Source of the DNA: Candidatus Pacebacteria bacterium GW2011_GWA1_46_10 | Lineage (GTDB): Bacteria; Patescibacteriota; Microgenomatia; UBA1400; PJMF01 | NCBI GenBank assembly: GCA_001002135.1 | Contig: LCLP01000001.1 | Coordinates: forward strand, 361,114-425,113 | DNA: 64,000 bases | Direction: 5' to 3' | Part shown: piece after piece, positions 1-64,000 of the stretch | Layout of the letters: each line of letters begins with the position of its first letter | Numbering within the stretch: position 1 is the first letter of the stretch | The notes under the pieces: model-generated | Told to the model about the DNA's origin: nothing | What the model saw: the letters and a program-made list of their open reading frames with translations, nothing else | The model's database searches: none | Translations under genes and position numbers: made by a program

Positions 1-726
1 GCCATCCTGCAAAAACAGCGTTTGGACGAAGAGATCAGGCTTTTAAATGAGACCTATCGTGGTCAACTGACTGAATACCGCACGGCCGAGAAAGCCTTTC
101 AAATTGCTCGTGATCAGTACCAACAACTGCAAACTTTGGCCTCGATCAATGAAGTGACCGAGGCGGCGCGCCAAGTGATGAAGCTGCGTGGCCAAGTATT
201 GTTAACCTATTTCGAGCTATTAAGAGTCAGACTGATCGCGGCCGAGGGCATTGAGCTCTCGCTCAAAGAACCGCTCTTGCCGAAGATTGAACAGCGCAAA
301 AACTGGTTGCAGCAAGAGCAGCAGTTGATTGCTGCTGCCAATGATCGTGAACAATTTAATACCCTGGCTGATGCGTTCAGTGAGCAACTGCCGCCGCTGC
401 AAGCCACTTCGCAGGAAGCGATTACTTTGTTAACAGTCGGCAAACTGCAGGATGTCTTTGACCGTTTGGCTTTGATTGGGGAGGACCTGACTAAGACTGA
501 AGCCAGTAACAGTGCCCTGGTTGACAGCCGAGCGATGCGTGAAACCAAACGTGCGACCGAGGAAGTGAGAGTAAGTTTTCAGACTATTTGGGATGAACTA
601 CGGCGGAATATTCAGAATGATAACATCAGTAATTTTTATACTAATCTGAGTAAAACGTTGAATCCAGTCTACTCTAATCTGAATAAACTAGCGGCTTTTT
701 TAGCTGAGTTACTACGAATGTTATGA
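1..726 (+). CDS. hypothetical coiled-coil protein, 5' partial (reading frame open to the window edge)
   Basis: Frame 1 is open from nt 1 (AILQKQRLDEEIR...), so the track's TTG at 22 is not a credible start. Helical, Q/E/L-rich sequence with no recognisable catalytic motif. Stop TGA at 724-726 overlaps the ATG of the next ORF. Confidence 0.45.
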   Translation, partial: AILQKQRLDEEIRLLNETYRGQLTEYRTAEKAFQIARDQYQQLQTLASINEVTEAARQVMKLRGQVLLTYFELLRVRLIAAEGIELSLKEPLLPKIEQRKNWLQQEQQLIAAANDREQFNTLADAFSEQLPPLQATSQEAITLLTVGKLQDVFDRLALIGEDLTKTEASNSALVDSRAMRETKRATEEVRVSFQTIWDELRRNIQNDNISNFYTNLSKTLNPVYSNLNKLAAFLAELLRML

Positions 727-1103
727 CAGAAACTCGCTACAACCAAAATCAAACTCAATTTGGCTCCGATGCACCGATCATGGCGACACCGGTGGTGATT
801 GAACCACCGACAGCGTCAAAGGAGAAGCCCCCTTTTTGGCAGAAAATGCCTAAATGGCTGATTGGTTTGGTGATTGTTTTAATAGTTTTTATAGTGGGAG
901 TGTGGCTGGTAGCCTTGACTCAACGATCAGCACCCACTTCAGAGGAGGTAGTCAGTGAGACTGAAACTCCCGAGCGTCAGTTAACCCCTTTGGAAGAACG
1001 ACTGGAAACAGCCCGCGAACTGCTGCGACAGGCCAATCCCACCGTCCAAGAGTTGCCTTTTCCACCGGTTGATACCACCTTACGAATTGATAAAGCCCGC
1101 TGA
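723..1103 (+). CDS. hypothetical membrane-anchored protein (single TM helix)
   Basis: 126 aa. One hydrophobic segment (WLIGLVIVLIVFIVGVWLVAL) follows a Pro-rich N-terminus. The start is translationally coupled to the upstream ORF by an ATGA overlap. Confidence 0.4.
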   Translation: MTETRYNQNQTQFGSDAPIMATPVVIEPPTASKEKPPFWQKMPKWLIGLVIVLIVFIVGVWLVALTQRSAPTSEEVVSETETPERQLTPLEERLETARELLRQANPTVQELPFPPVDTTLRIDKAR

Positions 1104-1133
1104 GTACTCTTTGATAAAGGGTGATCTGCTAAA

Positions 1134-1694
1134 ATGGGATGCATGATAGCTAAAAGTGATTACGTGCCACAATTTCAGCAAGTCTTTGCTCACACCCAGC
1201 TCGAGCTTGGTACTTTGCGCACCGGCCGAGCGTCAGTCCAGCTGTTGGATGGGGTTTTAGTGGAGGCGTATGGGACTAAACTTCACCTGAATGAAGTGGC
1301 CACGGTCAGCGCACCGGATGCTACTTTACTGGTCGTTTCGCCGTGGGATAAAAGCCTCGTTTCAGCCGTGGAAAAAGCCATCCAGCTGGCAAATCTTAAT
1401 CTCAGCCCGGTGGTGGACGGCGAAGTGGTCAAGGTGCCAGTACCGTCACTGACTCAAGAGCGCCGCGAAGAAATGATCAAAGTCTTACATCAGAAAGCGG
1501 AGAGCGGTCGAGTGATGATGCGCTCGACGAGGAGTGATGTCAGGCGCCAGATAGAAGATCAAAAAGGTGAGGCCGGGGTGAGTGAGGATGATATTCAGGC
1601 AGCGTTTGAGGAGCTGGATCGGGTCAGTGCCGAGTGGATCGGCAAAATCGATGAGCTGGTGGCCCATAAGGAAGCGGAGCTAAAGACGCTCTAA
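1134..1694 (+). CDS. frr: ribosome recycling factor
   Basis: 186 aa collinear with RRF: TGRASVQLLDGVLVEAYG, LSPVVDGEVVKVPVPSLTQERREEMIK and a C-terminal helical region ending KEAELKTL. AAAGGG lies upstream of the start. Confidence 0.9.
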   Translation: MGCMIAKSDYVPQFQQVFAHTQLELGTLRTGRASVQLLDGVLVEAYGTKLHLNEVATVSAPDATLLVVSPWDKSLVSAVEKAIQLANLNLSPVVDGEVVKVPVPSLTQERREEMIKVLHQKAESGRVMMRSTRSDVRRQIEDQKGEAGVSEDDIQAAFEELDRVSAEWIGKIDELVAHKEAELKTL

Positions 1695-1700
1695 CTTTTC

Positions 1701-2825
1701 ATGGCAGTCATTATTTTTATCTTACTACTGTCCATTTTGGTCGTGATCCACGAACTGGGTCATTTTTTAGTGGCTCGTCGGCGAAAAGTGGGCGTGGAGG
1801 AGTTTGGTTTTGGCTATCCGCCAAGATTACTGAAGCTTTTTGACTGGCAAGGCACGGTTTTTACCCTGAACGCTATTCCTTTTGGCGGTTTTGTCAAACT
1901 GGAAGGGGAAGAGTATGTGCCGGATACATCGACCAAAAAACGGTCATCGTCAACGGCGTTTTACACCAAATCTGTCTTTGACCGCATCGCGGTGATTGTG
2001 GCCGGGCCGCTGGCTAATATTTTGTTTGGCATGGTGGCTTTCTCAGTGGTGTTTGGGTTGGTTGGCGTCCCGCGGCCGCTCAATGATCGTCCCCGTATCG
2101 GAGAGGTGTCGACCGGCTCGCCGGCGCAACAAGCAGGGATTCAATCTGATTTCGAGTTAGTCGGTTTTCGGCTGTTTGATGATTTTATTGCCACGCCAAA
2201 AATCGAGGATGTGGTGGAGTTTACCAAGCTCAATCAGGGACACACCGTCACGGCAGTTATGACTGGACCGTGTTCGGGTTTGGAGTGTCCCGAAACTCTT
2301 GAGGAAAAAGCAGTCTATATTCGTACCGAGGCCGAAACTCCGGCCGGCCAAGGCTCAATCGGTTTGGTCTTTGCGGACTTTGTTTTTGAGACCGGTCCTT
2401 GGTACTGGCGGGCTATCAGAGGAGTAGCCTACGGTGTCCAGGGAGCGCTTTCGCTGGGAGTGGTGATTGTGGTGGCCGTAGTGGATTTATTTAAGAATTT
2501 AATCATTGGTGGTCAGTTACCTTCAGACATCGCTGGTCCGATCGGCATTGTTCATCAGGCCAGTCAATACCAACTGTTGTCACGAGGAATCGCACCACTC
2601 TTGGAGTTTACTGGGATGTTGTCGATTAACTTAGGGATTATGAACGCTCTGCCCATTCCAGCCTTGGATGGTGGCCGAATACTCTTTATTTTGTTGGAGA
2701 AGATGATTGGCCGGAAGAAAATTCAAAACGTTGAGGGGTACGTACACTACGGTGGGTTTATACTTTTAGTGGGGTTACTTATTCTCATTTCCCTGCGCGA
2801 TGTAGCGCAGATTTTTCAAAGTTAA
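1701..2825 (+). CDS. rseP: RIP metalloprotease RseP-like (site-2 protease, peptidase M50)
   Basis: N-terminal TM helix with the HExxH zinc motif (HELGHFLVARR) typical of RseP. A central soluble, PDZ-like region is followed by C-terminal TM helices with an LDGG-like motif (LPIPALDGGRILF). Confidence 0.8.
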   Translation: MAVIIFILLLSILVVIHELGHFLVARRRKVGVEEFGFGYPPRLLKLFDWQGTVFTLNAIPFGGFVKLEGEEYVPDTSTKKRSSSTAFYTKSVFDRIAVIVAGPLANILFGMVAFSVVFGLVGVPRPLNDRPRIGEVSTGSPAQQAGIQSDFELVGFRLFDDFIATPKIEDVVEFTKLNQGHTVTAVMTGPCSGLECPETLEEKAVYIRTEAETPAGQGSIGLVFADFVFETGPWYWRAIRGVAYGVQGALSLGVVIVVAVVDLFKNLIIGGQLPSDIAGPIGIVHQASQYQLLSRGIAPLLEFTGMLSINLGIMNALPIPALDGGRILFILLEKMIGRKKIQNVEGYVHYGGFILLVGLLILISLRDVAQIFQS

Positions 2826-2827
2826 AG

Positions 2828-3046
2828 ATGTCAAAAAAACGCACCCGCGCCCAAAAAATAAAGGTGGCCACCCACCGACAACGACTGACTGACCGAGCTG
2901 AAAACTCGAGAAAAATAGAGCAGACATCTACCCCCACTCTCCCGACTGCTTTTATCCCGCAGGACTTGGTAAGAGCCCTGGTGGCTACCCTGATTGTGCT
3001 AGGTGTCTTGCTTGCCGTTTTTGTTTATACTAGGATGTCTTTTTAA
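2828..3046 (+). CDS. small basic protein with C-terminal TM helix, hypothetical
   Basis: 72 aa: a K/R-rich N-terminus followed by a hydrophobic C-terminus (LVATLIVLGVLLAVFVY). Confidence 0.3.
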   Translation: MSKKRTRAQKIKVATHRQRLTDRAENSRKIEQTSTPTLPTAFIPQDLVRALVATLIVLGVLLAVFVYTRMSF

Positions 3047-3070
3047 AGTGAAAGGAAAGCTCGATTACTC

Positions 3071-4249
3071 ATGCCAAAAAAACACCTCCTGATTGCCTTA
3101 GTGCTCTACGCCGTTTCGGCGGTGGCTTCTTTTAGCGCTTTTTCATACTTCGAAAGATCAAAAGTAGTTCTCCCTGGTGAAATCCAAAATGGCGAGACCT
3201 TGTTGGGGGCGTTGCTGACCATTGACCCTAATGCGCCGCGAGATCAGGAGTGTCCACTTAATGGCCGGTTATATACTCAAGTGGAGCGAGAAGCTTGGGA
3301 AAAACGGCGACCATTATTTGTAATGATCGAAAACCATCCTGATGCCAGACCGCAGTCGGGCTTGAGTCGCGCGGACGTGGTCTTTGAAGCAGTGGCAGAA
3401 GGTGGAGTGACTCGGTTTGGCGCTCTTTTTTATTGTGCGGCTCAAGTGCAAGACTTGACTTTGGCGCCAGTTCGCTCAGCCCGCAGTTATTTTGTTGACT
3501 GGGCCTCTGGCTTTAATTTCCCAATGTATGTTCACGTGGGTGGAGCGAACGTACCAGGTCCGACCGATGCGCTGGGCCAGATTAATCAATATGGCTGGGC
3601 GTTGGAAAATGATCTTAACCAGTTTTCGGTCGGGTATCCCACTTTTGTGAGAGATTACAACCGAGTGGATGGCAAAGATTTAGCTACCGAGCACACCATG
3701 GTCACGACGTCCGAGAAACTGTGGAAAGTGGCGCAGGAGCGTGGCTGGACAAACATGTCCCCAGACCAAGTGATCAATCGTCGAGTAGTCCCTGGGTCTG
3801 ATTGGAAAGCGGGTTTTGAGTCCTGGGCATTTGAAGAAAACCCCTCACCAGCTGGCAGTGTCACCAACGTCAAATATGATTTTTGGAGCGGCTATGGCGA
3901 CTACTCGGTGGAATGGAACTATGACACCGACAAAAATGCGTATTTGAGAAAAGTGGGTGGGCAATCCGATGTTGACTTGAATAATGACGAACAGATTGCG
4001 GCCAAGAACGTGGTGGTGCTTTTTACCACCGAGAAGGGCCCGATTAACGAGAAAAAACACATGATGTATGGCACCACCGGCACTGGGAAGGCACTGATTT
4101 TCAAACACGGTGAAGCGATCGAGGCCACCTGGAGTAAAAAGGCTCGTACTGATGAGCTCCGTTTCTTGGTGAACGGGAAAGATGTTGAAATGGCTCGTGG
4201 TCTGACATGGATTTCGGTGGTTGGTACGACCAATGAAGTAGCTTATTGA
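3071..4249 (+). CDS. DUF3048-family secreted/lipoprotein (YerB-like)
   Basis: Signal/TM segment (LLIALVLYAVSAVASFSA), then the family-typical block IENHPDARPQSGLSRADVVFEAVAEGGVTRF. Confidence 0.6.
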   Translation: MPKKHLLIALVLYAVSAVASFSAFSYFERSKVVLPGEIQNGETLLGALLTIDPNAPRDQECPLNGRLYTQVEREAWEKRRPLFVMIENHPDARPQSGLSRADVVFEAVAEGGVTRFGALFYCAAQVQDLTLAPVRSARSYFVDWASGFNFPMYVHVGGANVPGPTDALGQINQYGWALENDLNQFSVGYPTFVRDYNRVDGKDLATEHTMVTTSEKLWKVAQERGWTNMSPDQVINRRVVPGSDWKAGFESWAFEENPSPAGSVTNVKYDFWSGYGDYSVEWNYDTDKNAYLRKVGGQSDVDLNNDEQIAAKNVVVLFTTEKGPINEKKHMMYGTTGTGKALIFKHGEAIEATWSKKARTDELRFLVNGKDVEMARGLTWISVVGTTNEVAY

Positions 4250-4320
4250 GCCCTACCTGCGGCAGGCAGGCCTGTCTACCGACGGGTAAGACCTGTCTCC
4301 CGACAGGCAAGCCCTGTCCT
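4250..4320. repeat. GC-rich tandem imperfect repeats that form alternative hairpins between the DUF3048 gene and the next gene
   Basis: CCTGTCTACCGACGGGTAAGA / CCTGTCTCCCGACAGGCAAGC / CCTGTCC. These give perfect 6-bp stems CCTGTC-tccc-GACAGG and GACAGG-caagc-CCTGTC, plus a CCTGC-G-GCAGG palindrome. No T-tract follows. Confidence 0.45.
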
Positions 4321-4325
4321 CGTGC

Positions 4326-4331
4326 TATAAT
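4326..4331 (+). promoter_or_regulatory. candidate -10 hexamer (TATAAT) upstream of the 4353/4359 gene
   Basis: gtgcTATAATtgag lies 27 nt upstream of ATG 4359, with AAAGGG as a Shine-Dalgarno sequence. Confidence 0.3.
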
Positions 4332-4352
4332 TGAGTACATAAAGGGTTCATT

Positions 4353-4958
4353 TTGTTTATGGCAGACCTACGCGATCTGGTAATTTCACGAGTGAGAGTT
4401 AAGATGCTGGAGTTATTTTTCAATAACACTGAAGAAATGTATTATGTGCGCCAGATTACCCGGGAAATCAAGGAAGAAATTAATGCCGTGCGACGGGAAC
4501 TCGATCGGCTGCTGGGCGCCGGGGTCCTCAAGAGTGAGCAGCGCGGCAATCGGTTGTATTACTCGCTCAATAAACGCTACTTGTTTTACCAAGAACTCCA
4601 GCAAATAGTGGTCAAGAGTGCTGGTTTGGGTCAGAAAATTAGGCGTTTACGCCGGAAACTCGGGGATCTCACGTTTGTGATGTTTTCTGGTAAGTTTGTC
4701 CGGGGAGTCCCGCCTTCGCCAGACGAGGTGGAGGTGCTGATTGTCGGCGCGGTGGTTTTGCCGGAGCTGCAGGCTTTGATGAAAGAGGAAGAGAAACGCT
4801 TGGGCCGCGAGGTGAACTACGCAGTTTTCACGCCAGAAGAGTTTGATTTTCGTAAAACTCGACGAGACCCATTTATCATGGAGATTTTGTATAACACTCG
4901 GGTGATGGTGATCGGCAGTGAAGATGAGTTTGCTCATCGCCAAGTGCAAGGTCTATGA
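4353..4958 (+). CDS. winged-helix DNA-binding domain fused to a minimal nucleotidyltransferase (MNT-like) domain
   Basis: N-terminus resembles an HTH/wHTH (MYYVRQITREIKEEINAVRRELDRLLGAGVL). C-terminus has an MNT-type motif FSGKFVRGVPPSPDEVEVLIVG (GS-x-aRG...D-x-D/E). Track start 4353 is TTG; ATG at 4359 is more likely. Confidence 0.45.
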   Translation: MFMADLRDLVISRVRVKMLELFFNNTEEMYYVRQITREIKEEINAVRRELDRLLGAGVLKSEQRGNRLYYSLNKRYLFYQELQQIVVKSAGLGQKIRRLRRKLGDLTFVMFSGKFVRGVPPSPDEVEVLIVGAVVLPELQALMKEEEKRLGREVNYAVFTPEEFDFRKTRRDPFIMEILYNTRVMVIGSEDEFAHRQVQGL

Positions 4959-6361
4959 GTTGGTTTCAGTCGAGACTAGTCAGGCGCTTGGTTTTCATCG
5001 GTTTGCTCACTCTCTTTGCTACTTGGTTGGCGCTGCCAGCCAGTCTACCGGTGAAGTTTCGTTTGGGTTTATGGCAGGTTGATCGAGTGGTGCAGTTGCC
5101 TCGGTTGGCTTTTTCACTGTTTGGCAAGCCAGTCAGCAATACTCAGCCAATTAAACTTGGCTTGGATTTGCAAGGCGGGATGCAGGTTGTGCTGATGGCC
5201 GACATGACTGATATTGCCCCGGCGGATCAGGAAGATGCACTGCTGGCTGCTCAAGAAATTATTCGTCGCCGAGTCGATTTGTACGGTGTGAATGAACCAG
5301 TTGTTCAGACTTCGCGCGCTGGTGATGAATATCGGTTGATTGTGGAGTTGCCAGGTATTGCTAATCCGCAGGAAGCGCTAGCGTTGGTGGGTCGGACAGC
5401 AGAACTAGAATTTCGCTTAGAGGGGAAAATTGAGGAGCGGCTTGATCCTTCACAACCAGTGTATTTGATTAATGAACAACAGTTTCAGGCCACTGGTTTA
5501 ACTGGTCGGCAGTTGCGAAAAGCCAGTGTTCAATTTGACCAAAACACTGGTGAACCGCTGATTAGTTTGCAGTTTAACGATGAGGGGAGTCAGTTGTTTG
5601 CGCAGATTACGACTGATCACGTGGGCAAACGGTTGGGTATTTTTATTGACGGAGCGCCGGTTACCCTGCCACAGATTGCTGGGCCAATTCCCAACGGTCA
5701 GGCCGTGATTACCGGTGGTTTTACACTGGAGCAAGCCAAACAACTGGCTATTCAGCTCAATGCTGGGGCGTTGCCGGTGCCAATCTCGGTCTTGGAACAG
5801 CGGACAGTTGGAGCCAGTTTGGGAGAGGTCTCGATCCGGCAAAGTGTGTTTGCGGGGGTGGTTGGTTTGGCACTGGTAGCGCTGTTTATGGTGCTCAATT
5901 ATGGTTTTCATGGCGGGGTGGCTGGGGTGGCGTTGAGTATTTACGCTGTGCTGACGGTGGCCTTGTATAAAATGATGGGGGTGACCCTGACCTTGCCTGG
6001 CATTGCCGGACTGTTGTTGTCGGTCGGTATGGCAGTAGATGCGAATATCCTCATTTTTGAGCGGTTTAAAGAAGAGTTTCGCTTGGGGCATACCTATCGC
6101 AATGCCCTCGAGCTTGGTTTTGGGCGGGCTTGGGAAAGTATTAAAGATGCTAACTTGGCAACTATTTTAACGGCGCTGGTGTTGATCAATCCCCTTAATC
6201 TTGACTGGTTGGCACGAAGCGGTCTAGTGCGTGGGTTTGGTATCACGTTACTGATTGGGGTGTTACTGAGTTTGTTTACTGGAGTGGTGGTCAGCCGGAA
6301 TTTACTGCGCGCGGCCGCCCCATGGTTAGAAAAATTGTATATAAAGGGGAGAAAATCATGA
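4955..6361 (+). CDS. secD: protein translocase subunit SecD
   Basis: Hallmark GLDLQGGMQVVL motif, a large periplasmic domain, then six C-terminal TM helices. Confidence 0.85.
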   Translation: MSWFQSRLVRRLVFIGLLTLFATWLALPASLPVKFRLGLWQVDRVVQLPRLAFSLFGKPVSNTQPIKLGLDLQGGMQVVLMADMTDIAPADQEDALLAAQEIIRRRVDLYGVNEPVVQTSRAGDEYRLIVELPGIANPQEALALVGRTAELEFRLEGKIEERLDPSQPVYLINEQQFQATGLTGRQLRKASVQFDQNTGEPLISLQFNDEGSQLFAQITTDHVGKRLGIFIDGAPVTLPQIAGPIPNGQAVITGGFTLEQAKQLAIQLNAGALPVPISVLEQRTVGASLGEVSIRQSVFAGVVGLALVALFMVLNYGFHGGVAGVALSIYAVLTVALYKMMGVTLTLPGIAGLLLSVGMAVDANILIFERFKEEFRLGHTYRNALELGFGRAWESIKDANLATILTALVLINPLNLDWLARSGLVRGFGITLLIGVLLSLFTGVVVSRNLLRAAAPWLEKLYIKGRKS

Positions 6362-7215
6362 GATTTATGAGGTATCGCCCCTGGTTTTTCGCGCTGTCAC
6401 TGTTGGTGATTATTCCAGGTTTGGTTTCGCTCTTACGGTTTGGTTTCCGGCCAGCGATTGACTTTACGGGTGGTTCACTGCTGGTATTTCGGTTTGAGCA
6501 TGAGGTGACCAGTGATCAGTTGACCTCAGTTGAGTCAGCCAGGGAATTTACTGCTGTGCAAAATGCTGGTGAGCGAACTTGGCTCTTGCGCGGTAAACCG
6601 ATCAGTAACGAAGAGAAAGAACAGTTTGTCCAAGCGGTCAGTGAAGAAGTTGGCCAGGTTGAAGTGCAGCGGTTTGAGACAGTGGGGCCAACTTTGGGCA
6701 AAGAGTTGTTGACAAAAATGCTGACGGCGGGGTTGATCGTGACAGTGTTCATTTTACTTTATGTAGCGCGCCAATTTAAAAATTTCCAGTTTGGTTTGGC
6801 CGCCATCATTGCCATGTTCCACGACTCACTGGTTTTGTTGGGGAGTTTCAGTTTATTGGGTTATTTTTATGATGTGGAGATTGATGTGTTGTTTGTGACG
6901 GCCATGCTAACCACCCTTTCGTTTTCGGTCCATGACACCATTGTGGTTTTTGACCGCATTCGGGAGTTACAGCATAAGTATCCTAAATACTCTTTGATTG
7001 ATACGGCTGATCGAGCAATTTCCGAAACACTGGTGCGCTCACTGAATAACTCGTTAACCATCATCTTGATGTTGTTGGCGTTAGTTTTGATGGGTGGGGA
7101 GTCGATTCGGTGGTTTGCCGTAGCCTTACTGATCGGGGCCGTGACTGGCACGTATTCAAGTACTTTCACGGCGGTGCCATTATTGGTGGTCTTGGGGAGA
7201 AGCAAGAGTCACTAA
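6358..7215 (+). CDS. secF: protein translocase subunit SecF
   Basis: MRFMRYRP..., IDFTGGS motif and C-terminal TM bundle. ATG 6358 overlaps the secD stop (ATGA). AAAGGGGAG is a Shine-Dalgarno sequence. Track start 6322 is probably too early. Confidence 0.85.
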   Translation: MRFMRYRPWFFALSLLVIIPGLVSLLRFGFRPAIDFTGGSLLVFRFEHEVTSDQLTSVESAREFTAVQNAGERTWLLRGKPISNEEKEQFVQAVSEEVGQVEVQRFETVGPTLGKELLTKMLTAGLIVTVFILLYVARQFKNFQFGLAAIIAMFHDSLVLLGSFSLLGYFYDVEIDVLFVTAMLTTLSFSVHDTIVVFDRIRELQHKYPKYSLIDTADRAISETLVRSLNNSLTIILMLLALVLMGGESIRWFAVALLIGAVTGTYSSTFTAVPLLVVLGRSKSH

Positions 7216-8846
7216 ATTAGAGTCTTGGCTTTGGTCAACAATTTTTCTTTGGCGTTGAGCTCAGGGTCCTCCAAAACCATTTCAAATAATTGAGTAAGGA
7301 GATCACCGAGTTGCTTGCCGGGTTTTAAGTTCAGTGCTTTCATCAGGTCATGGCCGTCGATGGCCAAATCATGCACACTCAATGGTTGGTTGAGTTGTTC
7401 AATCATTCGCTGTTTCATTTCTTCCAGTCGCCAGCTAGTTTTGCGGGCACCGCTGCCGAGCCGATCGGCCTCCCGCAAGTCCAGGATGTCATCGATGTTT
7501 TCCAGCCCCACTTTACGCATAAAGCGACGAATGGCGGCATCAGTATTGTGCGGCTGGTAATAGAACATGTGGTAGCGGACCAGAGTAAAAATTCGGTCGG
7601 TGTCGTTTTTAGACAGTTTGAAACGTTGGGCAACTTTCACCGCCATTCTAGAGCCAACGATTTCATGGTTATAAAAGGTGATTTTGCCAGCCGTGATTTT
7701 TTGTGTACGTGGTTTGGCAATGTCGTGAAGTAAGGTGGCAAGGCGCACGATCGGATCAAGAGAAGGGCAGTGATCAACTGAGTCGAGGGTATGAGTCCAG
7801 ACATCGGTGTTATGATGACCGCCTTGTTCCACCCCCTTTCCTTCCAGTAGTTCCGGCAAGATATGGGCGAGCAACCCGGTTTCATCCATCAACTCAATCC
7901 CCCGCTTGGGGAGGGGACTGACGAGCATTTTGAAGAATTCGTCTTGAATGCGCTCCCAGCTAATATGGGCAATCAAAGGGGAGTGTTCTTTAATGGCTTG
8001 GAGTGTTAATGGATCAATCTCCATTACCAATTGCACCGTAAAGCGGAGAGCTCGCAGTAGACGCAGAGCATCTTCCTTAAACCTGACATTGGGGTCACCA
8101 ACGGCCTTGACGACTCGTTTGGCTAGATCTTGCACTCCTTTGTGTGGGTCGACCAAGGTATAGTCAGCGCTTTTTAGCGTCACGGTGGGCGGAATGACCT
8201 TGTGGGCAAAAATCTCTTCCAGATTATGCTGGGGGATTTTCAGCGCCATGGCATTAATGGTGAAGTCGCGCCGCATCAGGTCATCCTCGACTGTTTTACC
8301 CCAAGTGACGGTGGTTGGCCGCCGGTGGTCATCATACGCGCCGTCGGCCCGATAGGTAGTAATCTCAAATGGTTTTGGCTTGGGTAGTTCGATAGTTTGA
8401 TCAGGCGCCGCCAGCGAACTGTGGAGTTTTGATGCCCGAGAGAGATCAATCAGTTTGGGTTGATGCTCTTTGGCTAGGCATGATTGATATAAAGTGGTCA
8501 GCTTCTGCTCTGGTAGCTGGAAATGCTGTTTTTCTAGCAGTTGCCAGAGGTTTTCATGGGTGACGCCGACCGTGCCGAAAGTGTTTTCGTAAAAATTTTC
8601 CGGAAATAATTGTTGGATTTCTGCCGGTTTGGCATTAGTAGTGAAATCGTAGTCGATGGTGGCCAGCCTCTCACCACTGGTGTTGATGGCTGCTTGGATA
8701 ATAAGATCTCTGACTGCCCCACCCACCAGAAAAGCCTCGAAACCGGCTTGCTGGAGAGTGTGAAGAATAAATAAAACTTCAAACGGCAGCTGCAATTTCA
8801 TCAACTCATTATAGATGATCTTGGGGCTCGCAGGGAGATTTGCCAA
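7212..8846 (-). CDS. cca: CCA tRNA nucleotidyltransferase with C-terminal HD domain
   Basis: N-terminal polymerase-beta-like NTase with GGAVRDLI. C-terminal HD domain (LLHDIAKP). 544 aa. Confidence 0.75.
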   Translation of the reverse strand: MANLPASPKIIYNELMKLQLPFEVLFILHTLQQAGFEAFLVGGAVRDLIIQAAINTSGERLATIDYDFTTNAKPAEIQQLFPENFYENTFGTVGVTHENLWQLLEKQHFQLPEQKLTTLYQSCLAKEHQPKLIDLSRASKLHSSLAAPDQTIELPKPKPFEITTYRADGAYDDHRRPTTVTWGKTVEDDLMRRDFTINAMALKIPQHNLEEIFAHKVIPPTVTLKSADYTLVDPHKGVQDLAKRVVKAVGDPNVRFKEDALRLLRALRFTVQLVMEIDPLTLQAIKEHSPLIAHISWERIQDEFFKMLVSPLPKRGIELMDETGLLAHILPELLEGKGVEQGGHHNTDVWTHTLDSVDHCPSLDPIVRLATLLHDIAKPRTQKITAGKITFYNHEIVGSRMAVKVAQRFKLSKNDTDRIFTLVRYHMFYYQPHNTDAAIRRFMRKVGLENIDDILDLREADRLGSGARKTSWRLEEMKQRMIEQLNQPLSVHDLAIDGHDLMKALNLKPGKQLGDLLTQLFEMVLEDPELNAKEKLLTKAKTLI

Positions 8847-8891
8847 GAGAGCAAATTCTAGTGTAGGATATCCTTAAAGGAGGGTGTCACC

Positions 8892-9476
8892 ATGAAAAAA
8901 GTATTACCAATTCTCCTCAGTCTTTCCTTGGTTTTTTTAGCAGGTACCGCAGTGGGAGCTCAAACCACTGACCGGCCGGCGAGAACCCAGCCAATACGCC
9001 CTGAAGCCATAGAGGCGCTTGAAATCAGGCAGGAGGAGCGCCAAGCCCAACGCCAGCAATGGCTCGACCAACGGTGTGATGTTTTAGAAAATCACCTCTC
9101 GGTCCAAATTAATCGGTACCAAAATAATGCTGATAAGCACACCGCCCGCTATGAGCGGATGGTGGCGCGATTAAACGCTTTGGTGGCTCGGTTACAGGCG
9201 GATGGGGTGGACACCACCAAATTGGAAGCAGCCATCGGTGTTTTCACCGAAAAAGTGCAGTTGTTTGCTCACAATGCGGCTAGCTACGTCGAGTCACTCA
9301 AAGCCACCCAGGGCTTTGCCTGTGGTGAATCAGAAGGTGATTTCCGTAACGTTTTGGTTGAATCGCGCTCGCTTTTACAAATCTTGCGAGAGAACGTCCT
9401 GGAGATCAGGACTTATTGGCAAGAAACGCTGCGACCACTGATTACCCAGTTAGTATCAACAGACTCTGAGGAGTAA
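8892..9476 (+). CDS. secreted hypothetical protein (signal peptide)
   Basis: MKKVLPILLSLSLVFLAGTAVGA signal peptide, a helical Q/R-rich body and two Cys. Strong Shine-Dalgarno sequence AAAGGAGGG. Confidence 0.4.
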   Translation: MKKVLPILLSLSLVFLAGTAVGAQTTDRPARTQPIRPEAIEALEIRQEERQAQRQQWLDQRCDVLENHLSVQINRYQNNADKHTARYERMVARLNALVARLQADGVDTTKLEAAIGVFTEKVQLFAHNAASYVESLKATQGFACGESEGDFRNVLVESRSLLQILRENVLEIRTYWQETLRPLITQLVSTDSEE

Positions 9477-9480
9477 AAGT

Positions 9481-9741
9481 ATGATGAACAACAAAACATT
9501 TCTCTACCTAGGGGTGGTGGCGGTGGTGTTGGCCGCGATCTTTTATTATGCCAGATCAACCGTCACTCAGCCGGTGCCGGTGGAACAAACAAGCACTGAA
9601 GCGGCCCAGGAGATAGAACAAGCCCCCACGAATCAAGAGGCGGCTGACACGACGATTGAAAAAATCGACGAGGAGTTCTCGGCTACCAGTGAAACGGAAT
9701 TTAACACGGGGGATCTTTCTGATGAGGCGCTGGGACTCTAA
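9481..9741 (+). CDS. small membrane-anchored acidic protein, hypothetical
   Basis: N-terminal TM helix (LYLGVVAVVLAAIFYY) followed by an E/T/D-rich tail. Confidence 0.3.
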   Translation: MMNNKTFLYLGVVAVVLAAIFYYARSTVTQPVPVEQTSTEAAQEIEQAPTNQEAADTTIEKIDEEFSATSETEFNTGDLSDEALGL

Positions 9742-9774
9742 CAGTTGAGGTCAAGTTGTGTTTGAGATGATACA

Positions 9775-11418
9775 GTGGTGGGTATGCAGTGGCGCGTATT
9801 AAGTGAGCTAGTTCCTCGATCTTTTCAAGATGTCACCGAGCTTCTCTTGCAGAATCGGTCGATTTTGGATTCACAAGCGTTTCTCCACCCCAAAACACCC
9901 AGTGAAACCTCTTTGGAGGAAGTGGGGCTTGATATTCAAGCAGTCCGGCAGGCCAAAGAACGGCTCGTGAAGGCAATTAAAGACAAGCAGAAAATCTTGG
10001 TCTTTGGCGACTATGATGCTGACGGAGTTTGTGCTACGGCGATCATGTGGGAAACGCTCCACTCATTGGGTGCCAACGTCTGGCCATTTATTCCGCACCG
10101 CGAGCAACACGGCTATGGGTTGACTGTGGCGGCGATTGAGGAGCTGACTGCTCACGATGTACCACAGTTATTGATCACAGTGGACACTGGTATAGTGGCT
10201 CACGAAGCGGTCAAAATATTGAAGAAAAGGAGGGTGGAGGTCATCATCACTGACCACCACCAACCAGAGAAAAAACTGCCACCTGCCTTGGCGGTGGTGC
10301 ACACCACGCAAGTGTGTGGTTCAGCAGTGGCTTGGTTGCTGGCTCGAGAACTGAGTGAGGTTCAGGCAGGCAAGGCCCTTGATTTAGTGGCTTTGGCGAC
10401 GGTGGCTGATCTGATGCCGCTTAAGGGGGTGAACCGGAGTCTGGTATCTCACGGTTTGACGGCTTTAAATAAGACTGAGCGCTTGGGGTTGCAGGCGTTG
10501 ATGGCGGCCGCGGGTTTGGCTGGCAAAAAAATCGACGCTGGCATAGTTGGTTACGTCTTGGCACCGAGAATTAACGCTATGGGGAGACTAGCACACGGTC
10601 TAGATGCCTTGCGACTGTTGTGTACCAACAGTAAGCAGCGAGCCTTGGAGTTGGCCAGTCTGGTGGATGAGACCAATGCTGATCGGCAGCAGTTGACTGA
10701 AGACTTACTCCAGTTGGCTCGGCAGCAAGTGTTTGCCCAGAAGAAGGAATCATTATTGATCGCCTATTCGGCTGATTTTCATGAAGGAGTGATTGGTTTA
10801 ATCGCCGGAAAACTGGCGGAATGGTATGCCAAACCAGCCATCGTGATGAGTGCCCGCGGCCAGCTTGTCAAAGGTTCGGCTCGTTCAGTGCCAGGAGTCA
10901 ATATTACTGAGTTGCTTCGTTCTGCCAGAGAGTACTTACTGGAAGTCGGCGGTCATCCAATGGCGGCTGGGTTTGGTTTTGAGTCAAAAAACTTGGACGC
11001 GCTCATCAAGCATTTGTTTACCTACGCCAAAGAAAACATTGATGCTACTTTACTGCAAAAGACGCTCGACCTTGATTGCTGGTTGCCAGCCGAATTGATC
11101 ACAACCAAACTGATTAGTCATCTGCAACAGTTCGCCCCTTTTGGCCAAGCAAATCCCGAGCCCTTGTTCGCCTTGGCAGACTGGGAGATTCAGGCTGTTC
11201 AGCGGATTGGCAGTCAACAACAGCACTTGAAACTAAGACTCAAGGATACGAAGACCAAACTGGTTTTGCCGGCTTTGCTTTGGGGGAAGGGTGAATTGGC
11301 TGACACCATCCAAGCAGGGCAGCGCGTTCAGGCGGCGGGTGTTTTACAACTTAATCAATGGCAGGAGCAGACTACTCTACAACTGGTAGTGAGGGACTTA
11401 CAGCCGGCGGCAGAGTAA
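9775..11418 (+). CDS. recJ: single-stranded-DNA-specific exonuclease RecJ
   Basis: DHH family motifs: ILVFGDYDADGVCA (motif I), ITDHH (motif III), then a DHHA1-like region. 547 aa. Confidence 0.85.
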   Translation: MVGMQWRVLSELVPRSFQDVTELLLQNRSILDSQAFLHPKTPSETSLEEVGLDIQAVRQAKERLVKAIKDKQKILVFGDYDADGVCATAIMWETLHSLGANVWPFIPHREQHGYGLTVAAIEELTAHDVPQLLITVDTGIVAHEAVKILKKRRVEVIITDHHQPEKKLPPALAVVHTTQVCGSAVAWLLARELSEVQAGKALDLVALATVADLMPLKGVNRSLVSHGLTALNKTERLGLQALMAAAGLAGKKIDAGIVGYVLAPRINAMGRLAHGLDALRLLCTNSKQRALELASLVDETNADRQQLTEDLLQLARQQVFAQKKESLLIAYSADFHEGVIGLIAGKLAEWYAKPAIVMSARGQLVKGSARSVPGVNITELLRSAREYLLEVGGHPMAAGFGFESKNLDALIKHLFTYAKENIDATLLQKTLDLDCWLPAELITTKLISHLQQFAPFGQANPEPLFALADWEIQAVQRIGSQQQHLKLRLKDTKTKLVLPALLWGKGELADTIQAGQRVQAAGVLQLNQWQEQTTLQLVVRDLQPAAE

Positions 11419-11421
11419 CCG

Positions 11422-11456
11422 AAAAGGGCGCCGATTGGCGCCCTTTTTCTTTTTTA
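11422..11456. terminator. rho-independent terminator, probably bidirectional, between convergent recJ and the dsbA-like gene
   Basis: aaaaGGGCGCCgattGGCGCCCtttttctttttt: a 7-bp GC stem, 4-nt loop and T-tract. An A-tract upstream would serve the opposite strand. Confidence 0.7.
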
Positions 11457-11468
11457 ATTGGTTGGCGT

Positions 11469-12200
11469 TTATAAATATGAGTCAATGACACTTTTTACTT
11501 GCTCAAACGGCAGGGCACCGGAAATGAGCTCGTATTCACCGTCGGCTGTGACCAGGATGGTACCTGGGGTGCCGGTAATACCAGCGGCACTGCCGCCATT
11601 ATAGTCGTCGTTCACTAACTCGGTGGTTTCGCCGTTCTTCAGACAACTGTCAACCGCCGTGGCACTAACACCAACCTGACTGGCGTAACCCAGCAGTTTA
11701 TCTCTAGTTAAAGCTGAACCAGCGTCAACGGCCGCCTTTTCGAACAAGAGATCAGTAAAGGCCCAAAAGGTATCGTCGTCACTGAGTTTAGCCACACACT
11801 CGGATGCCTCGGCGCTGATCTGAGCTTGTGGGTGAATACCCCTGAGCGGAAAATGCCGGTAAACCCAAGCTACTTGGTCGCCATACTCCTCCAGGACTTG
11901 TTGCATGGTGGGATGGAAACGGTTACAAAATGGACACTCATAGTCGGAGTATTCCACCAATTTAATTGGTGCATTGGGGTTGCCACGAAGGTGATCTTCA
12001 GCCGTCACGGCCGGCATTTTTTCTGGAGTAGCTGGCGGTGGGGTTGGTACCCCGGCGGTAGGAGTACTAGTTGTCTTACCGGTAGTGTTGCCCAAACCGC
12101 TCTTGAGGAGTTTATTTTCACTCCACAATGAACCCAAGACAAAGCCGGCAATAAACGCCACAGCGGCCAGGAGAATCTTCATCAAAGTTTTGTTATCCAT
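11469..12200 (-). CDS. DsbA-like thiol:disulfide oxidoreductase (thioredoxin fold, membrane-anchored)
   Basis: CPFC active-site motif inside a thioredoxin fold, with an N-terminal TM/signal anchor. Start placed at MDNK (12200). The track's 12281 start would overlap the divergent prmC start at a CATG palindrome and leave no promoter space. Confidence 0.7.
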   Translation of the reverse strand: MDNKTLMKILLAAVAFIAGFVLGSLWSENKLLKSGLGNTTGKTTSTPTAGVPTPPPATPEKMPAVTAEDHLRGNPNAPIKLVEYSDYECPFCNRFHPTMQQVLEEYGDQVAWVYRHFPLRGIHPQAQISAEASECVAKLSDDDTFWAFTDLLFEKAAVDAGSALTRDKLLGYASQVGVSATAVDSCLKNGETTELVNDDYNGGSAAGITGTPGTILVTADGEYELISGALPFEQVKSVIDSYL

Positions 12201-12267
12201 GAGAGCCTTTCTAGTAGGGACAGTTTGAGTGAGCTTGTTAATGTGGCCAGAGTAACAATTTTTCGCG

Positions 12268-12273
12268 TAAAAT
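12268..12273 (+). promoter_or_regulatory. candidate -10 hexamer (TAAAAT) 6 nt upstream of the prmC ATG with no Shine-Dalgarno sequence, suggesting a leaderless mRNA
   Basis: cgTAAAATacaagcATG. Confidence 0.3.
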
Positions 12274-12279
12274 ACAAGC

Positions 12280-13047
12280 ATGTCAATCCGTCAACTGACT
12301 GCTTATGAAAAAAACCATCTTGTAAAATTTGGCAAGAATCTAGTAGAGATCGACCAGTATGGTGAAATGCCGGTGGAATATATCACCGGCAAAGCGGTCT
12401 TTCTGGGCCAAGTGTTGGCGGTTAGTCCAGCCACTCTGATTCCTAGGGTTGAGACAGAAGAACTGGTGGAAAGGATTCAGGCTGATATTTTGCAAGACCG
12501 TACGAATTGGGAAGGAAAAGAACTGACAGGGGTTGATGTTGGCACCGGCTCTGGGGTGATCGGCGTGACGATGGCACAATTTTTTGAACGCCAACAACTG
12601 CGGTATGACTTAACTATGAGTGATATTTCGTCAGCAGCGCTGGCAGTTGCCAAGGCTAATTTTAACGCCCTTTTACCCTCACCACGGTTCGGCCAAGTTG
12701 AGTTTATATTGAGTGATTTGTTGAAAAGTTTTCCCAGAAAGAAAAAACTTGATTTGATTTTTGCCAACGTGCCGTATATTCCTCGGGAGCGATTAGCTAC
12801 TCTCGATAGTTCGGTCAAGGATTTTGAGCCGTTGATAGCCTTGGATGGGGGCGAGGACGGCTTGCAGTACATTTCGCTGCTTCTAAAGCAGGCTGAAGTA
12901 GCGCTGAGACCTGGCGGGAAAGTCTATTTAGAGGTAGACGATACGCACACCAAGGAAAAATTCCGATCGTTTACCGACAGCTATGGTCTTCACTTACTAC
13001 CTGACCAATTTGGCAAGAATCGTTTTGGTAGCTTTACCCTCAAGTGA
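12280..13047 (+). CDS. prmC: PrmC/HemK-family protein-(glutamine-N5) methyltransferase
   Basis: SAM-binding DVGTGSGVIG motif and the catalytic NVPY (NPPY-type) motif. 255 aa. Confidence 0.7.
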   Translation: MSIRQLTAYEKNHLVKFGKNLVEIDQYGEMPVEYITGKAVFLGQVLAVSPATLIPRVETEELVERIQADILQDRTNWEGKELTGVDVGTGSGVIGVTMAQFFERQQLRYDLTMSDISSAALAVAKANFNALLPSPRFGQVEFILSDLLKSFPRKKKLDLIFANVPYIPRERLATLDSSVKDFEPLIALDGGEDGLQYISLLLKQAEVALRPGGKVYLEVDDTHTKEKFRSFTDSYGLHLLPDQFGKNRFGSFTLK

Positions 13048-13093
13048 ATTGAGATTTCTTGACAGTCACTGAGAAACAGTGCACCATAAAAGT

Positions 13094-13210
13094 ATGGTCA
13101 CGCTCCAATTTTTGTTTGGCAGGTTGATCACTTTTGTAATAGTGTTTGTGCTGGTGTTGGCGTTGTTCTCGGTGTATCTGTGGCTTACCAACTTGGGGTA
13201 TGAGTTTTAG
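13094..13210 (+). CDS. candidate 38-aa hydrophobic small membrane protein
   Basis: ATG...TAG encodes MVTLQFLFGRLITFVIVFVLVLALFSVYLWLTNLGYEF. A TTGACA hexamer lies about 25 nt upstream. Not in the ORF track (<60 aa). Overlaps the 3' end of the convergent nuclease gene by 4 nt. Confidence 0.25.
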   Translation: MVTLQFLFGRLITFVIVFVLVLALFSVYLWLTNLGYEF

Positions 13211-14073
13211 AGGATGACGCTTTCATCAGTGATATCAAAGTGGGGCAGGACGAAGATGTCTTGACGGTAAGTGGGGTTGGTACCGACAAATTCTGCTTGG
13301 CCGTTGACGATTTTTTCAAACGGTCGACAAATAGGACAGCCGGTTTCGCCATTGGGACAGCGGAAACGTTCCAGTTTGCGGGCTAGTTTAATTTCCTTCG
13401 CTACCTTGAACACAGTTTCATGTGATTGAGCCAAATTGGGGAGAGTCACATCAATGGGTTTGTCATCGGTTTCCAGATACCAATAGCTCATACCGTCAAC
13501 CTGGCGTTTTTGAGTATTGGTGACTAGCAGTAAGTAAATTGGTAACTGGAGGGAATCATTAGCTTCTTTTTTAGTACCGCTTTTGAAGTCCAAGATTCTG
13601 ATCTTGTCTGTATCAGGCAAGTATTCCAGCCAGTCCACTTTGCCACACAGAATAATTTCGTCCACCTCAGACAGCCAATAGTTTGGCAAGTCTTCTTTAA
13701 TCTTGATCGCCAGCCGACCAACCAGCCCTGGGTTTTTGATGATTTTCTGGAGCATCCGCTCACCACGCTGTTTGAACTCACGCTCAGTCTCGGTGTCAAA
13801 AAAGCCACCCTTTTTACCACTGACTTTTTGCCAAGCCTTGTCAAATTTTTGTAACAGATTGTCTTTGAAACGTTTCTCAACAGGCAGGGTCGATAGACTT
13901 TCAATTACTTCGTGGATAGCTTGGCCAAGTGACAGCGAGGGAGAGGCTAGTTGGACTTTGTTACCGGTATCGGGGTTACGGTAAATGTTTTTCAGGAAAT
14001 ACGCTCGAGGACACTTTTGAAAGTCGGAGATTGAACTGTAAGAGACCCAAGTGGCAGCGTATTTGTCAGGCAT
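13207..14073 (-). CDS. PD-(D/E)XK nuclease-family protein (Cas4/RecB-like) with a C-terminal Cys cluster
   Basis: N-terminal CPRAYFL, central ILDFKSGTKK (D...E-x-K-like core) and C-terminal CPNGETGCPIC. This pattern matches Cas4/DUF83-type nucleases with an Fe-S cluster. Confidence 0.5.
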   Translation of the reverse strand: MPDKYAATWVSYSSISDFQKCPRAYFLKNIYRNPDTGNKVQLASPSLSLGQAIHEVIESLSTLPVEKRFKDNLLQKFDKAWQKVSGKKGGFFDTETEREFKQRGERMLQKIIKNPGLVGRLAIKIKEDLPNYWLSEVDEIILCGKVDWLEYLPDTDKIRILDFKSGTKKEANDSLQLPIYLLLVTNTQKRQVDGMSYWYLETDDKPIDVTLPNLAQSHETVFKVAKEIKLARKLERFRCPNGETGCPICRPFEKIVNGQAEFVGTNPTYRQDIFVLPHFDITDESVIL

Positions 14074-14174
14074 GAGCTTACTCTAACACACTGAAGAGTG
14101 GAAAATGTAATGATCATTACGCACTAAATAACTTTTTATTCGATATACTTGCTGGCAAAGGAAGGAAAAACACG

Positions 14175-14657
14175 ATGTTTGATCCAAAAGCTCCCTCATT
14201 TTGGGTGTTACTTTTGATGGCTGTATTGGGTCTTGCCGGCCTGGTTTATTTTTTTAAGGTGGGCAACTCTTTGCAGGTTGCTCCTTCACCTGTCAGTAAC
14301 CGACAAATAGCTCAACAGTCAGGGACAACTCAAGCTGAAAATGCTCCTCAAACTGGTCGATACCAAGAGTATTCGCCGGCGGCTTTTGAGGCGGCAGCTG
14401 ACCAGCGGCGTGTACTGTTTTTCCATGCGCCATGGTGTCCGACTTGCCGCCCATTACACGCGCAACTGCTGGAAAATGAAAACCGGATACCGGAAGATGT
14501 AGTAATTTTTAAAACAGATTACGATAGCAGCACTGAGCTGAAAAGTCGGTATGGGGTGACCTATCAACACACTTTTGTGCAGGTAGATCGTATGGGTGAA
14601 AAAATCAAGATCTGGAACGGCGGCTTACTGGAAGATCTATTGGCCAATATTTTGTAA
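14175..14657 (+). CDS. membrane-anchored thioredoxin-like protein
   Basis: N-terminal TM helix then a thioredoxin fold with the WCPTC active site. Shine-Dalgarno sequence AAGGAAGG. Confidence 0.6.
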   Translation: MFDPKAPSFWVLLLMAVLGLAGLVYFFKVGNSLQVAPSPVSNRQIAQQSGTTQAENAPQTGRYQEYSPAAFEAAADQRRVLFFHAPWCPTCRPLHAQLLENENRIPEDVVIFKTDYDSSTELKSRYGVTYQHTFVQVDRMGEKIKIWNGGLLEDLLANIL

Positions 14658-15017
14658 TTAGCGCAGGGTGAAAACATTGGTAGAACCGTCAAGTTTGACA
14701 GTATAGCCATCCACTCGGCCTCGGAACGACTCACTGCCGATCTGGCCACTAAAGGTTGAGCTTGACTCAATGCGCAGGGAAAAATCATCAATGTAGCCGG
14801 TGGCCGTAATTTGTGGCCAGCTGCCGCTCGTTCCGGTGCCCCTAATTTGTCCAACCCCGGATTCGTAAAGATCAATAGTCGTGTCGGTAATGGTGCCGCT
14901 AAAGCTTTGGCGCTGTGGGGTGTTATTTTCTGGGTACTCAACATCTCCAGCTCGGAAATCGCGGCGAGCGAGCCTGCCGGCGACAAAAGCGATGGTGTAT
15001 TCGGCTTGAATGGTCAT
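14658..15017 (-). CDS. hypothetical beta-rich protein
   Basis: 119 aa, G/S/T-rich with no motif recognised. Abuts the convergent thioredoxin gene. Confidence 0.3.
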   Translation of the reverse strand: MTIQAEYTIAFVAGRLARRDFRAGDVEYPENNTPQRQSFSGTITDTTIDLYESGVGQIRGTGTSGSWPQITATGYIDDFSLRIESSSTFSGQIGSESFRGRVDGYTVKLDGSTNVFTLR

Positions 15018-15065
15018 AGGGAGTATTATACGCTATGGTGAGCGTCGGATGAGTTTTTAAGGGCA

Positions 15066-15476
15066 GTGGCAAAAGATCCTCAAGATCCCATCCAACAGGT
15101 GGCCAGAGAACATGCGTCTCAAGTGGGGAGAAAAGCTCGAAGTCTGAAACTAAACATCATGGCTTCTTACTTACTCACCCCAGCTTCTCTTGAAGAAGTT
15201 GGCCGTGCTTATGGTGGGGTTAGCAGGCAACGGGTTTTACAAATTACTCAAGAATCAATCCAAGCTTTGTGGGAAAAGTCGTCGCCTGAGCTAAAAAAAA
15301 GGTTTTCAACTCCTCCCGCCGCTTCAAAAGAAAAAGACCGACTTTATCTGAAGAGTATTGTTTCTGCTGCTATGACTGGCGACTTTAAAGAAATTAAGAA
15401 ACTTAGCCAATCATCCCAATCAAAATGGAGAAAGAAATTAAGAGAGAAGTTTGACATCGAGCTACCTATGTTTTAA
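15066..15476 (+). CDS. small HTH protein resembling sigma-70 region 4
   Basis: ASLEEVGRAYGGVSRQRVLQITQESIQAL resembles the sigma region-4 HTH. The track start is GTG; an internal ATG (MASYLL) is also possible. Confidence 0.4.
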   Translation: MAKDPQDPIQQVAREHASQVGRKARSLKLNIMASYLLTPASLEEVGRAYGGVSRQRVLQITQESIQALWEKSSPELKKRFSTPPAASKEKDRLYLKSIVSAAMTGDFKEIKKLSQSSQSKWRKKLREKFDIELPMF

Positions 15477-16094
15477 ACGCACTTCTCGTTGTGGGAACGG
15501 AATCTCGATTTGCTCTTTTTCAAACTCGGTGAGAATTTTTTCTTTTAACTCTGCCTCCACTCGCTCTACTCTTTCATATCTTTCCAAATCAATACCATAA
15601 ACATAGTACTCAGCCCGAAGATTGACTGACGAATCTGCAAATTCCACTACCATTAATTCAGGATATTGATGTGTATTAGATGAAACCTCAAAGTCATTTT
15701 CTAGCCATTGGACAAGCTGTTGAATGTAGATATCGAGCCTTAACTCGTCCTCTTCTTTCAAGCTTTTCATTTTTTTCAATAGCTGGTCCACCCGCTTTTT
15801 AAAGGAAGAAAATTTATTTGCATAACGATCGTTTAAACGTTCTAAGTTGTACTGCTCGATGGTTCGTAAATCGGCTAAGTACTTTGAGGCGTTATTGATG
15901 CCAAAAGAATCTAAAACTGGTTGAGGACGGTTCAACGAGGGGTCTTTTTTACTAATCTCAAAAAGTGAAAAGAAAGCTGCCTGTATGGTGGCAAACTCTG
16001 TTTCGATTCTGGTTGCCAACTCACTAATCGTTTGTTTTTCTTTGTTGTCAAGTTGTCTATCAGCTTTAAATTGACCCAAAACTCCTGCCATCAC
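15462..16094 (-). CDS. MscS-type C-terminal (alpha/beta) domain ORF; same frame as the upstream channel ORF, separated by one TGA
   Basis: C-terminus YPELMVVEFADSSVNLRAEYYV...IEIPFPQREV matches the MscS C-terminal domain. The reading frame is continuous with 16149..17417 except for TGA at 16149-16151. Confidence 0.5.
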   Translation of the reverse strand: MMAGVLGQFKADRQLDNKEKQTISELATRIETEFATIQAAFFSLFEISKKDPSLNRPQPVLDSFGINNASKYLADLRTIEQYNLERLNDRYANKFSSFKKRVDQLLKKMKSLKEEDELRLDIYIQQLVQWLENDFEVSSNTHQYPELMVVEFADSSVNLRAEYYVYGIDLERYERVERVEAELKEKILTEFEKEQIEIPFPQREVRLKHR

Positions 16095-16148
16095 AGTCAG
16101 CGTATAGATAAAGTCTCGATAGGTTTCTTCAAAGCGTTGTCGAATTTG

Positions 16149-17417
16149 TCAATACTCAACTCCCCAGCTAAGTATGGTTTTTTCTTCGTCAGCAATATTT
16201 TTTTTGAGCGCGGCTTTTATAGCGGGAATCTTTTCTGTGGGATCGCCGACTACGTAAGGATTGGCATTCATGATTTTTAGGACTACTGCTCGGCTTTTTT
16301 TCACATCAGTTCCATACGCTACCCCCAAGGGAAGACTCACTAGTAAGTCAGGTAATGGTCGAGAAAGATTAACAATGGTTTGGCTAGCCATTTCACTGTT
16401 GGGAATTGATACCACGGTATTTTCTTCCACTAAGTACAGCTCTGTGGCCCTGAGGCCAACTCGGCGCACTTCACAAATTCCCAGGTCTGGCAAGCGGATA
16501 ATTTCTCCGAATTTAAATGGTGTTTCAATAGTTAAAAATAGGCCACTAAAAATATTTGAAAGTGCCTCCTGCAAAGCAAAAGCAAGGATAAACGACGCTC
16601 CTCCGATCATTACGGACAACGCTGAAGTATTAATGCCTAAGAGTTGAAGAAAAAACAGGGTGGTGATGGCAAGAATTATTGGTGGAGCTAATCGCTCAAT
16701 AATAAGGACGAGGATTTGATCATAGCTTGATTCGGCTTGTTGAGCGGTATACCGAATTGAATAAACAAGAATTTCTTTTACAAACACTCGATTGAAAAAA
16801 TAAGCCCCAAATAATAGCCCCGTGAGCCTTAATGTTTGATCGGCCAAAGTAATTAATAGCGGTGAAGAAGAGTTTTCTTTGACAAGAAAACTTAACAGTA
16901 CGACAGAAACCCCTAGTGCGACTGGTTTCATTAACACTGTGGCCGCTACGACCACAAAATCGAATTTCGACCGTCGTGATAAAGACTTCAGTGAACCTGC
17001 TCGTTTGTAGCCGACTGAAAATACCCGTAGCAACCGCAGGCTTCGCAAAATTCGCAACGCCCGAAAAATACGAATCACTCTGATAGCGGGGAGTACAACA
17101 ATGACAACATCCAGCCAATTGTTAACTGTGTAATGCCATTTTTTGGGAGCTAACCAGATTCTAATCACAAACTCGATGAAAAATACTGCCCAAATAAACC
17201 AATCAAATATCTCCAGCGGTAACAACCATTGTTCAGGTACTGTGTAAAACCGAGGCAAAAGAATTCCCACCAGCATTAAAATAGCGAGAATCAACATTGG
17301 GATTTCAGATTTTTGTTCGAAACGTTCCAGTCGAGGAGTTTTTTCAGGTTTAGTAGTAATCATTCCCCACAACCCGAGTCTTTTAGTTTTATCGGTCATA
17401 TCGCTTTTTCTTTTCAA
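16149..17417 (-). CDS. ion-transport (voltage-sensor-like S1-S4) domain fused to an MscS mechanosensitive channel core
   Basis: Four N-terminal TM segments including the S4-like RVIRIFRALRILRSLRLLR, which has Arg at every third position seven times. These are followed by MscS TM3 and the beta domain (TIETPFKFGEIIRL...VVSIPNSEMASQTIVNLS). Confidence 0.55.
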   Translation of the reverse strand: MKRKSDMTDKTKRLGLWGMITTKPEKTPRLERFEQKSEIPMLILAILMLVGILLPRFYTVPEQWLLPLEIFDWFIWAVFFIEFVIRIWLAPKKWHYTVNNWLDVVIVVLPAIRVIRIFRALRILRSLRLLRVFSVGYKRAGSLKSLSRRSKFDFVVVAATVLMKPVALGVSVVLLSFLVKENSSSPLLITLADQTLRLTGLLFGAYFFNRVFVKEILVYSIRYTAQQAESSYDQILVLIIERLAPPIILAITTLFFLQLLGINTSALSVMIGGASFILAFALQEALSNIFSGLFLTIETPFKFGEIIRLPDLGICEVRRVGLRATELYLVEENTVVSIPNSEMASQTIVNLSRPLPDLLVSLPLGVAYGTDVKKSRAVVLKIMNANPYVVGDPTEKIPAIKAALKKNIADEEKTILSWGVEY

Positions 17418-17497
17418 TCAGTATATAAGAAAAAAAGCTTCCGTCAACGAAATTTTAATTCTTTCTTGGTGAAAATTAAATAAGACTGAGTGCTTTG

Positions 17498-17568
17498 ATC
17501 CCGGGCTAGGATTCGAACCTAGAACAACAAGTTCAGAGCCTGTAGTGATGCCATTTCACCACCCGGGA
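17498..17568 (-). tRNA. tRNA-Gln (anticodon CTG); CCA not encoded
   Basis: Cloverleaf read by eye on the minus strand: acceptor TCCCGGG/CCCGGGA, D-stem GTGA/TCAC, anticodon stem ACAGG/CTTGT with loop CT-CTG-AA, T-arm CTAGG-TTCGAAT-CCTAG, discriminator T. Confidence 0.75.
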
Positions 17569-17637
17569 TTTCATGATTTTTTCATCTTCCAGCAGTATGC
17601 TGGTAAGACAATTACATAGTATACCAGAGGAAACCAC

Positions 17638-18309
17638 GTGCAAAAGGTGCTTGTTTTGGAAGACGATCCACTCTTGGCCCAGACACTTAAGCAGGGTCTG
17701 ACGGCTAAACGTCTGGCAGTGACGGTGGTCAATGACTTGCGGGCATTTAGTCTGGCTGTCAATCGTGAGCAGTTTGCGGTCTGTGTGATGGATCGGTTGA
17801 TCGGTGATCGGGACTCAATCGAGCTGATTCCGGAAGTCAGAGAGTTGTTGCCCCAAGCCAGAATTTTACTACTGACTAAAAAGTCCGCGGTGCTTGATCG
17901 GATAGAAGGATTGGAGGCCGGGGCGGATGATTACTTGGCTAAACCTTTCTCGATGGCAGAACTGCGGTTGAGAATACGGTCACTCTTGTCACTCTACCGA
18001 GTGGAAAGTGAGACTCATGGTTTGTCGATAGGTAAACTGATGTTTTATCCTTTACAAGGTGTCCTACAGGGGCCGACCGGCAAGGTTTTTTTACCCAGGC
18101 GAGAAACCGAGATCTTACTGTGTTTGGTGCGGGCGGCTGGTACGGTGGTCTCCAAACGGTTTTTGGAGCGGACCTTGTGGCCGGAAACCTTTGAACCGAA
18201 TCCGAGCACCATTGACGTTTATGTTCGCCGGTTGCGCCAGAAACTTGGGTCATTTGGCGGAGTGTTGCGGACCAAACGCGGGTTTGGTTACTACCTGAAG
18301 TTACGCTAA
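17638..18309 (+). CDS. OmpR-family response regulator (receiver + winged-helix DNA-binding domain)
   Basis: VLEDD, VCVMD (phospho-Asp), LLLTKK and AKPF receiver motifs. C-terminal wHTH region (RRETEILLCLV...VYVRRLRQKL). GTG start with GAGGA Shine-Dalgarno sequence. Confidence 0.8.
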   Translation: MQKVLVLEDDPLLAQTLKQGLTAKRLAVTVVNDLRAFSLAVNREQFAVCVMDRLIGDRDSIELIPEVRELLPQARILLLTKKSAVLDRIEGLEAGADDYLAKPFSMAELRLRIRSLLSLYRVESETHGLSIGKLMFYPLQGVLQGPTGKVFLPRRETEILLCLVRAAGTVVSKRFLERTLWPETFEPNPSTIDVYVRRLRQKLGSFGGVLRTKRGFGYYLKLR

Positions 18310-18957
18310 TGGAAAGCGTAAAACGATGGTCGTACCTTGATTTGGCCTGGAATACAGCTGAAACTGGCCGGAGAACTCTTGTTCCAGTGACTTTTTGACA
18401 AAATAAAGACCCAAACCAGAGTGGTCCCTCTTGGTTGAGTACAAGGGAGTTACACTCAATCTGGTTGAAAGCCAATTCATGCCCTTCCCCCCATCGGTGA
18501 CCGAAATATTGATAGTTTGTGTCTGTTGTGCTGCAGTCAGAAAAACGAGCTTGTAATGTCGTTTGGGTTGGTAACTCTCGAAAGCATTATTGACCAGGCA
18601 AACGATCATTTCTTGAAAAACCAGTTTGTTACCGGTCAGTTGACAGTCGGCAGGCAGGACGACTCTGCTCACCAAATGACGCTTAAGTTGAGTACCTTCG
18701 TTGAGAGCAATCAATTCATGCAGTGCCTGACTGGGAGAAAAAGCGGTGGGATCGGCAGCGTCTGACAGTTTAAGGACAGACTGCAAATAGCGGGCATTTA
18801 ACAGCACGCGGTTCAGGTAGAGCTGAGAAACATCGGGAGCCGATTGATACAAATTTTCAGCCGCGATCTCAGTATTCAGCAAAATGTTGGTTAAGGGAGT
18901 GGCGAAACTGTGGCGGATGATTGGTGCAGTGGAGAATAAACGAGACTTCCCGGTCAT
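18301..18957 (-). CDS. sensor histidine kinase core (DHp + HATPase) without TM or sensor domain
   Basis: H-box IIRHSFATPLTNI, N-box LVNNAFESY, G-boxes DGGKGM and GLGLYFVKK. Only 218 aa with no hydrophobic segments. The 3' end overlaps the convergent response-regulator gene by 9 nt. Confidence 0.7.
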   Translation of the reverse strand: MTGKSRLFSTAPIIRHSFATPLTNILLNTEIAAENLYQSAPDVSQLYLNRVLLNARYLQSVLKLSDAADPTAFSPSQALHELIALNEGTQLKRHLVSRVVLPADCQLTGNKLVFQEMIVCLVNNAFESYQPKRHYKLVFLTAAQQTQTINISVTDGGKGMNWLSTRLSVTPLYSTKRDHSGLGLYFVKKSLEQEFSGQFQLYSRPNQGTTIVLRFPLA

Positions 18958-19008
18958 GAATGAGAAGATACGGCAAAATCCTGAAAAAATCCTGAAAAAT
19001 AACGCGTC

Positions 19009-20562
19009 TTACTCACTCTTCACTAAACTGGTGATATCCCAGACTTGCAAACACGGCGCCCCAGGGATACGGCAATACCAGGCGATGAGAAGAGAGTCCA
19101 AGTAATTTTCATTAAGCTTCATTTCTTCTCGGTGATCATTGACCACCAGCCAGACTTGTTCATAGTGCTGGGCTTTAGCGGTGAAACTGGCTGGAATAGC
19201 GACCACTGGTTGACCAATCCCCTCCACTAAAATGTTGGTCACATCTTGATTATGCAGATACATCAGCATCCCATCAGGCAGAGTGCCAAAAAACCCCTCG
19301 GTCGCCACCGCGATTGAATGAGCTTGTGATTTTTCGAGTAATAAGTCAGTGGCTTCTTTCACGCCAGTGCCTGATGACCACTCACGAACATATTGAGTCT
19401 GATCGATAGAGGTCAGGGGTAGGTAACTGGGATTTTGCCAAGAAATGAAGATAAACTCCAGAGCGGTGGAAAGCACAGCCGTAAGACCTAGCACAATGAA
19501 AGCGGAGCGCATGAAAAATGGGAACGGTTTTTTGATCAGTTTTTGGGTGTGGGCGAAAAACTGACCAAAAGTGAGTGAGGCCGAAACGGTCAGTGGGACA
19601 GCAGCCGGCAAGAAGTAACGTGGATAGATCGTTTTGCCTAGTAAAATAATCGGGGCCAGAAACCCGGCGGCCGACAATAATAAAAGGAGGTGTTTTCGTC
19701 GCCACCGGTCTTGAAAAAGACCACCCAGCGGCAACAGGAAAAACGGCCAGGTGAGATACAGCCCCAGCGCCGCGATCACTGCTCGACTGTTCACCATCAT
19801 CACGCGCCACAATCCCTGCTCCCTCAGTTCGCTTATGGAGTAAAGAAAATCGTTGCCGCGATTAAAAAGCTGACCAAAAGCCGGGTGGAGTTTGAGACTC
19901 AAAAAAACGCCAATGCCAATGAGCAGTGTCGCCGCACCCCAACTCAAAATTGTTGAAAGCGGGATCTTTTTGGTTCGCACCAGGAATGGAGCCAGTAGTA
20001 GGGTGGGTGTAAACAAGAGCGCAGGAATTTTAGTTAATAAGGCTAAACCGAAAAATAAGCCGGCGACGATAATTGATCGCCAAGCCAGTTTTTTGGCGTT
20101 GACGGTATTGAGAACATATAACCAAGACAATGATAAGAAGGCAGTCAACAAGCCATCCATCAATGCCATTCGGTGGTAAAAGTACCAAAATGGCAAAATC
20201 ATGGTGGCGGCCATGGCAATGCCCACAGCTAGGGTTTTGCCACCCAGTTTTTTGACGATTTGACCAGTCAGCCAGACCTGCCCAAAGCCGGCCGCCACCG
20301 AGATCAACCGGCCGGCTGCCAGCGGATCAGCTACCAGTTTGAGGGCGCCGACCGTTAACCAGACAAATAACGGCGTTTTACCGTCGTTGAGAGGAAAAAA
20401 GAGGTATTGTTGCCAGTCGTCGAGAATCAGTTGAGCCCAGCGAATGTAAATGGCTTCATCAGCAAATACCGGCAGTAGGGTGAGCGACGGCAAGTGAAGG
20501 AGGAGGTATCCTCCCAAGAGAGTCAGTAGGCCGATAGCGGAAAGTAGAGCGGTTTTTTTCAC
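19009..20562 (-). CDS. GT-C membrane glycosyltransferase, ArnT/PMT-like (GT39/GT83 family)
   Basis: Polytopic. First-loop motif FADEAIYIRWAQ is typical of polyprenol-phosphate-sugar-dependent GT-C enzymes. A GTG start at 20562 forms a GTGA overlap with the upstream stop; the track's 20649 start would overlap 91 nt. Confidence 0.6.
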   Translation of the reverse strand: MKKTALLSAIGLLTLLGGYLLLHLPSLTLLPVFADEAIYIRWAQLILDDWQQYLFFPLNDGKTPLFVWLTVGALKLVADPLAAGRLISVAAGFGQVWLTGQIVKKLGGKTLAVGIAMAATMILPFWYFYHRMALMDGLLTAFLSLSWLYVLNTVNAKKLAWRSIIVAGLFFGLALLTKIPALLFTPTLLLAPFLVRTKKIPLSTILSWGAATLLIGIGVFLSLKLHPAFGQLFNRGNDFLYSISELREQGLWRVMMVNSRAVIAALGLYLTWPFFLLPLGGLFQDRWRRKHLLLLLSAAGFLAPIILLGKTIYPRYFLPAAVPLTVSASLTFGQFFAHTQKLIKKPFPFFMRSAFIVLGLTAVLSTALEFIFISWQNPSYLPLTSIDQTQYVREWSSGTGVKEATDLLLEKSQAHSIAVATEGFFGTLPDGMLMYLHNQDVTNILVEGIGQPVVAIPASFTAKAQHYEQVWLVVNDHREEMKLNENYLDSLLIAWYCRIPGAPCLQVWDITSLVKSE

Positions 20563-21818
20563 TGCTCTCGATTGTAGCGCACTCTTTGGGTCAGAAACCA
20601 GAGCTGGCTCATCAGCCACAAACCAATCCCACCACCCCAAACGAGCCACTTTTGTTGGGTTAGTACCAACTGAGTGTACTCACCGACCCACAACCAAGGG
20701 ACGTAGCGGAGCATGGCGGTTAATGAAAAAGTAATGAGCCAGTGGCGCCACCATGGCTTTTTAATGAATGGCAGCCAGACCAGTGACCAGAGTAAATACC
20801 AGGGCAGAAACTGTTGTGAACGCAAAGTCAGCAAAGGGAGAAACAACAGGATTGATGACCACCAGCTTAAGCGCTCCCAGCTGAGAGAGTTTCTCAGTTT
20901 TGGTATCACCCGCCGCATCAACACTAAGAGCCAGACCGGGGTAATAACTAGAGTAGCGAATTTGATGAGAGTGGAAAAACCAAAAAGCAGGGAAGAGGCG
21001 AGTAGTTTTGGGGTAGTTTGTTTGGTTGGTTGGTCAAAGAGCAGCCACAGCGCTGCCAGGGCCGGCACCATCATCCAGAGATCGTTGTGCTGATTGGCGA
21101 TGACTTCGATAAAAAGGACAGGATTGAGGAAAACCAACCAGAAAGCGGGTAATGAGAGTGATTTTTTATTGATCGTCAGCGAGATTTTTTGCAGCACCCA
21201 AAATAGTAAAACAATACTTAAAACTGCCCAGCCGCGAAACAGCAACCAAGTCAGTAAGAACGTATTAAAACCAATGGCGTATGGAATCAGTGACAGCGCT
21301 GTCCAGCCATAGCCGTATGGGGCGGGGGTGTGGGTGTTATGCATAAACCGTGTCCAGTTATCGTGGGTGAAGTCGAGTGCCACCTGGACGTGAGGATTAG
21401 CTTGATAAACCAATACCATTTTGGCGTTGAAAATATAGTTAAAAACGTCATGAGAAAGCGCGTTGTAACTGAAAAACAACGGCGAGACGGCCAAAAGATA
21501 CGCAAACAAGAGCTTTTTGGAACTGAGCGACTGGGTGTGGGTAGTCAGTTTCAAACCAAAAAGGTATACAACAAAGAAACCGGTGATGAACAGGACATAA
21601 ACTTGAGTCAGCAGTTCACGCTGGTGAAGAAATGTTTGCCACATCCACTGTTGAAATCGCCAGTATGGCGGCCAACTAATTAAGACGAGATTGGGATCAG
21701 TCAAGGCATACGAAAAAATGGCGTAAAGTAACGAGAGTCCGAACAGAGCTCGCAAAAGCCAGCTGATTTTTTTTTCGCTTGACATATTCAATGGTATTTT
21801 CCCATCAGTCGAGCCCAA
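20559..21818 (-). CDS. polytopic membrane protein (about 12 TM, W/F/Y-rich), family not recognised; probably part of the glycosylation machinery
   Basis: 419 aa with many aromatic-rich TM helices. Sits inside the glycan operon. Family assignment uncertain. Confidence 0.4.
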   Translation of the reverse strand: MGSTDGKIPLNMSSEKKISWLLRALFGLSLLYAIFSYALTDPNLVLISWPPYWRFQQWMWQTFLHQRELLTQVYVLFITGFFVVYLFGLKLTTHTQSLSSKKLLFAYLLAVSPLFFSYNALSHDVFNYIFNAKMVLVYQANPHVQVALDFTHDNWTRFMHNTHTPAPYGYGWTALSLIPYAIGFNTFLLTWLLFRGWAVLSIVLLFWVLQKISLTINKKSLSLPAFWLVFLNPVLFIEVIANQHNDLWMMVPALAALWLLFDQPTKQTTPKLLASSLLFGFSTLIKFATLVITPVWLLVLMRRVIPKLRNSLSWERLSWWSSILLFLPLLTLRSQQFLPWYLLWSLVWLPFIKKPWWRHWLITFSLTAMLRYVPWLWVGEYTQLVLTQQKWLVWGGGIGLWLMSQLWFLTQRVRYNREQ

Positions 21819-22552
21819 CGGATGCGTAAAATATCAATAAACATTCTGACAGAATCTTTGAGTGGATTGACGCGGGTGGTGGCAAAATGGCGCCAGTGAA
21901 TCGGTACCTCTTTGTATGTAAAACCCAATTTTCTGGCTAGAAAAAGCAGTTCAACGTCAAAAGCACCGGTAAAAGCGTCCGGCTGACGGTTCTGGGGGCT
22001 GTAGATATACAGTTTGGGAAACAGCGTTTCGGTCGCTTGGGCTGAGAACATTTTAAAGCCGCACTGAGTGTCTTGCACTCCTCGCACGGCCATGATTTGG
22101 ACAAGTAAATTAAAACCTCTGCCCATCAGGTGACGGTAGAAGGGTTCTTTGTCTCGTTTGGCGCCGGCGATTTCTCGCGAACCAAATATAACCTGGTATT
22201 GATCAGTGTATGGTAATAGTTTCGTTACTTCTTGGATCGGTGTTGACTGATCAAAGTCGGTGTACAACCGCCACTGACCATGGGCGGCCAACATGCCGGC
22301 CGTGACGGCTGGCCCTTTGCCAGCGTGTGAGTTGGTTAAGACAGTTACCTCCGGGTGTTGTTTGGCAAATTGCTGCAGGCTTTCGACCGTCCCATCTGTA
22401 CTGCCGTCATCACTCAAAATCAGTTCCCAAGTGTATGGTTGTTGTTTGAGATACGAAATCAGTTCCTTCAGTACTCCTCGCTCAATATTATGCTGCTCGT
22501 TATAAGAAGGCACGATGACTGATAAAAAAGGGGAATGATCAGCGTCAGGCAT
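21788..22552 (-). CDS. glycosyltransferase family 2
   Basis: LSVIVPSYNEQHNIE...SDDGSTDGT GT-A fold N-terminus; DxD-type region. Confidence 0.75.
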   Translation of the reverse strand: MPDADHSPFLSVIVPSYNEQHNIERGVLKELISYLKQQPYTWELILSDDGSTDGTVESLQQFAKQHPEVTVLTNSHAGKGPAVTAGMLAAHGQWRLYTDFDQSTPIQEVTKLLPYTDQYQVIFGSREIAGAKRDKEPFYRHLMGRGFNLLVQIMAVRGVQDTQCGFKMFSAQATETLFPKLYIYSPQNRQPDAFTGAFDVELLFLARKLGFTYKEVPIHWRHFATTRVNPLKDSVRMFIDILRIRWARLMGKYH

Positions 22553-22557
22553 GGATT

Positions 22558-24144
22558 TTATTCTAGCGCTTGGTCAGTCTCTTGGGTAGTTCTACGCAGC
22601 ACTGTGATAGTTGGGCCGTTTTCGAGAGTAAAGACTTCGGCCGGCTGCTTATTGGGAAAGACCACGATTTCATAGATGGGAAGATCAATGACTTTGGGTG
22701 ATTGTTTTTCTTCGTCAATGATAAAAAGCGTGGTTACTTCATTGCGCTGCTCTGGTGGCACCGGTCGGGTGTGGCCGGTGGTCAGAAAATAGCGGTAGTT
22801 TTGACCGTCAAGATCTTTACTGCCGGACAGGAGCACTAAGTTGTATTTTTCACCTGATTCCACCCGTTTGAGGATTTCCTGACTGGTGTGTTCAATGTCT
22901 TTGATGGTCCAGCCTGTATCTTTAAAAATGAGTTGTGGCCAGTTAAACCGCAGAAAGTAGGCAGTAAAAATAATGAAGGCAACAGCAGCCAGCCACCGCG
23001 GTTTGAGTCGGCTAAAAACATACCCATACACCAGGGCGGTGATCGGGAATAAGTAGGCAATGTAGTGATCAAAGATGGAGTGTTGGTAAAAAGCCGTACC
23101 GACAATGCCAAAACCAAGGTAACTGAGTAAGACGAATTCTTTGGCCAGCGGTTGTTTTTGCTCATGTTTGTTGAGTATGGTTACACAGAAGAGAATGACG
23201 ACAGCCAGTAAAAGTGTTTGATTCAGCACCCGATTTTTACCGATCATGTATTCAAACAGAATGTGTAGGCCGCGTCCCTCGGTTTCTTGCAGTGTTTCAG
23301 TCAACTGTCTGGTGACGCTGGTCTCCCTCAGAGCGGTGAAATTTTCGTTTCCGGTGAACATGGCCTGAAAAGCTCGGAAGTTGACCCCTTGATGTTTAAG
23401 GTCAAATAACACCAGCGGCACGAGCGACAAGAGAAAAATGACCAAACCTATCAGACTGGGTAGCAGGATTGCCTTGAGTTTCCCGGTTGAAAAATGTGTT
23501 CTCAAGCTGATTAACCAAATCAGCCCTGCCGCTGGGAGGGCCAGTAGAGTGAGGTAGTGGAGTTGCAGCAGAATGCTGAAACACCCCGCCACCGCGACCC
23601 AGTATTTAGGGTGTTTTTGCCAGGCAAGGTAGGTGGTGTAGATCATCAGCAGTGAGACGAATGGGGCTGGATTAGGGTTCCAACTGTAGCGGGTGGCATG
23701 CACAATGGTGGCGGCAAAGGTGTAGAAAAAAGTGGCGATCAAGGCCCCGTTCTCGCCGATTAACTTTTTGCCGAGGCTGTACATCAGATAGACAGTGATC
23801 ACTCCTAGAGCAGCCACCGCGTAAGCTGGTCCGACAGGACTAGGATAAGTGAGCCAGAGAAAAGGGAGCATAAAATAGTAGTAGAGTGGTCCCAAGTAGA
23901 GGTTGCCGACACTGGTGACGGGACCGATGAAGACCAGGTCTTTTTGGCGGAAGATATCAGCCACAATGATGGCATCTCGACCTTGGTCACCCAAAAATAG
24001 GACGGTGTTGGTCAAGTTATAAAACCGCAGGTAGACCGCTGCCGCCAACAACAAACCGAGAATAATCAATTTCCCCTGGTTTATTCTCTTCATGGCGTTT
24101 CCGCGTTTACTTTTTCTTTCGCCAAATGAAAGTGGTGTAAGCAA
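22558..24144 (-). CDS. GT-C membrane glycosyltransferase, ArnT/PMT-like
   Basis: 528 aa with about 11 N-terminal TM helices and GDQGRDAIIVADI in the first loop, plus a C-terminal soluble domain. Confidence 0.55.
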   Translation of the reverse strand: MLTPLSFGERKSKRGNAMKRINQGKLIILGLLLAAAVYLRFYNLTNTVLFLGDQGRDAIIVADIFRQKDLVFIGPVTSVGNLYLGPLYYYFMLPFLWLTYPSPVGPAYAVAALGVITVYLMYSLGKKLIGENGALIATFFYTFAATIVHATRYSWNPNPAPFVSLLMIYTTYLAWQKHPKYWVAVAGCFSILLQLHYLTLLALPAAGLIWLISLRTHFSTGKLKAILLPSLIGLVIFLLSLVPLVLFDLKHQGVNFRAFQAMFTGNENFTALRETSVTRQLTETLQETEGRGLHILFEYMIGKNRVLNQTLLLAVVILFCVTILNKHEQKQPLAKEFVLLSYLGFGIVGTAFYQHSIFDHYIAYLFPITALVYGYVFSRLKPRWLAAVAFIIFTAYFLRFNWPQLIFKDTGWTIKDIEHTSQEILKRVESGEKYNLVLLSGSKDLDGQNYRYFLTTGHTRPVPPEQRNEVTTLFIIDEEKQSPKVIDLPIYEIVVFPNKQPAEVFTLENGPTITVLRRTTQETDQALE

Positions 24145-25282
24145 AAAAATTCCAAAACATGCCGATCAAGATTCCCACTACCGCGTACATCATACCGGTG
24201 TCGACTCCAATGGCAATTATTGGCAGGGTGAACAGCGGGAACAAACCAATGAATCGCTCACCGACAAAGGCGATCGACTGTTGGATTAAGATTGAGCCAG
24301 CCGAGGTGAGATTAAACTGAATAAATTTGCTGGGATATTGAATGGGCCTGAGCTTGCGGTCTGAGAATGTCCAGATATTGCTTAAAATGAAATTACTGAG
24401 GATCGCGCACTCAATGGCCAAAAAAAACGCCAGCTGAAACGGAGCGATCTGACGCCAGAGTTGAAGAGTGGTCAGTTGCACTAAAGCGCCGATGCCACCC
24501 ACCACCACGAACTTGAAAACTCGATTTTTAAAAAGATCACTGAGGCGTAATTTCATAATATAGATCAGGTTATTTTTAATGTATTCCGGTCCCATTTTAC
24601 TTTTGCCGTGGGTGCGGTCTTTAAAATGAAATGGCACCTCAACGACTTTAAAACCTTTTTGTAAAGCCGCGTGTAAAAAGCCTATTTGAAAAGTATAGCC
24701 GGAAAACCGCTCACTTGTCAGCTCTGAATGCACGGCCTGGTACACTTTTCGCGTGATCGCCCTAAAGCCACCAGTCCAATCTCTAATACTAAAGTTCAAC
24801 ATGGCGGTGGCGATAAACAGATTGCCCATCACGCTTAAAAATTTGCGATGAAGTCCCCAATCGCTCGGGATGCTGCCGCCGGGAATATAACGTGAGCCAA
24901 GCACCAGGTCATACCCTTGGTCAATTTTTTGCAGAAATAACGGAATTTTAGTGGGATCGTGTGAGAGGTCGGCGTCGAACTCGAAGATCACATCAGCTTT
25001 AAGTTGATCAAAAGCATAGTCCATACCCTTGAGATAGGCTCTGCCCAGACCGGCCTTGGTTTTGTTGAGTAGTAAGTGAAGGTTTTTGTAACGTTTCTGC
25101 AGTTGTTTAACCAGCTTATACGTTCTATCGGGTGAGGTATCGTCAACGATTAAAACCCCACAGCGCCAGTCACGAATAGTGTCAAGTACGCCAAATACTT
25201 GATATAAAAGTCGATCAATATTTTCCCGCTCGTTGTAGGTTGGAATAATGACAATGGCGCTTTTGGGAGAGGAGACTGCCAT
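24107..25282 (-). CDS. polyprenol-phosphate glycosyltransferase (GT2; Ppm1/DPM1/GtrB-like) fused to a C-terminal GtrA-like flippase domain
   Basis: N-terminus IVIIPTYNERENIDRL...VDDTSPDRT and DxD FDADLSHDP, typical of polyprenyl-P-sugar synthases. The C-terminal ~120 aa form four TM helices (GtrA-like). Confidence 0.7.
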   Translation of the reverse strand: MAVSSPKSAIVIIPTYNERENIDRLLYQVFGVLDTIRDWRCGVLIVDDTSPDRTYKLVKQLQKRYKNLHLLLNKTKAGLGRAYLKGMDYAFDQLKADVIFEFDADLSHDPTKIPLFLQKIDQGYDLVLGSRYIPGGSIPSDWGLHRKFLSVMGNLFIATAMLNFSIRDWTGGFRAITRKVYQAVHSELTSERFSGYTFQIGFLHAALQKGFKVVEVPFHFKDRTHGKSKMGPEYIKNNLIYIMKLRLSDLFKNRVFKFVVVGGIGALVQLTTLQLWRQIAPFQLAFFLAIECAILSNFILSNIWTFSDRKLRPIQYPSKFIQFNLTSAGSILIQQSIAFVGERFIGLFPLFTLPIIAIGVDTGMMYAVVGILIGMFWNFFAYTTFIWRKKK

Positions 25283-25295
25283 ATAAGCCTGTTAT

Positions 25296-26276
25296 TTATT
25301 GGCCGTTGCTTTCGCTTTCGTACTGCAACTCAGCCTCGACCATCAGTTTTACCAGGCCTTCAAAGTCAACCGAGGGTTTCCAGCCAAGTTTTTCGCGCGC
25401 CTTAGTGGCATCGCCGCGCAGCATGTCAACTTCGGCCGGGCGATCAAAAATAGGATTGTGTTTATAGACTTTTTTCCAGTCGGTCAGACCAGCCGCGCTG
25501 CAAGCCAATTGGAGGAATTCTTTGACTGAATGAGTTTCGCCGGTGGCGACTACAAAGTCTTCCGGCTGATTTTGTTGAAGCATTAACCACATGGCCTCAA
25601 CGTAATCCTTGGCATAGCCCCAGTCGCGCTTGGCTTCCAAGTTACCCAGTTCAACGTACTTTTGCTTCCCGAGTTTGATGCGTGCTACCCCGTTGGAGAT
25701 TTTACGAGTGACGAACTCCAGGCCACGGCGAGGCGATTCATGGTTAAACAAGATGCCTGAAACAGCAAAAAGATGGTATGACTCGCGGTAATTGACGGTA
25801 ATCCAGTGACCGTACACTTTTGCCACTCCGTAAGGGGAGCGGGGATAGAACGGGGTAGTTTCTTTTTGGGGGGTTTCTTGGACCTTGCCAAACATTTCGC
25901 TGGAACTAGCCTGATAGAACTTAGCTCCAGGACAGGCTAAACGCATCGCTTCCAACACGCGGGTGACACCCAAACCGGTGAATTCACCAGTCAAAACCGG
26001 TTGTTCCCAAGAAGCTTGGACAAATGACTGAGCAGCCAGATTGTAAATCTCATCTGGTTGAATCTCTTTAAGAGCAAAGGTCAGTGAGTTTTGATCCACC
26101 AAATCGCCGGATATCAGGGTAAGGTGGGGGTTGTGGACAATCTGTTTGATGCGATCAAAGTTTTGGGTGCTGGTACGGCGGGTTAAACCATAAACATGGT
26201 AGCCCTTGTCGAGTAAAAGCTCGGCTAAGTACGAACCGTCCTGACCAGTAATGCCGGTAATAAACGCCTTTTTCAT
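25296..26276 (-). CDS. gmd: GDP-mannose 4,6-dehydratase
   Basis: [35 protein letters not shown]...NFDRI is collinear with Gmd. Start ATG 26276 forms an ATGA overlap with the rmd stop; Shine-Dalgarno sequence GAAGGA. Confidence 0.9.
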
Positions 26277-27232
26277 GCCGTTCCTTCTAGTAGTTTTAAT
26301 CTCCACCAGTTTAATATTCGCTGGAGTGTTTCATCAAGCGGAATTGTCGGTTGCCACCCCAACGCTTTGATTTTGGTAATATCGGCCACACTACGCCCAA
26401 TATCACCTGGTCGTTGTTTCCGTTCTTCAGGACTGACTGAAAGACCGACTTTGGCGAAACTTTTCATTTTGTCCAACAGTTCCTGAATGGTGACATCTTG
26501 GCCGCTGCCGAGGTTGTAGACCTGCCCAGCCTGGCCCTTTGTCATTAACAAAATATAGCCTCGGACGATATCTTTCACATCACTAAAGTCACGGCTCACA
26601 GTCAGGTTTCCTACCCTGAGTTCCCGCTCTAATCCTTTCTCAATCTTGACGATTTGCTGAGCAAAATCACTAACCACAAAACCCGGTTCTTGCCGCTCAC
26701 CAATATGATTAAACGGTCGGACACGGACGATACCCAACTCATAGCGCACCGTATATGAGTAGGCCAGCATATCTTGGGCGACTTTGGAAACACCATACGG
26801 GTCGTGGGGGCCCAACTGACTGATTTCGGTTAATGGTTCGGTTGAACCGGCGTATTCTGAGGCGCTGCCGATGGAAAGCAGCCGGGCTTGGGGGGTATGC
26901 TCGCGCATGGCTTCCAAGACATTCATTTGGATCTCAACGTTGGTTTCGATCGCTTTGGTGGTATTTTCCAGACTCAAGCTGGGTGATGAGAAACTGGCCA
27001 GGTGGTAGATAGAGCGAGGTTTTAATTTGGCAAACAACTCAAAGGTAGCTCGTGAATGAGTTAAGTCAAGTTGATGGATGTTTGCTTCAGGTAAAATAGT
27101 GTCAACGAAACTGGGTTTTTTGACAAGGTTAGTGACGTGGATGTCTGCAGCAGGCACCCCTTTTTCCAGCAGTGCTTCAATTAAGTGTGAACCAGCAAAG
27201 CCCGTGCCGCCGGTAATGAGAATGGGTGACAT
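26273..27232 (-). CDS. rmd: GDP-4-dehydro-6-deoxy-D-mannose reductase (Rmd-like; makes GDP-D-rhamnose)
   Basis: [14 protein letters not shown]..., [35 protein letters not shown] match Rmd-type extended SDRs. Directly upstream of gmd. Confidence 0.65.
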
Positions 27233-27233
27233 A

Positions 27234-28529
27234 TCAACCTCGTCCCAGTCCTTGGTAGTGATACTTGGCTTGTTTTAAAACAGCAGGCTGAAATTGGTTG
27301 CGAGCGTCAATGAACCATTGCTTTTTGTTAAGTTTGGTGCGGGTAAAGTCAAAGCCGGTAATCTGTGGCCATTCGACCAGTGAAATAATCACATCAGCGT
27401 TCTTTACGGCTGAGGGAATATTTTTTTCCTGAGTGTGATTTGGTTCTAGTGCCTTAAGTTGGAAAAACGATTGCCAGGAAGCCATTGGATCAAAACTCTT
27501 CACCTTTGCTCCCTTGTTTAAGAGAAGAGGAATGACTTTGGTGGCCGGTGACTCGCGTAGATCATCGGTGTTGGGTTTGAAAGAGAGACCGAGGACGGCG
27601 ACTGTTTTGTCACTCCACCCACCAACTTTATTTTCTACAGCCTGCATTAATTTCGGAATCCGCTCTTCGTTCAGATCGTCGATTTTATTGAATAAATTAT
27701 TACTCTCGCCGATCGCACGTGAATAAGCGGCTAGTTCTTTGACGTCTTTGGGAAAGCACGACCCGCCGTAGCCAAACCCGGGGTACCAATAGTGCGGGCC
27801 GATGCGGCTGTCAAGACCGATGGCAGCAACGACGTCTTGGACATCAGCCCCGTTTTTTTCACACAGATCCGCGATTTGGTTAATAAAAGTGATGCGGGTA
27901 GCCAGGTACGCGTTGGCAGCATACTTTGCCATTTGGGCCGACTCCGGTTTGATTTTGACGATCGAGGTTTTGAATGGTTGGTGCAGTGTTTCCAACACGG
28001 TAAAAACATGTTGGTCATTGGCTCCAATGACGATCCGATCTGGTTGCAAAGTGTCGTCGACGGCCGAACCCTCTTTCAAAAATTCCGGCAGTGAGGCGGT
28101 GTAGAAATTGACTTTGGTGTGTTGGCCAATGAGTGTCTCAACCTGGTTAAGGGTGCCTGGTGGAACCGTCGACTTGACTGCCACGATGGCATCTTTTTTG
28201 AGGTGTGGCGCAAGCGATTTAATACTGGCAAACACAAACCGGAGGTCGGCCTGACCATCAGGGGCTGACGGTGTACCTACGGCAATCATGATTAGCTGGG
28301 CATTTTTAATCGCAGTTTCGTAATTGGTGGTGAAGTTGAGCTGATTGGCGGCCAGTTGCTGTTGGAGCAGTTCTTCCAGGCCAGGTTCATAGAACGGCAC
28401 TTTCGCTTTTTTGAGGCTGGCGATTTTCTGCTCATCAATGTCCAGACCGATAACTTGGTGACCAAAAGAAGCGTAGACCGCGGCGGTCACAACACCCACA
28501 AAACCTGTACCGATGACAGTGATATTCAT
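27234..28529 (-). CDS. ugd: nucleotide-sugar dehydrogenase (UDP-glucose 6-dehydrogenase family)
   Basis: MNITVIGTGFVGVV Rossmann N-terminus, a GGSCFPKD catalytic Cys motif, and a C-terminal UDP-binding domain. Confidence 0.8.
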   Translation of the reverse strand: MNITVIGTGFVGVVTAAVYASFGHQVIGLDIDEQKIASLKKAKVPFYEPGLEELLQQQLAANQLNFTTNYETAIKNAQLIMIAVGTPSAPDGQADLRFVFASIKSLAPHLKKDAIVAVKSTVPPGTLNQVETLIGQHTKVNFYTASLPEFLKEGSAVDDTLQPDRIVIGANDQHVFTVLETLHQPFKTSIVKIKPESAQMAKYAANAYLATRITFINQIADLCEKNGADVQDVVAAIGLDSRIGPHYWYPGFGYGGSCFPKDVKELAAYSRAIGESNNLFNKIDDLNEERIPKLMQAVENKVGGWSDKTVAVLGLSFKPNTDDLRESPATKVIPLLLNKGAKVKSFDPMASWQSFFQLKALEPNHTQEKNIPSAVKNADVIISLVEWPQITGFDFTRTKLNKKQWFIDARNQFQPAVLKQAKYHYQGLGRG

Positions 28530-28583
28530 AATTTCTCTGGTTTATTGAGTCAGTATATCACTGAGCTTCCAAAGTGAGCAGTA

Positions 28584-28589
28584 TATAAT
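28584..28589 (+). promoter_or_regulatory. candidate -10 hexamer (TATAAT) 7 nt upstream of the trmD ATG with no Shine-Dalgarno sequence (leaderless-type)
   Basis: agTATAATtgaagctATG. Confidence 0.3.
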
Positions 28590-28596
28590 TGAAGCT

Positions 28597-29274
28597 ATGC
28601 AGGTAATAATTTTTACGTTGTTTCCGCAGTTTTTTGATTCAGTCTTGAAAACTTCGATCTTAGGCCGGGCGGTGCGCAACCAGCATTTGACAGTGGCAGT
28701 GGTTAACATTCGCGATTTTACGACTGATAAGCATAAAACCACAGATGACCGGCCGTATGGTGGTGGACCGGGGATGGTGATGAAAGTGGAGCCGATTGAT
28801 CGGGCACTGAAAAATTTTAAGTTAACCAAGGGCACTCCAGGCGAGAGAATCATTCTCACTTCAGCCAAAGGAACAATGTTTACCCAAGCTATCGCCCGTG
28901 ATTGGCAATCACTCAAACGAATCGCTCTCATTTGTGGTCACTATGAGGGGGTTGATGAACGAGTAGTCCAACAGTTGATTGATGAAGAAATTCGGATTGG
29001 TGATTATGTGTTAACTGGTGGTGAGCCGGCCGCGGCCGTCATGATTGACGCGGTGGCTCGTCTGATACCTGGTGTGTTGGGCAATGAATCCAGCAATGTC
29101 GATGAATCGCACAGTCTACCGGGCAAAATGGGACACCCGCAGTACACTCGACCTGAAAACTACCAAGGGTGGAAAGTGCCACCGGCACTTTTGACTGGTC
29201 ACCACCAGCAAATTGGTGAATGGCGAGTGCAACAGCAGCAAAAACAAGACCGCTCATATGGCAGAAAAACGTGA
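28597..29274 (+). CDS. trmD: tRNA (guanine37-N1)-methyltransferase
   Basis: MQVIIFTLFPQFF..., RPYGGGPGMVM, ICGHYEGVDERV match TrmD. Confidence 0.9.
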   Translation: MQVIIFTLFPQFFDSVLKTSILGRAVRNQHLTVAVVNIRDFTTDKHKTTDDRPYGGGPGMVMKVEPIDRALKNFKLTKGTPGERIILTSAKGTMFTQAIARDWQSLKRIALICGHYEGVDERVVQQLIDEEIRIGDYVLTGGEPAAAVMIDAVARLIPGVLGNESSNVDESHSLPGKMGHPQYTRPENYQGWKVPPALLTGHHQQIGEWRVQQQQKQDRSYGRKT

Positions 29275-29605
29275 TGATAGAGAAAAAAATCAGCCAAGAA
29301 CCGCTGAAACGGTCTTGTCGGCTATTACCGATGCTTATCGAAGACAGCATCAACTGACAGAAATTTCTGAAGAAGTTGTTGAGGACGTTATCAAATCGAT
29401 CGCCAATCTTTATATGGAAGCAGCCATGATCGGCGTGCCACACAAAGAAGTTATGCGGGCTGCTCTCCGCGGCATGCCAAGAGGGGCGCAGCGGGCTTTT
29501 TTTCGAGAGCTAGAGGAAAAATATATTTATCAAGTAAATAGGCGGGTTAGCAACAGACTTACTCCGGAGGATCTGTTTGAACTGAAACAAGAATTTGTTC
29601 TTTGA
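29258..29605 (+). CDS. hypothetical protein
   Basis: About 115 aa, charged and helical. Overlaps the trmD 3' end. The track start 29213 lies inside trmD. Confidence 0.3.
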   Translation: MAEKRDDREKNQPRTAETVLSAITDAYRRQHQLTEISEEVVEDVIKSIANLYMEAAMIGVPHKEVMRAALRGMPRGAQRAFFRELEEKYIYQVNRRVSNRLTPEDLFELKQEFVL

Positions 29606-29612
29606 CGGCCAA

Positions 29613-30488
29613 TTAAATTTGTATTGCCGCAATCGCTTCATCGATCGTTTTTGGTGTGAAGTCTAAGACTTTATTGAGTTTGGCTGTACTCATGGCAGTA
29701 TTGCGCTGATACGGGCGCGCCGATTTAACTAAGTATGCTTCAAGGTCGCCCTTTTGGATCTCTCCGCCAAGCTTAAGAGTCCGATTGATGAGCTTGGCAA
29801 ACTCGTAATCAGTCCATTGTTCGCCGCTTGAAGCGTGATACAGACCAGCAAGCTGAGTCCGGACCACCAAGTCAAGTACCTTACTAAAATCATTGAGATA
29901 GGTGGGACCAAAGAAGTGGTTGGTAAATTGTGGGTATAGGGTGCCATCTTGAATGCCGGTGATAATGCGATGAACCGTGTCTTTTTTTTCAAAAGGATCG
30001 GAGCGGAATGGCATGTCGATGCGCAGAATGGTCCAAGGAGTGGTTGATTGTTTGACGATTTCTTCGGCTAAATATTTGGTTTTGCCATACCACTCAATTG
30101 GATTGGGGGTGTCTTCTTCGGTGTAGAGTGCTTTTTTCTCACCGTCAAAAACGTAGGCAGTGGAAACATAAACAACGTGTTTTTTGGTGGCTTCGGCCGC
30201 TTTGATAATATTTTCCGTACCGACCACATTGACCTGGTAAGCCACCCCGCGGGTGTCATCAGTTTGTTGCCAGGCACCGGTGACGTCGGTGTAGGCGGCT
30301 AAGTGAATAACGTGGGTGGCCGGTGAATTATCAAACCGTCCGAGGACTTGCTCGTATTGGGTAATGTCGGTTGGTTGTGTAAGATCACGCAGGTCGAGGT
30401 TATCAAACTCATAGCTGTCGGCAAAATCGAGCGCAAAACGAGAACCGACCAAGCCATTTAGGCCAGTGGTAAGAAGAGGAGTTTTCAT
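29613..30488 (-). CDS. rmlD: dTDP-4-dehydrorhamnose reductase-like SDR (RmlD family)
   Basis: VIHLAAYTDV, YVSTAYVFDG, YGKTKYLAEE, GLYHASSGE and WTDYEFA are collinear with RmlD. Confidence 0.6.
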   Translation of the reverse strand: MKTPLLTTGLNGLVGSRFALDFADSYEFDNLDLRDLTQPTDITQYEQVLGRFDNSPATHVIHLAAYTDVTGAWQQTDDTRGVAYQVNVVGTENIIKAAEATKKHVVYVSTAYVFDGEKKALYTEEDTPNPIEWYGKTKYLAEEIVKQSTTPWTILRIDMPFRSDPFEKKDTVHRIITGIQDGTLYPQFTNHFFGPTYLNDFSKVLDLVVRTQLAGLYHASSGEQWTDYEFAKLINRTLKLGGEIQKGDLEAYLVKSARPYQRNTAMSTAKLNKVLDFTPKTIDEAIAAIQI

Positions 30489-30498
30489 CCAGCCTTTC

Positions 30499-31284
30499 TT
30501 ACAGTGCTATTTCTTCGCCTACTAAGTTGAGTAGAGCCTGATTCACCCAACGATTGGCTAACCATGGCACAACGGTGGCAAAGCCCTGTGAGAGAGCGTT
30601 GGCGTCGAAACGGAGGTCGCCGGTCAATGGTCGAGGATCGGCGCCGATTTTTTGGTAGGTTTGTTTTTCGTGGTCAACCGCCAAAGTATAAGCGTAGTAC
30701 TTTTTGTAGGCACGCTTGGCTGGCGCACAGATACGTAGGGCGGCCGGTTTTTTGTCGGGAAGATTAAAATTGAGTAGTTCTCCTCCCCACAGATCATTGG
30801 TGAAAGCTAATTCAATTAGTTTTTTGAGTGTTTGAGTGGGGTAAGCTCGGAACTGAGACAGCGGCACGTCGCTGGCCGTTTTGTCCCACAATGATTCTGG
30901 GACACGCCAACTAAACACCAGCGCTCTCTGGGCGATGGCTTTATCCAAAGCTTGTTCGGCCGCCCCCATGGTGCCTGAAGCTGGGATTGAACCGACGTTG
31001 GAACCCATATTCATGCCTGAGAAAACGTAGTCAAAGTCACTGCCAAACAGTTCTCCAGCTAACTCAGTGGCATCTGCTGGCGTGCCGCTGACCCACACTC
31101 CCTCAATGCCATCAACCGCTGCCTTGTCCCACCGGCCTTTACCGGGAAAACTGCCGCCGGTGGAGCTTTGTTGCACTTCTGGGGCCGCAAAATACACTTC
31201 GTCAAATAAATCTTTGATCACGCTGATTAACATCCTAAACCCAAGCGCCTGATAACCGTCGTCGTTGGTCAATAAAACTTTCAT
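30499..31284 (-). CDS. surE: 5'/3'-nucleotidase SurE
   Basis: MKVLLTNDDGYQALG, AAPEVQQSSTG, VSGTPADA, FSGMNMGSNVG...SGTMGAA match SurE. Confidence 0.7.
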   Translation of the reverse strand: MKVLLTNDDGYQALGFRMLISVIKDLFDEVYFAAPEVQQSSTGGSFPGKGRWDKAAVDGIEGVWVSGTPADATELAGELFGSDFDYVFSGMNMGSNVGSIPASGTMGAAEQALDKAIAQRALVFSWRVPESLWDKTASDVPLSQFRAYPTQTLKKLIELAFTNDLWGGELLNFNLPDKKPAALRICAPAKRAYKKYYAYTLAVDHEKQTYQKIGADPRPLTGDLRFDANALSQGFATVVPWLANRWVNQALLNLVGEEIAL

Positions 31285-31302
31285 GAAGAAAACTTTCTCG
31301 CC

Positions 31303-32325
31303 TTAGGCATTATCTTGATAATGTTCGGTGAAATAGGCTTTATTATCGTGCTTGAGTTTTTGCCACCACTCTAAATTATCCTGATACCACTCAATAGTTT
31401 TTTGCAAACCTTCTTCCAGAGTGACACTCGGTGACCAGCCCAGTTCATCATGAATTTTGGTCCAATCAATGGCGTAGCGTCGGTCGTGCCCAGGACGGTC
31501 TTTGACGTGTTCAATGCGACTTTCGGGTTGACCCATCATTTTGAGAATCATTTTCGAAATTTCTAAGTTGGAAATATCTTTGGTCAAGCCGCCAACCAAG
31601 TAAGTCTGACCAACCTTGCCATCGGTCAGTACCCGGTCAATGGCGGTACAGTGATCGTAAACATACAGCCAGTCACGCACATATAGGCCATCACCATAGA
31701 CCGGAATTTTTTCGTTTTCAATCAAATTAGTAATGGTCAGCGCGATGAATTTTTCCGGGAACTGATAAGGGCCGTAGTTGTTGGAGCAGTTGGTAATAGT
31801 GTAAGGCAAGCCGAAAGTGGTACCGTAGGCGCGCACCAGGTGATCTGAGGCCGCTTTACTAGCTGAGTAGGGGCTGTGTGGGTTGTAGGGAGTGGTTAAG
31901 TCGAATTTGTTTGGTGTGTTGAGTGGCAGGGCCCCAAAAACTTCGTCGGTTGAGATATGGTGAAAACGTTTAATAGTGTGTTTGAGGGCTGCTTCCAACA
32001 GCACGTGGGTACCGATGACGTTGGTTTCCAAAAAAATCTCCGGGTTTTTGATGGAGCGATCAACGTGTGACTGCGCGGCAAAGTGCACCACTATGTCTAC
32101 ATCATCCATGATTTTATGAACCAACTCTTTGTCACGAATGTCACCATGAGTAAATGTGTAGTTTGGTGAGCTTTCAATTTTTGTCAGATTCTCTAAATTG
32201 CCGGCATAGGTCAAGGCATCAAGGTTGATGACTGTGTCATTGGGGTGTGTGTGGAGCCAATAGTGAATGAAATTGGCGCCGATAAAACCGGCTCCGCCGG
32301 TCACCAACAGTGTTTGTTTTGTCAT
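31303..32325 (-). CDS. rmlB: dTDP-glucose 4,6-dehydratase
   Basis: LVTGGAGFIGANFIHYWL...INLDALTYAGNLENL and a YSASKA catalytic motif. Confidence 0.9.
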   Translation of the reverse strand: MTKQTLLVTGGAGFIGANFIHYWLHTHPNDTVINLDALTYAGNLENLTKIESSPNYTFTHGDIRDKELVHKIMDDVDIVVHFAAQSHVDRSIKNPEIFLETNVIGTHVLLEAALKHTIKRFHHISTDEVFGALPLNTPNKFDLTTPYNPHSPYSASKAASDHLVRAYGTTFGLPYTITNCSNNYGPYQFPEKFIALTITNLIENEKIPVYGDGLYVRDWLYVYDHCTAIDRVLTDGKVGQTYLVGGLTKDISNLEISKMILKMMGQPESRIEHVKDRPGHDRRYAIDWTKIHDELGWSPSVTLEEGLQKTIEWYQDNLEWWQKLKHDNKAYFTEHYQDNA

Positions 32326-32496
32326 GTTTGGTCAAGCTTCATTTGTAATTGAGTGTTTTTTTGTCGTTCTACTTCTAAAGCAGAGCGGTAGTATCCCGCC
32401 AGCAAAGCAAGCACGACCACTCCCACCATTAAGAGGCGTATCACCACTACCGGTGGAATGGGTTGAGGAAGTTTGCCCAACATGTTTTAAAGTATA

Positions 32497-33651
32497 TCAA
32501 TTCTGGCTAAAAAAGGCTTGGTAAATCTGGTTGACGAACTTTGCTTGGTCCGGGATGATGTAAACCCACTGATTTTGGTAGCGGCGCGAAATAGGAGGGT
32601 TGTCGATGACGCCATTGACAGGATCATCATCGATGTCTGTCAGTTGGTGACTGTGAAAGGTGATTGGGTTTAGTGCTTGAAAAAGGGCTTTGGCCGTACT
32701 GACTAATTCAAAAAGTGGCAATACTTGGCCAAAGTTTTGCTCGTAAAAGCGAAACACCTCACCGGCTATTTTTGGTTGAGCGATTAGTAGTTTCGGGTTG
32801 GTTAATTGAGCAATCACAGCCTCAATCACTTGCTGTTGACGCGCGCCGCGGGCTAGGTCGTGACCCTGCTCATCTTCACTATGACGACTGCGAATATACT
32901 GGATGGCTCGCTCACCAGTGAGGAGCTGTTCTCCAGCCTGGAAAGTAACGGTTTCATACAGGATAGCGGGGTTACGTTCAGTGGTAATATCAACCCCGGC
33001 GCGCGGGTACTGAGTGTCGGTAAAACCTTGGGCGACTTTGATCTTTACCCCACCAATTAAATCAATCAACGTTTTCAGTTGATCAAGTGATAAAACTACG
33101 GTGTGATGGATAGGTAGATCAGTTATTTCAGTCAGCACTTCTTGAGGGAATCGTTCAGGCTTGTCTGGATACCGGTCAAGGCCGTACGTTAAAAGAGCAT
33201 TAATCTTGGTTTGGTAGGCTTCACTCCACAAGTCTCTGGGAAGGGGGAGGGTGTTAATCTTGCCATGCTGAAAATCAATTGAGACAAGCATCATGGTATC
33301 GGTCAACGGCGGCACGTCGCCGCGCTCAGTAGTAGAGTCGGTTCCCAATACCAGTAGATTTTTGGAGCCATTGTCGGCTACCGGTGCTGTTTGCCAGCCC
33401 AATTTGACTTGACTGATAAACTCACTTTGGCTGATGCCTGCCGCCGATAAAAACTGTCGGAAGCGGCCATAGCCCCACAAACCCAGGGTCAGAGCGGTAA
33501 TCAACAGCATCACTGCGGCAATGCCGATAGCCAAAAAACTGGTTTGCCAAAACAGCGTCCAAAGTGAGAGCTCAGACTGGAGAGAAGTTGAGGCAGTCGG
33601 TTTTTCGCTCTCCAGCAGTTTTTTCTTCGCGTTGACGTTGGACTGTTTCAT
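32497..33651 (-). CDS. LytR-CpsA-Psr (LCP) family glycopolymer phosphotransferase
   Basis: N-terminal TM anchor then the LCP core LLVLGTDSTTERGDVPPLTDTMMLVSID...NTLPLPRDLW. Confidence 0.8.
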   Translation of the reverse strand: MKQSNVNAKKKLLESEKPTASTSLQSELSLWTLFWQTSFLAIGIAAVMLLITALTLGLWGYGRFRQFLSAAGISQSEFISQVKLGWQTAPVADNGSKNLLVLGTDSTTERGDVPPLTDTMMLVSIDFQHGKINTLPLPRDLWSEAYQTKINALLTYGLDRYPDKPERFPQEVLTEITDLPIHHTVVLSLDQLKTLIDLIGGVKIKVAQGFTDTQYPRAGVDITTERNPAILYETVTFQAGEQLLTGERAIQYIRSRHSEDEQGHDLARGARQQQVIEAVIAQLTNPKLLIAQPKIAGEVFRFYEQNFGQVLPLFELVSTAKALFQALNPITFHSHQLTDIDDDPVNGVIDNPPISRRYQNQWVYIIPDQAKFVNQIYQAFFSQN

Positions 33652-33711
33652 GCTCTGCCCAGCATTGTAACAAAAACTGATCAGTGCTTGGGTTCTGAGC
33701 CTGAAATAAGC

Positions 33712-33717
33712 TACAAT
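33712..33717 (+). promoter_or_regulatory. candidate -10 hexamer (TACAAT, inside TACAATAGG) 6 nt upstream of GTG 33724
   Basis: gcTACAATAGGggtGTG. The same TACAATAGG nonamer precedes ATG 41293. Confidence 0.25.
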
Positions 33718-33723
33718 AGGGGT

Positions 33724-35502
33724 GTGCAGCGGTTAAAAAAACTGGTTCCACTGTATTTTTTGATGTTGATCTTTTTGGCCTCGTCGTGGTCGCTCTTGGT
33801 GCCGAAGTTTTTTCGAGTTCATGACTACACTCATGCCGGCCGGATTGTAGAGATGGCAAAGGCTTTAGGTGATGGTCACTTTCCCGTCAGATGGACCCAG
33901 AATTTTGGCTATGGGTATGGTATGCCGTTGTTTGAATTTTATGGTCCGCTGCCGTTTTATATTGGCGCGGTGCTGTTTTGGTTGGGGTTGAGTGCGGTGG
34001 GGAGTATTAAGATACTCTATTTGATTGCCAACGCCGGCACGGCTTGGGGTGGCTATTTGCTTGGTAAACGTTTTTATGGTCGCAGTGGCGGTTTAATCAC
34101 CGCAGCAGCTCTGACTCTGGCGCCGTACCGGGCTCTCAATTTGTTTGTGCGCGGTGCGCTGAATGAAACTTGGGCGATCATGTTTTTTCCTTGGATACTA
34201 CTGGGTGTGGTGCAGATTTTTCACCGCGAGAAACGTGGTTGGCTGTTGTTGACTCTTTCACTGACCGGCCTGTTTTTGTCGCATAATATTATGACGTTAC
34301 TTTTCCTACCTGTTTTGGTATTGTTTATACTGGGTGATTTAGGGCAACTTATTTATCGGCGAGTGCCGGAACTGTATCGCCGAACACAGTTTCGTTGGCG
34401 CAATTTTTCGCGGATGGTAGGTGAACTGATCGGCGGCGGCTTACTGGCAGTGGGGTTATCAGCCTTTTACTTGTTTCCCGCTTATTTGGAGAAGAACCTC
34501 ACCCAAGTGGAATCGGTGATTTTAAGTCCTTATTTTGATTATCGACTGCACTTTCTGTATATCCGGCAGTTTTTCAACCCCCGTTGGGGTTTTGGTGGCA
34601 GTGGCTGGAGCATTACAGATGATATCTCATTCTTTTTGGGGTGGGGGCAATGGTTGGCAATTGGATTGTTCGTAATTTTATTTCTTAGCAAGCTTTGGCG
34701 TCGGTTGCGTAGCAAACAGCTGACTTTATTTTCTAAGCGCGAGTGGAGCTTGTTGAGTTTAACCGGTGGGTTGCTGATCATGACGCTGTATTTATCGATA
34801 CTCAAATCCCAGTGGGCCTGGGACTTACTGCCCATTTTCAAGTTTGTGCAGTTCCCATGGCGTTGGTTAGGCATCAGTGTTGTTTTTTTGGCACTCGGCT
34901 TGGGAGGAATTACTTGGTTGGTGAAGAAACGATTAATACGAGGATATCTCTCAATGGTGGTGGTGGTGCTCACAGTATTGGGGGCGGTATGGTATTTCCG
35001 CCCAGAAAAATACTTAGCGGATAGTAATCAGTTTTACTATACTGATCCCTCCCTGATTCGACGCGAATTGAGCGGCATCCTGCATGATTATGTGCCGGTC
35101 GGTGTACCTATTCCACCCAGTGTGATTCCCGAAGAGCTGGTTATTAATGAAGTGCCGACCGCGAACGGGAGTTTTGAGGTGTTGGCTGATCGAACTCAAG
35201 AAAAATTGATTCGGACCAATTTTACGGCTGACACTTTATTAAGTTTAGCAGTGGCCGACTATCCAGGTTGGCGGGTAGAGATCGATAACCAGCGCTGGAG
35301 TCGTCAATTAGGCGAGAACGGCAATATCGAACTGTTAGTGCCGGCCGGAAAGCACGTAGTAACGCTGCGTTTTCTTAGTACGCCGATCCGTCAGTTTGCT
35401 GACTGGGCGAGTCTTGCTGCCGGGATTTTGCTCGTCTTTTTGCTGTTGCCAAAAAACCTCCCAGCCCTGAGTAAAGAGCAAAAAAGGAAAGCAAGCCAAT
35501 GA
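33724..35502 (+). CDS. large polytopic membrane protein with C-terminal extracytoplasmic domain (GT-C-like, uncharacterised family); paralog of 57813..59447
   Basis: N-terminal HAGRIVEMAKALGDGHFPVRWTQNFGYGYGMPLFEFYGPLPFY is shared with 57813..59447. At least 10 TM helices. GTG start 33724 inferred; the track's 33688 start is less likely. Confidence 0.45.
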   Translation: MQRLKKLVPLYFLMLIFLASSWSLLVPKFFRVHDYTHAGRIVEMAKALGDGHFPVRWTQNFGYGYGMPLFEFYGPLPFYIGAVLFWLGLSAVGSIKILYLIANAGTAWGGYLLGKRFYGRSGGLITAAALTLAPYRALNLFVRGALNETWAIMFFPWILLGVVQIFHREKRGWLLLTLSLTGLFLSHNIMTLLFLPVLVLFILGDLGQLIYRRVPELYRRTQFRWRNFSRMVGELIGGGLLAVGLSAFYLFPAYLEKNLTQVESVILSPYFDYRLHFLYIRQFFNPRWGFGGSGWSITDDISFFLGWGQWLAIGLFVILFLSKLWRRLRSKQLTLFSKREWSLLSLTGGLLIMTLYLSILKSQWAWDLLPIFKFVQFPWRWLGISVVFLALGLGGITWLVKKRLIRGYLSMVVVVLTVLGAVWYFRPEKYLADSNQFYYTDPSLIRRELSGILHDYVPVGVPIPPSVIPEELVINEVPTANGSFEVLADRTQEKLIRTNFTADTLLSLAVADYPGWRVEIDNQRWSRQLGENGNIELLVPAGKHVVTLRFLSTPIRQFADWASLAAGILLVFLLLPKNLPALSKEQKRKASQ

Positions 35503-37001
35503 TTCAGCCAACCGTGGTTGATACAACCGATGAAGTGGAGGAACTGTTGGGCGATGAGGCACAGATCCAAGAAATTAAGAAGCGGTCTTTGACCGGTGCC
35601 GTATCCTATTTTTTGCGGACGATTTTTCTCCAACTGATTGGTTTGGTAGCCGTCTTTTTACTGAGTGCGTTTTTTACGCCGGCAGACTTTGGTGTTTACG
35701 GGTTTGTGGTCCAGATTATTGGTTTATTGATTTTCTTTTCTGACATCGGCTTGGCGGCAGCCTTAGTACAAAAGAAAAATGAACCAAGCAAAACAGAGTA
35801 CCGGGTAGCGTTTACGGTTCAAAGCTTACTGAGTTTGGGAATTGTCGCAGTGGTCGGGTTATTGTTAGCCTCAGGGTGGGTGCAAAATAAGGTTGGTGAG
35901 GCGGGGACTTGGGTGCTGCTGAGTTTGGCTTTGTCGTTTCCTTTGGCTACTTTGAAAACAATCCCTTCTATTCGCCTGGAGCGAAAACTGCTTTTTAGTA
36001 AATTAGTTGTCCCTCAAGTTTTTGAACAGCTGGTTTTTTATGGTTTGTTGATTGGGTTGGCATGGCAGGGGATGGGAGTAATGGCTTACACTTATGCCGT
36101 GGTAGCTCGCTCAGTGATCGGGGTGATAGTGATGTGGTTGATTGAACCGTGGTTGGAAATTGGTTTTCGCTGGCACGGACCGACACTGCGCTCATTACTT
36201 GGGTTTGGGGTGAAGTTTCAATTCAATGATTTTTTGGCTCGCATCAAAGACCAGCTGTTTTTCTTAGGGCTGGGTGTTTTCTTGCCGCTCGACCAATTCG
36301 GGTATATCCAGTGGGCAAAGAATTGGTCGATGTATCCCTATAACCTGACAGTACAAAATGTTTTAGCCATTACCTTTCCAACCTATTCGCGGCTTCAAGC
36401 TCGAGTTGACCTCTTGCAAAAAGCCATCGAAAAATCACTGTTTTTTATTTCTTTGGCTATTTTCCCGATTTTGACTGGGATGAGCATTTTTATTTGGCCT
36501 TTAACTCAAGTTATTACTCAGTATCGTCAGTGGCAACCGGCGGTTTTAAGCTTTATTTTCTTCACCCTGAGTATCGGGTGGGCTGCATTATCAACGCCGT
36601 TAGTCAACACTTTAAATGCGATTGGTCAGATTAATAAAACTCTTAAATTAATGGGTTTGTGGACTGTTTTGACTTGGGTTCTCACCCCGCTCCTGCTTTG
36701 GCGGCTGGGGTACAATGGGGTGGCATTGGCGGCATTGGTGATTTCGTTTACCTCGGTTTTATCAGTTAAGCTAGTCAAACAGCACGTGCCGGTGCGAATA
36801 ATACCTCAAGTGAGTTTGGCGCTCACTGGCTCTTTAACGATGGCGCTGGTTGGGATCTTTGGCATGGCGTGGTGGTCAAGCAGTCTGAGGCTGTTACTCC
36901 TGGGTATGACAGCCAGTAGTGCCGCTTACTTGGCGGTCATTGGTTTGTTTGGCTGGCAGCGCTTAGTAGCCGAAATTCAAAGTCTCACTGGTCGATCATG
37001 A
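35499..37001 (+). CDS. Wzx-like oligosaccharide flippase (polysaccharide biosynthesis protein, MOP superfamily)
   Basis: 500 aa with about 14 TM helices and no soluble domain. Topology and composition fit PF01943-type flippases. Confidence 0.55.
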   Translation: MIQPTVVDTTDEVEELLGDEAQIQEIKKRSLTGAVSYFLRTIFLQLIGLVAVFLLSAFFTPADFGVYGFVVQIIGLLIFFSDIGLAAALVQKKNEPSKTEYRVAFTVQSLLSLGIVAVVGLLLASGWVQNKVGEAGTWVLLSLALSFPLATLKTIPSIRLERKLLFSKLVVPQVFEQLVFYGLLIGLAWQGMGVMAYTYAVVARSVIGVIVMWLIEPWLEIGFRWHGPTLRSLLGFGVKFQFNDFLARIKDQLFFLGLGVFLPLDQFGYIQWAKNWSMYPYNLTVQNVLAITFPTYSRLQARVDLLQKAIEKSLFFISLAIFPILTGMSIFIWPLTQVITQYRQWQPAVLSFIFFTLSIGWAALSTPLVNTLNAIGQINKTLKLMGLWTVLTWVLTPLLLWRLGYNGVALAALVISFTSVLSVKLVKQHVPVRIIPQVSLALTGSLTMALVGIFGMAWWSSSLRLLLLGMTASSAAYLAVIGLFGWQRLVAEIQSLTGRS

Positions 37002-38569
37002 AACTGCTTATTCGTTTTAGATGGAAGTATTTTGGCTTGATAGGAGTGTTGGGTTTACTGCTCGGAGGTTGGTTTTTTGGTCGGTTTATTGATGAGCAAG
37101 AAAACATGGTCGGCGGTTGGCTGATTGCCCAAGGTTGGGTGATCTACCGTGATTTTTTTCTCCACCACACCCCACTCCCGTACTTTATTTCTTCACTTTT
37201 ATTTATGATTGGCCAACCAATGGGCTGGTGGTGGCGAGCGGTGACACTACTGTATGTCTTGATGGTAGGTAGAGTTATTTGGTCCAATGCTGACCATCAA
37301 CTACAACCATCGATAATTTTAACTGGTTTACTGCTGGGTTTGGCGGCGCCGAGACTGAATCTCAATATGTACTTGGCTGATAGCTTTTTTGCAGTGTCAT
37401 TCTTAGGGAGTGTTATTTTGTTGTGGCAGTATTGGCAGTTTCGGCCAGCGCGCTTTCATTTCACCCTCAAATGGTTGTTGTTTTTCTGGTTTGTCAGTGG
37501 CTGGTCAACGATTGTAGCTGTGCCGCCTTTTTTAGTATTATTGGCGATTTTATTTGGGCTTGAGTACCGACGAAAAAAAAGTTGGCTTACACTGTGGCAG
37601 GCCAGCCGGAAACCACTTGGCTGGTTTCTTGGTTTGGTGAGTATTTTTCCGCTTTATTTCTGGTTGAGCGGGGCACTGAACGATTTTGTTTGGTCGACCG
37701 TAACGTATAACCAGCAATATTACTTCCCGCTCCGCTTGGCAGAAACCGCAGGCGAGCGGCAGTGGGGGGCTTTTTACTACTCGTATCTAAGGTTCGGCTC
37801 ACTGATTATTGAGCAGGGGAGACTTATTTTTCAAACGGCGCTCACTTTTTTACAAACTCTTGGTGGAATGATGTTGGCGGTTAGTTTGATCTTGATAGCT
37901 CAACTCACTCGGTTATTGCTGGTTTGGTTGACCACCCCAGTCACTACCTTGGCGGCTGATGCCTTGACTGTTTTGGCAGTGGGGTGGTGGGCAATAGCGC
38001 TCAGTTTACTTTGGCGTCAAAGGTGGCAACTGCTGTTGGTGATGTTTGTTTTGTCTGGATTGTTGTATATGAGAAATAACGAGGTTTTTCACCTCTCGGT
38101 TTTATTTCTGACCCTTTTTTGGTTGATTAGTTTTTGGTGGGTGAGTAGTTGGCAGCAACGACGGTTACCACGAGTGTTTTTTTGGAGTTTCGTTTTACTG
38201 GTTATTATCACTTACTTTGCACCAAGTTACCTTGAACACGTACGTCATCGTTTCCCGATTATTACTCCAGCCCAACGACAACAGGCTCAGCGAATTAAGA
38301 CCCTTTCTCAGCCTGGGGAAAAGTTGCAAGTAGTTGGTGGCGATTTGACGTACTATTGGCTCAGTAACCGACTGCCAGCAGGGGAGACTATCATTTATTA
38401 TCCTTGGTTCCAGCCGGTCGAGCGAATTCGTCAACCGTTGTTGACGACACTGACGGAACAAACAGCGCAGCTAGTAATTTTGGCAGAGCCGTTTGATCGG
38501 GAACTAGTAGAAATACTCGAAACAAATTATAGTAAGAAAGAGCAGGGGCTATATCAACCTTTAAAATAA
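36998..38569 (+). CDS. polytopic membrane protein, putative GT-C-like glycosyltransferase (family unassigned)
   Basis: 523 aa with many TM helices and a C-terminal soluble tail. Shares an ATGA overlap with the flippase gene. Confidence 0.4.
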   Translation: MKLLIRFRWKYFGLIGVLGLLLGGWFFGRFIDEQENMVGGWLIAQGWVIYRDFFLHHTPLPYFISSLLFMIGQPMGWWWRAVTLLYVLMVGRVIWSNADHQLQPSIILTGLLLGLAAPRLNLNMYLADSFFAVSFLGSVILLWQYWQFRPARFHFTLKWLLFFWFVSGWSTIVAVPPFLVLLAILFGLEYRRKKSWLTLWQASRKPLGWFLGLVSIFPLYFWLSGALNDFVWSTVTYNQQYYFPLRLAETAGERQWGAFYYSYLRFGSLIIEQGRLIFQTALTFLQTLGGMMLAVSLILIAQLTRLLLVWLTTPVTTLAADALTVLAVGWWAIALSLLWRQRWQLLLVMFVLSGLLYMRNNEVFHLSVLFLTLFWLISFWWVSSWQQRRLPRVFFWSFVLLVIITYFAPSYLEHVRHRFPIITPAQRQQAQRIKTLSQPGEKLQVVGGDLTYYWLSNRLPAGETIIYYPWFQPVERIRQPLLTTLTEQTAQLVILAEPFDRELVEILETNYSKKEQGLYQPLK

Positions 38570-39915
38570 TGAAACTGAAAGAAAAGATTTTACTCGTTCT
38601 GATTTTGGCGACAGCGTTTTTCCTGCGGGTGTGGCGTTATTATGATTTTCCGGTGGGTGGGGAGACCGCGGATGAAAGTGCATGGACGCTTTTAGGGGCA
38701 AGCCTGATTCAAGAACGGGTGCCGGCTTCATGGTCTTATTTTTTGCCCTACGAAAATTATCATTATGTGGAAGGGCTGTTTGATGCCCCGATTGTCCGGC
38801 CAGCACTTGACCATCCCCCACTCTTCTCGCTTGTACCGGGAACGGCCCATAGTTTAAAATCATTTTGGTTAGACTCCCCTTCTTTTAAAGTTATTCGCTT
38901 ACCGATGGTGCTACTGGGTACGCTTAATGTTTTGTTATTTTGGTTCGTGGTGAGGCAAATTTTCGCTCAGACAAAGTGGGTGGTCTTGGCTACTGCACTC
39001 TTTGCCACGATACCAACAATTGTTTTTGGCAGTCGGCTGGTAGTGGCCGAAAACTTGCTTATTACTTGGATTTTGTTGGCGATGCTGTTGGTTTTTCGCC
39101 GGCCGACCAAGCAACGAACTCTGTGGTTAGTACTAATCAGTATTGCCGCCGTGCTCACAAAGGTGGCAGGGTTGATCGTGCCTATTTCTTTATTGGTGTA
39201 TGGTTTGCTCACTCGACAAAAAATCGTTGCCCGGACTGGGGTAGTTGGCGGCTTACTTGGTATTGGTTTATTTGCTTTCTATGGGGTGGTGTATAACTGG
39301 CCGCTTTTTGTGGCAGTGGTGGCAATTCAGTCAACCAGAGCATTAGGCTTGGCCACCTTACAAAATCGGTTGTTTCTTAATCCAGTGCTAGTCAAACACA
39401 TTTTTTTCGACGGTTGGCAAGTAATGGGAATCATGGCTGCGGTGGCTTTGCTTTTGCATCGATCAAACGACAAAAAACTGCTGTTAGCTCATATTTTTAC
39501 AGTAGCGTCACTGTTGTTTATTGCTCTCAGCGTGGGTGAAAGTACTTTTCATGGTTGGTATGACTTTGTTTTGTGGCCAAGTTTAATAATCAGTTTAGCC
39601 GGTTTTCTCAAGATACTGTTCGAAACAAGCAATACACTGTTGTTCGGCATCTTCTGGCTAATGACGCTGCCGGTCATGCGCTTGGCGCTCGTTTTCACTG
39701 ACCAGTATGAGCACCTTGCTGGTTGGTTGGTAAGAGTAATGATTGGGTTAGGTTTTTTGCCGCTGTTGTGGCAGACGCTTGACCGACAAAAACTAGTGAG
39801 AATAACTCCTTGGTTGTTATTGATAGGTCTGCTGGGGTTCAACGTGGTGACGATTCTTACCGTCTCGCACGAAGCTTACTGGGTGCAGGCCGCTTTTTTT
39901 GAGTTGCCTTTATAA
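38569..39915 (+). CDS. PMT-like (GT39) protein O-mannosyltransferase-family membrane glycosyltransferase
   Basis: First loop GGETADESAW...LDHPPLFSLV. The DE and HPPL motifs are diagnostic of the PMT/PMT_2 family. About 11 TM helices. Confidence 0.6.
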   Translation: MKLKEKILLVLILATAFFLRVWRYYDFPVGGETADESAWTLLGASLIQERVPASWSYFLPYENYHYVEGLFDAPIVRPALDHPPLFSLVPGTAHSLKSFWLDSPSFKVIRLPMVLLGTLNVLLFWFVVRQIFAQTKWVVLATALFATIPTIVFGSRLVVAENLLITWILLAMLLVFRRPTKQRTLWLVLISIAAVLTKVAGLIVPISLLVYGLLTRQKIVARTGVVGGLLGIGLFAFYGVVYNWPLFVAVVAIQSTRALGLATLQNRLFLNPVLVKHIFFDGWQVMGIMAAVALLLHRSNDKKLLLAHIFTVASLLFIALSVGESTFHGWYDFVLWPSLIISLAGFLKILFETSNTLLFGIFWLMTLPVMRLALVFTDQYEHLAGWLVRVMIGLGFLPLLWQTLDRQKLVRITPWLLLIGLLGFNVVTILTVSHEAYWVQAAFFELPL

Positions 39916-41026
39916 AATGTTTTGATCCCCAGACGCTTAAAATGGCCCAAAATGGCAAAAGTGGAATAAGATACCGAGCATATGAAGCTGAACCAAAAGC
40001 GTAGTAGATCATCATCGCTTGAGCGTACCCGTAGAGGGTGAGAGCGTATTTATTTTGGCGAAAGAGAAAAACTCCGCTCAAAAGTTGCACGACAAACATC
40101 AGTGGCCAACTTAAAGACCAGCCGTAAGCAATTTCGGTCGCGACCGCTGCCCACCACCCCTTGAATTGACCAGTAAAAAGAGTTTGGAAGATCAGAAACT
40201 TTGGTTGGTTCCGACCCTCGATCCACCAGTGAAAACGGAACAGTTCAAACCGGATGAAGTCAAGGGGGTTGGGGTGATGGACAAAGTAAACCAGATAGGT
40301 TGCTAAATAGGTGAGTATGGCTGCCACTGAGCCAACCACAAAAGCCTTTATGTTTCGCTCGCTCAGACTCCACAGCAGCATAATCAGGAAGAATAAGCCA
40401 ACCGTCGGGAATAAATACTTGATACTACTGAGTAAGCCCAGCGTGATGCCCGCCCATAAGTATTTTTTTCGGTGGTTTGAGAACAAACAAGTAAAAAAGC
40501 CGAGAATAGCTACCAGCTGCGGGAAGTCCAAGAGCGGCTCGCTCACGTGATCATGTAGAATAGCCAAGTTGCCGACAATGACCACGGTGATCAGGGCAAA
40601 ATTTGTATCACGGATCACTCTCCAAGCTAAATAGTAAACCATCACTAAAGCAGCAGCGAACAAGACAAGATTGAGGAGAGCCGGATTGCCCGTCAGTAAG
40701 TAAGAGAAGCCAATCCAGTATTTGGCCAGCGGTGGGTGCTCAAAGTTGATGTTGGTGGGATCCTCACCCTTAATGTAGGTGTACCCGGCGTAGGTGTATA
40801 AAGTGGCGTCATCTATTTTGTTGCGCGCCGCTTCGCCGCGCACATACTGTGACCGGCTGTACTGACGACCCTCAAACTCAATCATGGTTGGTGAAAAGAA
40901 TTTTTGTGGATGCTTCAGGATTGGCACTGCTGTTAAAACCAAGACAAATAACCACAGTATTTTGGGAAATGATTTGAGAGCCTTTGACATGAGTGTAGTT
41001 TTGGCCTGTGAAGCACCAATTGTCAA
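39857..41026 (-). CDS. PMT-like (GT39/PMT_2) membrane glycosyltransferase
   Basis: DDATLYTYAGYTYIKGEDPTNINFEHPPLAKYWIGFSY is a classic PMT_2 loop-1 motif. Polytopic. Confidence 0.6.
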   Translation of the reverse strand: MTIGASQAKTTLMSKALKSFPKILWLFVLVLTAVPILKHPQKFFSPTMIEFEGRQYSRSQYVRGEAARNKIDDATLYTYAGYTYIKGEDPTNINFEHPPLAKYWIGFSYLLTGNPALLNLVLFAAALVMVYYLAWRVIRDTNFALITVVIVGNLAILHDHVSEPLLDFPQLVAILGFFTCLFSNHRKKYLWAGITLGLLSSIKYLFPTVGLFFLIMLLWSLSERNIKAFVVGSVAAILTYLATYLVYFVHHPNPLDFIRFELFRFHWWIEGRNQPKFLIFQTLFTGQFKGWWAAVATEIAYGWSLSWPLMFVVQLLSGVFLFRQNKYALTLYGYAQAMMIYYAFGSASYARYLIPLLPFWAILSVWGSKHFIKATQKKRPAPSKLRARR

Positions 41027-41280
41027 TAATTGGAAACTGAATCACAGGAAGATACCTCGTTTTTTTATTAAGGTGATCTTAAAGTGATTTACGGTATTGT
41101 ACTCTTTTGATATAGATTTATATATACAGAAAAATCAGATTGATTTTTTGAAAAATAATGGAAATATTTTAAAAATAGTTCAGCAAATTTACCACCAGAC
41201 GGTAAATGATTTGATTGGGCTTTTTTTGCTTTTCTGCTTGATCAAACTCGTTGTCAGTTTATCTCGGGGTGAAAAAACAG

Positions 41281-41286
41281 TACAAT
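41281..41286 (+). promoter_or_regulatory. candidate -10 hexamer (TACAAT, inside TACAATAGG) 6 nt upstream of ATG 41293; no Shine-Dalgarno sequence. Candidate promoter of the long plus-strand glycosyltransferase operon
   Basis: The AT-rich 225-bp divergent intergenic region 41027-41250 precedes cagTACAATAGGctcATG. Confidence 0.3.
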
Positions 41287-41292
41287 AGGCTC

Positions 41293-42201
41293 ATGGCACA
41301 CCATAAACTCTCAGTGGTGATTCACACCAAAAATGCCGCTGAGACGATTGAAAGAGCTTTGCGGTCAGTCGAGTTTGCCGATGAGAAAGTCATCATCGAC
41401 ATGCACAGCACTGATCAGACAGTGAAACTGGCCAAGCGGTTTACCAAACGCATTTACCTCCATCATGACGTCGGCTACGCTGATCCGGCCAGAAACTTTG
41501 GCCTGAAAAAAGCTCGGTTTGACTGGATTTTAGTGTTGGATGCCGATGAGAAGGTTTCACCTGAATTGCGGGCAGTAATTGAAGCTACTTTGGCCGAGCC
41601 CAAAGCAGATGTGTATTATTTGCCGCGCCAAAACTTTGTCTTTGGCCAATGGATTTTGCGGACCGGTTGGTGGCCAGACTATCAACCGCGTTTGTTTAAA
41701 AGGGGGACTGTTTCTTGGCAAATTGGGGTCCACCGGTTGCCTGATATCATAGGGTCTGTGGCGTATTTTCCGGCCGAAGAGCGATTTGCGTTAACTCATT
41801 ATAACTACACCACGGTCGCTCAGTTTATTGATCGATTGAACGCGTATACAACACTGCAAGCTCAGGAAAGACTGGCCGCTTCACCTCAAGATCATTTTTC
41901 CACCAGAGAGTTGCTGGAGATTTTTGGTGGCGAGTTTGCCAAACGCGCCCTGACTTTGGATGGTGTCCAAGATGGTTTTCATGGTGTGTCGCTGTCTTTA
42001 CTCCAAGCGATGTATGAGTCGGTGGTGTACCTTAAGCAGTGGGAAGAGAAAGGCTTTAGCCAAGCTGGGTCGGGGGATTTTGGCGCGGCTTTGACTCGAG
42101 TACAGCAAGTGTGGCGTTATTGGTGGGCCGATTACATGGTCCGGCAAACGGGAGGAATCAAACAGTGGTACTGGCGGGTGCGCCGGAAACTGATGGTGTG
42201 A
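41293..42201 (+). CDS. glycosyltransferase family 2
   Basis: KLSVVIHTKNAAETIERAL...LDADE GT-A fold. The track's 41251 start is TTG; ATG 41293 is preferred. Confidence 0.7.
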   Translation: MAHHKLSVVIHTKNAAETIERALRSVEFADEKVIIDMHSTDQTVKLAKRFTKRIYLHHDVGYADPARNFGLKKARFDWILVLDADEKVSPELRAVIEATLAEPKADVYYLPRQNFVFGQWILRTGWWPDYQPRLFKRGTVSWQIGVHRLPDIIGSVAYFPAEERFALTHYNYTTVAQFIDRLNAYTTLQAQERLAASPQDHFSTRELLEIFGGEFAKRALTLDGVQDGFHGVSLSLLQAMYESVVYLKQWEEKGFSQAGSGDFGAALTRVQQVWRYWWADYMVRQTGGIKQWYWRVRRKLMV

Positions 42202-42207
42202 TTATTT

Positions 42208-43941
42208 ATGGAGCATTTCATACAAAAATATCAGAGATGGATCTTGGGACTGATCATTATCTTGGCAGTCTTTGTTCGTTTTTATCAGCTTGGCCAGGTG
42301 CCCATTGAGTTGACTCGCGATGAGGCCTCGCTGGGGTTTACTGCTTTTTCCTTACTCGAAACCGGTCGTGAAGAGCATGGCACTTTCTGGCCGGTACAGA
42401 TTGAGTCTTTTGGCGATTGGAAATTGCCGCTGTATGTCTATACTTTGATTCCGTTTATCAAGCTTTTTGGGTTGACGATGTGGTCTGTCCGGCTGCCAAG
42501 CGCTTTGGCAGGAGTGAGTATCGTTGTGAGTAGTTTTTACCTTGTTTCACTGCTGACTCAAGACAAGAAGTATCGACTGTGGCTGAAACTTGGTGTACCA
42601 CTTCTCTTGGCTGTTTCGCCCTGGGCGGTTCATTTTGGCCACGTGGCGTATGAAGCGCACCTGTCCTTGGCTGTTTTCTTGTGGGGGCTAGTCGGCGTTT
42701 TAACCGTGATTCGGGATTTTGAGGCCCACCAACAACGGCGGCTGGGGCGTTTGATTAGTTCACTGTGTCTTTGGTCGCTGACTCTCTTGGGCTATCACGC
42801 TTACCAAGTATTTGTGCCGCTGTTGGTGGTGTTTGTTGGCTGGGTGTATTGGTCGACGTGGCGGCGGTTTTTCGGGGTAAAACGAAGGTTGCTGTTTGGC
42901 GTGGCCGCGCCTTTTGTGATAGTTGGGTTGTTACTATTGGGGAGTGGGGCGCAGGGAGCAAATCAAGTAAAGTTCAGCGGGCTTTCGATCTTTAGTTTAG
43001 AAGCTTACACCAAAGTGGTGGATAGTGCTCGAAAAGCTTTCAGTGATCCAAGCAACCCCTTTTTTGTTTTAGCGGCTAATAAAGTCGGTGCATTTTTTGA
43101 ACAAGTGCAAACAAATTTTTTCCGATTGATCTCACCAGAATTTTTGTTTTTACAGGGTGGAGCAAATCACGGCCACAATATTACAGGATTTGGAAATTTT
43201 TATCCTCTAATATTTTTCGGTCTGGTAGTTGGGATAGCTTCAATTATTATAGAACGTAAACAATGGTTGTATTTATTGGGCAGTTGGGTGGTAGCGGCCA
43301 GTGTGGCCCCGATGATTACTTTTGAGGCTAATCACACTACCCGTTTTTCGCCTGGATTTGTGGTGCTAGAAATTCTCTCGGTCTATGGTTGGGTTAAAAT
43401 AATCAAAACTGTCCGAAAAACACTTGGCAAAGTATGGCTGATGTTATTTTTATCGGCTCTTACTCTAGGCCTATCCTATAGTGTGTATCGTTTCTTGATT
43501 CATTATTATTTTGTTTTTCCGGTTCGAGATGCTCAATATTGGTTGTGGCAGATTAAACCGATTGTTTATTTTGTTAATGAGGTGAAAGCAGACTATGATG
43601 CAGTTTACATTCAAGATGAGAAATATTCGCCCTATACCTATTTTTTGTTTTACGAACCAGGCAATCCAGCTCAACTTTCACAGCGGATCGAGTATTACCC
43701 GGCAGATTTTGAGGGTTTTCGTCATGTGAGACGGCTCGATAACATCTATTTCCAAACCATTAATTGGGATGATCAATTGCTGTATGCTGACCAAAAAGTA
43801 TTGTTTGTAGTGGAAGAAAATAAAATGCCTGAACACCTTTCTTCACGATCGACTACAAAGCTCTTGATGACTTTAAAGCATGAATGGGTCCCAAAAGGTG
43901 TTGAAGTTTGGGAGTATCAGGGTTTATCTCTGGAAAAATAG
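42208..43941 (+). CDS. GT-C membrane glycosyltransferase, ArnT/PMT-like (paralog group A)
   Basis: Loop-1 LTRDEASLGFTAFSLLETGREEHGTFWPVQIESFGDWKLPLYVY..., about 12 TM helices, and a C-terminal soluble domain. Confidence 0.65.
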   Translation: MEHFIQKYQRWILGLIIILAVFVRFYQLGQVPIELTRDEASLGFTAFSLLETGREEHGTFWPVQIESFGDWKLPLYVYTLIPFIKLFGLTMWSVRLPSALAGVSIVVSSFYLVSLLTQDKKYRLWLKLGVPLLLAVSPWAVHFGHVAYEAHLSLAVFLWGLVGVLTVIRDFEAHQQRRLGRLISSLCLWSLTLLGYHAYQVFVPLLVVFVGWVYWSTWRRFFGVKRRLLFGVAAPFVIVGLLLLGSGAQGANQVKFSGLSIFSLEAYTKVVDSARKAFSDPSNPFFVLAANKVGAFFEQVQTNFFRLISPEFLFLQGGANHGHNITGFGNFYPLIFFGLVVGIASIIIERKQWLYLLGSWVVAASVAPMITFEANHTTRFSPGFVVLEILSVYGWVKIIKTVRKTLGKVWLMLFLSALTLGLSYSVYRFLIHYYFVFPVRDAQYWLWQIKPIVYFVNEVKADYDAVYIQDEKYSPYTYFLFYEPGNPAQLSQRIEYYPADFEGFRHVRRLDNIYFQTINWDDQLLYADQKVLFVVEENKMPEHLSSRSTTKLLMTLKHEWVPKGVEVWEYQGLSLEK

Positions 43942-43956
43942 TATAATAAAGCCGAC

Positions 43957-44874
43957 ATGGAACACTTAACGACTATCATTGTCAATTACAACACCCCCAA
44001 AGAAACTGAGTTAGCGATTCGCTCGGCGGTTAATGCCACGGCGGAAGATTTTACCCATCAAGTGATCGTGGTTGATAACGGTTCCAAGGAGCCGCTGCGA
44101 CTGCCTAAAGATTTACGGAAAGCCAAAGTAGAATTGATTAGAAGTGAGTCAAATCTTGGTTTTACTGGTGGTAACAACCTTGGGATGAGCCACGCGGTCA
44201 AACAATACCAAACTGACTATTTTTTACTTTTAAACTCTGATGCCATCGTGGAAAAACAGGCCATTCAAGCCCTTTACAATGCACTGAAAGCTGATCCTAA
44301 GACTGGCATTGCTGTATCAAAAATCTACTTTACTCCAGGTTTAGAGTTTCACCGAAAAAGTTATAAAAAGTCAGAGCGAGGAAAAGTGTTGTGGTTTGCT
44401 GGCGGCAGTATTGATTGGGCGAATATAGCCGCTTTTCATCGCGGAGTAGATGAGGTGGATCGGGGACAATATGATGAGCAAAAGAGCTGTGACTTTGCCA
44501 CGGGTTGCGCGCTCTTAGTCAAAAGAGTGGTGACTGAACACGTTGGGATCTTGGATAAACGCTTTTTTTTGTACGCTGAGGATGTTGACTTCAGTTTAAG
44601 AGTGAGAAAGGCTGGGTATAAAATTGTTTTTGTGCCTCGGTCAATAGTGTGGCACATGAATAGCGGTTCGGTGGCTGGCGGAGCTGGTTCCAAAACACAA
44701 CAATATTACCAAACTCGCAACCGCTTACTTTTGGCCGCCAAACACGGTAGCTGGCGCCAGCGTTTAACGGGTTTACGACTAGCCTTTCAAACACTTACTC
44801 GAGGGAATGACGCGGAACGGAAAGGGGTGGTTGATTTCTTTTTACTCCGTTATGGGAAACAGCCAATTGTATGA
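43957..44874 (+). CDS. glycosyltransferase family 2 (rhamnosyltransferase-like)
   Basis: TIIVNYNTPKETELAIRS...VVDNGS...LLLNSDAIVE. Confidence 0.75.
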   Translation: MEHLTTIIVNYNTPKETELAIRSAVNATAEDFTHQVIVVDNGSKEPLRLPKDLRKAKVELIRSESNLGFTGGNNLGMSHAVKQYQTDYFLLLNSDAIVEKQAIQALYNALKADPKTGIAVSKIYFTPGLEFHRKSYKKSERGKVLWFAGGSIDWANIAAFHRGVDEVDRGQYDEQKSCDFATGCALLVKRVVTEHVGILDKRFFLYAEDVDFSLRVRKAGYKIVFVPRSIVWHMNSGSVAGGAGSKTQQYYQTRNRLLLAAKHGSWRQRLTGLRLAFQTLTRGNDAERKGVVDFFLLRYGKQPIV

Positions 44875-45692
44875 AAGTCAACGTCACGGCCATTATTATT
44901 GCTCGCAATGAAGCAGCGATGATTACTGAGTGTCTTCGCACCTTGAGTTGGTGTCGCGAGGTTTTAGTCATTGATGACAGTTCCACTGATCAAACCGCCC
45001 AGCAGGCAGAAAACTTAGGGGCGCGTGTTGTAGAGTTTTCTCATCCCTCATTTGCTCGTAAACGTAATGAAGCGCTCAAACACGCTCAGGGGGACTGGCT
45101 ATTTTATATTGATGCAGACGAGCGAGTGACCCCCACTTTGGCTAAAGAAATTCTGGTTCATATCGAGACTGACGCTGCGCCGGTGCTACGACTGGCGCGG
45201 GAAAACTTTGCCTATGGCCATCTTTTCCAACACGGTGGGTGGCAAAGAGATTTTGTCACTCGGGTGTTTAAAAAAAACGCTTTACAAAGGTGGACGGGTG
45301 AGATTCATGAAAGTCCACAATTTATTGGAGCAGTAAAAACCCTTCGTTCGCCACTATTGCACCTTACGCACCGCAGTACTGAGGAAAACTTACGCAAATC
45401 TGCTGATTGGACTAAATTGGAAGCAGAGTTGTTGTACAAAGCGGGCGAAAAGCCAGTGACGTTTTTTACCCTGCTTCGCAAAGGAGGAATGGAATTTTTC
45501 CGTCGAGCTATTATTCAGCGGGGGTACCGTGACGGTTTGGCCGGTCTGATTGAGGCGTTGGCACAAGGCATCAACCGCGTTACTGTCTATATTCAAGTTT
45601 GGGAACTCCAACAAAAACCACCCTTGTCCGAGCGCTATCAAAAAAAAGATCAAGAGTTGAGGCAATGGTGGCGGAAAGAAAAAGGAATTTAA
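44871..45692 (+). CDS. glycosyltransferase family 2
   Basis: VTAIIIARNEAAMITECL...VIDDSSTDQT...YIDADE. Confidence 0.75.
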   Translation: MKVNVTAIIIARNEAAMITECLRTLSWCREVLVIDDSSTDQTAQQAENLGARVVEFSHPSFARKRNEALKHAQGDWLFYIDADERVTPTLAKEILVHIETDAAPVLRLARENFAYGHLFQHGGWQRDFVTRVFKKNALQRWTGEIHESPQFIGAVKTLRSPLLHLTHRSTEENLRKSADWTKLEAELLYKAGEKPVTFFTLLRKGGMEFFRRAIIQRGYRDGLAGLIEALAQGINRVTVYIQVWELQQKPPLSERYQKKDQELRQWWRKEKGI

Positions 45693-45696
45693 CGGT

Positions 45697-46818
45697 ATGC
45701 GTTTTTGTCTCTATTCGCCTTATTTCCCCAAACACTTTGGCGGCGGAGAAAAATATTTACTTGATGTTGCCCAAGTGCTGGCTCATTATGGGCAGGTAGA
45801 GCTGGCAGTGGCTGGCAGTGAACTTGATGAAGCGAAAGCGCGGCGTATCTTCAAGCAGTACGAACGTTTTATGGGTCAATCGCTTCATCAATTGCGCTTG
45901 GTGAACTCGCCGTTAGGCACCACCGCTTCGTTCTGGCGAAAGCTTCGGTGGACCAGACAATACGACTTGTTGTATTACCTGACCGATGGGAGTTTTTTTC
46001 TCAGTTGGGCTCGGCGTAACGTGATGCATATTCAGGTGCCACTGACTCGAGCCCCGCTTACCCCATGGGAAAGAGTGAAAAGACTTTCTTGGCATTTTAT
46101 TAATACCAACTCTATTTTTACGAAACAAACTGTGGAGAAATATTGGCATTTGCCGGTTAACGCAGTTCATTGGCCAATGGTTGATGTGGTGCAGTTTCAA
46201 CTGTTGTCAGAGCAACTCAAAAAAGAAAATATTATTCTGCACGTTGGTCGTTTTTTTCGGCAAATGCACAGTAAACGACAAGACGTTTTAGTGCGTTTTT
46301 TTGCCCACCTCCTTGAGCGCTATCCTCAGGAGAGTCGTGGGTGGAAACTAGTGCTGGTTGGCGCGGTTGAAGACAGAGAATTTGCCAAAGAAGTGAAAGC
46401 TGCGGCTCGCGGACTACCGGTGACGATAGTTCATAGTGTTTCGCGCTTAGAGCTTGATCGTTGGTACGCTCGAGCTAAGATTTATTGGCACGCGACTGGC
46501 TATGGGGCCTCCGAAGAGAAATATCCAGCGAAGATGGAACATTTTGGTATCAGTACGGTAGAAGCGATGGCCAGTGGAGCGGTGCCAGTGGTGATCGGCA
46601 AAGGCGGCCAGCCGGAAATACTCGGTAAGGAGTTAAAGGAGTTGTTGTGGCAAGATGAAAAAACGTGCCTTGAAAAGACAGTCGAACTTATGAACAATAC
46701 GGCTAAACTCGCTTTACTCGCTCAGAAAGCCCAAGTTCGCTCACAGCGTTTTGGGCCACAGGCGTTTGAAGACAACGTAGTAGCCATGTTAGGCAAATTA
46801 GGGCTTTTGGTGTCATAA
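45697..46818 (+). CDS. glycosyltransferase family 4 (GT-B fold)
   Basis: 373 aa. C-terminal GT1/GT4 signature region (EHFGISTVEAMASGAVPVV) with E-x7-E-like spacing. Confidence 0.7.
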   Translation: MRFCLYSPYFPKHFGGGEKYLLDVAQVLAHYGQVELAVAGSELDEAKARRIFKQYERFMGQSLHQLRLVNSPLGTTASFWRKLRWTRQYDLLYYLTDGSFFLSWARRNVMHIQVPLTRAPLTPWERVKRLSWHFINTNSIFTKQTVEKYWHLPVNAVHWPMVDVVQFQLLSEQLKKENIILHVGRFFRQMHSKRQDVLVRFFAHLLERYPQESRGWKLVLVGAVEDREFAKEVKAAARGLPVTIVHSVSRLELDRWYARAKIYWHATGYGASEEKYPAKMEHFGISTVEAMASGAVPVVIGKGGQPEILGKELKELLWQDEKTCLEKTVELMNNTAKLALLAQKAQVRSQRFGPQAFEDNVVAMLGKLGLLVS

Positions 46819-46821
46819 AGT

Positions 46822-47676
46822 ATGTCAACATCACTTTCACCTGTTTCCGCTGTCATTCCGACCTATAACGGCCGGCGGTTATTGGCAAAGCACCTGCCGG
46901 CAGTTTTTGCTTGTTTGAGCAATGGTGATGAATTAGTCATCGTGGAAGACGCTGGCCCAGATGATACAGTGCCTTGGACAACCAAGCAGTTTCGGTTACG
47001 AGCCGCTCGTGCACCCATTGCCGGCGTGAATGTCTCTCGTGGCAATTACACCAGTGGTCGCAAAAAAATAGCAGTGACCTTAGTCGTCAATCAACAAAAC
47101 CAACGGTTTGGGGAGACCTCGAATCGCGGAGTAAAAGTGGCCAAGCACCCGTTAATTTTTCTTATTAACAGTGATGTGGCCCCCAGAAAGACGGCCTTGA
47201 AGTATTTGGTGCCGTATTTTAAAGACCAGACTGTTTTTGCGGTTGGACTCTTGGAAAATGAACATGGCAAAAAAAGCGGGAAAAATAAATTGTGGTTTGA
47301 AAGAGGTATGTTTATTCATGCCAAGGCAGATAATTTTAAAGCCGGTCCTACGGCGTGGGTGAGTGGCGGCAGTGGTTTGTATAGTCAAGAAAAATGGTTG
47401 GAGATCGGCGGTTTTGACCGACTATTTTACCCGGCGTATTGGGAGGATATTGATCTCTCATTTCAAGCGCGCAAACGCGGTTGGCAAGTGCTTTTTGAGC
47501 CGAAAGCGGTGGTCGATCACAACCACGAAACGACGAATATTACTGTGTTTGGTCAGCGAAAAATGGAACAAATGAGTTGGCGCAATGCCAGTAAGTTTGT
47601 TTGGAAAAATGGAGATTTTTGGCAAAAGTTAGCCCACCTTTTATGGAAACCATACTGGTGGATTATCCGAAGTTAA
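46822..47676 (+). CDS. glycosyltransferase family 2
   Basis: VSAVIPTYNGRRLLAKHLPAV... and a DxD-type region (INSDV). Confidence 0.65.
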   Translation: MSTSLSPVSAVIPTYNGRRLLAKHLPAVFACLSNGDELVIVEDAGPDDTVPWTTKQFRLRAARAPIAGVNVSRGNYTSGRKKIAVTLVVNQQNQRFGETSNRGVKVAKHPLIFLINSDVAPRKTALKYLVPYFKDQTVFAVGLLENEHGKKSGKNKLWFERGMFIHAKADNFKAGPTAWVSGGSGLYSQEKWLEIGGFDRLFYPAYWEDIDLSFQARKRGWQVLFEPKAVVDHNHETTNITVFGQRKMEQMSWRNASKFVWKNGDFWQKLAHLLWKPYWWIIRS

Positions 47677-49278
47677 ATGAAAAAACCGTGGCTACGCTTT
47701 GAGTTGACCAACAAACAATATTGGTGGGGGATAGGAGGAGTATTGTTGTTAGCGGCGGTTTTGCGGTTTTACCAGCTAGGCCAAGTGCCCCATGGCATGA
47801 CGTGGGATGAGGCTGCCATTGGCTATAACGGTTTTGCGATTTTTACTACCCGGCGTGATGAATGGCTTACCCGACTGCCGGTGTCGTTTTGGTCTTTTGG
47901 TGACTATAAGGCACCTCTGGCGATTTATGTGAATGGTCTCTTTACCGCTGTGTTTGGCATGACTTTATGGGCAGTGCGAGTGCCGTTTGCCTTGAGCGGG
48001 GTGGGGGTAGTGCTGGGAATGATTTATTTGACGCGAGTTGTTTTTGAACAAACAACCGAGAAACCCGGACGGATTCGTTTTTTGTCATTAGTGGCTGGTT
48101 TATTAATAGCTCTTTCACCCTGGCACCTGCATTTTTCCCGGATTGGTTTTGAATCAGGGATGGCGTTGTTATTTTACATTTGGGGAGGCTATTTTTTCTT
48201 AAAGGCTTTAACGGTGGGGAAACAGTGGCGAGTCACTGTCGATTTTCTGCTGTCAGTGATGAGTTTTGTGGCCAGTGTTTATACCTATCACAGTGCCAAG
48301 ATAGCGGCACCACTGTTCGTGTTTTGGTTGGTGATTCGGTATCGTCGTCAAGCGTTTAAGTATTGGCAAAATTTTGGGCTAGTTACTGTAGCTGGTCTGT
48401 TAGCTTTGCGTCCATTGATTGCTGACTCCTTTTATGGCAAAGGGTTAGAGCGAGCGGGGACGCTGATTGTTTCGCAAGGATATTCAGTGGCGAAAACAAT
48501 CCAGATTTTCTTGGCTCAATTTGCCACACACTTTTCGGCGTCATTTCTCCTACTGGGTGAGACAACCACTCTGCGCCACGGTGACGGGCGATGGGGAGTA
48601 CTTTTACCAACCACGTTGGTGTTGGTGTTATTGGCAGCGGTGTTTGGTTGGCGGAAAAAACAACTCCTTCAACCCTTTTGGTTTGGTATATGGCTGGTTT
48701 TAATCGGGATTTTGCCGGCGGCGCTGGCCATTGAGGTGCCGCACAGCAACCGCGCTTTACTGGCTCTGCCGGGATTTTTACTGCTGGCGATAGTTGGTCT
48801 GCGGTGGTTAATCACCAATCGATGGGCAGATGAGTGGAAAAAAATGGTGATAGGAGGTTTGGTGTTACTGCATGGTTTGTTTTTTGTCAGTTACCTGTAT
48901 CACTATTACACCTTGTTTGCCGCTCAGAGTGCGGCTGATTTTCAAGATGGCTATTTGGCAGCGTTTCGGTTTGCTCTCCCCTATGAAAGGGGAGAGGAGG
49001 GCAAACGTGAGGTCGATAAAATTATTTTTACCAGCGATTATGGTCAACCGTATATTTACGCGCTTTTTGTGAGACAAACCAATCCTATTTGGTATCAAGG
49101 TGGATCACTGGCTAAATATGAATTTAAAGATGAGGTGACGATCGGGGATTTAGAACGAGAAAATACACTGGTGGTCGCCAGCAACCAGGATGATTTACTT
49201 GGTGCTGGAACCAAGGCGGATAAAGTTATTAATGGCAGTGATGGCTCGCCGCGGTTTAGAATCTACTTACCAAAATGA
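47677..49278 (+). CDS. GT-C membrane glycosyltransferase, ArnT/PMT-like (paralog group A)
   Basis: MTWDEAAIGYNGFAIFTTRRDEWLTRLPVSFWSFGDYKAPLAIYV.... ATGA overlap with the next paralog. Confidence 0.65.
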   Translation: MKKPWLRFELTNKQYWWGIGGVLLLAAVLRFYQLGQVPHGMTWDEAAIGYNGFAIFTTRRDEWLTRLPVSFWSFGDYKAPLAIYVNGLFTAVFGMTLWAVRVPFALSGVGVVLGMIYLTRVVFEQTTEKPGRIRFLSLVAGLLIALSPWHLHFSRIGFESGMALLFYIWGGYFFLKALTVGKQWRVTVDFLLSVMSFVASVYTYHSAKIAAPLFVFWLVIRYRRQAFKYWQNFGLVTVAGLLALRPLIADSFYGKGLERAGTLIVSQGYSVAKTIQIFLAQFATHFSASFLLLGETTTLRHGDGRWGVLLPTTLVLVLLAAVFGWRKKQLLQPFWFGIWLVLIGILPAALAIEVPHSNRALLALPGFLLLAIVGLRWLITNRWADEWKKMVIGGLVLLHGLFFVSYLYHYYTLFAAQSAADFQDGYLAAFRFALPYERGEEGKREVDKIIFTSDYGQPYIYALFVRQTNPIWYQGGSLAKYEFKDEVTIGDLERENTLVVASNQDDLLGAGTKADKVINGSDGSPRFRIYLPK

Positions 49279-50984
49279 AAAAAATTTCTTGGTGGTTGGT
49301 ACTCATTACTCTTATCGCGTTGGCGTTTTTGAGCCGCGTTTTTCGAGTTACTCAGTCCCCTCCCTCGCCATATTGGGAAGAAGTAGCGCTTGGTTATGAC
49401 GCGTATTCAATTTTACAGACGGGGAGTGATCATCATGGCAACTGGTGGCCGGTGATTGCGTTTGAATCATTTGGTGACTGGAAGCCAAGCGGGTTTTTTT
49501 ATACGCTTGTCCCGTTTATCAAAGTATTTGGGCTGACTGTTTTTGCGGTTAGGTTACTTTCAGTCGTATCGGGAGTGGGGATAGTTGTTGGCGTAGGGGT
49601 GTTGATGCGTCAATATACAGAGCGACTTTTCAAGGCGCCAGAGCGGCGAACCTTGATTTTACTGACTCTTTTCTTGGCCGCCGTATCGCCATGGTTAATT
49701 CAATTTGCTCGAGCAGCCTGGGAAGTAAACTTGGCGACGTTGTGGTTGGTTTGGGGGGTGGTTTTTGGGCAGCAAGCGGTCAGCGTAGTCCAAACTCAGA
49801 AACTGCGATTTCTCTGGTTTACTGCTAGCATTTTGTTGCTGTTTGCCGCGATGTACACGTATCACAGTGCTCGATTGCTGGCGCCAGCGGTGGGGGGAGT
49901 GATTGCTTGGCAGTTTTTTCAAAAAGATCTTAAAGCTCGACGAAAAAATATTTGGTTGGTTGGGTACATTTTACCGCTGTTTTTGACGGCTTTCTTGTTG
50001 AGGCCGTTTACCAGCGCACTGGGGACGCCTGCCTTGGGTCAGCGCTTGGCAGAGACGAGTGTCTTGAGTGACTTGTCGGTCATTGAGGAGAGTAATCATT
50101 TGAAAGAATTAGCTGGTTACTCGCCACTCTCGCGAGTCATTTACCATCGTTACGTCCTTTTTGGTGGACGAGTAGCCAGTCAGTTTTTCTCCCACTTTCG
50201 ACCCGACTTTTTATTCATCACTGGAGACGCTAATGGCCGTCACTCCACTCAGTATTTTGGGTTATTGTATCCTTTTGAAATAGTGTTTTTGACGATTGGT
50301 GGTTGGTGGTTGGTTGGCCAAATGAGAAAAGAACATCGACAACTAGTAGTTGTTTGGCTGGTGGCGGGTATTTTACCCTCAAGTTTCACGACCGGCGCGC
50401 CGCACGCCTTGCGAATTTTACCCACCGCGCCGTTGTTTTTGTTGGCGAGTGCTTTAGGTGTTTGGTTAACCAGTTATTGGTTGGCGCACCAAGCCAGTAT
50501 GTTATGGCCACCTGTGAGACGGCTCAAAATGATGTGGTTGGGCTGTTTTGTGTTGATCTATGCGGGCTTTTTTGTAGCTTTTTACCGGCATTTGTTGGTG
50601 GTTTACCCCAAACGCTTTGCCAATGAATGGCAGTACGGTTATCAGGCAATGGTGGAGGCAGTGGAACGGGCACGAACAGAAAACCCTGATTTACCAATTT
50701 TTATTACTCGTGAGCAAGGCAGGCCAGCCATGTATTACTGGTTTTACACTCAAACTGATCCGCGACTGGTTCAAGCAGCAGACGCCACAGTCAAACAAGA
50801 TCAAGGTGAATACTTAGAGTTTCAAAACCTGCATTTTGTACGCAGTTTAGACGAGGTGACTACTACTCCAGCTCTGGTGGCTGGTTCTCCAGGTGAGGTA
50901 GCTAAGTTTGACGGTCTTGAAGCGGTCACTACCATCGCTGATTTTGACGGTAAAGTAATCTGGCAGGTAGCACGAATCGATTAG
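49275..50984 (+). CDS. GT-C membrane glycosyltransferase, ArnT/PMT-like (paralog group A, tandem duplicate)
   Basis: PYWEEVALGYDAYSILQTGSDHHGNWWPVIAFESFGDWKPSGFFY.... Confidence 0.65.
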   Translation: MKKISWWLVLITLIALAFLSRVFRVTQSPPSPYWEEVALGYDAYSILQTGSDHHGNWWPVIAFESFGDWKPSGFFYTLVPFIKVFGLTVFAVRLLSVVSGVGIVVGVGVLMRQYTERLFKAPERRTLILLTLFLAAVSPWLIQFARAAWEVNLATLWLVWGVVFGQQAVSVVQTQKLRFLWFTASILLLFAAMYTYHSARLLAPAVGGVIAWQFFQKDLKARRKNIWLVGYILPLFLTAFLLRPFTSALGTPALGQRLAETSVLSDLSVIEESNHLKELAGYSPLSRVIYHRYVLFGGRVASQFFSHFRPDFLFITGDANGRHSTQYFGLLYPFEIVFLTIGGWWLVGQMRKEHRQLVVVWLVAGILPSSFTTGAPHALRILPTAPLFLLASALGVWLTSYWLAHQASMLWPPVRRLKMMWLGCFVLIYAGFFVAFYRHLLVVYPKRFANEWQYGYQAMVEAVERARTENPDLPIFITREQGRPAMYYWFYTQTDPRLVQAADATVKQDQGEYLEFQNLHFVRSLDEVTTTPALVAGSPGEVAKFDGLEAVTTIADFDGKVIWQVARID

Positions 50985-51001
50985 GTTGGCTATAATTTTA
51001 C

Positions 51002-52753
51002 TTGATGATTACAGAAGTTCTCACGCAAGCACTGAGCAGTGCCCTGGCTGATTATGGGGTAAAAAAGGCTGTCGTTAGTCTGGAGCATCCAGTGGAAGAA
51101 CAATTTGGTGACTGGAGCAGTAACGCGGCGCTCCAATACATCAAGCAGGTAACACAGTTTGCTCAACCCAAAGAGTTGGCGACTGCTTTAGTGGGAAAAC
51201 TTCAACAAACTTTAAAGACGAATCCTGCCATCGAATCAGTCAGCGTGGCTGGACCTGGATTTATCAACTTTACCTTAAGTCAATCATATTGGCTAAGCCA
51301 ACTGGAGCGGCTGGGAGCGGTCAAAGACGCTCGAGAACTTATCGCGCACAGTGGCGCGGGAAAAACAGCGATTATAGAGTACTCATCGCCAAACATTGCC
51401 AAACCATTTACAGTTGGTCACTTGCGCTCGACGATCATTGGCGATGCTATTGCCAATCTCTATGAAGCGTTGGGTTGGCAGGTACATCGAGATAACCACG
51501 TTGGTGACTGGGGGACTCAATTTGGCAAACTGTTGTATGCGCTCACTACCTGGGGAGATAGAGTAACCATCGCCAAATCAGCCCGACCAATCAAAGCACT
51601 GGTGGAGCTCTACGTTCAGTTTCATCAGGCAGCGGCGGAAAATCCAGCATTGGAAGATTACGGCCGGGAGTGGTTTAAAAGACTAGAGGATGGTGACAAA
51701 GAAGCGCGTGAATTATGGCAGTGGTGTGTTGATCTCTCTTGGCAGGAGTTTGATCGGATCTACCAGCAGTTGAATATCAAGTTTACCGAAAATAATGGGC
51801 GGGGATACGGTGAATCGTTTTTTGAGAACAGAATGGATCAAGTAATCGAGATTCTTGAAGAAAAACTCCCTCAAGAGCAGCTGGAAACTCATGGGGGATA
51901 TTATGGCGAGGGCGAGGATGGGGCCAAGCTGGTCTTTTTTAAAAATGAAGCACTCCCCTCTTTAATGATTCTTAAAAAGGATGGTGCCACACTGTATTCC
52001 ACCCGTGATTTGGCCACTGATTACTTTCGACTCCAACACTATGACTCCCCTACCCTCATCATTAATGAGGTGGGAGCAGAACAAACTTTATACTTCAAAC
52101 AGCTTTTTAGGGTAGAGGAAATGTTGGGGTGGTACCAATCGGGACAACGGGTGCATGTACGTCATGGTTTATATCGTTTTAAAGACAAAAAAATGTCTAC
52201 TCGGAAAGGGGAGGTGATTTGGTTGGAAGAAGTCATTCATGAAGCTCATAAGCGCGCACTAGTTTTGTCCAAAGGGAATGAAGCGAGTGCGGCGGCAGTG
52301 GCGATTGGGGCGTTGAAATGGAACGACTTGAAAAGTGAAGCGGCTAGAGACATTGTCTTTGATTGGCAAGCAATGCTGAGTATGAAAGGAAACTCCGGTC
52401 CTTACGTGCAGTACGCAGCGGTCAGAGCTCAAAGTGTATTGGCTAAGGCAGCTAAAACGAAGACTGCCTTGTCAAATACCTATCAATTTAATCCTCAAGA
52501 AATGGTCCTAATACGTCAGCTCGATCGTTTTGCTGAGACGGTTGAGCAAGCGGCAGGTGAGTACGCCCCGCATCATTTGGCAAGTTTTTTATTTGAACTG
52601 GCACAGCGTTTTAATGTTTTTTATAACCACCAGCCGATTCTTAAGGCTCAAGCAGAGAAACGGGTGGTACGCTTATCACTTACTCAAGCGACTGCTCGCA
52701 TATTAAGAGCTGGTTTGAAGTTGCTTGGAATCGACACACCAGAGGAAATGTAG
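51002..52753 (+). CDS. argS: arginine--tRNA ligase
   Basis: YSSPNIAKPFTVGHLRSTIIGDAIANL (HIGH-region equivalent), HVGDWGTQFGKL, and the KMSTRKG (KMSK-type) motif. 583 aa. Confidence 0.9.
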   Translation: MMITEVLTQALSSALADYGVKKAVVSLEHPVEEQFGDWSSNAALQYIKQVTQFAQPKELATALVGKLQQTLKTNPAIESVSVAGPGFINFTLSQSYWLSQLERLGAVKDARELIAHSGAGKTAIIEYSSPNIAKPFTVGHLRSTIIGDAIANLYEALGWQVHRDNHVGDWGTQFGKLLYALTTWGDRVTIAKSARPIKALVELYVQFHQAAAENPALEDYGREWFKRLEDGDKEARELWQWCVDLSWQEFDRIYQQLNIKFTENNGRGYGESFFENRMDQVIEILEEKLPQEQLETHGGYYGEGEDGAKLVFFKNEALPSLMILKKDGATLYSTRDLATDYFRLQHYDSPTLIINEVGAEQTLYFKQLFRVEEMLGWYQSGQRVHVRHGLYRFKDKKMSTRKGEVIWLEEVIHEAHKRALVLSKGNEASAAAVAIGALKWNDLKSEAARDIVFDWQAMLSMKGNSGPYVQYAAVRAQSVLAKAAKTKTALSNTYQFNPQEMVLIRQLDRFAETVEQAAGEYAPHHLASFLFELAQRFNVFYNHQPILKAQAEKRVVRLSLTQATARILRAGLKLLGIDTPEEM

Positions 52754-52777
52754 CGGTAATTCTGCTACGATGGTGGC

Positions 52778-54445
52778 ATGCCAAATTGGCGTTTTCTGTT
52801 AGCAGTGGGGCTTGTCTTTTTATTGGCAATTGCTTTGCGCTTCTATCTTTTGGGGAGAGTGCCGGTTTCTTTGTATTGGGATGAAACAGCGATTTTAGTT
52901 GATGCTCGTAGCATCGCCGCTACTGGTCAAGACATGCACGGCAACTCTTGGTTGCAGGCAATTCTTCCGTCGTATGGGGACTATAAACTGCCGGTGTTGA
53001 TTTGGTTGGCGAGTTTAAGTGTCAAGCTACTGGGCGCTACTGAGTTGGCTGTTCGTCTGCCGAGTGCCTTGAGTGGAATCTTGACCATGATTTTTGGAGG
53101 GTTGATTGCCGGGGAGTTGTTGGTTTCGACTAAAAAATTGAGGTGGTGGCTGTTTGTGCTCACTGCGGCGGTGATCGCGATCGCGCCCTGGAGTGTGTTA
53201 TTTTCTCGGACCGGTTTTGAGGGTCACGTGGGTCAGTTATTGTTGGCAGTAAGTATTTGGTGTGCCCTGAAGGCCAGAAAGCAATGGGGCTGGGGGATTT
53301 TAGCGGCGCTGATTGGCGGCCTGGCCACCTACACGTACTTTTCGATTCGTTTTGTGTGGCCGGTGGTGTTTTTCTTAGTGGTAACTCTTTTTACCGTCAA
53401 GAAAACTTGGCGCTCGTTTTTACTTCAGCTTGTTGTGCCGTTCTTACTCTACGCTGTGAGTCTGCGGCCGATGTATCAGTCGCCTTTGTATGAGGCAAGC
53501 AACCAGTTTCGTTTGAGTGCTACTTCTGTTTTGAATATGGCTGATTGGCCAATCGTCGCTAATGAATATAAACTGCCAGCCGGCAACACCCTGCTTGATA
53601 AAGCGATGTACCACCCATGGGTCTTGATTAGCCGAGAATTGGCGAAAAATTACGCCGACAACTTATCATTTGATTTTCTGTTTTTAACTGGTGATCCTAA
53701 TTTACGGCATGGGACGGGCCGCCACGGACTCTTTTTATGGCCGTTTTTCCTGCCTTTGGTGTATGGTTGGTACACCCTGTTTCCCAAGTTTTGGCGGCAG
53801 GGCGTATTACTGTTGGGTTGGTGGCTGGTGGCTTTACTGCCGGCCTCGGTGCCGGAAACGACTCCTCATGCCTTGCGCTCGCTTAATGCCTTAATGCCGC
53901 TTTCTCTCGTCATCGCCTGGGGCGTGTGGCAGTGGTGGCGGGTGACCTGGCAAGCTCGTCAACGCCAATGGTTGGAAAAAGGAATTTTTTTGGTTTGGAG
54001 TATGGCAGTCGGTTTAGCGCTTTTCGATTTTGTCACGTATTATTTTCAAGTGTACCCAGCCTTGTCAGCCAAAGAGTGGCAAGACGGATATAAAGCAGTG
54101 GCCCATGAAGCGTGGGTTAATCGAGCAGATATGGATGTAGTTTGGGTAGAGCCGTTTGACCCTCGTTTTTACTTGTGGTTGTTGGCATATGAAGTGCCGG
54201 TACAAGAGTATCGTCAAATCTCTTTTAATAATTACATGCCCGAAGCGATTGAAAACATTCGTTTTCGCTGGTTTGACTGGGGAAAACTGCCGACTTTAAG
54301 TGAAAAAACCATGCTGTTGGCTCGCAAAGACTTGATTGACTGGAATCTGGAGACTGCTGCCTATCCGCCGCGGTGGTATAAACCACTAGTTCGTGCTGAT
54401 AAAGTGGCAGAGTTTGCCGCGGTGTACTTTGAGAAAGTTGAGTGA
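52778..54445 (+). CDS. GT-C membrane glycosyltransferase, ArnT/PMT-like (paralog group A)
   Basis: LYWDETAILVDARSIAATGQDMHGNSWLQAILPSYGDYKLPVLIW.... Confidence 0.65.
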   Translation: MPNWRFLLAVGLVFLLAIALRFYLLGRVPVSLYWDETAILVDARSIAATGQDMHGNSWLQAILPSYGDYKLPVLIWLASLSVKLLGATELAVRLPSALSGILTMIFGGLIAGELLVSTKKLRWWLFVLTAAVIAIAPWSVLFSRTGFEGHVGQLLLAVSIWCALKARKQWGWGILAALIGGLATYTYFSIRFVWPVVFFLVVTLFTVKKTWRSFLLQLVVPFLLYAVSLRPMYQSPLYEASNQFRLSATSVLNMADWPIVANEYKLPAGNTLLDKAMYHPWVLISRELAKNYADNLSFDFLFLTGDPNLRHGTGRHGLFLWPFFLPLVYGWYTLFPKFWRQGVLLLGWWLVALLPASVPETTPHALRSLNALMPLSLVIAWGVWQWWRVTWQARQRQWLEKGIFLVWSMAVGLALFDFVTYYFQVYPALSAKEWQDGYKAVAHEAWVNRADMDVVWVEPFDPRFYLWLLAYEVPVQEYRQISFNNYMPEAIENIRFRWFDWGKLPTLSEKTMLLARKDLIDWNLETAAYPPRWYKPLVRADKVAEFAAVYFEKVE

Positions 54446-56004
54446 TGAAAAAACATTTTTGGCTGGCATTAATTTTGGCAGTGGCTTTGGTGATGCGTGT
54501 CTGGCGAGTTGGGAATTTGCCGGCGATCTTAAACCGTGATGAAGCAGCGGTAGCTTATAACGCGTATTTGCTGATGGAAACGGGGAAAGATGAATGGGGT
54601 CGTCGTTGGCCGTTAGCGCTAGAGTCGTTTGGCGACTATAAACTGTCAGGGTATTCGGTGGTTTTAGTCCCGTTTTTTCAGCTGTTTGGGCTTCATGATT
54701 GGGTGGTGCGTTTGCCATCGGTGATGGCCGGTACAGTCTTGGTTTATTTATTGTATTTATTGGGAAAGAAACTGAAGTTAGGTGAACAGTACGCGCTGTT
54801 ATTAGCTCTCTTGGCAGCGGTGGCACCAGTCTTTGTTTTTTACTCGCGAATGGCCTTTGAGGCCAATCTCGGCTTAACCTTTTTTGTTGGCGCACTGCTG
54901 GTGTTGTGGTGCTTAAAGGACCAGACAAAAAAATGGCAGTATCCGCTTTTATTCCTCTTGCTTTTGTCGGCGGTCTTGACGTATAACACGCCGCTTTTAT
55001 TGTTGCCGTTAGTCATGGTGTGGGTTGGTTTGACCTATGACTGGCGTCAATGGGGGAAGCTAGTCGCCACGGAAGGCATTTTGGGGGGAGTATTGCTGTT
55101 TGGGGTGCTCGCGCTTTGGCCAGTCACTGCTCAAAAGAGCGGTATTACCATTTTTACCGATGAGACGGTTTGGAGTCAGTGGACGATTTTTCGCGGGTCA
55201 TTGTCACTGTTCTGGCAACCACTGATCGGCAGCCGGTCTTTTTATTACCTGGTCATTATGCTGCAAAACTTTTTCAATTCTTTTTCTTTCAACTTTCTCA
55301 GTTTAAGGGGTGGGACGCATCCTTGGCATAGTTTGCCGACAACTGGTCACTTGGCAACTGTTACTTATTTACTGGGGTTGTTGGGTATTTTCAAGACGAG
55401 TGCTACTGTTTGGCTTGGTCGGCGAAAGCTTCGTGCGATCAAAAGCGAGCTTGGTCTGCTGTTTTTGCTGATTGCCTCACTGCTGCCGGCCATTATCACT
55501 GTTGACGCGCCGCACGCTACCAGAAGTCTCCTCTTTTTTGTCTTGTGGCATGTCTTGGCGGTATGGGGGGCGGTCTGGTTAATCAAGGTATTTTTTCAAA
55601 AGAATAGCAGTGCCGCGTGGCGATGGCTACTTTTTTTAGTGGTTGTTGAGGGGCTATTGCATGCCTATCAGTTATTTGGCTTGTACCCCAATCAACAGAC
55701 GGTTTTTCAACCTGGTTTTGATCAGGTAATTCAACGAGTTGAGCGAGAGCACGGGGCGGAGAACGTGGCGATCGTTGATCCGACCGGGTATTGGTATATT
55801 TTAACAGCTTGGTACTTGCAGCTTTCGCCGGCCGTGTATTTTGAAACTGCTGTCCGACAACTACCAGACCCGATTGGTTTTCGCTATGGCGAGCGTGTCG
55901 GCCGGTACCATTTTATTGCTCGGCCCGATGACCGCTCAAGTGGGGAGACAGTCTTGGTACAATGGTCTGACCAAGCGAGTGCTTGGCAAATCGAGGAGAA
56001 CTAA
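54442..56004 (+). CDS. GT-C membrane glycosyltransferase, ArnT/PMT-like (paralog group A, tandem duplicate)
   Basis: LNRDEAAVAYNAYLLMETGKDEWGRRWPLALESFGDYKLSGYSV.... ATGA overlap with the upstream paralog. Confidence 0.65.
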   Translation: MMKKHFWLALILAVALVMRVWRVGNLPAILNRDEAAVAYNAYLLMETGKDEWGRRWPLALESFGDYKLSGYSVVLVPFFQLFGLHDWVVRLPSVMAGTVLVYLLYLLGKKLKLGEQYALLLALLAAVAPVFVFYSRMAFEANLGLTFFVGALLVLWCLKDQTKKWQYPLLFLLLLSAVLTYNTPLLLLPLVMVWVGLTYDWRQWGKLVATEGILGGVLLFGVLALWPVTAQKSGITIFTDETVWSQWTIFRGSLSLFWQPLIGSRSFYYLVIMLQNFFNSFSFNFLSLRGGTHPWHSLPTTGHLATVTYLLGLLGIFKTSATVWLGRRKLRAIKSELGLLFLLIASLLPAIITVDAPHATRSLLFFVLWHVLAVWGAVWLIKVFFQKNSSAAWRWLLFLVVVEGLLHAYQLFGLYPNQQTVFQPGFDQVIQRVEREHGAENVAIVDPTGYWYILTAWYLQLSPAVYFETAVRQLPDPIGFRYGERVGRYHFIARPDDRSSGETVLVQWSDQASAWQIEEN

Positions 56005-56795
56005 TGATTTCGGTTGTGTTAGCCACCTATAACGAAGCAGCTAATTTGGCTCGCTGTTTGGTGTCGGTCGACTCCTTTGCCGATGAAATTATTGTGGTGG
56101 ATGGCAGTTCAACTGATGACACTCGCCGCATTGCTAAAAAATTTGGCGCCAAAGTAATCAAGACAACGAATAAATTAAACTTTCATATCAACAAACAAAT
56201 GGCGATGGACCGGGCAAAAGGCGAGTTGGTGTTGCAGATTGACGCTGATGAAGTGGTTGATGAGGAGCTGGCGCGGTTTATCCGATCGGTGGAGAAACAA
56301 CGCCGAAAGTCGTCGTTGGCGACGGCGGCTTGGTGGATCAGGCGAAAAAATCTTTTTCTTGGGCGCTGGTTGACGAAAGGAGGTCAGTATCCTGATCCAG
56401 TAATCAGACTCTATATCAATGGACGAGCCAAGTTACCCCAAGCTGATGTGCACGAGCAAATGGCAGTGGACGGGCCGCTTGGCTGGGCTAACGGTCACCT
56501 GCAACACTATGCCAACCCGACTTTTACCGATTACGTGCGCAAGTTTAATACCTATACTTCTTTTCGAGCACAGTTGTGGGCTAAGGAGGGCTGGCGATTA
56601 TCACTATGGCGGTCGGTCTACTACTTACTGTGGAAGCCAATCGAGATCTTTCTTTCCCTTTACGTGCGTCATAAAGGATTCTCTGATGGGTACCCAGGTT
56701 TTGTGTTTGCTCTAATGAGTGGTCTTCACTACCCAGTGGCTTACCTTAAATGGTGGGAAATAAAACAAGGAAAAAGGCGTGAAAGTACGTATTAA
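56004..56795 (+). CDS. glycosyltransferase family 2
   Basis: MISVVLATYNEAANLARCL...VVDGSSTDDT...IDADE. ATG 56004 forms a TAATG overlap with the upstream stop; Shine-Dalgarno sequence GAGGAG. Confidence 0.75.
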   Translation: MISVVLATYNEAANLARCLVSVDSFADEIIVVDGSSTDDTRRIAKKFGAKVIKTTNKLNFHINKQMAMDRAKGELVLQIDADEVVDEELARFIRSVEKQRRKSSLATAAWWIRRKNLFLGRWLTKGGQYPDPVIRLYINGRAKLPQADVHEQMAVDGPLGWANGHLQHYANPTFTDYVRKFNTYTSFRAQLWAKEGWRLSLWRSVYYLLWKPIEIFLSLYVRHKGFSDGYPGFVFALMSGLHYPVAYLKWWEIKQGKRRESTY

Positions 56796-57816
56796 CGTAA
56801 CACCGCTCTCCTCGGGCCACGCCATCAGGGGGGTGGGTATGTATACTCGTTTTCTCAGTGAGGCTTTGGAGCGCCAAAAAGGTATTGAGATCTTTCACTC
56901 CGGTTTGGAGAACCAACCAACTAAGGTGGACGTTGTTCACTATCCTTTTTTTGACCTTTTTTTTCCAACACTGCCAATTCTCAAAGGGACGAGCACCGCG
57001 GTCACGATTCACGACGTTATTCCGTTGTTGTTTGCTGATCACTATCCGGTAGGAAAAAAAGGTACTTTAGGTTTAGCCCACCAAAAACTCGCTCTCAAAA
57101 CTGTGGCAGCAGTGATTACCGATTCCGAAGTTTCCAAACGCGATATTATCACTCACCTTGGAGTGCCAGCGGAAAAAATACATGTGGTTTATTTAGCTGC
57201 TAACCCGTTTTTACACCAAATCAGCGGGAAAGCCTTGATCGCTGCTTCGCGCAAGCTTCATCTTCCTAAGCGCTATATCTTGTACGTTGGAGACATCAAC
57301 TACAACAAAAATCTGCCGCAACTCATTAAAGCACTGAAATTTTTGCCGCCTGAACTCAAATTGATCTGTGTTGGCAAGAATTTTACGCCGCAGCCGATTC
57401 CTGAGTGGCAAGCCATCGAGGCTCAAGTAGCTTTGAGCAATGTCGGCAAACAGATCGTGTTTATGCCCCAAGTTTTGAGCGATGATTATGAGGCGCTCTC
57501 GGCTGTTTACTCTGGGGCGGTCGCCTATGTTCAGCCATCGCTCTATGAAGGTTTTGGTTTACCGGTGCTGGAAGCCATGCGCTGCGGCACACCGGTGGTG
57601 GCGGCCCGAAACTCTTCTTTGCAGGAAATTGGTGATGAGGCAGTGCTTTTTACTGGCAATACAGCCGAAGAATTAGCTGGCAGTATTGAAGAATTATTAA
57701 GTTTTTCCAACCACCAGCGCGTCCAACTCATCAAAAAGGCTTCTCATTGGGAGCAACAATTTACTTGGGATAAGACGGCTCAGCAAACGATTGAAGTGTA
57801 TAAAAAAATGCTATGA
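56779..57816 (+). CDS. glycosyltransferase family 4 (GT-B fold)
   Basis: 345 aa. C-terminal EGFGLPVLEAMRCGTPVV GT4 signature. Confidence 0.7.
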   Translation: MKVRINVTPLSSGHAIRGVGMYTRFLSEALERQKGIEIFHSGLENQPTKVDVVHYPFFDLFFPTLPILKGTSTAVTIHDVIPLLFADHYPVGKKGTLGLAHQKLALKTVAAVITDSEVSKRDIITHLGVPAEKIHVVYLAANPFLHQISGKALIAASRKLHLPKRYILYVGDINYNKNLPQLIKALKFLPPELKLICVGKNFTPQPIPEWQAIEAQVALSNVGKQIVFMPQVLSDDYEALSAVYSGAVAYVQPSLYEGFGLPVLEAMRCGTPVVAARNSSLQEIGDEAVLFTGNTAEELAGSIEELLSFSNHQRVQLIKKASHWEQQFTWDKTAQQTIEVYKKML

Positions 57817-59447
57817 AAAAGAGGTTGTTCTTTATTATTGCTGTTTTGTTACCGCTACTAGCGCTGACTCGACCATACCTTCGAGCAGGTGTGCCATACA
57901 CTCATGACGGTGAAAACCATTTAGCTCGTTTTGCCAACTATAAAGTGGCGGTCAGAGAGGGCCAAGTTCCCCCTCGCTTTGCCCCGAATTTAATGAATCA
58001 TTACGGCTATCCAGTATTCAACTATAACTATCCACTGCTTAATATGCTGTCACTGCCACTCAGTATCATTGGCATCCACTACGAACTCACTTTTAAGTTT
58101 CTAATGATTGGTGGTTTAGTGCTTGGAGCTTGGGGGATTACTCGTTGGTTGGCGGTGAGTGGTTTTTCTCGCCGTGCCAAGTTATTTGCGGTTGGCACTT
58201 ATATGCTGGCGCCGTTTACCGTGAACCTTATTTTTGTGCGCGGTAATATTGGGGAGGTTTGGGCCTTGGCGCTTTTCCCGTGGCTACTGTGGTTTTCCAA
58301 GATGATTAAACAACGAACAAGAGTGAGTTGGTTGGTCAGTGTGTCACTGATTACAGCTTTTTTGCTGTCGCACAACGTCTCGGTACTTTTTGGTGGAGTG
58401 TTGTGGTTTCTTTATACTCTCAAAGAATTCGGCAAGCAGAAAGCATTATGGAAAGTCTGGTTGGGTCCGGTAGTAATCTCAGTGTTACTCAGTCTGTGGT
58501 TTTGGTTGCCGGCTGTGGCTGAAAAAGGGTTTATCGTGGTGGATGATGCCAACTTGAGTTCGCAGTTTGCCACCCATTTTGTTCAGCCGTTACAGCTTTT
58601 GGCCTCACCCCTGCGGTTTGGTTATTCGTTTGAAACAGCGGTTGACACCATTAGTTTTTCGGTTGGGGCAATTGGTTTTGCCAGTTTAGTACTGATGACG
58701 GTATGGTTACTGCGATTGCGCAAGACGGACCGCCGTCACCTTGATCGGTACCGATTATGGTTTTTTGTCATTGTTTGCTGGGGATTGCTCTTTTTGCAGA
58801 CTGACTTTTCGTACCAAGTGTGGCGCTTCCTGCCACTCGTGGCATTCATTCAGTTTCCATGGCGTCTGACATTATTTTTTGTGGTGTTAGTTTTACCGCT
58901 GGTAGCGACACTGTTTACTCACTTAAAAAAAGTCCGTTGGCTATTGTGGGCACTCTTTTTCGGGCAGCTGATGGTGTTGTGGCGCTTACAACCAATCGCT
59001 TTTTTGCATCAGACGCCAGAACAATATGATCTTTTTCCACAAAGCACGAGTACTCTCAACGAAAATTTGCCTAAAGGATTTACGTATTTACTGATTGGTG
59101 ATTGGCAACCGGCCCCAAGCGCACTGGTGGGTGAATTTACAGCCAACGTGGCTGATTGGACAGGGTCTCGTCGGTACTACCACCTCAATGTAACTCAAGA
59201 TGCCTTGGTGGTGGAACCAACGATGTATTTTCCGGGTTGGGAAACGACGATCAACGGGGAGTTGATAGAGTATGTTGATGTGAGTGAAGCTGAGGGACGA
59301 CTAGGTTACCGCTTGCCAGCAGGTGAGTATGAGGTCGAAACCCGTTTTACCCAAAATACTTGGCCAAGAATGGTGGGCAACAGTCTCAGTGTGCTGGCGG
59401 TAGCAATCTGGGGGTGGCTGGTATGGCGAGAAAAACAAGTCTCCTAA
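57813..59447 (+). CDS. large polytopic membrane protein with C-terminal domain (GT-C-like, uncharacterised family); paralog of 33724..35502
   Basis: YTHDGENHLARFANYKVAVREGQVPPRFAPNLMNHYGYPVFNYNYPLLNML shares the H-x(n)-R...GYG/YGYP-F-FY-PL pattern with the 33724 gene. At least 10 TM helices. Confidence 0.45.
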   Translation: MKKRLFFIIAVLLPLLALTRPYLRAGVPYTHDGENHLARFANYKVAVREGQVPPRFAPNLMNHYGYPVFNYNYPLLNMLSLPLSIIGIHYELTFKFLMIGGLVLGAWGITRWLAVSGFSRRAKLFAVGTYMLAPFTVNLIFVRGNIGEVWALALFPWLLWFSKMIKQRTRVSWLVSVSLITAFLLSHNVSVLFGGVLWFLYTLKEFGKQKALWKVWLGPVVISVLLSLWFWLPAVAEKGFIVVDDANLSSQFATHFVQPLQLLASPLRFGYSFETAVDTISFSVGAIGFASLVLMTVWLLRLRKTDRRHLDRYRLWFFVIVCWGLLFLQTDFSYQVWRFLPLVAFIQFPWRLTLFFVVLVLPLVATLFTHLKKVRWLLWALFFGQLMVLWRLQPIAFLHQTPEQYDLFPQSTSTLNENLPKGFTYLLIGDWQPAPSALVGEFTANVADWTGSRRYYHLNVTQDALVVEPTMYFPGWETTINGELIEYVDVSEAEGRLGYRLPAGEYEVETRFTQNTWPRMVGNSLSVLAVAIWGWLVWREKQVS

Positions 59448-60571
59448 ACACGCTGTTGATTACCGTCATAGTCTGGCGGTTAGCTTTGCTGGGGTTGGGC
59501 GCAGTGGGTGATCACTTTTTGCCGTATAACCCTTCTTTTCCTTACGCGCGAGAGTTGTTAGCGAAGCTGAACCTACCTCGTTGGCTCTATTCCTGGGGAA
59601 GTTTTGATGGTGTGCACTACCTAGGGATTGCCCAAAACGGTTATACAAACACGGCGTTTATTCAAGCTTTTTTTCCGGTTTTTCCCTTGCTGTTGCGAGT
59701 CTTTGCCAATCCTTTACTCTCAGGTTTGGTGCTCAATGTACTGCTCATTGTATGCTTGGCGTTAGTGTGGCATCAGTTAGTACTGCTGGATCAGACCCAA
59801 AAACAAGCTCGATGGTCGCTCCTGGCGCTGTTGCTGTTTCCGACCAGTTTCTTTTTTGGGGCACTCTATACTGAAACCTTGTTTTTACTACTCGTTATCG
59901 GCTCACTGCTGATGGCTCGTCGTAAACAGTGGCAGTGGGCCGGCAGTTTGGCCGCCGTCGCTTCAGGCACCCGTATTATTGGTATTTTTCTCTTACCAAC
60001 ATTACTGGTTGAGCTTTGGTGGCAGCGCAGGCCAAGCTCGGTTCAGCAGTTTTTGACCAAAAATACGCGCGAGTTCAAGTATATTGCTTTGTCGCTCTTG
60101 GGTTTGGCAGTGTATATGTTTTATCTCTGGCTCACCTTTGCTGATCCACTCTATTTTCTGCACGTGCAGAGTGAATTTGGCAGTGGCAGGCAGGAGTCAC
60201 TGATACTTTTTCCGCAAGTAATCTGGCGGTATGTGAAGATTCTCTGGACGGCACGGCCTTTTGATTGGAAATATTTTGCCTATGCGCAAGAGTTTATTTT
60301 GTCGCTAGGGGTGTTGAGCGGACTTTTGATCTGGTTTAAAAAAATTCGTCCTTCATATCTGATATTTTCACTGTTGGCGTTTTTCTTGCCGACGGTAACA
60401 GGTACCCTGACCAGTATGCCACGCTATGTGCTGATGTGTTTTCCGATTTTTCTTTTACTTGGCGAGCTTTTCGCCAAGAAACCGCTGTGGCGCGCTTTTC
60501 TCCTGACAGCCTCCGTAATTTTGCTTATAATCAACACCGTCCTGTTTATTCAGGGATATTGGGTAGCGTAA
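59423..60571 (+). CDS. PIG-V/Gpi18-like (GT76-type) mannosyltransferase-family membrane protein
   Basis: WGSFDGVHYLGIAQNGYTNTAFIQAFFPVFP resembles the W-D-x-x-H/W-F-L-x-IA-x-x-GY loop motif of PF04188 proteins. About 8 TM helices. ATG 59423 is preferred over the track's 59360. Confidence 0.45.
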   Translation: MARKTSLLNTLLITVIVWRLALLGLGAVGDHFLPYNPSFPYARELLAKLNLPRWLYSWGSFDGVHYLGIAQNGYTNTAFIQAFFPVFPLLLRVFANPLLSGLVLNVLLIVCLALVWHQLVLLDQTQKQARWSLLALLLFPTSFFFGALYTETLFLLLVIGSLLMARRKQWQWAGSLAAVASGTRIIGIFLLPTLLVELWWQRRPSSVQQFLTKNTREFKYIALSLLGLAVYMFYLWLTFADPLYFLHVQSEFGSGRQESLILFPQVIWRYVKILWTARPFDWKYFAYAQEFILSLGVLSGLLIWFKKIRPSYLIFSLLAFFLPTVTGTLTSMPRYVLMCFPIFLLLGELFAKKPLWRAFLLTASVILLIINTVLFIQGYWVA

Positions 60572-60575
60572 AAAT

Positions 60576-61496
60576 ATGAAAATTCTCGTCACTGGCGGTG
60601 CTGGCTTTATTGGTTCTCATGTGGCCGATGCGTACATCAAACTTGGTCATGAAGTGGTTATAGTGGACAATCTTTCCACCGGCAAGAAAGAGTTTGTCAA
60701 TCCGAAAGCAGAATTTGTTGAAGCCGACATTGCCGACCGAGAAACAATTCAAAGTATTGTCAGCGTGCAGCGACCGGAAGTGATTAATCATCACGCCGCG
60801 CATATTCAAGTGGGCCACTCGGTGGAAGATCCCCAGTTTGATGCTACAGCCAATATTTTGGGCACTTTGAACATCATGGAAGTTGCCCGGCAAATCCCGG
60901 TTAAAAAAGTCATTTTCGCTGCGACCGGGGGAGCGATGTATGGCAATAAGCCCACCCCATTTGATGAGTCGATGAAAGAGGAGCCACTCTCACCCTATGG
61001 TATTTCCAAGCGGGCGGCTGAACTCTATTTCAATTATTACTACGAATTGTACAAAATTCCCTATGTTTCCCTGCGTTACTCCAATGTTTATGGCCCGCGC
61101 CAAAATCCGCATGGGGAGTCGGGAGTAGTGGCTATTTTCGCTGAGGCAATTATGGCAGGGAAGACGCCCGTGATTAATGGTGATGGCACTCACACTAGAG
61201 ATTATGTCTATGTCAGTGACGTAGTGGGGGCTAACGTGCTGGCACTAACCACTGATTTTGTCGGCGAACTGAATATTGGTACCAAAACAGAAATTAGTAC
61301 GAATGAAGTGTTTGATAAAGTGACCACGGAGTTTGGCAAACACCTGGAGCGCCAATACGGCTCTCCCCGCCCGGGGGAGCAGGTAACCAGCTCTTTGGAT
61401 TACTCAAAGGCCAAGCAGAAACTTGGTTGGGAACCAAAAGTTACTTTTGATGAAGGGGTACAACTGGTTGCTAATTGGTATAAAAATCGGCGTTGA
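60576..61496 (+). CDS. NAD-dependent nucleotide-sugar epimerase (GalE/UDP-hexose 4-epimerase-like)
   Basis: MKILVTGGAGFIGSHV Rossmann motif, an SPYGISKRAAE (YxxxK) catalytic motif, and NVYGPRQ. Confidence 0.75.
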   Translation: MKILVTGGAGFIGSHVADAYIKLGHEVVIVDNLSTGKKEFVNPKAEFVEADIADRETIQSIVSVQRPEVINHHAAHIQVGHSVEDPQFDATANILGTLNIMEVARQIPVKKVIFAATGGAMYGNKPTPFDESMKEEPLSPYGISKRAAELYFNYYYELYKIPYVSLRYSNVYGPRQNPHGESGVVAIFAEAIMAGKTPVINGDGTHTRDYVYVSDVVGANVLALTTDFVGELNIGTKTEISTNEVFDKVTTEFGKHLERQYGSPRPGEQVTSSLDYSKAKQKLGWEPKVTFDEGVQLVANWYKNRR

Positions 61497-61523
61497 CCGA
61501 TTAATCCCGTATAATAGCCACTT

Positions 61524-62207
61524 ATGGCGGCCAAATCCATACTTTTCTCTAAGACCTGGATTGTCATTCCTGGTTTTAACGAAGCCAAGTATTTAGCCAC
61601 TGTCCTCAAGAAAACCCTCAAGCAAACGCCGCGGATTATTTATGTCGATGATGGTTCGCATGATCACTCGGCTCAAATCGCTCAAAAATATCTTGAACAC
61701 GTCATCATCCACGAAGTCAATCTTGGGAAAGGCGCGGCGCTCAAGACTGGCTGCGACTATGCTTTTAACTTCCTCAAGGCTCAAGCAGTCATTCTAATGG
61801 ACGCGGACGACCAGCATAATCCAGCCGAGATTCCACTGTTTGTCCAACAACTCAGGAAAGGCAGTCAAGTAGTATTGGGTGCCCGGTCGCTGTTTTCCAA
61901 AATGCCCTTAGTCCGTAAAATCGGTAATGCTTTCACCTCGGCGGTGATGCTAATCTTGTTTTGGCGTTATATTCCGGATATTTTGTCCGGCTATAAGGCT
62001 TTTACGAGGCGCGCGTACCGCAAACTTTACTGGGAGGCGACCGACTACAGTGTGGAACTGGAGATCGCTGCCAAAATCGCCATGAATCGGTTACAATTCT
62101 CCTTAGTGAGCATCAAAACGATTTATCACGATCTGGATCGAGGGATGAGTATTATTGATGCGATCAAAGTAGCACTAAAAATCGTGAGTCTCAGATTGGG
62201 ATTATGA
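61524..62207 (+). CDS. polyprenol-phosphate glycosyltransferase (GT2, GtrB/ArnC-like)
   Basis: IVIPGFNEAKYLATVLKKTL...YVDDGSHDHS...MDADDQHNP; a short (227 aa) GtrB-type GT2. Confidence 0.7.
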   Translation: MAAKSILFSKTWIVIPGFNEAKYLATVLKKTLKQTPRIIYVDDGSHDHSAQIAQKYLEHVIIHEVNLGKGAALKTGCDYAFNFLKAQAVILMDADDQHNPAEIPLFVQQLRKGSQVVLGARSLFSKMPLVRKIGNAFTSAVMLILFWRYIPDILSGYKAFTRRAYRKLYWEATDYSVELEIAAKIAMNRLQFSLVSIKTIYHDLDRGMSIIDAIKVALKIVSLRLGL

Positions 62208-62536
62208 GTATTTTTCAAATCATTGCCGTTTTTTTTGCGCTGCTGATGCTCTATATCACTCGCGTGCACACCTTGCGTCAGCGTTTCTCCATGACCGAAA
62301 CCTTTTTTTGGTACTCGTTGTGGTTAGTGTTCATAGTGGTGGCGGTTTTCCCGGATTTACTGCGCGGCATCAGTGACTTATTGCACTTCTCCCGCGTGTT
62401 TGACTTGTTGGTGGTAGGAGCGTTAATGGTGTTAACGGTGGTGGTGGTGCTTAATTATTTCCAGCAGCGAGCCAATGGTCGTAAGTGGGAAGAATTTATT
62501 CGTCAGCGCGCGATCGACCACACCAAAAAGAAGTAA
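62204..62536 (+). CDS. DUF2304-like small membrane protein (partner of the GT2 just upstream)
   Basis: 110 aa with three TM helices (MSIFQIIAVFFALLMLYITRV...). ATGA overlap with the preceding GT2. Confidence 0.45.
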   Translation: MSIFQIIAVFFALLMLYITRVHTLRQRFSMTETFFWYSLWLVFIVVAVFPDLLRGISDLLHFSRVFDLLVVGALMVLTVVVVLNYFQQRANGRKWEEFIRQRAIDHTKKK

Positions 62537-62540
62537 AGAG

Positions 62541-63344
62541 ATGGATTTTTTTATTGTCACGCCGTCTTTTAACCAACGGCGCTTTCTTCAGCAAACGATT
62601 GACAGTGTGTTGCGTCAAAAGGGCGATTTTACAGTAACCTATTGGGTCTTTGATGGCGGTTCGACCGATGATAGTCAAACTCTTTTAAAAAAATACAACA
62701 GGCGTTTGCGGTGGCAATCAAAAAAAGACAAGGGCCAAACAGCTGCCATTAACAAAGGTATCAAACAACTGAGGGTTTGGCTCAAAAAAACGAAAAAAAA
62801 TCCTGACGAAGTGATTTTTGCGTACCTTAATTCCGATGATTATTATTTGCCGGGTGTTTTTCAATTGGTCGCCAAGCTTTTTGCCCGCACCCACCAAACT
62901 TGGCTGGTTGGCGATTGTCTGATTGTCAATGAGCGCGGCCGAGTGATCCAATCGTGGGTGAGAAAATACAAGCAATTTTGGCGTTTTTGGCTCTCACCGT
63001 CACTGTTGGGCGTTTTAAACCCTATTCCTCAGCCTGGTGTTTTCATCAAAGCCTCCCAAATGCTTAAAATCGGCTTGTTTGATGAGAGCTTGAGGTATGT
63101 GATGGATTATGATTATTGGTTTCGGTTGTTCGCGCAGAGTGGCCGGCCAATAATCACCTCACGGGCTTTAGCGGCTTTTCGTATTCACTCGCAGTCAAAA
63201 GGCGGTAGTCAGTTTCGCCGTCAGTTTGCGGAACAACAGCAAGTGGCAAAAAAGTATCTAGCTAACTCTTTTTTATTAGGACTACAAGTCATTCATAATA
63301 TGCTCATAAACTTTTTATATCAAATGATGAAGACAAATTTATAA
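62541..63344 (+). CDS. glycosyltransferase family 2
   Basis: MDFFIVTPSFNQRRFLQQTIDSVL...FDGGSTDDS...NSDDYY. ATG 62541 with AAAGAG upstream; the track's 62475 start overlaps the upstream gene. Confidence 0.7.
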   Translation: MDFFIVTPSFNQRRFLQQTIDSVLRQKGDFTVTYWVFDGGSTDDSQTLLKKYNRRLRWQSKKDKGQTAAINKGIKQLRVWLKKTKKNPDEVIFAYLNSDDYYLPGVFQLVAKLFARTHQTWLVGDCLIVNERGRVIQSWVRKYKQFWRFWLSPSLLGVLNPIPQPGVFIKASQMLKIGLFDESLRYVMDYDYWFRLFAQSGRPIITSRALAAFRIHSQSKGGSQFRRQFAEQQQVAKKYLANSFLLGLQVIHNMLINFLYQMMKTNL

Positions 63345-63396
63345 TGCGAAGCATTGTAGGCACGTATAATGAGGTGATTTGATAGTGAGTAAAACA

Positions 63397-64000
63397 ATGA
63401 TCACTTTTTTTAAAAAATTTTTTCTGAGTCCAGTCATATGGATTTTGCTGGCGTCAGTGTTGTTTATGTCGCCGATGTTGTTATACCCAACCTTTAATTA
63501 TATTGATGATGGACAAACTTTACTGACCGGCAAAACTTTATTAGCGACAAATGATTGGTCGATTTGGCAGAAAAGTTTGTTTGAGTATGAAAACGGCCGT
63601 TTACGGCCAGCGTATCAATTGTACTTGCTGTTGATGTACCTTTTATTTGATGTTCGTCCGCTGGGGTATTGGTTGTCTCAGACTTTAGTCTTGGCTCTGA
63701 CTTTACTTGGTTTGCGGGCGCTGATTAAGCAACTTACCCAAGCAAAGGAGTGGGTGATTGGTCTTGCTTTGACCATATTTTTACTCTTGCCCGCGACCAT
63801 TGAAAATCTCTACCGGTTGGGTACAGCGGAGCCTCGCCAAACTCTCTTTCTGGTTTGGTTTTTGGTTTGGTTGAGTAAACTCAACCTGAAGCGCTTTAAC
63901 TGGCAAAGTCTAGCGCTGGGGAATATTCTTTTACTCTTGGCTTTGGCGACCAAGGAAACTTCTGTTTTGGTCTGGCCGATGATCGCGATTTTTTTTGTTT
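63397..64000 (+). CDS. GT-C-like polytopic membrane glycosyltransferase, 3' partial at the window edge
   Basis: MITFFKKFFLSPVIWILLASVLF...DDGQTLLTGKTLLATNDWSIWQ... An N-terminal TM helix plus a D-rich loop is followed by further TM helices. The ORF runs off the window. Confidence 0.4.
   Translation, partial: MITFFKKFFLSPVIWILLASVLFMSPMLLYPTFNYIDDGQTLLTGKTLLATNDWSIWQKSLFEYENGRLRPAYQLYLLLMYLLFDVRPLGYWLSQTLVLALTLLGLRALIKQLTQAKEWVIGLALTIFLLLPATIENLYRLGTAEPRQTLFLVWFLVWLSKLNLKRFNWQSLALGNILLLLALATKETSVLVWPMIAIFFV

Follow-up and report, generated by a model that had tools for sequence, protein, structure and literature searches.

The 64,000-nt window, which is the whole stretch of DNA analyzed here, contains from position 41293 to its end a 23-kb same-strand run of glycosyltransferase genes, which is conserved among related groundwater Patescibacteria. 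We consider it rather probable that this block is a terminator-free supra-operon with internal promoters, located within a glycan island of about 52 kb and linked to a predicted extracytoplasmic glycosylation. In the best model, this larger island is devoted to cell-envelope glycans, and the host belongs to groundwater Patescibacteria (CPR) related to Ca. Pacebacteria.

When curated starts were used, 19 genes of the block were complete and a twentieth was cut by the window end, all on the plus strand (Table 1), in agreement with the initial annotation, which had counted about 20. No long ORF between 41251/41293 and 64000 is on the other strand, and in the 256-kb contig L001, which is 100% identical to the window, the same-strand run extends at least 7.5 kb past the window end, with seven more genes. 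The junctions from g01|g02 to g08|argS measure, in order, +6, +15, -4, +4, +3, 0, -4, and +20 nt; those from argS|g10 to g14|g15 +24, -1, -1, -17, -4, and -25 nt; and those from g15|g16 to g19|g20 +4, +27, -4, +4, and +52 nt. Hence, the tight spacing noted previously is real, while its range, -25 to +27 nt with +52 nt before g20, is slightly wider than the -4 to +25 nt that had been given. The start/stop contacts read earlier were all present, which were ATGA at 44871, 49275, 57813, and 62204, the abutting TAA|ATG at 47677, GTGATG/TGATG at 54442/54445, and TAATG at 56004. These overlaps and the tight packing fit polycistronic expression with translational coupling within sub-blocks, where the 4-nt, 1-nt, and 0-nt junctions would permit termination–reinitiation. 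The AT-rich, divergent 225-bp noncoding gap (41027-41250) was also found; its minus-strand neighbor, described as PMT-like, is a membrane gene (39857-41026) whose PMT_2 match is weak (E = 0.013). An Rfam scan of 41027-41292 gave no family match, and an AT-rich patch at about 41146-41176 is common to the relative L007. The proposal that the block is unusually large for a glycan operon was not supported. The pneumococcal cps, Klebsiella/E. coli capsule, Bacteroides PS, and B. subtilis eps loci span a comparable 16–30 kb, and neither the size nor the packing of the block is exceptional. Other tight same-strand runs are located on the minus strand of the window, at 18301-28529 and 29613-33651.

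Table 1. Genes and promoter-like boxes of the plus-strand block (window coordinates)
Feature	Position	Strand	Remarks
Upstream intergenic, AT-rich	41027-41292		between minus-strand membrane gene and g01
g01 box, -10-like TACAAT	41281-41286	+	6 nt before g01 ATG, leaderless geometry
g01, GT2, 302 aa	41293-42201	+	Pfam Glycos_transf_2, 60 bits; paralogue of g04 and g12
g02, GT-C (ArnT/PMT_2-like) paralogue, 577 aa	42208-43941	+	25-37% identity to g07/g08/g10/g11, alignment
g03 box, TATAAT	43942-43947	+	9 nt before g03 ATG
g03, GT2, 305 aa	43957-44874	+	Pfam
g04, GT2, 273 aa	44871-45692	+	Pfam; ATGA overlap with g03
g05, GT4, 373 aa	45697-46818	+	Pfam Glycos_transf_1
g06, GT2, 284 aa	46822-47676	+	Pfam; 0 nt to g07
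g07, GT-C, 533 aa	47677-49278	+	PMT_2 21.8 bits, under cut-off; paralogue profile matches ArnT 5EZM
g08, GT-C paralogue, 569 aa	49275-50984	+	ATGA overlap with g07; BLAST paralogy, alignment
argS box, TATAAT	50991-50996	+	8 nt before argS ATG, 5 nt before in-frame TTG
argS, arginyl-tRNA synthetase, 582 aa	51005-52753	+	three ArgS Pfam domains
g10 box, extended -10-like TGCTACGAT	52763-52771	+	exactly 6 nt before g10 ATG
g10, GT-C, 555 aa	52778-54445	+	PMT_2 30.9 bits, over cut-off
g11, GT-C, 519 aa	54445-56004	+	PMT_2 37.9 bits; gene call in L001; alternative GTG start 54442
g12, GT2, 263 aa	56004-56795	+	Pfam; TAATG overlap with g11
g13, GT4, 345 aa, GTG start	56779-57816	+	Pfam; 17-nt overlap with g12
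g14, polytopic membrane protein, PTPS_related/YfhO-like, 544 aa	57813-59447	+	PF10131, 43 bits
g15, membrane protein, weakly GT-C-like, 382 aa	59423-60571	+	DIE2_ALG10 E = 0.005
g16 promoter-like match CTGACA-17 nt-TATAAT	60503-60531	+	within g15 3' end, 44 nt before g16 ATG
g16, NAD-dependent sugar-nucleotide epimerase, GalE-like, 306 aa	60576-61496	+	Pfam, NCBIfam
g17 box, TATAAT	61510-61515	+	8 nt before g17 ATG
g17, small GT2, polyprenyl-phosphate-sugar synthase type, 227 aa	61524-62207	+	Pfam; NCBIfam PpgS
g18, DUF2304 small membrane protein, 110 aa	62204-62536	+	PF10066, 57 bits; ATGA overlap with g17
g19, GT2, 267 aa	62541-63344	+	Pfam; alternative start 62475
g20 boxes, two TATAAT (63340, 63365)	63340-63370	+	52-nt gap; about 51 and 26 nt before ATG
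g20, membrane protein without family, 520 aa	63397-64000 (cut by window end)	+	L001 12822-14384

Each gap of at least 15 nt contains a -10-like box located 6–9 nt before the ATG, with the exception of the g20 gap, where the two boxes are farther off and the second is followed by GAGGTG. Clear -35 elements were absent from the boxes of the block, g16 excepted, whose full sigma-70-type match is the best of the block (11/12 positions). The plus strand of the block has six perfect TATAAT hexamers, and each was located no more than 60 nt upstream of a gene start, compared with 13/124 control hexamers of the same composition (Fisher p = 4.5e-6, binomial p = 2e-8). A -10 score of at least 5/6 ending 5–10 nt before the start was observed at 4 of the 20 gene starts versus none of 93 internal in-frame ATGs. 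In the whole window, the ATG of a long-ORF 5' end followed 4–12 nt downstream of 6/16 TATAAT sequences versus 5/604 controls, and the TATAAT-then-ATG excess was also seen in close relatives (11/88 vs 22/3158) and in more distant Patescibacteria. The motif correctly flagged trmD (28597), a plus-strand gene hidden in a minus-strand run.

Before g03, argS, and g10, the distance from box to ATG is maintained in five to six species-level relatives, with a spacer of variable sequence; the compared proteins of these relatives share 47-79% identity. TATAAT is located 9–11 nt before the g03 ATG in L007, L009, L010, L021, and L024, and g03 shares 76-79% identity with its orthologues. In each of the six close relatives (L007, L008, L009, L010, L021, and L024) and also in the more distant L025, the argS box is found 7–10 nt before the gene, and the g10 box has the form TG(C/T)TA(C/T)NAT, six variable nucleotides, and ATG in 6/6 relatives. 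The boxes before g01, g16, g17, and g20 are window-specific or partly conserved. The g01 box sequence AAAAAACAGTACAAT was seen in a single relative, L007, where 7 nt separate it from the g01 ATG; the g16 TATAAT is kept at the nucleotide level in L008, L009, L010, and L021, but is gone in L024, where g16 is not downstream; and the g17 box, absent from L010 and L021, is window-specific.

The gene order is strictly kept over 18 genes in L021. Some relatives lack g02 (L007, L018, and L025) or g15 (L008), change synteny after g15/g16, or carry 1–3 kb insertions exactly at the g08|argS junction, some with minus-strand ORFs. These breaks and insertions coincide with the predicted sub-operon boundaries (g02, g08|argS, g15, and g15/g16). 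The housekeeping gene argS is located inside the glycan block, a position shared with relatives.

A computational terminator scan detected no credible intrinsic terminator within the block and none above chance; the 23 matches at 40.8–52.8 kb (14 expected, z about 2) were all weak and intragenic. A textbook terminator with a 12-bp stem is located elsewhere in the window (11421-11448), and with none inside the block, read-through there is plausible. The initial annotation had proposed a single long co-translated transcript, and the uniform strand, the tiny gaps with start/stop overlaps, the lack of internal terminators, and the collinearity in relatives all speak for it. In its strict form, one promoter at 41.0–41.3 kb would drive a single >22-kb transcript of about 20 genes, and the internal TATAAT sequences would be either non-functional or AU-rich translation-enhancing spacers. 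The latter would agree with SD-like GGAG/AAGGA sequences between TATAAT and the g03 ATG in several relatives, so the conserved region could partly serve translation initiation on read-through mRNA. However, transcription solely from the 41.2-kb region is not supported in view of the conserved boxes before g03, argS, and g10, and a promoter before argS, which the annotation had named as grounds for rejecting its proposal, is suggested by the perfect, conserved TATAAT. The strict form is also opposed by the occurrence of 6/6 TATAAT hexamers at junctions, by the exact conservation of hexamer and spacing, including the non-AU-rich TGnTACGAT before g10, by the retention of the g16 box in L008 despite the g15 deletion, and by that of the argS box in relatives with opposite-strand ORFs inserted between g08 and argS. 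Long polysaccharide operons usually rely on a processive-antitermination signal, and if g01 is leaderless there would be no 5' leader to bear one. Overall, we regard the strict single-promoter explanation as very improbable.

Since every sizeable gap has its own putative promoter box, several of them conserved, the block probably represents an ordinary cluster in which about seven sub-operons are nested without terminators, rather than one exceptional single-promoter operon. Besides g01, transcription would start at internal -10 elements of the sigma-70 type, at least six in number, covering every gap of at least 15 nt and giving the predicted sub-operons [g01-g02], [g03-g08], [argS], [g10-g15], [g16], [g17-g19], and [g20...]. 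The mRNAs from these promoters would be leaderless or almost so, because four boxes end 6–9 nt before the ATG. Upstream transcripts would probably read through into the next sub-operon, because the gaps leave too little room for terminators and none are detectable. Alternatively, the units could be fully independent, co-oriented by leading-strand bias and genome compaction and ended by Rho or inefficient termination, with no long polycistronic RNA. This would agree with the boxes in every gap of at least 15 nt, with the GC skew, which is positive on the plus strand throughout the window as expected for co-orientation with replication, with the interspersed housekeeping genes (argS in the block, trmD elsewhere in the island), and with the boundary insertions tolerated by relatives. 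Yet the 15–27 nt gaps are too small for terminators and none were found there, while strong intrinsic terminators are used elsewhere, and the order strictly kept over 18 genes in L021 also argues against independence, which makes this explanation unlikely.

The expected outcome of the nested sub-operons is a set of overlapping transcripts in the style of the E. coli dcw (mra) cluster, in which internal promoters are superimposed on upstream read-through without an internal terminator. Like the block, dcw consists of about 16–20 tightly packed, co-directional envelope-biogenesis genes in an order kept across species, but the block contains glycosyltransferase instead of peptidoglycan/division genes, and its internal promoters are predicted and have leaderless geometry. 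The S. pneumoniae cps, Klebsiella/E. coli capsule and O-antigen, Bacteroides PS, and B. subtilis epsA-O loci are likewise co-directional (15–30 kb), share GT2/GT4, sugar-nucleotide enzymes, and Wzx with the block, and are often treated as one transcript. These systems rely on a long 5' leader together with a processive-antitermination element and on a dedicated NusG paralogue, with ops/RfaH at the Klebsiella/E. coli loci and UpxY at the Bacteroides PS loci. In contrast, the g01 -10 box located 6 nt from the ATG predicts no leader, argS is embedded, and no dedicated NusG-paralogue antitermination factor was seen in the window. The box geometry resembles that of leaderless mRNAs of Actinobacteria and Deinococcus-Thermus, where TANNNT/TATAAT ends 6–10 nt before the ATG without an SD. 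Here, such boxes precede the first genes of units, including the housekeeping argS and trmD; unlike in those phyla, the lineage is Patescibacteria, SD-led genes coexist, and the leaderless mRNAs are predicted from sequence. Within the literature searched, no paper was found linking leaderless mRNAs with Patescibacteria.

Pfam matches agreed with the GT2, GT4, and GT-C content described earlier, assigning GT2 to g01, g03, g04, g06, g12, g17, and g19, GT4 to g05 and g13, and PMT_2-type GT-C to g07, g10, and g11. The genes g02 and g08 had no Pfam match, but are paralogous to g07/g10/g11 by BLAST. The GT-C paralogue profile matched the ArnT structure 5EZM (E = 8e-6), and a first-loop D/E-E motif is conserved in the paralogue alignment. 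The g06 and g07 orthologues are fused in L018 and L025 into 806-842-aa ORFs with an N-terminal GT2 domain and a C-terminal part aligning to g07 over about 545 residues; a PMT_2 match in the fusion was reported for L025 only. A g14 paralogue is located at 33688-35502, and g15 also matched an NCBIfam cell-surface glycopolymer family (E = 3e-4). In the NCBIfam search, none of the glycosyltransferases of the block reached an equivalog cut-off, including the PpgS/AglJ/DPM-like g17 (PpgS, 94.8 bits). The island further contains an LCP ligase gene (32497-33651) and a GT2 with a GtrA TM domain (24107-25282).

This content resembles three-component glycosylation systems (ArnC/ArnT, GtrB/GtrA/GtrC, CsbB/GtcA/YfhO, Ppm1/Pmt, and PpgS/Rv3632/Rv3779), which combine a GT2, a small membrane partner or flippase, and a GT-C, and several membrane proteins of the ArnT/PMT_2-like and YfhO-like kinds likewise occur here. 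The PpgS/DPM-like g17 and the DUF2304 protein g18, next to the epimerase g16, parallel the PpgS-Rv3632 pair of M. tuberculosis, which has the epimerase Rv3634c close by; the PpgS/Rv3632/Rv3779 precedent is described in PMC3485146 and PMC5389812. Unlike those systems, the island has at least eight PMT_2-type and two YfhO/PTPS-type paralogues in a single locus, without equivalog-level matches, and GT2 is fused to GT-C in relatives.

From the gene content, ArnT/PMT-like GT-C paralogues are predicted to carry out an extracytoplasmic glycosylation that depends on polyprenyl-phosphate sugars. Polyprenyl-phosphate-linked sugars or oligosaccharides would be produced by soluble GT2 and GT4 enzymes, by two sugar-nucleotide epimerases, and by the PpgS-like GT2 together with the DUF2304 protein as its partner, and would then be flipped across the membrane (a Wzx gene is located at 35499-37001). 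Their transfer outside the membrane would be the task of five GT-C paralogues of the ArnT/PMT_2 type and of YfhO/PTPS-like membrane proteins. The PMT_2 and PMT Pfam matches and the PMT-like loop-1 motif could instead indicate protein O-glycosyltransferases modifying surface, pilus, or S-layer proteins and not building or decorating a wall polysaccharide. We hold this for a possible but somewhat doubtful reading, given that the best solved-structure match is ArnT and not PMT, that the LCP ligase, Wzx, and many cytoplasmic GT2/GT4 genes favor a lipid-linked polymer, and that no acceptor protein was identified. The most likely acceptor in the predicted polyprenyl-dependent pathway would be a wall-linked glycopolymer or surface proteins.

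The block of co-directional genes at 41293-64000 is the right-hand part of an envelope-glycan island of ~52 kb, the features of which are collected in the table. With starts curated by comparison with those called on an identical public contig, the block contains 20 genes (g01 to g20), of which 19 are complete and the last runs off the window end. In the ORF listing for 38-64 kb, all long ORFs from 41251/41293 onward are on the plus strand. The 19 successive junctions from g01 to g20 measure +6, +15, -4, +4, +3, 0, -4, +20, +24, -1, -1, -17, -4, -25, +4, +27, -4, +4 and +52 nt, which is a range of -25 to +27 nt, plus +52 nt before g20. One strand and short intergenic distances, as expected of a single operon, are thus found over all 19 junctions. 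These data bear out the same-strand, tightly packed run described in the initial annotation, and the seven overlapping or abutting junctions that it named all match its description; the gaps are short, as it stated, although they span somewhat more than the limits it gave. In L001, a 256-kb Logan contig that is 100% identical to window positions 50576-64000, the same-strand run extends at least 7.5 kb past the window with seven further genes.

Features of the envelope-glycan island and of related loci, with Pfam-based assignments of block genes and putative -10 boxes
Feature	Position	Strand	Assignment or content	Box, distance to ATG
Intrinsic terminator	11421-11448		recJ / DsbA-like junction
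Left island edge	17638-18957	+ and -	OmpR-type response regulator (+); short histidine-kinase ATPase fragment (-, 218 aa)
Island	19009-28529 and 29613-33651	-	two PMT_2, two GT2 (one with GtrA transmembrane domain), Gmd, two epimerase/reductases, UDP-glucose dehydrogenase, RmlD, SurE, RmlB, LCP (LytR-CpsA-Psr) ligase
trmD	28597-29274	+	tRNA m1G37 methyltransferase	TATAAT, 7 nt
Island	33688-39915	+	YfhO-like protein, Wzx flippase, unknown membrane protein, another PMT_2 (38569-39915)
AT-rich block GAAAAATAATGGAAATATTTTAAAAATA	41146-41176; L007:~1815-1845
g01		+	GT2	TACAAT, 6 nt
g03		+	GT2	TATAAT, 9 nt
g04, g06, g12, g19		+	GT2
g05, g13		+	GT4
g07, g11		+	PMT_2
g06+g07	46822-49278	+	0 nt between the genes
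g06+g07 orthologue, one ORF	L018:4040-6568; L025:4346-6766
ORFan of ~96 aa	L009:8180-8473; L021:9592-9882		between g08 and argS	TATAAT, ~33-nt leader
g09		+	ArgS	TATAAT, 8 nt
g10		+	PMT_2	TGCTACGAT, 6 nt
g14		+	PTPS_related/YfhO-like membrane domain
g16		+	NAD-dependent epimerase
g17		+	GT2	TATAAT, 8 nt
g18		+	DUF2304
g20		+		two TATAAT, about 26 and 51 nt
Motif TAWAATGAGGTRRTTTGATAGT	63365-63386; L001:18496-18521		5′ of g20 and of a downstream 364-aa gene
Seven genes past the window	L001		two membrane paralogues, second epimerase, GT2, methyltransferase, two unknowns

The epimerase protein is present on 24 public contigs, including the 256-kb Logan contig (SRR29904084) and Rifle groundwater assemblies (PRJNA268031), and the ArgS relatives, with 58-65% identity, place the organism among Patescibacteria near Ca. 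Pacebacteria/Paceibacterota. Because its paralogues are just 23-37% identical, an origin of the block by recent tandem duplication was rejected. At the left edge of the island, the genes for the response regulator and the kinase fragment form a tail-to-tail overlap, and the kinase appears truncated. The GC skew is positive on the plus strand in nearly every 1-kb bin of the window (1-64000), regardless of gene orientation, so that the cumulative skew climbs nearly monotonically; for UBA1400 Microgenomates, skew in one direction has been reported (PMC7143001).

A scan for terminators inside the block, as proposed in the initial annotation, detected no convincing intrinsic terminator. The hairpins found were weak, mostly intragenic, and at about shuffled expectation (23 versus 14±4 and 18 versus 16±4; downstream, 14 versus 10.5±3), so that, as far as intrinsic hairpins are concerned, the run has no internal terminator. 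The positive control is a textbook bidirectional terminator with a 12-bp stem, seven GC pairs and a T-tract at a convergent junction elsewhere in the window, which shows that canonical Rho-independent terminators are in use in this CPR organism. The 15-27-nt gaps in the block are too short for a structure of this kind.

Printing 25 nt of sequence before every start revealed a -10-like hexamer near the ATG in every block gap of at least 15 nt. Perfect TATAAT occurs six times on the plus strand of the block, each time within 60 nt upstream of a gene start, a zone that makes up 5.2% of the block (binomial p = 2e-8), while only 13 of 124 hexamers of the same composition lie there (Fisher p = 4.5e-6). 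Of the 20 gene starts, 4 have a -10 hexamer that scores 5/6 or better and ends 5-10 nt upstream, compared with 0 of 93 internal in-frame ATGs. Over the whole window, 6 of the 16 TATAAT have the 5′-end ATG of a long ORF 4-12 nt downstream, versus 5/604 controls, and the excess recurs in close relatives (11/88 versus 22/3158) as well as in Patescibacteria that are more distant (12/162 versus 70/5390). The top match of the generic promoter scan in the block was CTGACA-17-TATAAT (11 of 12), 44 nt 5′ of g16. Neither the scans nor manual reading found a clear -35 box 5′ of the internal -10 elements other than this CTGACA, and for this reason full sigma-70 promoters are not claimed. The 22-nt motif TAWAATGAGGTRRTTTGATAGT, a -10-like box with a GAGGT SD behind it, stands in front of two genes, g20 and one farther downstream that encodes 364 aa; it may be a shared regulatory or 5′-UTR element, since the two products are unrelated.

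The gene order from g01 to g18, including the position of argS, is collinear in six species-level relatives (L007, L008, L009, L010, L021 and L024) at 47-79% protein identity. The more distant L018 and L025 keep g01-g08/argS, and in still more distant Patescibacteria argS lies in unrelated contexts. L008 lacks g15, and the gene content past g15/g16 differs in L024 and L009. The g02 gene, absent from L007, L018 and L025, may be an insertion that is younger or evolves fast, as its variable presence and the low GC of its 3′ half suggest (0.387 in bin 43001-44000, versus 0.45-0.50 in neighboring bins). Exactly at the g08|argS junction, L009, L010, L018, L021 and L024 carry inserts of 0.3-2.9 kb, in some of which there are minus-strand ORFs. 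Among the inserted genes are a conserved ORFan of ~96 aa in L009 and L021 and one of ~355 aa immediately 5′ of argS in L009 and L024, and neither has a Pfam match.

Several of the boxes are conserved with this gene order. TATAAT stands 7-10 nt from the argS ATG in all six close relatives and in L025, and is kept even where genes are inserted 5′ of argS. Before g03 it stands 9-11 nt from the ATG in 5/5 close relatives covering the junction, some of which have an SD-like sequence between box and ATG. The g10 box reads TG(C/T)TA(C/T)NAT, followed by exactly six variable nucleotides and the ATG, in 6/6 relatives. The g16 box lies within the last codons of g15 and is retained at the nucleotide level in L008, L009, L010 and L021; L008 has lost g15, but its last ~85 nt including the box are still found 5′ of g16, and in L024, with no g16 downstream, the hexamer is lost. 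The g01 box region AAAAAACAGTACAAT is common to the window and L007, while the boxes of g17 and g20 are window-specific. About 110 nt 5′ of g01 there is also an AT-rich block, GAAAAATAATGGAAATATTTTAAAAATA, conserved with L007, where the upstream neighbor differs (Wzx on the plus strand); it could be a UP element or a regulator site. Rfam at gathering thresholds identified only tRNA-Gln across the whole window, and a search of 40950-41350 at E <= 1 gave neither a riboswitch nor a leader RNA 5′ of g01.

These observations fit a terminator-free supra-operon, in which the predicted sub-operons [g01-g02], [g03-g08], [argS], [g10-g15], [g16], [g17-g19] and [g20...] would each have a -10 element to themselves. 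Transcripts from upstream units are likely to read through, and translation would be coupled at the 4-nt, 1-nt and 0-nt junctions inside units. The E. coli dcw cluster is a known example of this architecture, a supra-operon with nested sub-operons. The block had initially been read as a single transcript, and this is supported in part: the genes are co-directional and terminator-free, while a single upstream promoter is at odds, at the level of sequence, with the internal -10 elements that accompany the sub-operons, those before g03, argS, g10 and g16 being conserved. A promoter before argS, which the initial annotation had named as a finding that would refute its reading, is predicted at the level of motif and comparison. 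The block is most likely an ordinary kind of locus, and modular. Large co-directional glycan loci are common, and from general knowledge its size is not exceptional among polysaccharide loci, contrary to the earlier impression; the long-operon claim itself is of little consequence.

The argS gene inside the block appears to be a housekeeping gene served by a predicted promoter of its own, and trmD, a second housekeeping gene embedded in the island, within a minus-strand run of sugar-nucleotide genes, shows the same promoter geometry. That the clade-wide embedding of argS among GT-C genes is functional, for example in an Arg-tRNA-dependent envelope modification, is a speculative and very improbable reading. 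The trmD gene overlaps two spurious minus-strand ORFs, and the TATAAT-to-ATG signal picks it out in this ambiguous stretch. In this gene, as in g01, g03, argS, g10 and g17, the -10 hexamer ends ~6-10 nt before the start codon, a leaderless geometry that leaves no space for an SD. Genes led by an SD are present too, e.g., with AAGGAGG before 8892, and hence both initiation modes coexist. We consider it about an even chance that, as predicted from these motifs, the lineage uses conserved promoters of the -10-only or extended -10 type, placed 6-10 nt from the ATG, to express the glycan supra-operon and interspersed housekeeping genes such as argS and trmD.

The island encodes at least eight PMT_2-type and two YfhO/PTPS-type membrane proteins. 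The PMT_2 matches of g10 (30.9 bits) and g11 (37.9 bits) are above the gathering score, and that of g07 (21.8 bits) is below it. At E <= 5, Pfam gave no match for g02, g08, g20, 36998-38569 or 20559-21785; g02 and g08 were placed by paralogy, with 25-37% identity to PMT_2 genes. A profile of six predicted GT-C sequences (g02, g07, g08, g10, g11 and the upstream PMT_2 gene) matches the solved ArnT structure 5EZM (E = 8e-6). In the alignment of these paralogues, an acidic D/E-E motif follows the first transmembrane helix, within the first extracytoplasmic loop, with E36 invariant and D or E before it in 6/6. A PDB sequence search with g14 gave no meaningful match. The orthologues of g06 and g07 in L018 and L025 are one ORF of 806-842 aa, of which the N-terminus carries a GT2 domain and the C-terminal part aligns to g07, with a PMT_2 Pfam match in L025 only. 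This fusion is a Rosetta-stone functional link of a cytoplasmic GT2 with a membrane GT-C.

The g17 protein scored 94.8 bits against the PpgS equivalog model NF058614 (cut-off 370); it is not an equivalog, and appears closest to the same broad DPM/AglJ/PpgS class of polyprenyl-phosphate-sugar synthases. The adjacent small integral membrane partner expected of a PpgS/Rv3632-type pair is g18 (DUF2304, 57 bits versus a cut-off of 25.5), which overlaps g17 by 4 nt, and Rv3632 itself is presumably a DUF2304 protein. In M. tuberculosis, the PpgS-Rv3632 pair has the epimerase Rv3634c nearby, and Rv3779 is a GT-C protein (PMC3485146, PMC5389812). The present locus is alike in that g17 overlaps the membrane protein gene g18, with the epimerase gene g16 just before. 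The most likely product would be a wall-linked glycopolymer made on polyprenyl phosphate, which the GT-C paralogues would build or decorate outside the membrane, in view of g17-g18 taken together with Wzx, the LCP ligase and the many GT2/GT4 genes. Protein O-glycosylation by the GT-C paralogues instead is a live alternative. The ~52-kb island, with at least ten GT-C-type membrane glycosyltransferases and conserved among species-level relatives, illustrates what share of a small genome these presumed episymbionts devote to surface glycans, which bears on host attachment and on phage or host recognition.

A by-product of modest interest is the conserved, predicted leaderless-type promoter signal in a CPR lineage. 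There is a testable transcription map, in which the TSSs are predicted at ~41293, 43955, 51003, 52778, 60538 and 61522; the CPR lineage concerned is uncultured, and its promoters and translation-initiation modes are essentially uncharacterized. In addition, the TATAAT-N6-10-ATG signal sharpens start-codon and strand calls in these genomes. Within the literature searched, to which this statement is confined, no paper ties leaderless mRNAs or glycan operons to CPR/Patescibacteria. If the prediction is true, Patescibacteria would have in leaderless mRNAs a major expression mode that has so far gone undescribed, beside SD-led genes and translational coupling.

Follow-up and report, generated by a model that had tools for sequence, protein, structure and literature searches.

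Five old, conserved GT-C glycosyltransferase paralogs in an envelope-glycan locus of Pacebacteria

The 64,000-nucleotide stretch of DNA that we analyzed (the window) comes from a groundwater member of the Pacebacteria (CPR/Patescibacteria) and carries five related glycosyltransferase genes, four of which stand in two adjoining pairs. This led us to ask whether the neighbors are recent duplicates that diversify a surface glycan or older enzymes with settled tasks. We conclude that the five are old, strongly conserved paralogs and are neither recent duplicates nor a diversity generator. In our view they probably represent five old, separately conserved subfamilies of one ArnT/PMT-like GT-C family, which together form a fixed, specialized set of extracytoplasmic enzymes that depend on polyprenyl-phosphate-sugars and are encoded in a conserved envelope-glycan locus.

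The five GT-C open reading frames listed in the first-pass annotation, starting at 42208, 47677, 49275, 52778, and 54442, were confirmed, and all are on the + strand. They encode paralog A, an ArnT/PMT-like GT-C glycosyltransferase (42208..43941, 577 aa), and the GT-C glycosyltransferases B (47677..49278, 533 aa), C (49275..50984, 569 aa), D (52778..54445, 555 aa), and E (54442..56004, 519-520 aa, with a start at GTG 54442 or ATG 54445). The motif in the first external loop (EL1) is RDE...SFGDWK in A, WDE...SFGDYK in B, WEE...SFGDWK in C, WDE...SYGDYK in D, and RDE...SFGDYK in E. Both adjoining pairs had been described as overlapping by ATGA. This overlap is present in the sequence at the B/C junction, but the D/E junction reads GAGTGATGAAA and lacks it. 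Either E starts at GTG, which gives a GTGA overlap with D, or it starts at ATG 54445, as called in the GenBank assembly, and has one base in common with the TGA of D. The five genes lie in an operon-like array of ~20 kb within a larger envelope-glycan region at about 19-62 kb. A scan for promoters and terminators gave a result no better than that for shuffled sequence. The same ~45 kb region also encodes several further GT-C-like proteins.

We compared the family with known structures and profiles. The AlphaFold2 models of B (pLDDT 94.3, pTM 0.94) and E (pLDDT 91.6) both have the GT-C fold and one predicted topology in common, and in B about 11 transmembrane (TM) helices are followed by a C-terminal extracytoplasmic alpha/beta domain (approximately residues 426-533). 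Structural comparison of the models found the multipass membrane domain and GT-C helix arrangement of class GT-C_A. The top Foldseek match of B was ArnT (5ezm; E value 1.8e-7, TM-score 0.53), followed by STT3, AglB, PglB, and Pmt4; ALG9, ALG12, AftA, AftB, AftD, and Emb are also among the structural matches. Because the similarity to PMT, ALG12, STT3, and ArnT is nearly equal, a specific function cannot be transferred from any of them. In sequence searches, the family profile found only one solved structure, ArnT (GT83; 5ezm/5f15), with an E value of 1.5e-4 over TM2-TM6 only. A single-sequence search of the PDB with E found no match, and hhalign of the family profile against Escherichia coli ArnT gave a local match with a probability of 9%. 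The Pfam PMT_2 model (cutoff, 26.1 bits) scored 30.9 for D, 37.9 for E, and 21.8 for B, with no match for A or C. NCBIfam gave no equivalog and no ArnT match for A to E; E reached 50 bits to Agl23, whose cutoff is 126.

The first-pass annotation had also proposed a detailed loop-1 motif common to the five proteins. As first written, it matched 0/5 paralogs by regular expression: A reads RDEAS and C reads WEEVA, B and D are without G-x-x-W-P, and the spacing ahead of S-[FY]-G-D is off by one. However, a relaxed form, [WR]-[DE]-E-x(28-29)-S-[FY]-G-D-[WY]-K, occurs in 5/5 paralogs and in none of the nine other GT-C-like or membrane proteins of the window. Since the five genes are homologous, the common motif reflects common descent and not chance coincidence. 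In the models of B and E, [WR]-[DE]-E opens the first juxtamembrane helix that follows TM1; a conserved acidic residue in the first extracytoplasmic loop after TM1 is a further mark of class GT-C_A. In 103 family members, residues E45, D76, K78, E159, and R359 (B numbering) never vary. The ortholog groups of B, C, D, and E have 25 identical positions in common, 7 of them in EL1, and 17 columns are conserved within each group yet different among groups, with 6 of the 17 in the 65-residue EL1. The paralog-specific residues include 41, 42, 49, 62, 79, and 81. The Glu for Asp in the motif of C (WEE) is kept in C orthologs, as seen in loci L009 and L024. Thus, the fold models, the homology, and the EL1 motif bear out the description of these proteins as GT-C glycosyltransferase paralogs with an acidic loop-1 motif.

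The surroundings of the five genes consist largely of other glycosyltransferases. On the + strand are GT2 genes at 41251-42201, 43957-44874, and 44871-45692 and a GT4 gene at 45697-46818, all assigned by Pfam and NCBIfam and in an order conserved in related loci. A cytoplasmic GT2 of 284 aa (46822..47676, +; Pfam Glycos_transf_2) abuts B, with TAA followed directly by ATG. Between C and D lies the gene for arginyl-tRNA synthetase (ArgRS; 51002..52753, +; Pfam tRNA-synt_1d, DALR_1, and Arg_tRNA_synt_N). Further downstream, again on the + strand, follow a GT2 (55983-56795), a GT4 (56779-57816), a YfhO/PTPS-related GT-C-like membrane protein (57813-59447), and a membrane protein (59360-60571), and this order (55983..60571) is kept in L008, L009, L010, L021, and L024. 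Sugar-nucleotide enzymes, an LCP ligase, and a Wzx flippase are encoded nearby. The - strand at 24107..25282 encodes a polyprenyl-phosphate hexose synthase (GT2 plus GtrA/DPMS TM domain; Pfam Glycos_transf_2 and GtrA_DPMS_TM), which matches Pyrococcus DPMS (5mlz) over its full length with an E value of 4e-42 and also matches ArnC and GtrB. This protein is a candidate source of the lipid-linked sugar that the GT-C enzymes would use as donor.

We used ArgRS as the anchor for synteny in related Pacebacteria. In six other species-level genomes, paralogs B, C, D, and E have positional one-to-one orthologs with 47-61% identity; the ArgRS proteins of these genomes are 58-65% identical to that of the window. 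The order GT2-GT2-GT4-GT2-B-C-ArgRS-D-E-GT2-GT4-J is found in L007, L008, L009, L010, L021, and L024 and partly in L018 and L025, with ArgRS at the same position in L007-L010, L018, L021, L024, and L025. Identities are 41-61% for B orthologs (7 loci), 42-55% for C, and 52-57% for D, and every ortholog clade has a bootstrap of 100/100. Orthologs of A in other Pacebacteria are 60-69% identical; at the syntenic position, A is present in L010 and L021 and absent from L007, L018, and L025. Among the 150 best B-family cluster representatives (distinct 50%-identity clusters), 141 are clearly B-type.

ArnT, which transfers 4-amino-4-deoxy-L-arabinose to lipid A (GT83/COG1807), is among the closest known systems. 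The EL1 motifs of ArnT are collinear with those of the family: DE, then (E/D)-x?-K-(P/L), then LFG...VR. Compared by eye, the N terminus of E. coli ArnT (PDETRY...YFEKP...LFGANNFGVR) and the family signature ([WR]DE...GD[WY]K[LA]P...LFGLxxWxVR) have similar spacing, and the HMMER alignment places the invariant family Lys on the Lys of ArnT EK-P. Like the family, ArnT has a C-terminal external soluble domain beyond its last TM helix. It takes its undecaprenyl-phosphate-sugar donor from the neighboring GT2 ArnC, of which the window has a DPMS/ArnC-like homolog. However, the structure-based identity between ArnT and the family is only 12-14%, Pfam and NCBIfam membership of the family is weak or absent, and ArnT has 13 TM helices (PMC7801869) against about 11 in the family models. 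ArnT is also one gene, in contrast to the five paralogs in one operon-like array here. CPR bacteria are generally not expected to synthesize lipid A, and the acceptor would therefore differ from that of ArnT.

For the donor, acceptor, and linkage of A to E, we propose the following. Each enzyme, with its approximately 11 TM helices, would present in its first external loop the invariant Glu of [WR]-[DE]-E and the G-D-x-K element, which would correspond to the collinear DE and EK-P of ArnT. The DPMS homolog (24107-25282), for example, would synthesize a polyprenyl-phosphate-sugar on the cytoplasmic side; this donor would be flipped across the membrane, and each enzyme would then move the sugar to an acceptor outside the membrane. 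This acceptor may be a wall-linked glycopolymer or lipid-linked glycan produced by the neighboring GT2 and GT4 enzymes, Wzx flippase, and LCP ligase, or it may be a surface protein. A differentiated acceptor or linkage specificity among the five paralogs is a reasonable inference. The differences in acceptor site or linkage would depend on residues beside the catalytic loop and on the C-terminal external domain, both of them paralog specific, and the five would act as a fixed series, like ER ALG3/9/12 or mycobacterial Emb/Aft/Mpt, and not as interchangeable variants.

If the acceptor were a protein, the five might instead be PMT-like protein O-glycosyltransferases that act on Ser/Thr-rich regions of surface proteins and not on a wall polysaccharide or lipid-linked glycan. 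We consider this possible but doubtful. The Pfam matches of the family are to PMT_2 and PMT models, and PMTs have 11 TM helices, in agreement with the models of B and E. In addition, L009 and L024 have, between C and ArgRS, an inserted gene for a predicted lipoprotein whose linker is rich in Thr and Pro, and the GT2 at 55983 has matches to GmaR and SunS among the solved structures, the SunS family being peptide S-glycosyltransferases according to its NCBIfam description. However, that lipoprotein is absent from the window, and ArnT, STT3, and ALG12 score almost as well as the PMTs (GT39; Pmt1-Pmt2 6p25/6p2r and Pmt4 9e61; 11-12% identity to the family) in structure comparison. Canonical GT39 PMTs have their MIR domain between TM7 and TM8, within the large external loop. 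Pfam found no such domain in the five paralogs, which have the C-terminal alpha/beta domain instead, and the external loop in the models of B and E consists of about 55 residues in short helices. The LCP ligase, the Wzx flippase, and the many cytoplasmic GT2 and GT4 enzymes are typical of wall glycopolymer assembly.

Another possibility is that the translationally coupled neighbors B and C, and likewise D and E, work only as hetero-oligomers, each pair forming a single enzyme in the manner of yeast Pmt1-Pmt2 or mycobacterial EmbA-EmbB. This is compatible with a fixed set of specialized ArnT-like enzymes, but we regard it as unlikely. The B/C overlap is not conserved, with gaps of 14-190 nt in L009, L010, and L021. 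Nearly all genes of the array abut or overlap, so the coupling is not particular to B/C and D/E, and all five paralogs retain the full set of catalytic residues, so none of them looks like a noncatalytic partner.

A related arrangement concerns the GT2 of the type at 46822, which forms one continuous reading frame with the B ortholog in L018 (844 aa) and L025 (811 aa) and is likewise fused in 12/150 of the best B-family cluster representatives. This GT2 looks more like glycan-extending GT2 enzymes than like donor synthases of the DPMS/GtrB type; its PDB profile matches cover the N-terminal 50 residues only, except for chondroitin synthase, and its NCBIfam matches are generic. The recurrent fusion at the N terminus of B and the conserved placement of B next to C and of D next to E could be signs of an assembly line whose parts are physically coupled. 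In it, a GT-A domain in the cytoplasm and one or two GT-C active sites outside the membrane would belong to the same complex and pass a lipid-linked intermediate from one side to the other. This is a speculative and rather improbable arrangement, and we know of no description of such coupling for ArnT/PMT-like enzymes.

We then asked how A to E are related. They are homologous over almost their whole length (BLASTP E values of 1e-9 to 1e-42; hhalign probability of 99.8-100% between their ortholog profiles), but the identity among the five is 21-27%. B/C and D/E had been proposed as recent tandem duplicates; they are not each other's closest relatives. The BLASTP score of B-C (137 bits) is below those of A-C (148) and C-D (149), and that of D-E is the lowest (50). 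In profile-profile comparison, D-E (226) is near the lowest, with B-E at 222. Bootstraps in a neighbor-joining (NJ) tree were 7/100 for B+C as sisters and 1/100 for D+E; the tree is crude and does not settle the deep branching order of A to E. Thus, alignment and phylogeny show no special closeness within the pairs compared with the other paralogs, the outcome that the first-pass annotation had itself named as telling against recent duplication. Searches for DNA repeats between the paralogs found none above 45 nt, the stretches of up to 45 nt being motif coding, and found no repeats or simple-sequence tracts able to drive variation. The profile-profile scores are star-like, and C, which scores highest to A, B, and D, is the most central and slowest-diverging paralog. 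Duplication of a two-gene block (B-C giving D-E) was also considered but is not supported: B+D had a bootstrap of 70%, but C+E had 1% and A+E had 90%, and the profile scores are star-like.

The C-terminal domains had been described as divergent. They are indeed the most divergent part between paralogs (11-21% identity, compared with 22-29% in the core), but they are still homologous and are conserved within ortholog groups (44-66% identity). Full-length profile alignments extend into them, hhalign of these domains alone gave 50-94% probability for most pairs, and in the models of B and E their secondary-structure elements come in the same order. Six contigs carry the same B as the window and match the window at 99.95-100% identity, which makes dN/dS between close strains impossible. 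Therefore, we took L008 and L021, the closest ortholog pair (~85% amino acid identity), in which dN/dS was measurable for D and E. Ratios were 0.06-0.12 across both domains of D and E and 0.06-0.09 in the C-terminal domains (for D, 0.08 in the TM part and 0.09 in the C-terminal domain), values that are approximate because dS (0.6-1.2) is near saturation. As measured in D and E, both domains are under strong purifying selection.

The idea of a diversity-generating family, in which the C-terminal domains of two recent tandem pairs diversify fast, can draw on the adjoining, co-oriented, overlapping genes and on the interparalog divergence of these domains, but it is highly improbable given the low identity and bootstraps of the pairs, the absence of DNA-level similarity beyond motif-coding stretches and of variation-driving repeats, the positional one-to-one orthologs of B, C, D, and E, their single copy in every locus that covers their position, and the low dN/dS in D and E. 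It would have implied that a CPR bacterium diversifies its surface glycans through a fast-evolving system; the evidence shows the opposite. This small-genome Pacebacteria clade keeps a fixed set of at least four to five specialized ArnT-like GT-C enzymes under strong purifying selection.

A fixed set of this kind has parallels elsewhere. ER ALG3/ALG9/ALG12 and mycobacterial EmbA/B/C, AftA-D, and PimE are likewise several anciently diverged GT-C paralogs per organism, each dedicated to a single linkage or acceptor, with a polyprenyl-phosphate-sugar synthase supplying the donor, and we propose the same for A to E. Here, in contrast, the genes are clustered in a single conserved operon-like array, and A to E are much more alike than the ALG or Aft enzymes are. 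In three-component systems, a GT2 polyprenyl-phosphate glycosyltransferase, a flippase, and a GT-C enzyme decorate a finished glycan outside the membrane (PMC11127046, PMC8035078). The logic of such systems (GtrA/GtrB/Gtr*, Gram-positive CsbB/YfhO-type, and GT136) is the same as that proposed here, and the window has a GT2 fused to a GtrA-like domain as well as YfhO/PTPS-related proteins. However, Gtr* enzymes are accessory, often phage-borne, and strain-variable, whereas B to E are core, syntenic, and single-copy across related genomes.

The locus does not amount to a new kind of system. The fixed GT-C set and the further GT-C-like proteins of the region imply a complex, conserved extracytoplasmic glycan. 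The cell-surface glycobiology of CPR bacteria is almost unexplored, and our literature search found nothing specific on GT-C expansions in this group. The conserved locus and the GT2-GT-C fusion, which ties a cytoplasmic step to an external one, are concrete targets for heterologous expression. The locus also has ArgRS, a housekeeping gene, embedded among its conserved glycosyltransferases.

The five GT-C glycosyltransferase paralogs of the window, A to E, belong to a known kind of enzyme but are themselves uncharacterised, and they are encoded in a conserved CPR envelope-glycan locus. The host is a member of the CPR (Patescibacteria) from groundwater, and contigs of Candidatus Pacebacteria bacterium GW2011_GWB1_47_8 / GCA_003524865.1 are identical to the window. 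Every long ORF from 41251 to past 61496 is on the plus strand, and the ends abut or overlap. This run contains A (42208-43941), B (47677-49278), C (49275-50984), D (52778-54445) and E (54442-56004), all on the plus strand and interleaved with GT2 and GT4 cytoplasmic glycosyltransferases. The first-pass annotation had placed these ORFs correctly and had described ATGA overlaps for both B/C and D/E. We confirmed the overlap for B/C but not for D/E, where the junction reads GAGTGATGAAA. Thus, D and E overlap by GTGA if E begins at a GTG, and by a single base if it begins at the ATG at 54445, which is the start used in the GenBank gene call. The housekeeping gene for arginyl-tRNA synthetase (ArgRS; 51002-52753, plus strand) lies inside this glycosylation array, between C and D, a position kept in the relatives' loci L007-L010, L018, L021, L024 and L025.

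We found that A to E are homologous across nearly their full length, so the motif they have in common was inherited and is not coincidental. No protein (0/5) matched the loop-1 motif in its original wording. The relaxed form, [WR]-[DE]-E-x(28-29)-S-[FY]-G-D-[WY]-K, matched all five and was absent from nine further proteins of the window that are GT-C-like or membrane proteins. In C, WEE (Glu-Glu, residues 34-36) replaces WDE (Asp-Glu) in the catalytic loop, and WEE is kept in both C orthologs that we read (L009 5484-7133; L024 5369-7069). AlphaFold2 models of B (pLDDT 94.3) and E (pLDDT 91.6) were confident. Both begin with TM1, followed by the first external loop (EL1), in which a pair of juxtamembrane helices is joined by a small beta-hairpin and the DE and G-D-x-K elements sit; about ten more TM helices, with a second helical external loop, lead to an alpha/beta domain at the C-terminus, about 110 residues long. 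In a sequence profile search, the sole match of the family among all PDB chains was ArnT (E 1.5e-4), and the invariant lysine of the family aligned with the lysine of the ArnT EK-P. The N-terminus of Escherichia coli ArnT, PDETRY...YFEKP...LFGANNFGVR, is collinear with the family pattern [WR]DE...GD[WY]K[LA]P...LFGLxxWxVR. At the level of sequence, this collinearity and the lysine alignment identify the motif as the ordinary ArnT/PMT-type EL1 signature. Only D and E exceed the Pfam PMT_2 cut-off, and an NCBIfam search of A to E gave no applicable model. The B and E models and the ArnT-like EL1, together with the homology of the five, bear out their assignment as GT-C paralogs.

The annotation had also read B/C and D/E as recent tandem duplicates. 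Global identities among A to E are only 20.7 to 26.6%, and BLASTP bit scores are star-like (C-D 149, A-C 148, B-C 137, A-D 130, A-B 128, B-D 124, A-E 112, C-E 79, B-E 75 and D-E 50). Profile-profile scores from ortholog alignments gave the same picture, with C central and D-E and B-E lowest. The only DNA repeats linking the paralogs are motif-coding stretches of at most 45 nt at 72 to 83% identity, and there are no simple-sequence tracts. Neighbor joining of 29 sequences recovered A, B, C, D and E as separate clades, each in 100/100 bootstraps, with B and C sisters in 7/100 and D and E in 1/100. We therefore rejected recent tandem pairs.

We then compared the array with 30 loci fetched from species-representative genomes with ArgRS as the anchor. 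In six of these (L007, L008, L009, L010, L021 and L024), ArgRS is 58 to 65% identical to that of the window and, where the contig is long enough, the order GT2-GT2-GT4-GT2-B-C-ArgRS-D-E-GT2-GT4-YfhO-like-membrane protein-epimerase is kept. Each of the six has one ortholog per paralog (identity for B, 56 to 61%; C, 47 to 55%; D, 52 to 57%; E, 47 to 49%). The more distant L018 and L025 retain the left half of the array, and in still more distant CPR (Levybacteria, Roizmanbacteria and others; ArgRS about 50% identical) the array is absent beside ArgRS. Only A varies in presence: between the GT2 of the 41251 type and the GT2 of the 43957 type, it is found in L010 and L021 but has no copy in L007 (2840-2971), L018 (981-1059) or L025 (1437-1453). 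At E <= 1e-3, an exhaustive search with B returned 6,970 cluster representatives; among the best 150 of these, 141 were clearly B-type and not another paralog. The duplications are therefore older than the radiation of this clade of Pacebacteria.

The greater divergence of the C-terminal domains between paralogs was upheld, at 11 to 21% identity versus 22 to 29% for the membrane part. Full-length profile alignments run into these domains, and domain-only hhalign gave 50 to 94% probability for pairs within A-D and for C-E but failed for B-E, A-E and D-E. B-E is the worst pair by hhalign, yet the order of elements in the two models is equal (alpha, beta, alpha, alpha, beta, then three or four strands). 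The C-terminal domains are homologous despite their divergence. Within ortholog groups they are 44 to 66% identical, and among B orthologs the membrane part, at 50%, is less conserved than the C-terminal domain, at 66%. From the closest ortholog pair at hand (L008 versus L021), dN/dS was 0.077 in the TM part and 0.093 in the C-terminal domain of D, and 0.117 and 0.063 in E, ratios that are approximate because dS is 0.6 to 1.2, near saturation. Judged by these values, the domains measured in D and E are under purifying, not diversifying, selection. The reading of a diversity-generating family is wrong; what stands of the first-pass reading is a set of GT-C paralogs with differentiated C-terminal domains. 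Of 25 alignment columns invariant over the B, C, D and E groups, including E45, D76, K78, R155, E159, H356 and R359 (B numbering), 7 are in EL1, and all five paralogs keep the full catalytic residue set. A further 17 columns are fixed inside each group and differ among groups, 6 of them in the 65-residue EL1, right beside the catalytic motif. This pattern fits an old sub-functionalisation affecting specificity for the donor, the acceptor or the linkage.

The TAA stop of the GT2 at 46822-47676 immediately precedes the ATG of B, with no gap. The two are one ORF in L018 (4034-6565, 844 aa) and L025 (4331-6763, 811 aa), and 12 of the best 150 B-family cluster representatives are full-length GT2-GT-C fusions of 795 to 903 aa. 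These fusions link the GT2 functionally to B, and by sequence the GT2 resembles enzymes that extend glycans more than it does donor synthases of the DPMS/GtrB type.

Elsewhere in the window are sugar-nucleotide dehydratases, epimerases and one dehydrogenase (25296-32325), an LCP ligase (32497-33651, minus strand), a Wzx-type flippase (35499-37001) and at least seven additional GT-C-like or YfhO/PTPS-related membrane proteins. The product of 24107-25282 (minus strand) is homologous over its full length to dolichol-phosphate mannose synthase (DPMS) and has a GtrA-type membrane domain; it matched 5mlz (E 4e-42) and also ArnC and GtrB. We infer that the most economical reading for A to E is a scheme of donor synthesis, flipping and external transfer. 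Polyprenyl-phosphate sugars would be made on the cytoplasmic face and then flipped; outside the membrane, each paralog would use them to add one defined residue to its acceptor, which may be a glycopolymer, a glycan on a lipid carrier or a protein of the cell surface. Such a scheme would resemble the ALG3/9/12 series of the ER and the mycobacterial Emb/Aft/Mpt series. Its logic would be that of three-component systems for extracytoplasmic glycosylation (PMC11127046; PMC8035078).

We also observed that the gene for this DPMS-type polyprenyl-phosphate hexose synthase, which is fused to the GtrA-like membrane domain, runs into the beginning of a gene for a PMT_2 GT-C (22558-24144, minus strand); the two look like a compact donor-synthase/flippase-like/GT-C module. 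At least nine more large membrane proteins are encoded in this region, which spans about 45 kb, and several of them have PMT_2 or YfhO/PTPS_related matches: 19009-20649, 20559-21818, 22558-24144 and 39857-41026 on the minus strand, and 33688-35502, 36998-38569, 38569-39915, 57813-59447 and 59360-60571. These nine lack the relaxed EL1 motif. The region represents a heavy investment in GT-C-like enzymes.

Between C and ArgRS, L009 (8709-9773) and L024 (8792-9865) encode a predicted lipoprotein (about 355 aa) in which a signal peptide and lipobox precede a linker rich in Thr, Pro and Ser. This lipoprotein could be a glycosylation substrate; no homolog of it was found in the window. The top solved-structure matches of the GT2 at 55983-56795 were GmaR (E 1.3e-13) and SunS, not polysaccharide GT2 enzymes; SunS-family enzymes are described in NCBIfam as peptide S-glycosyltransferases. 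A 270-aa ORF at 11469-12281 (minus strand) carries the Ser/Thr/Pro-rich stretch SGLGNTTGKTTSTPTAGVPTPPPATPEKMP, the sole one among window ORFs of at least 100 aa.
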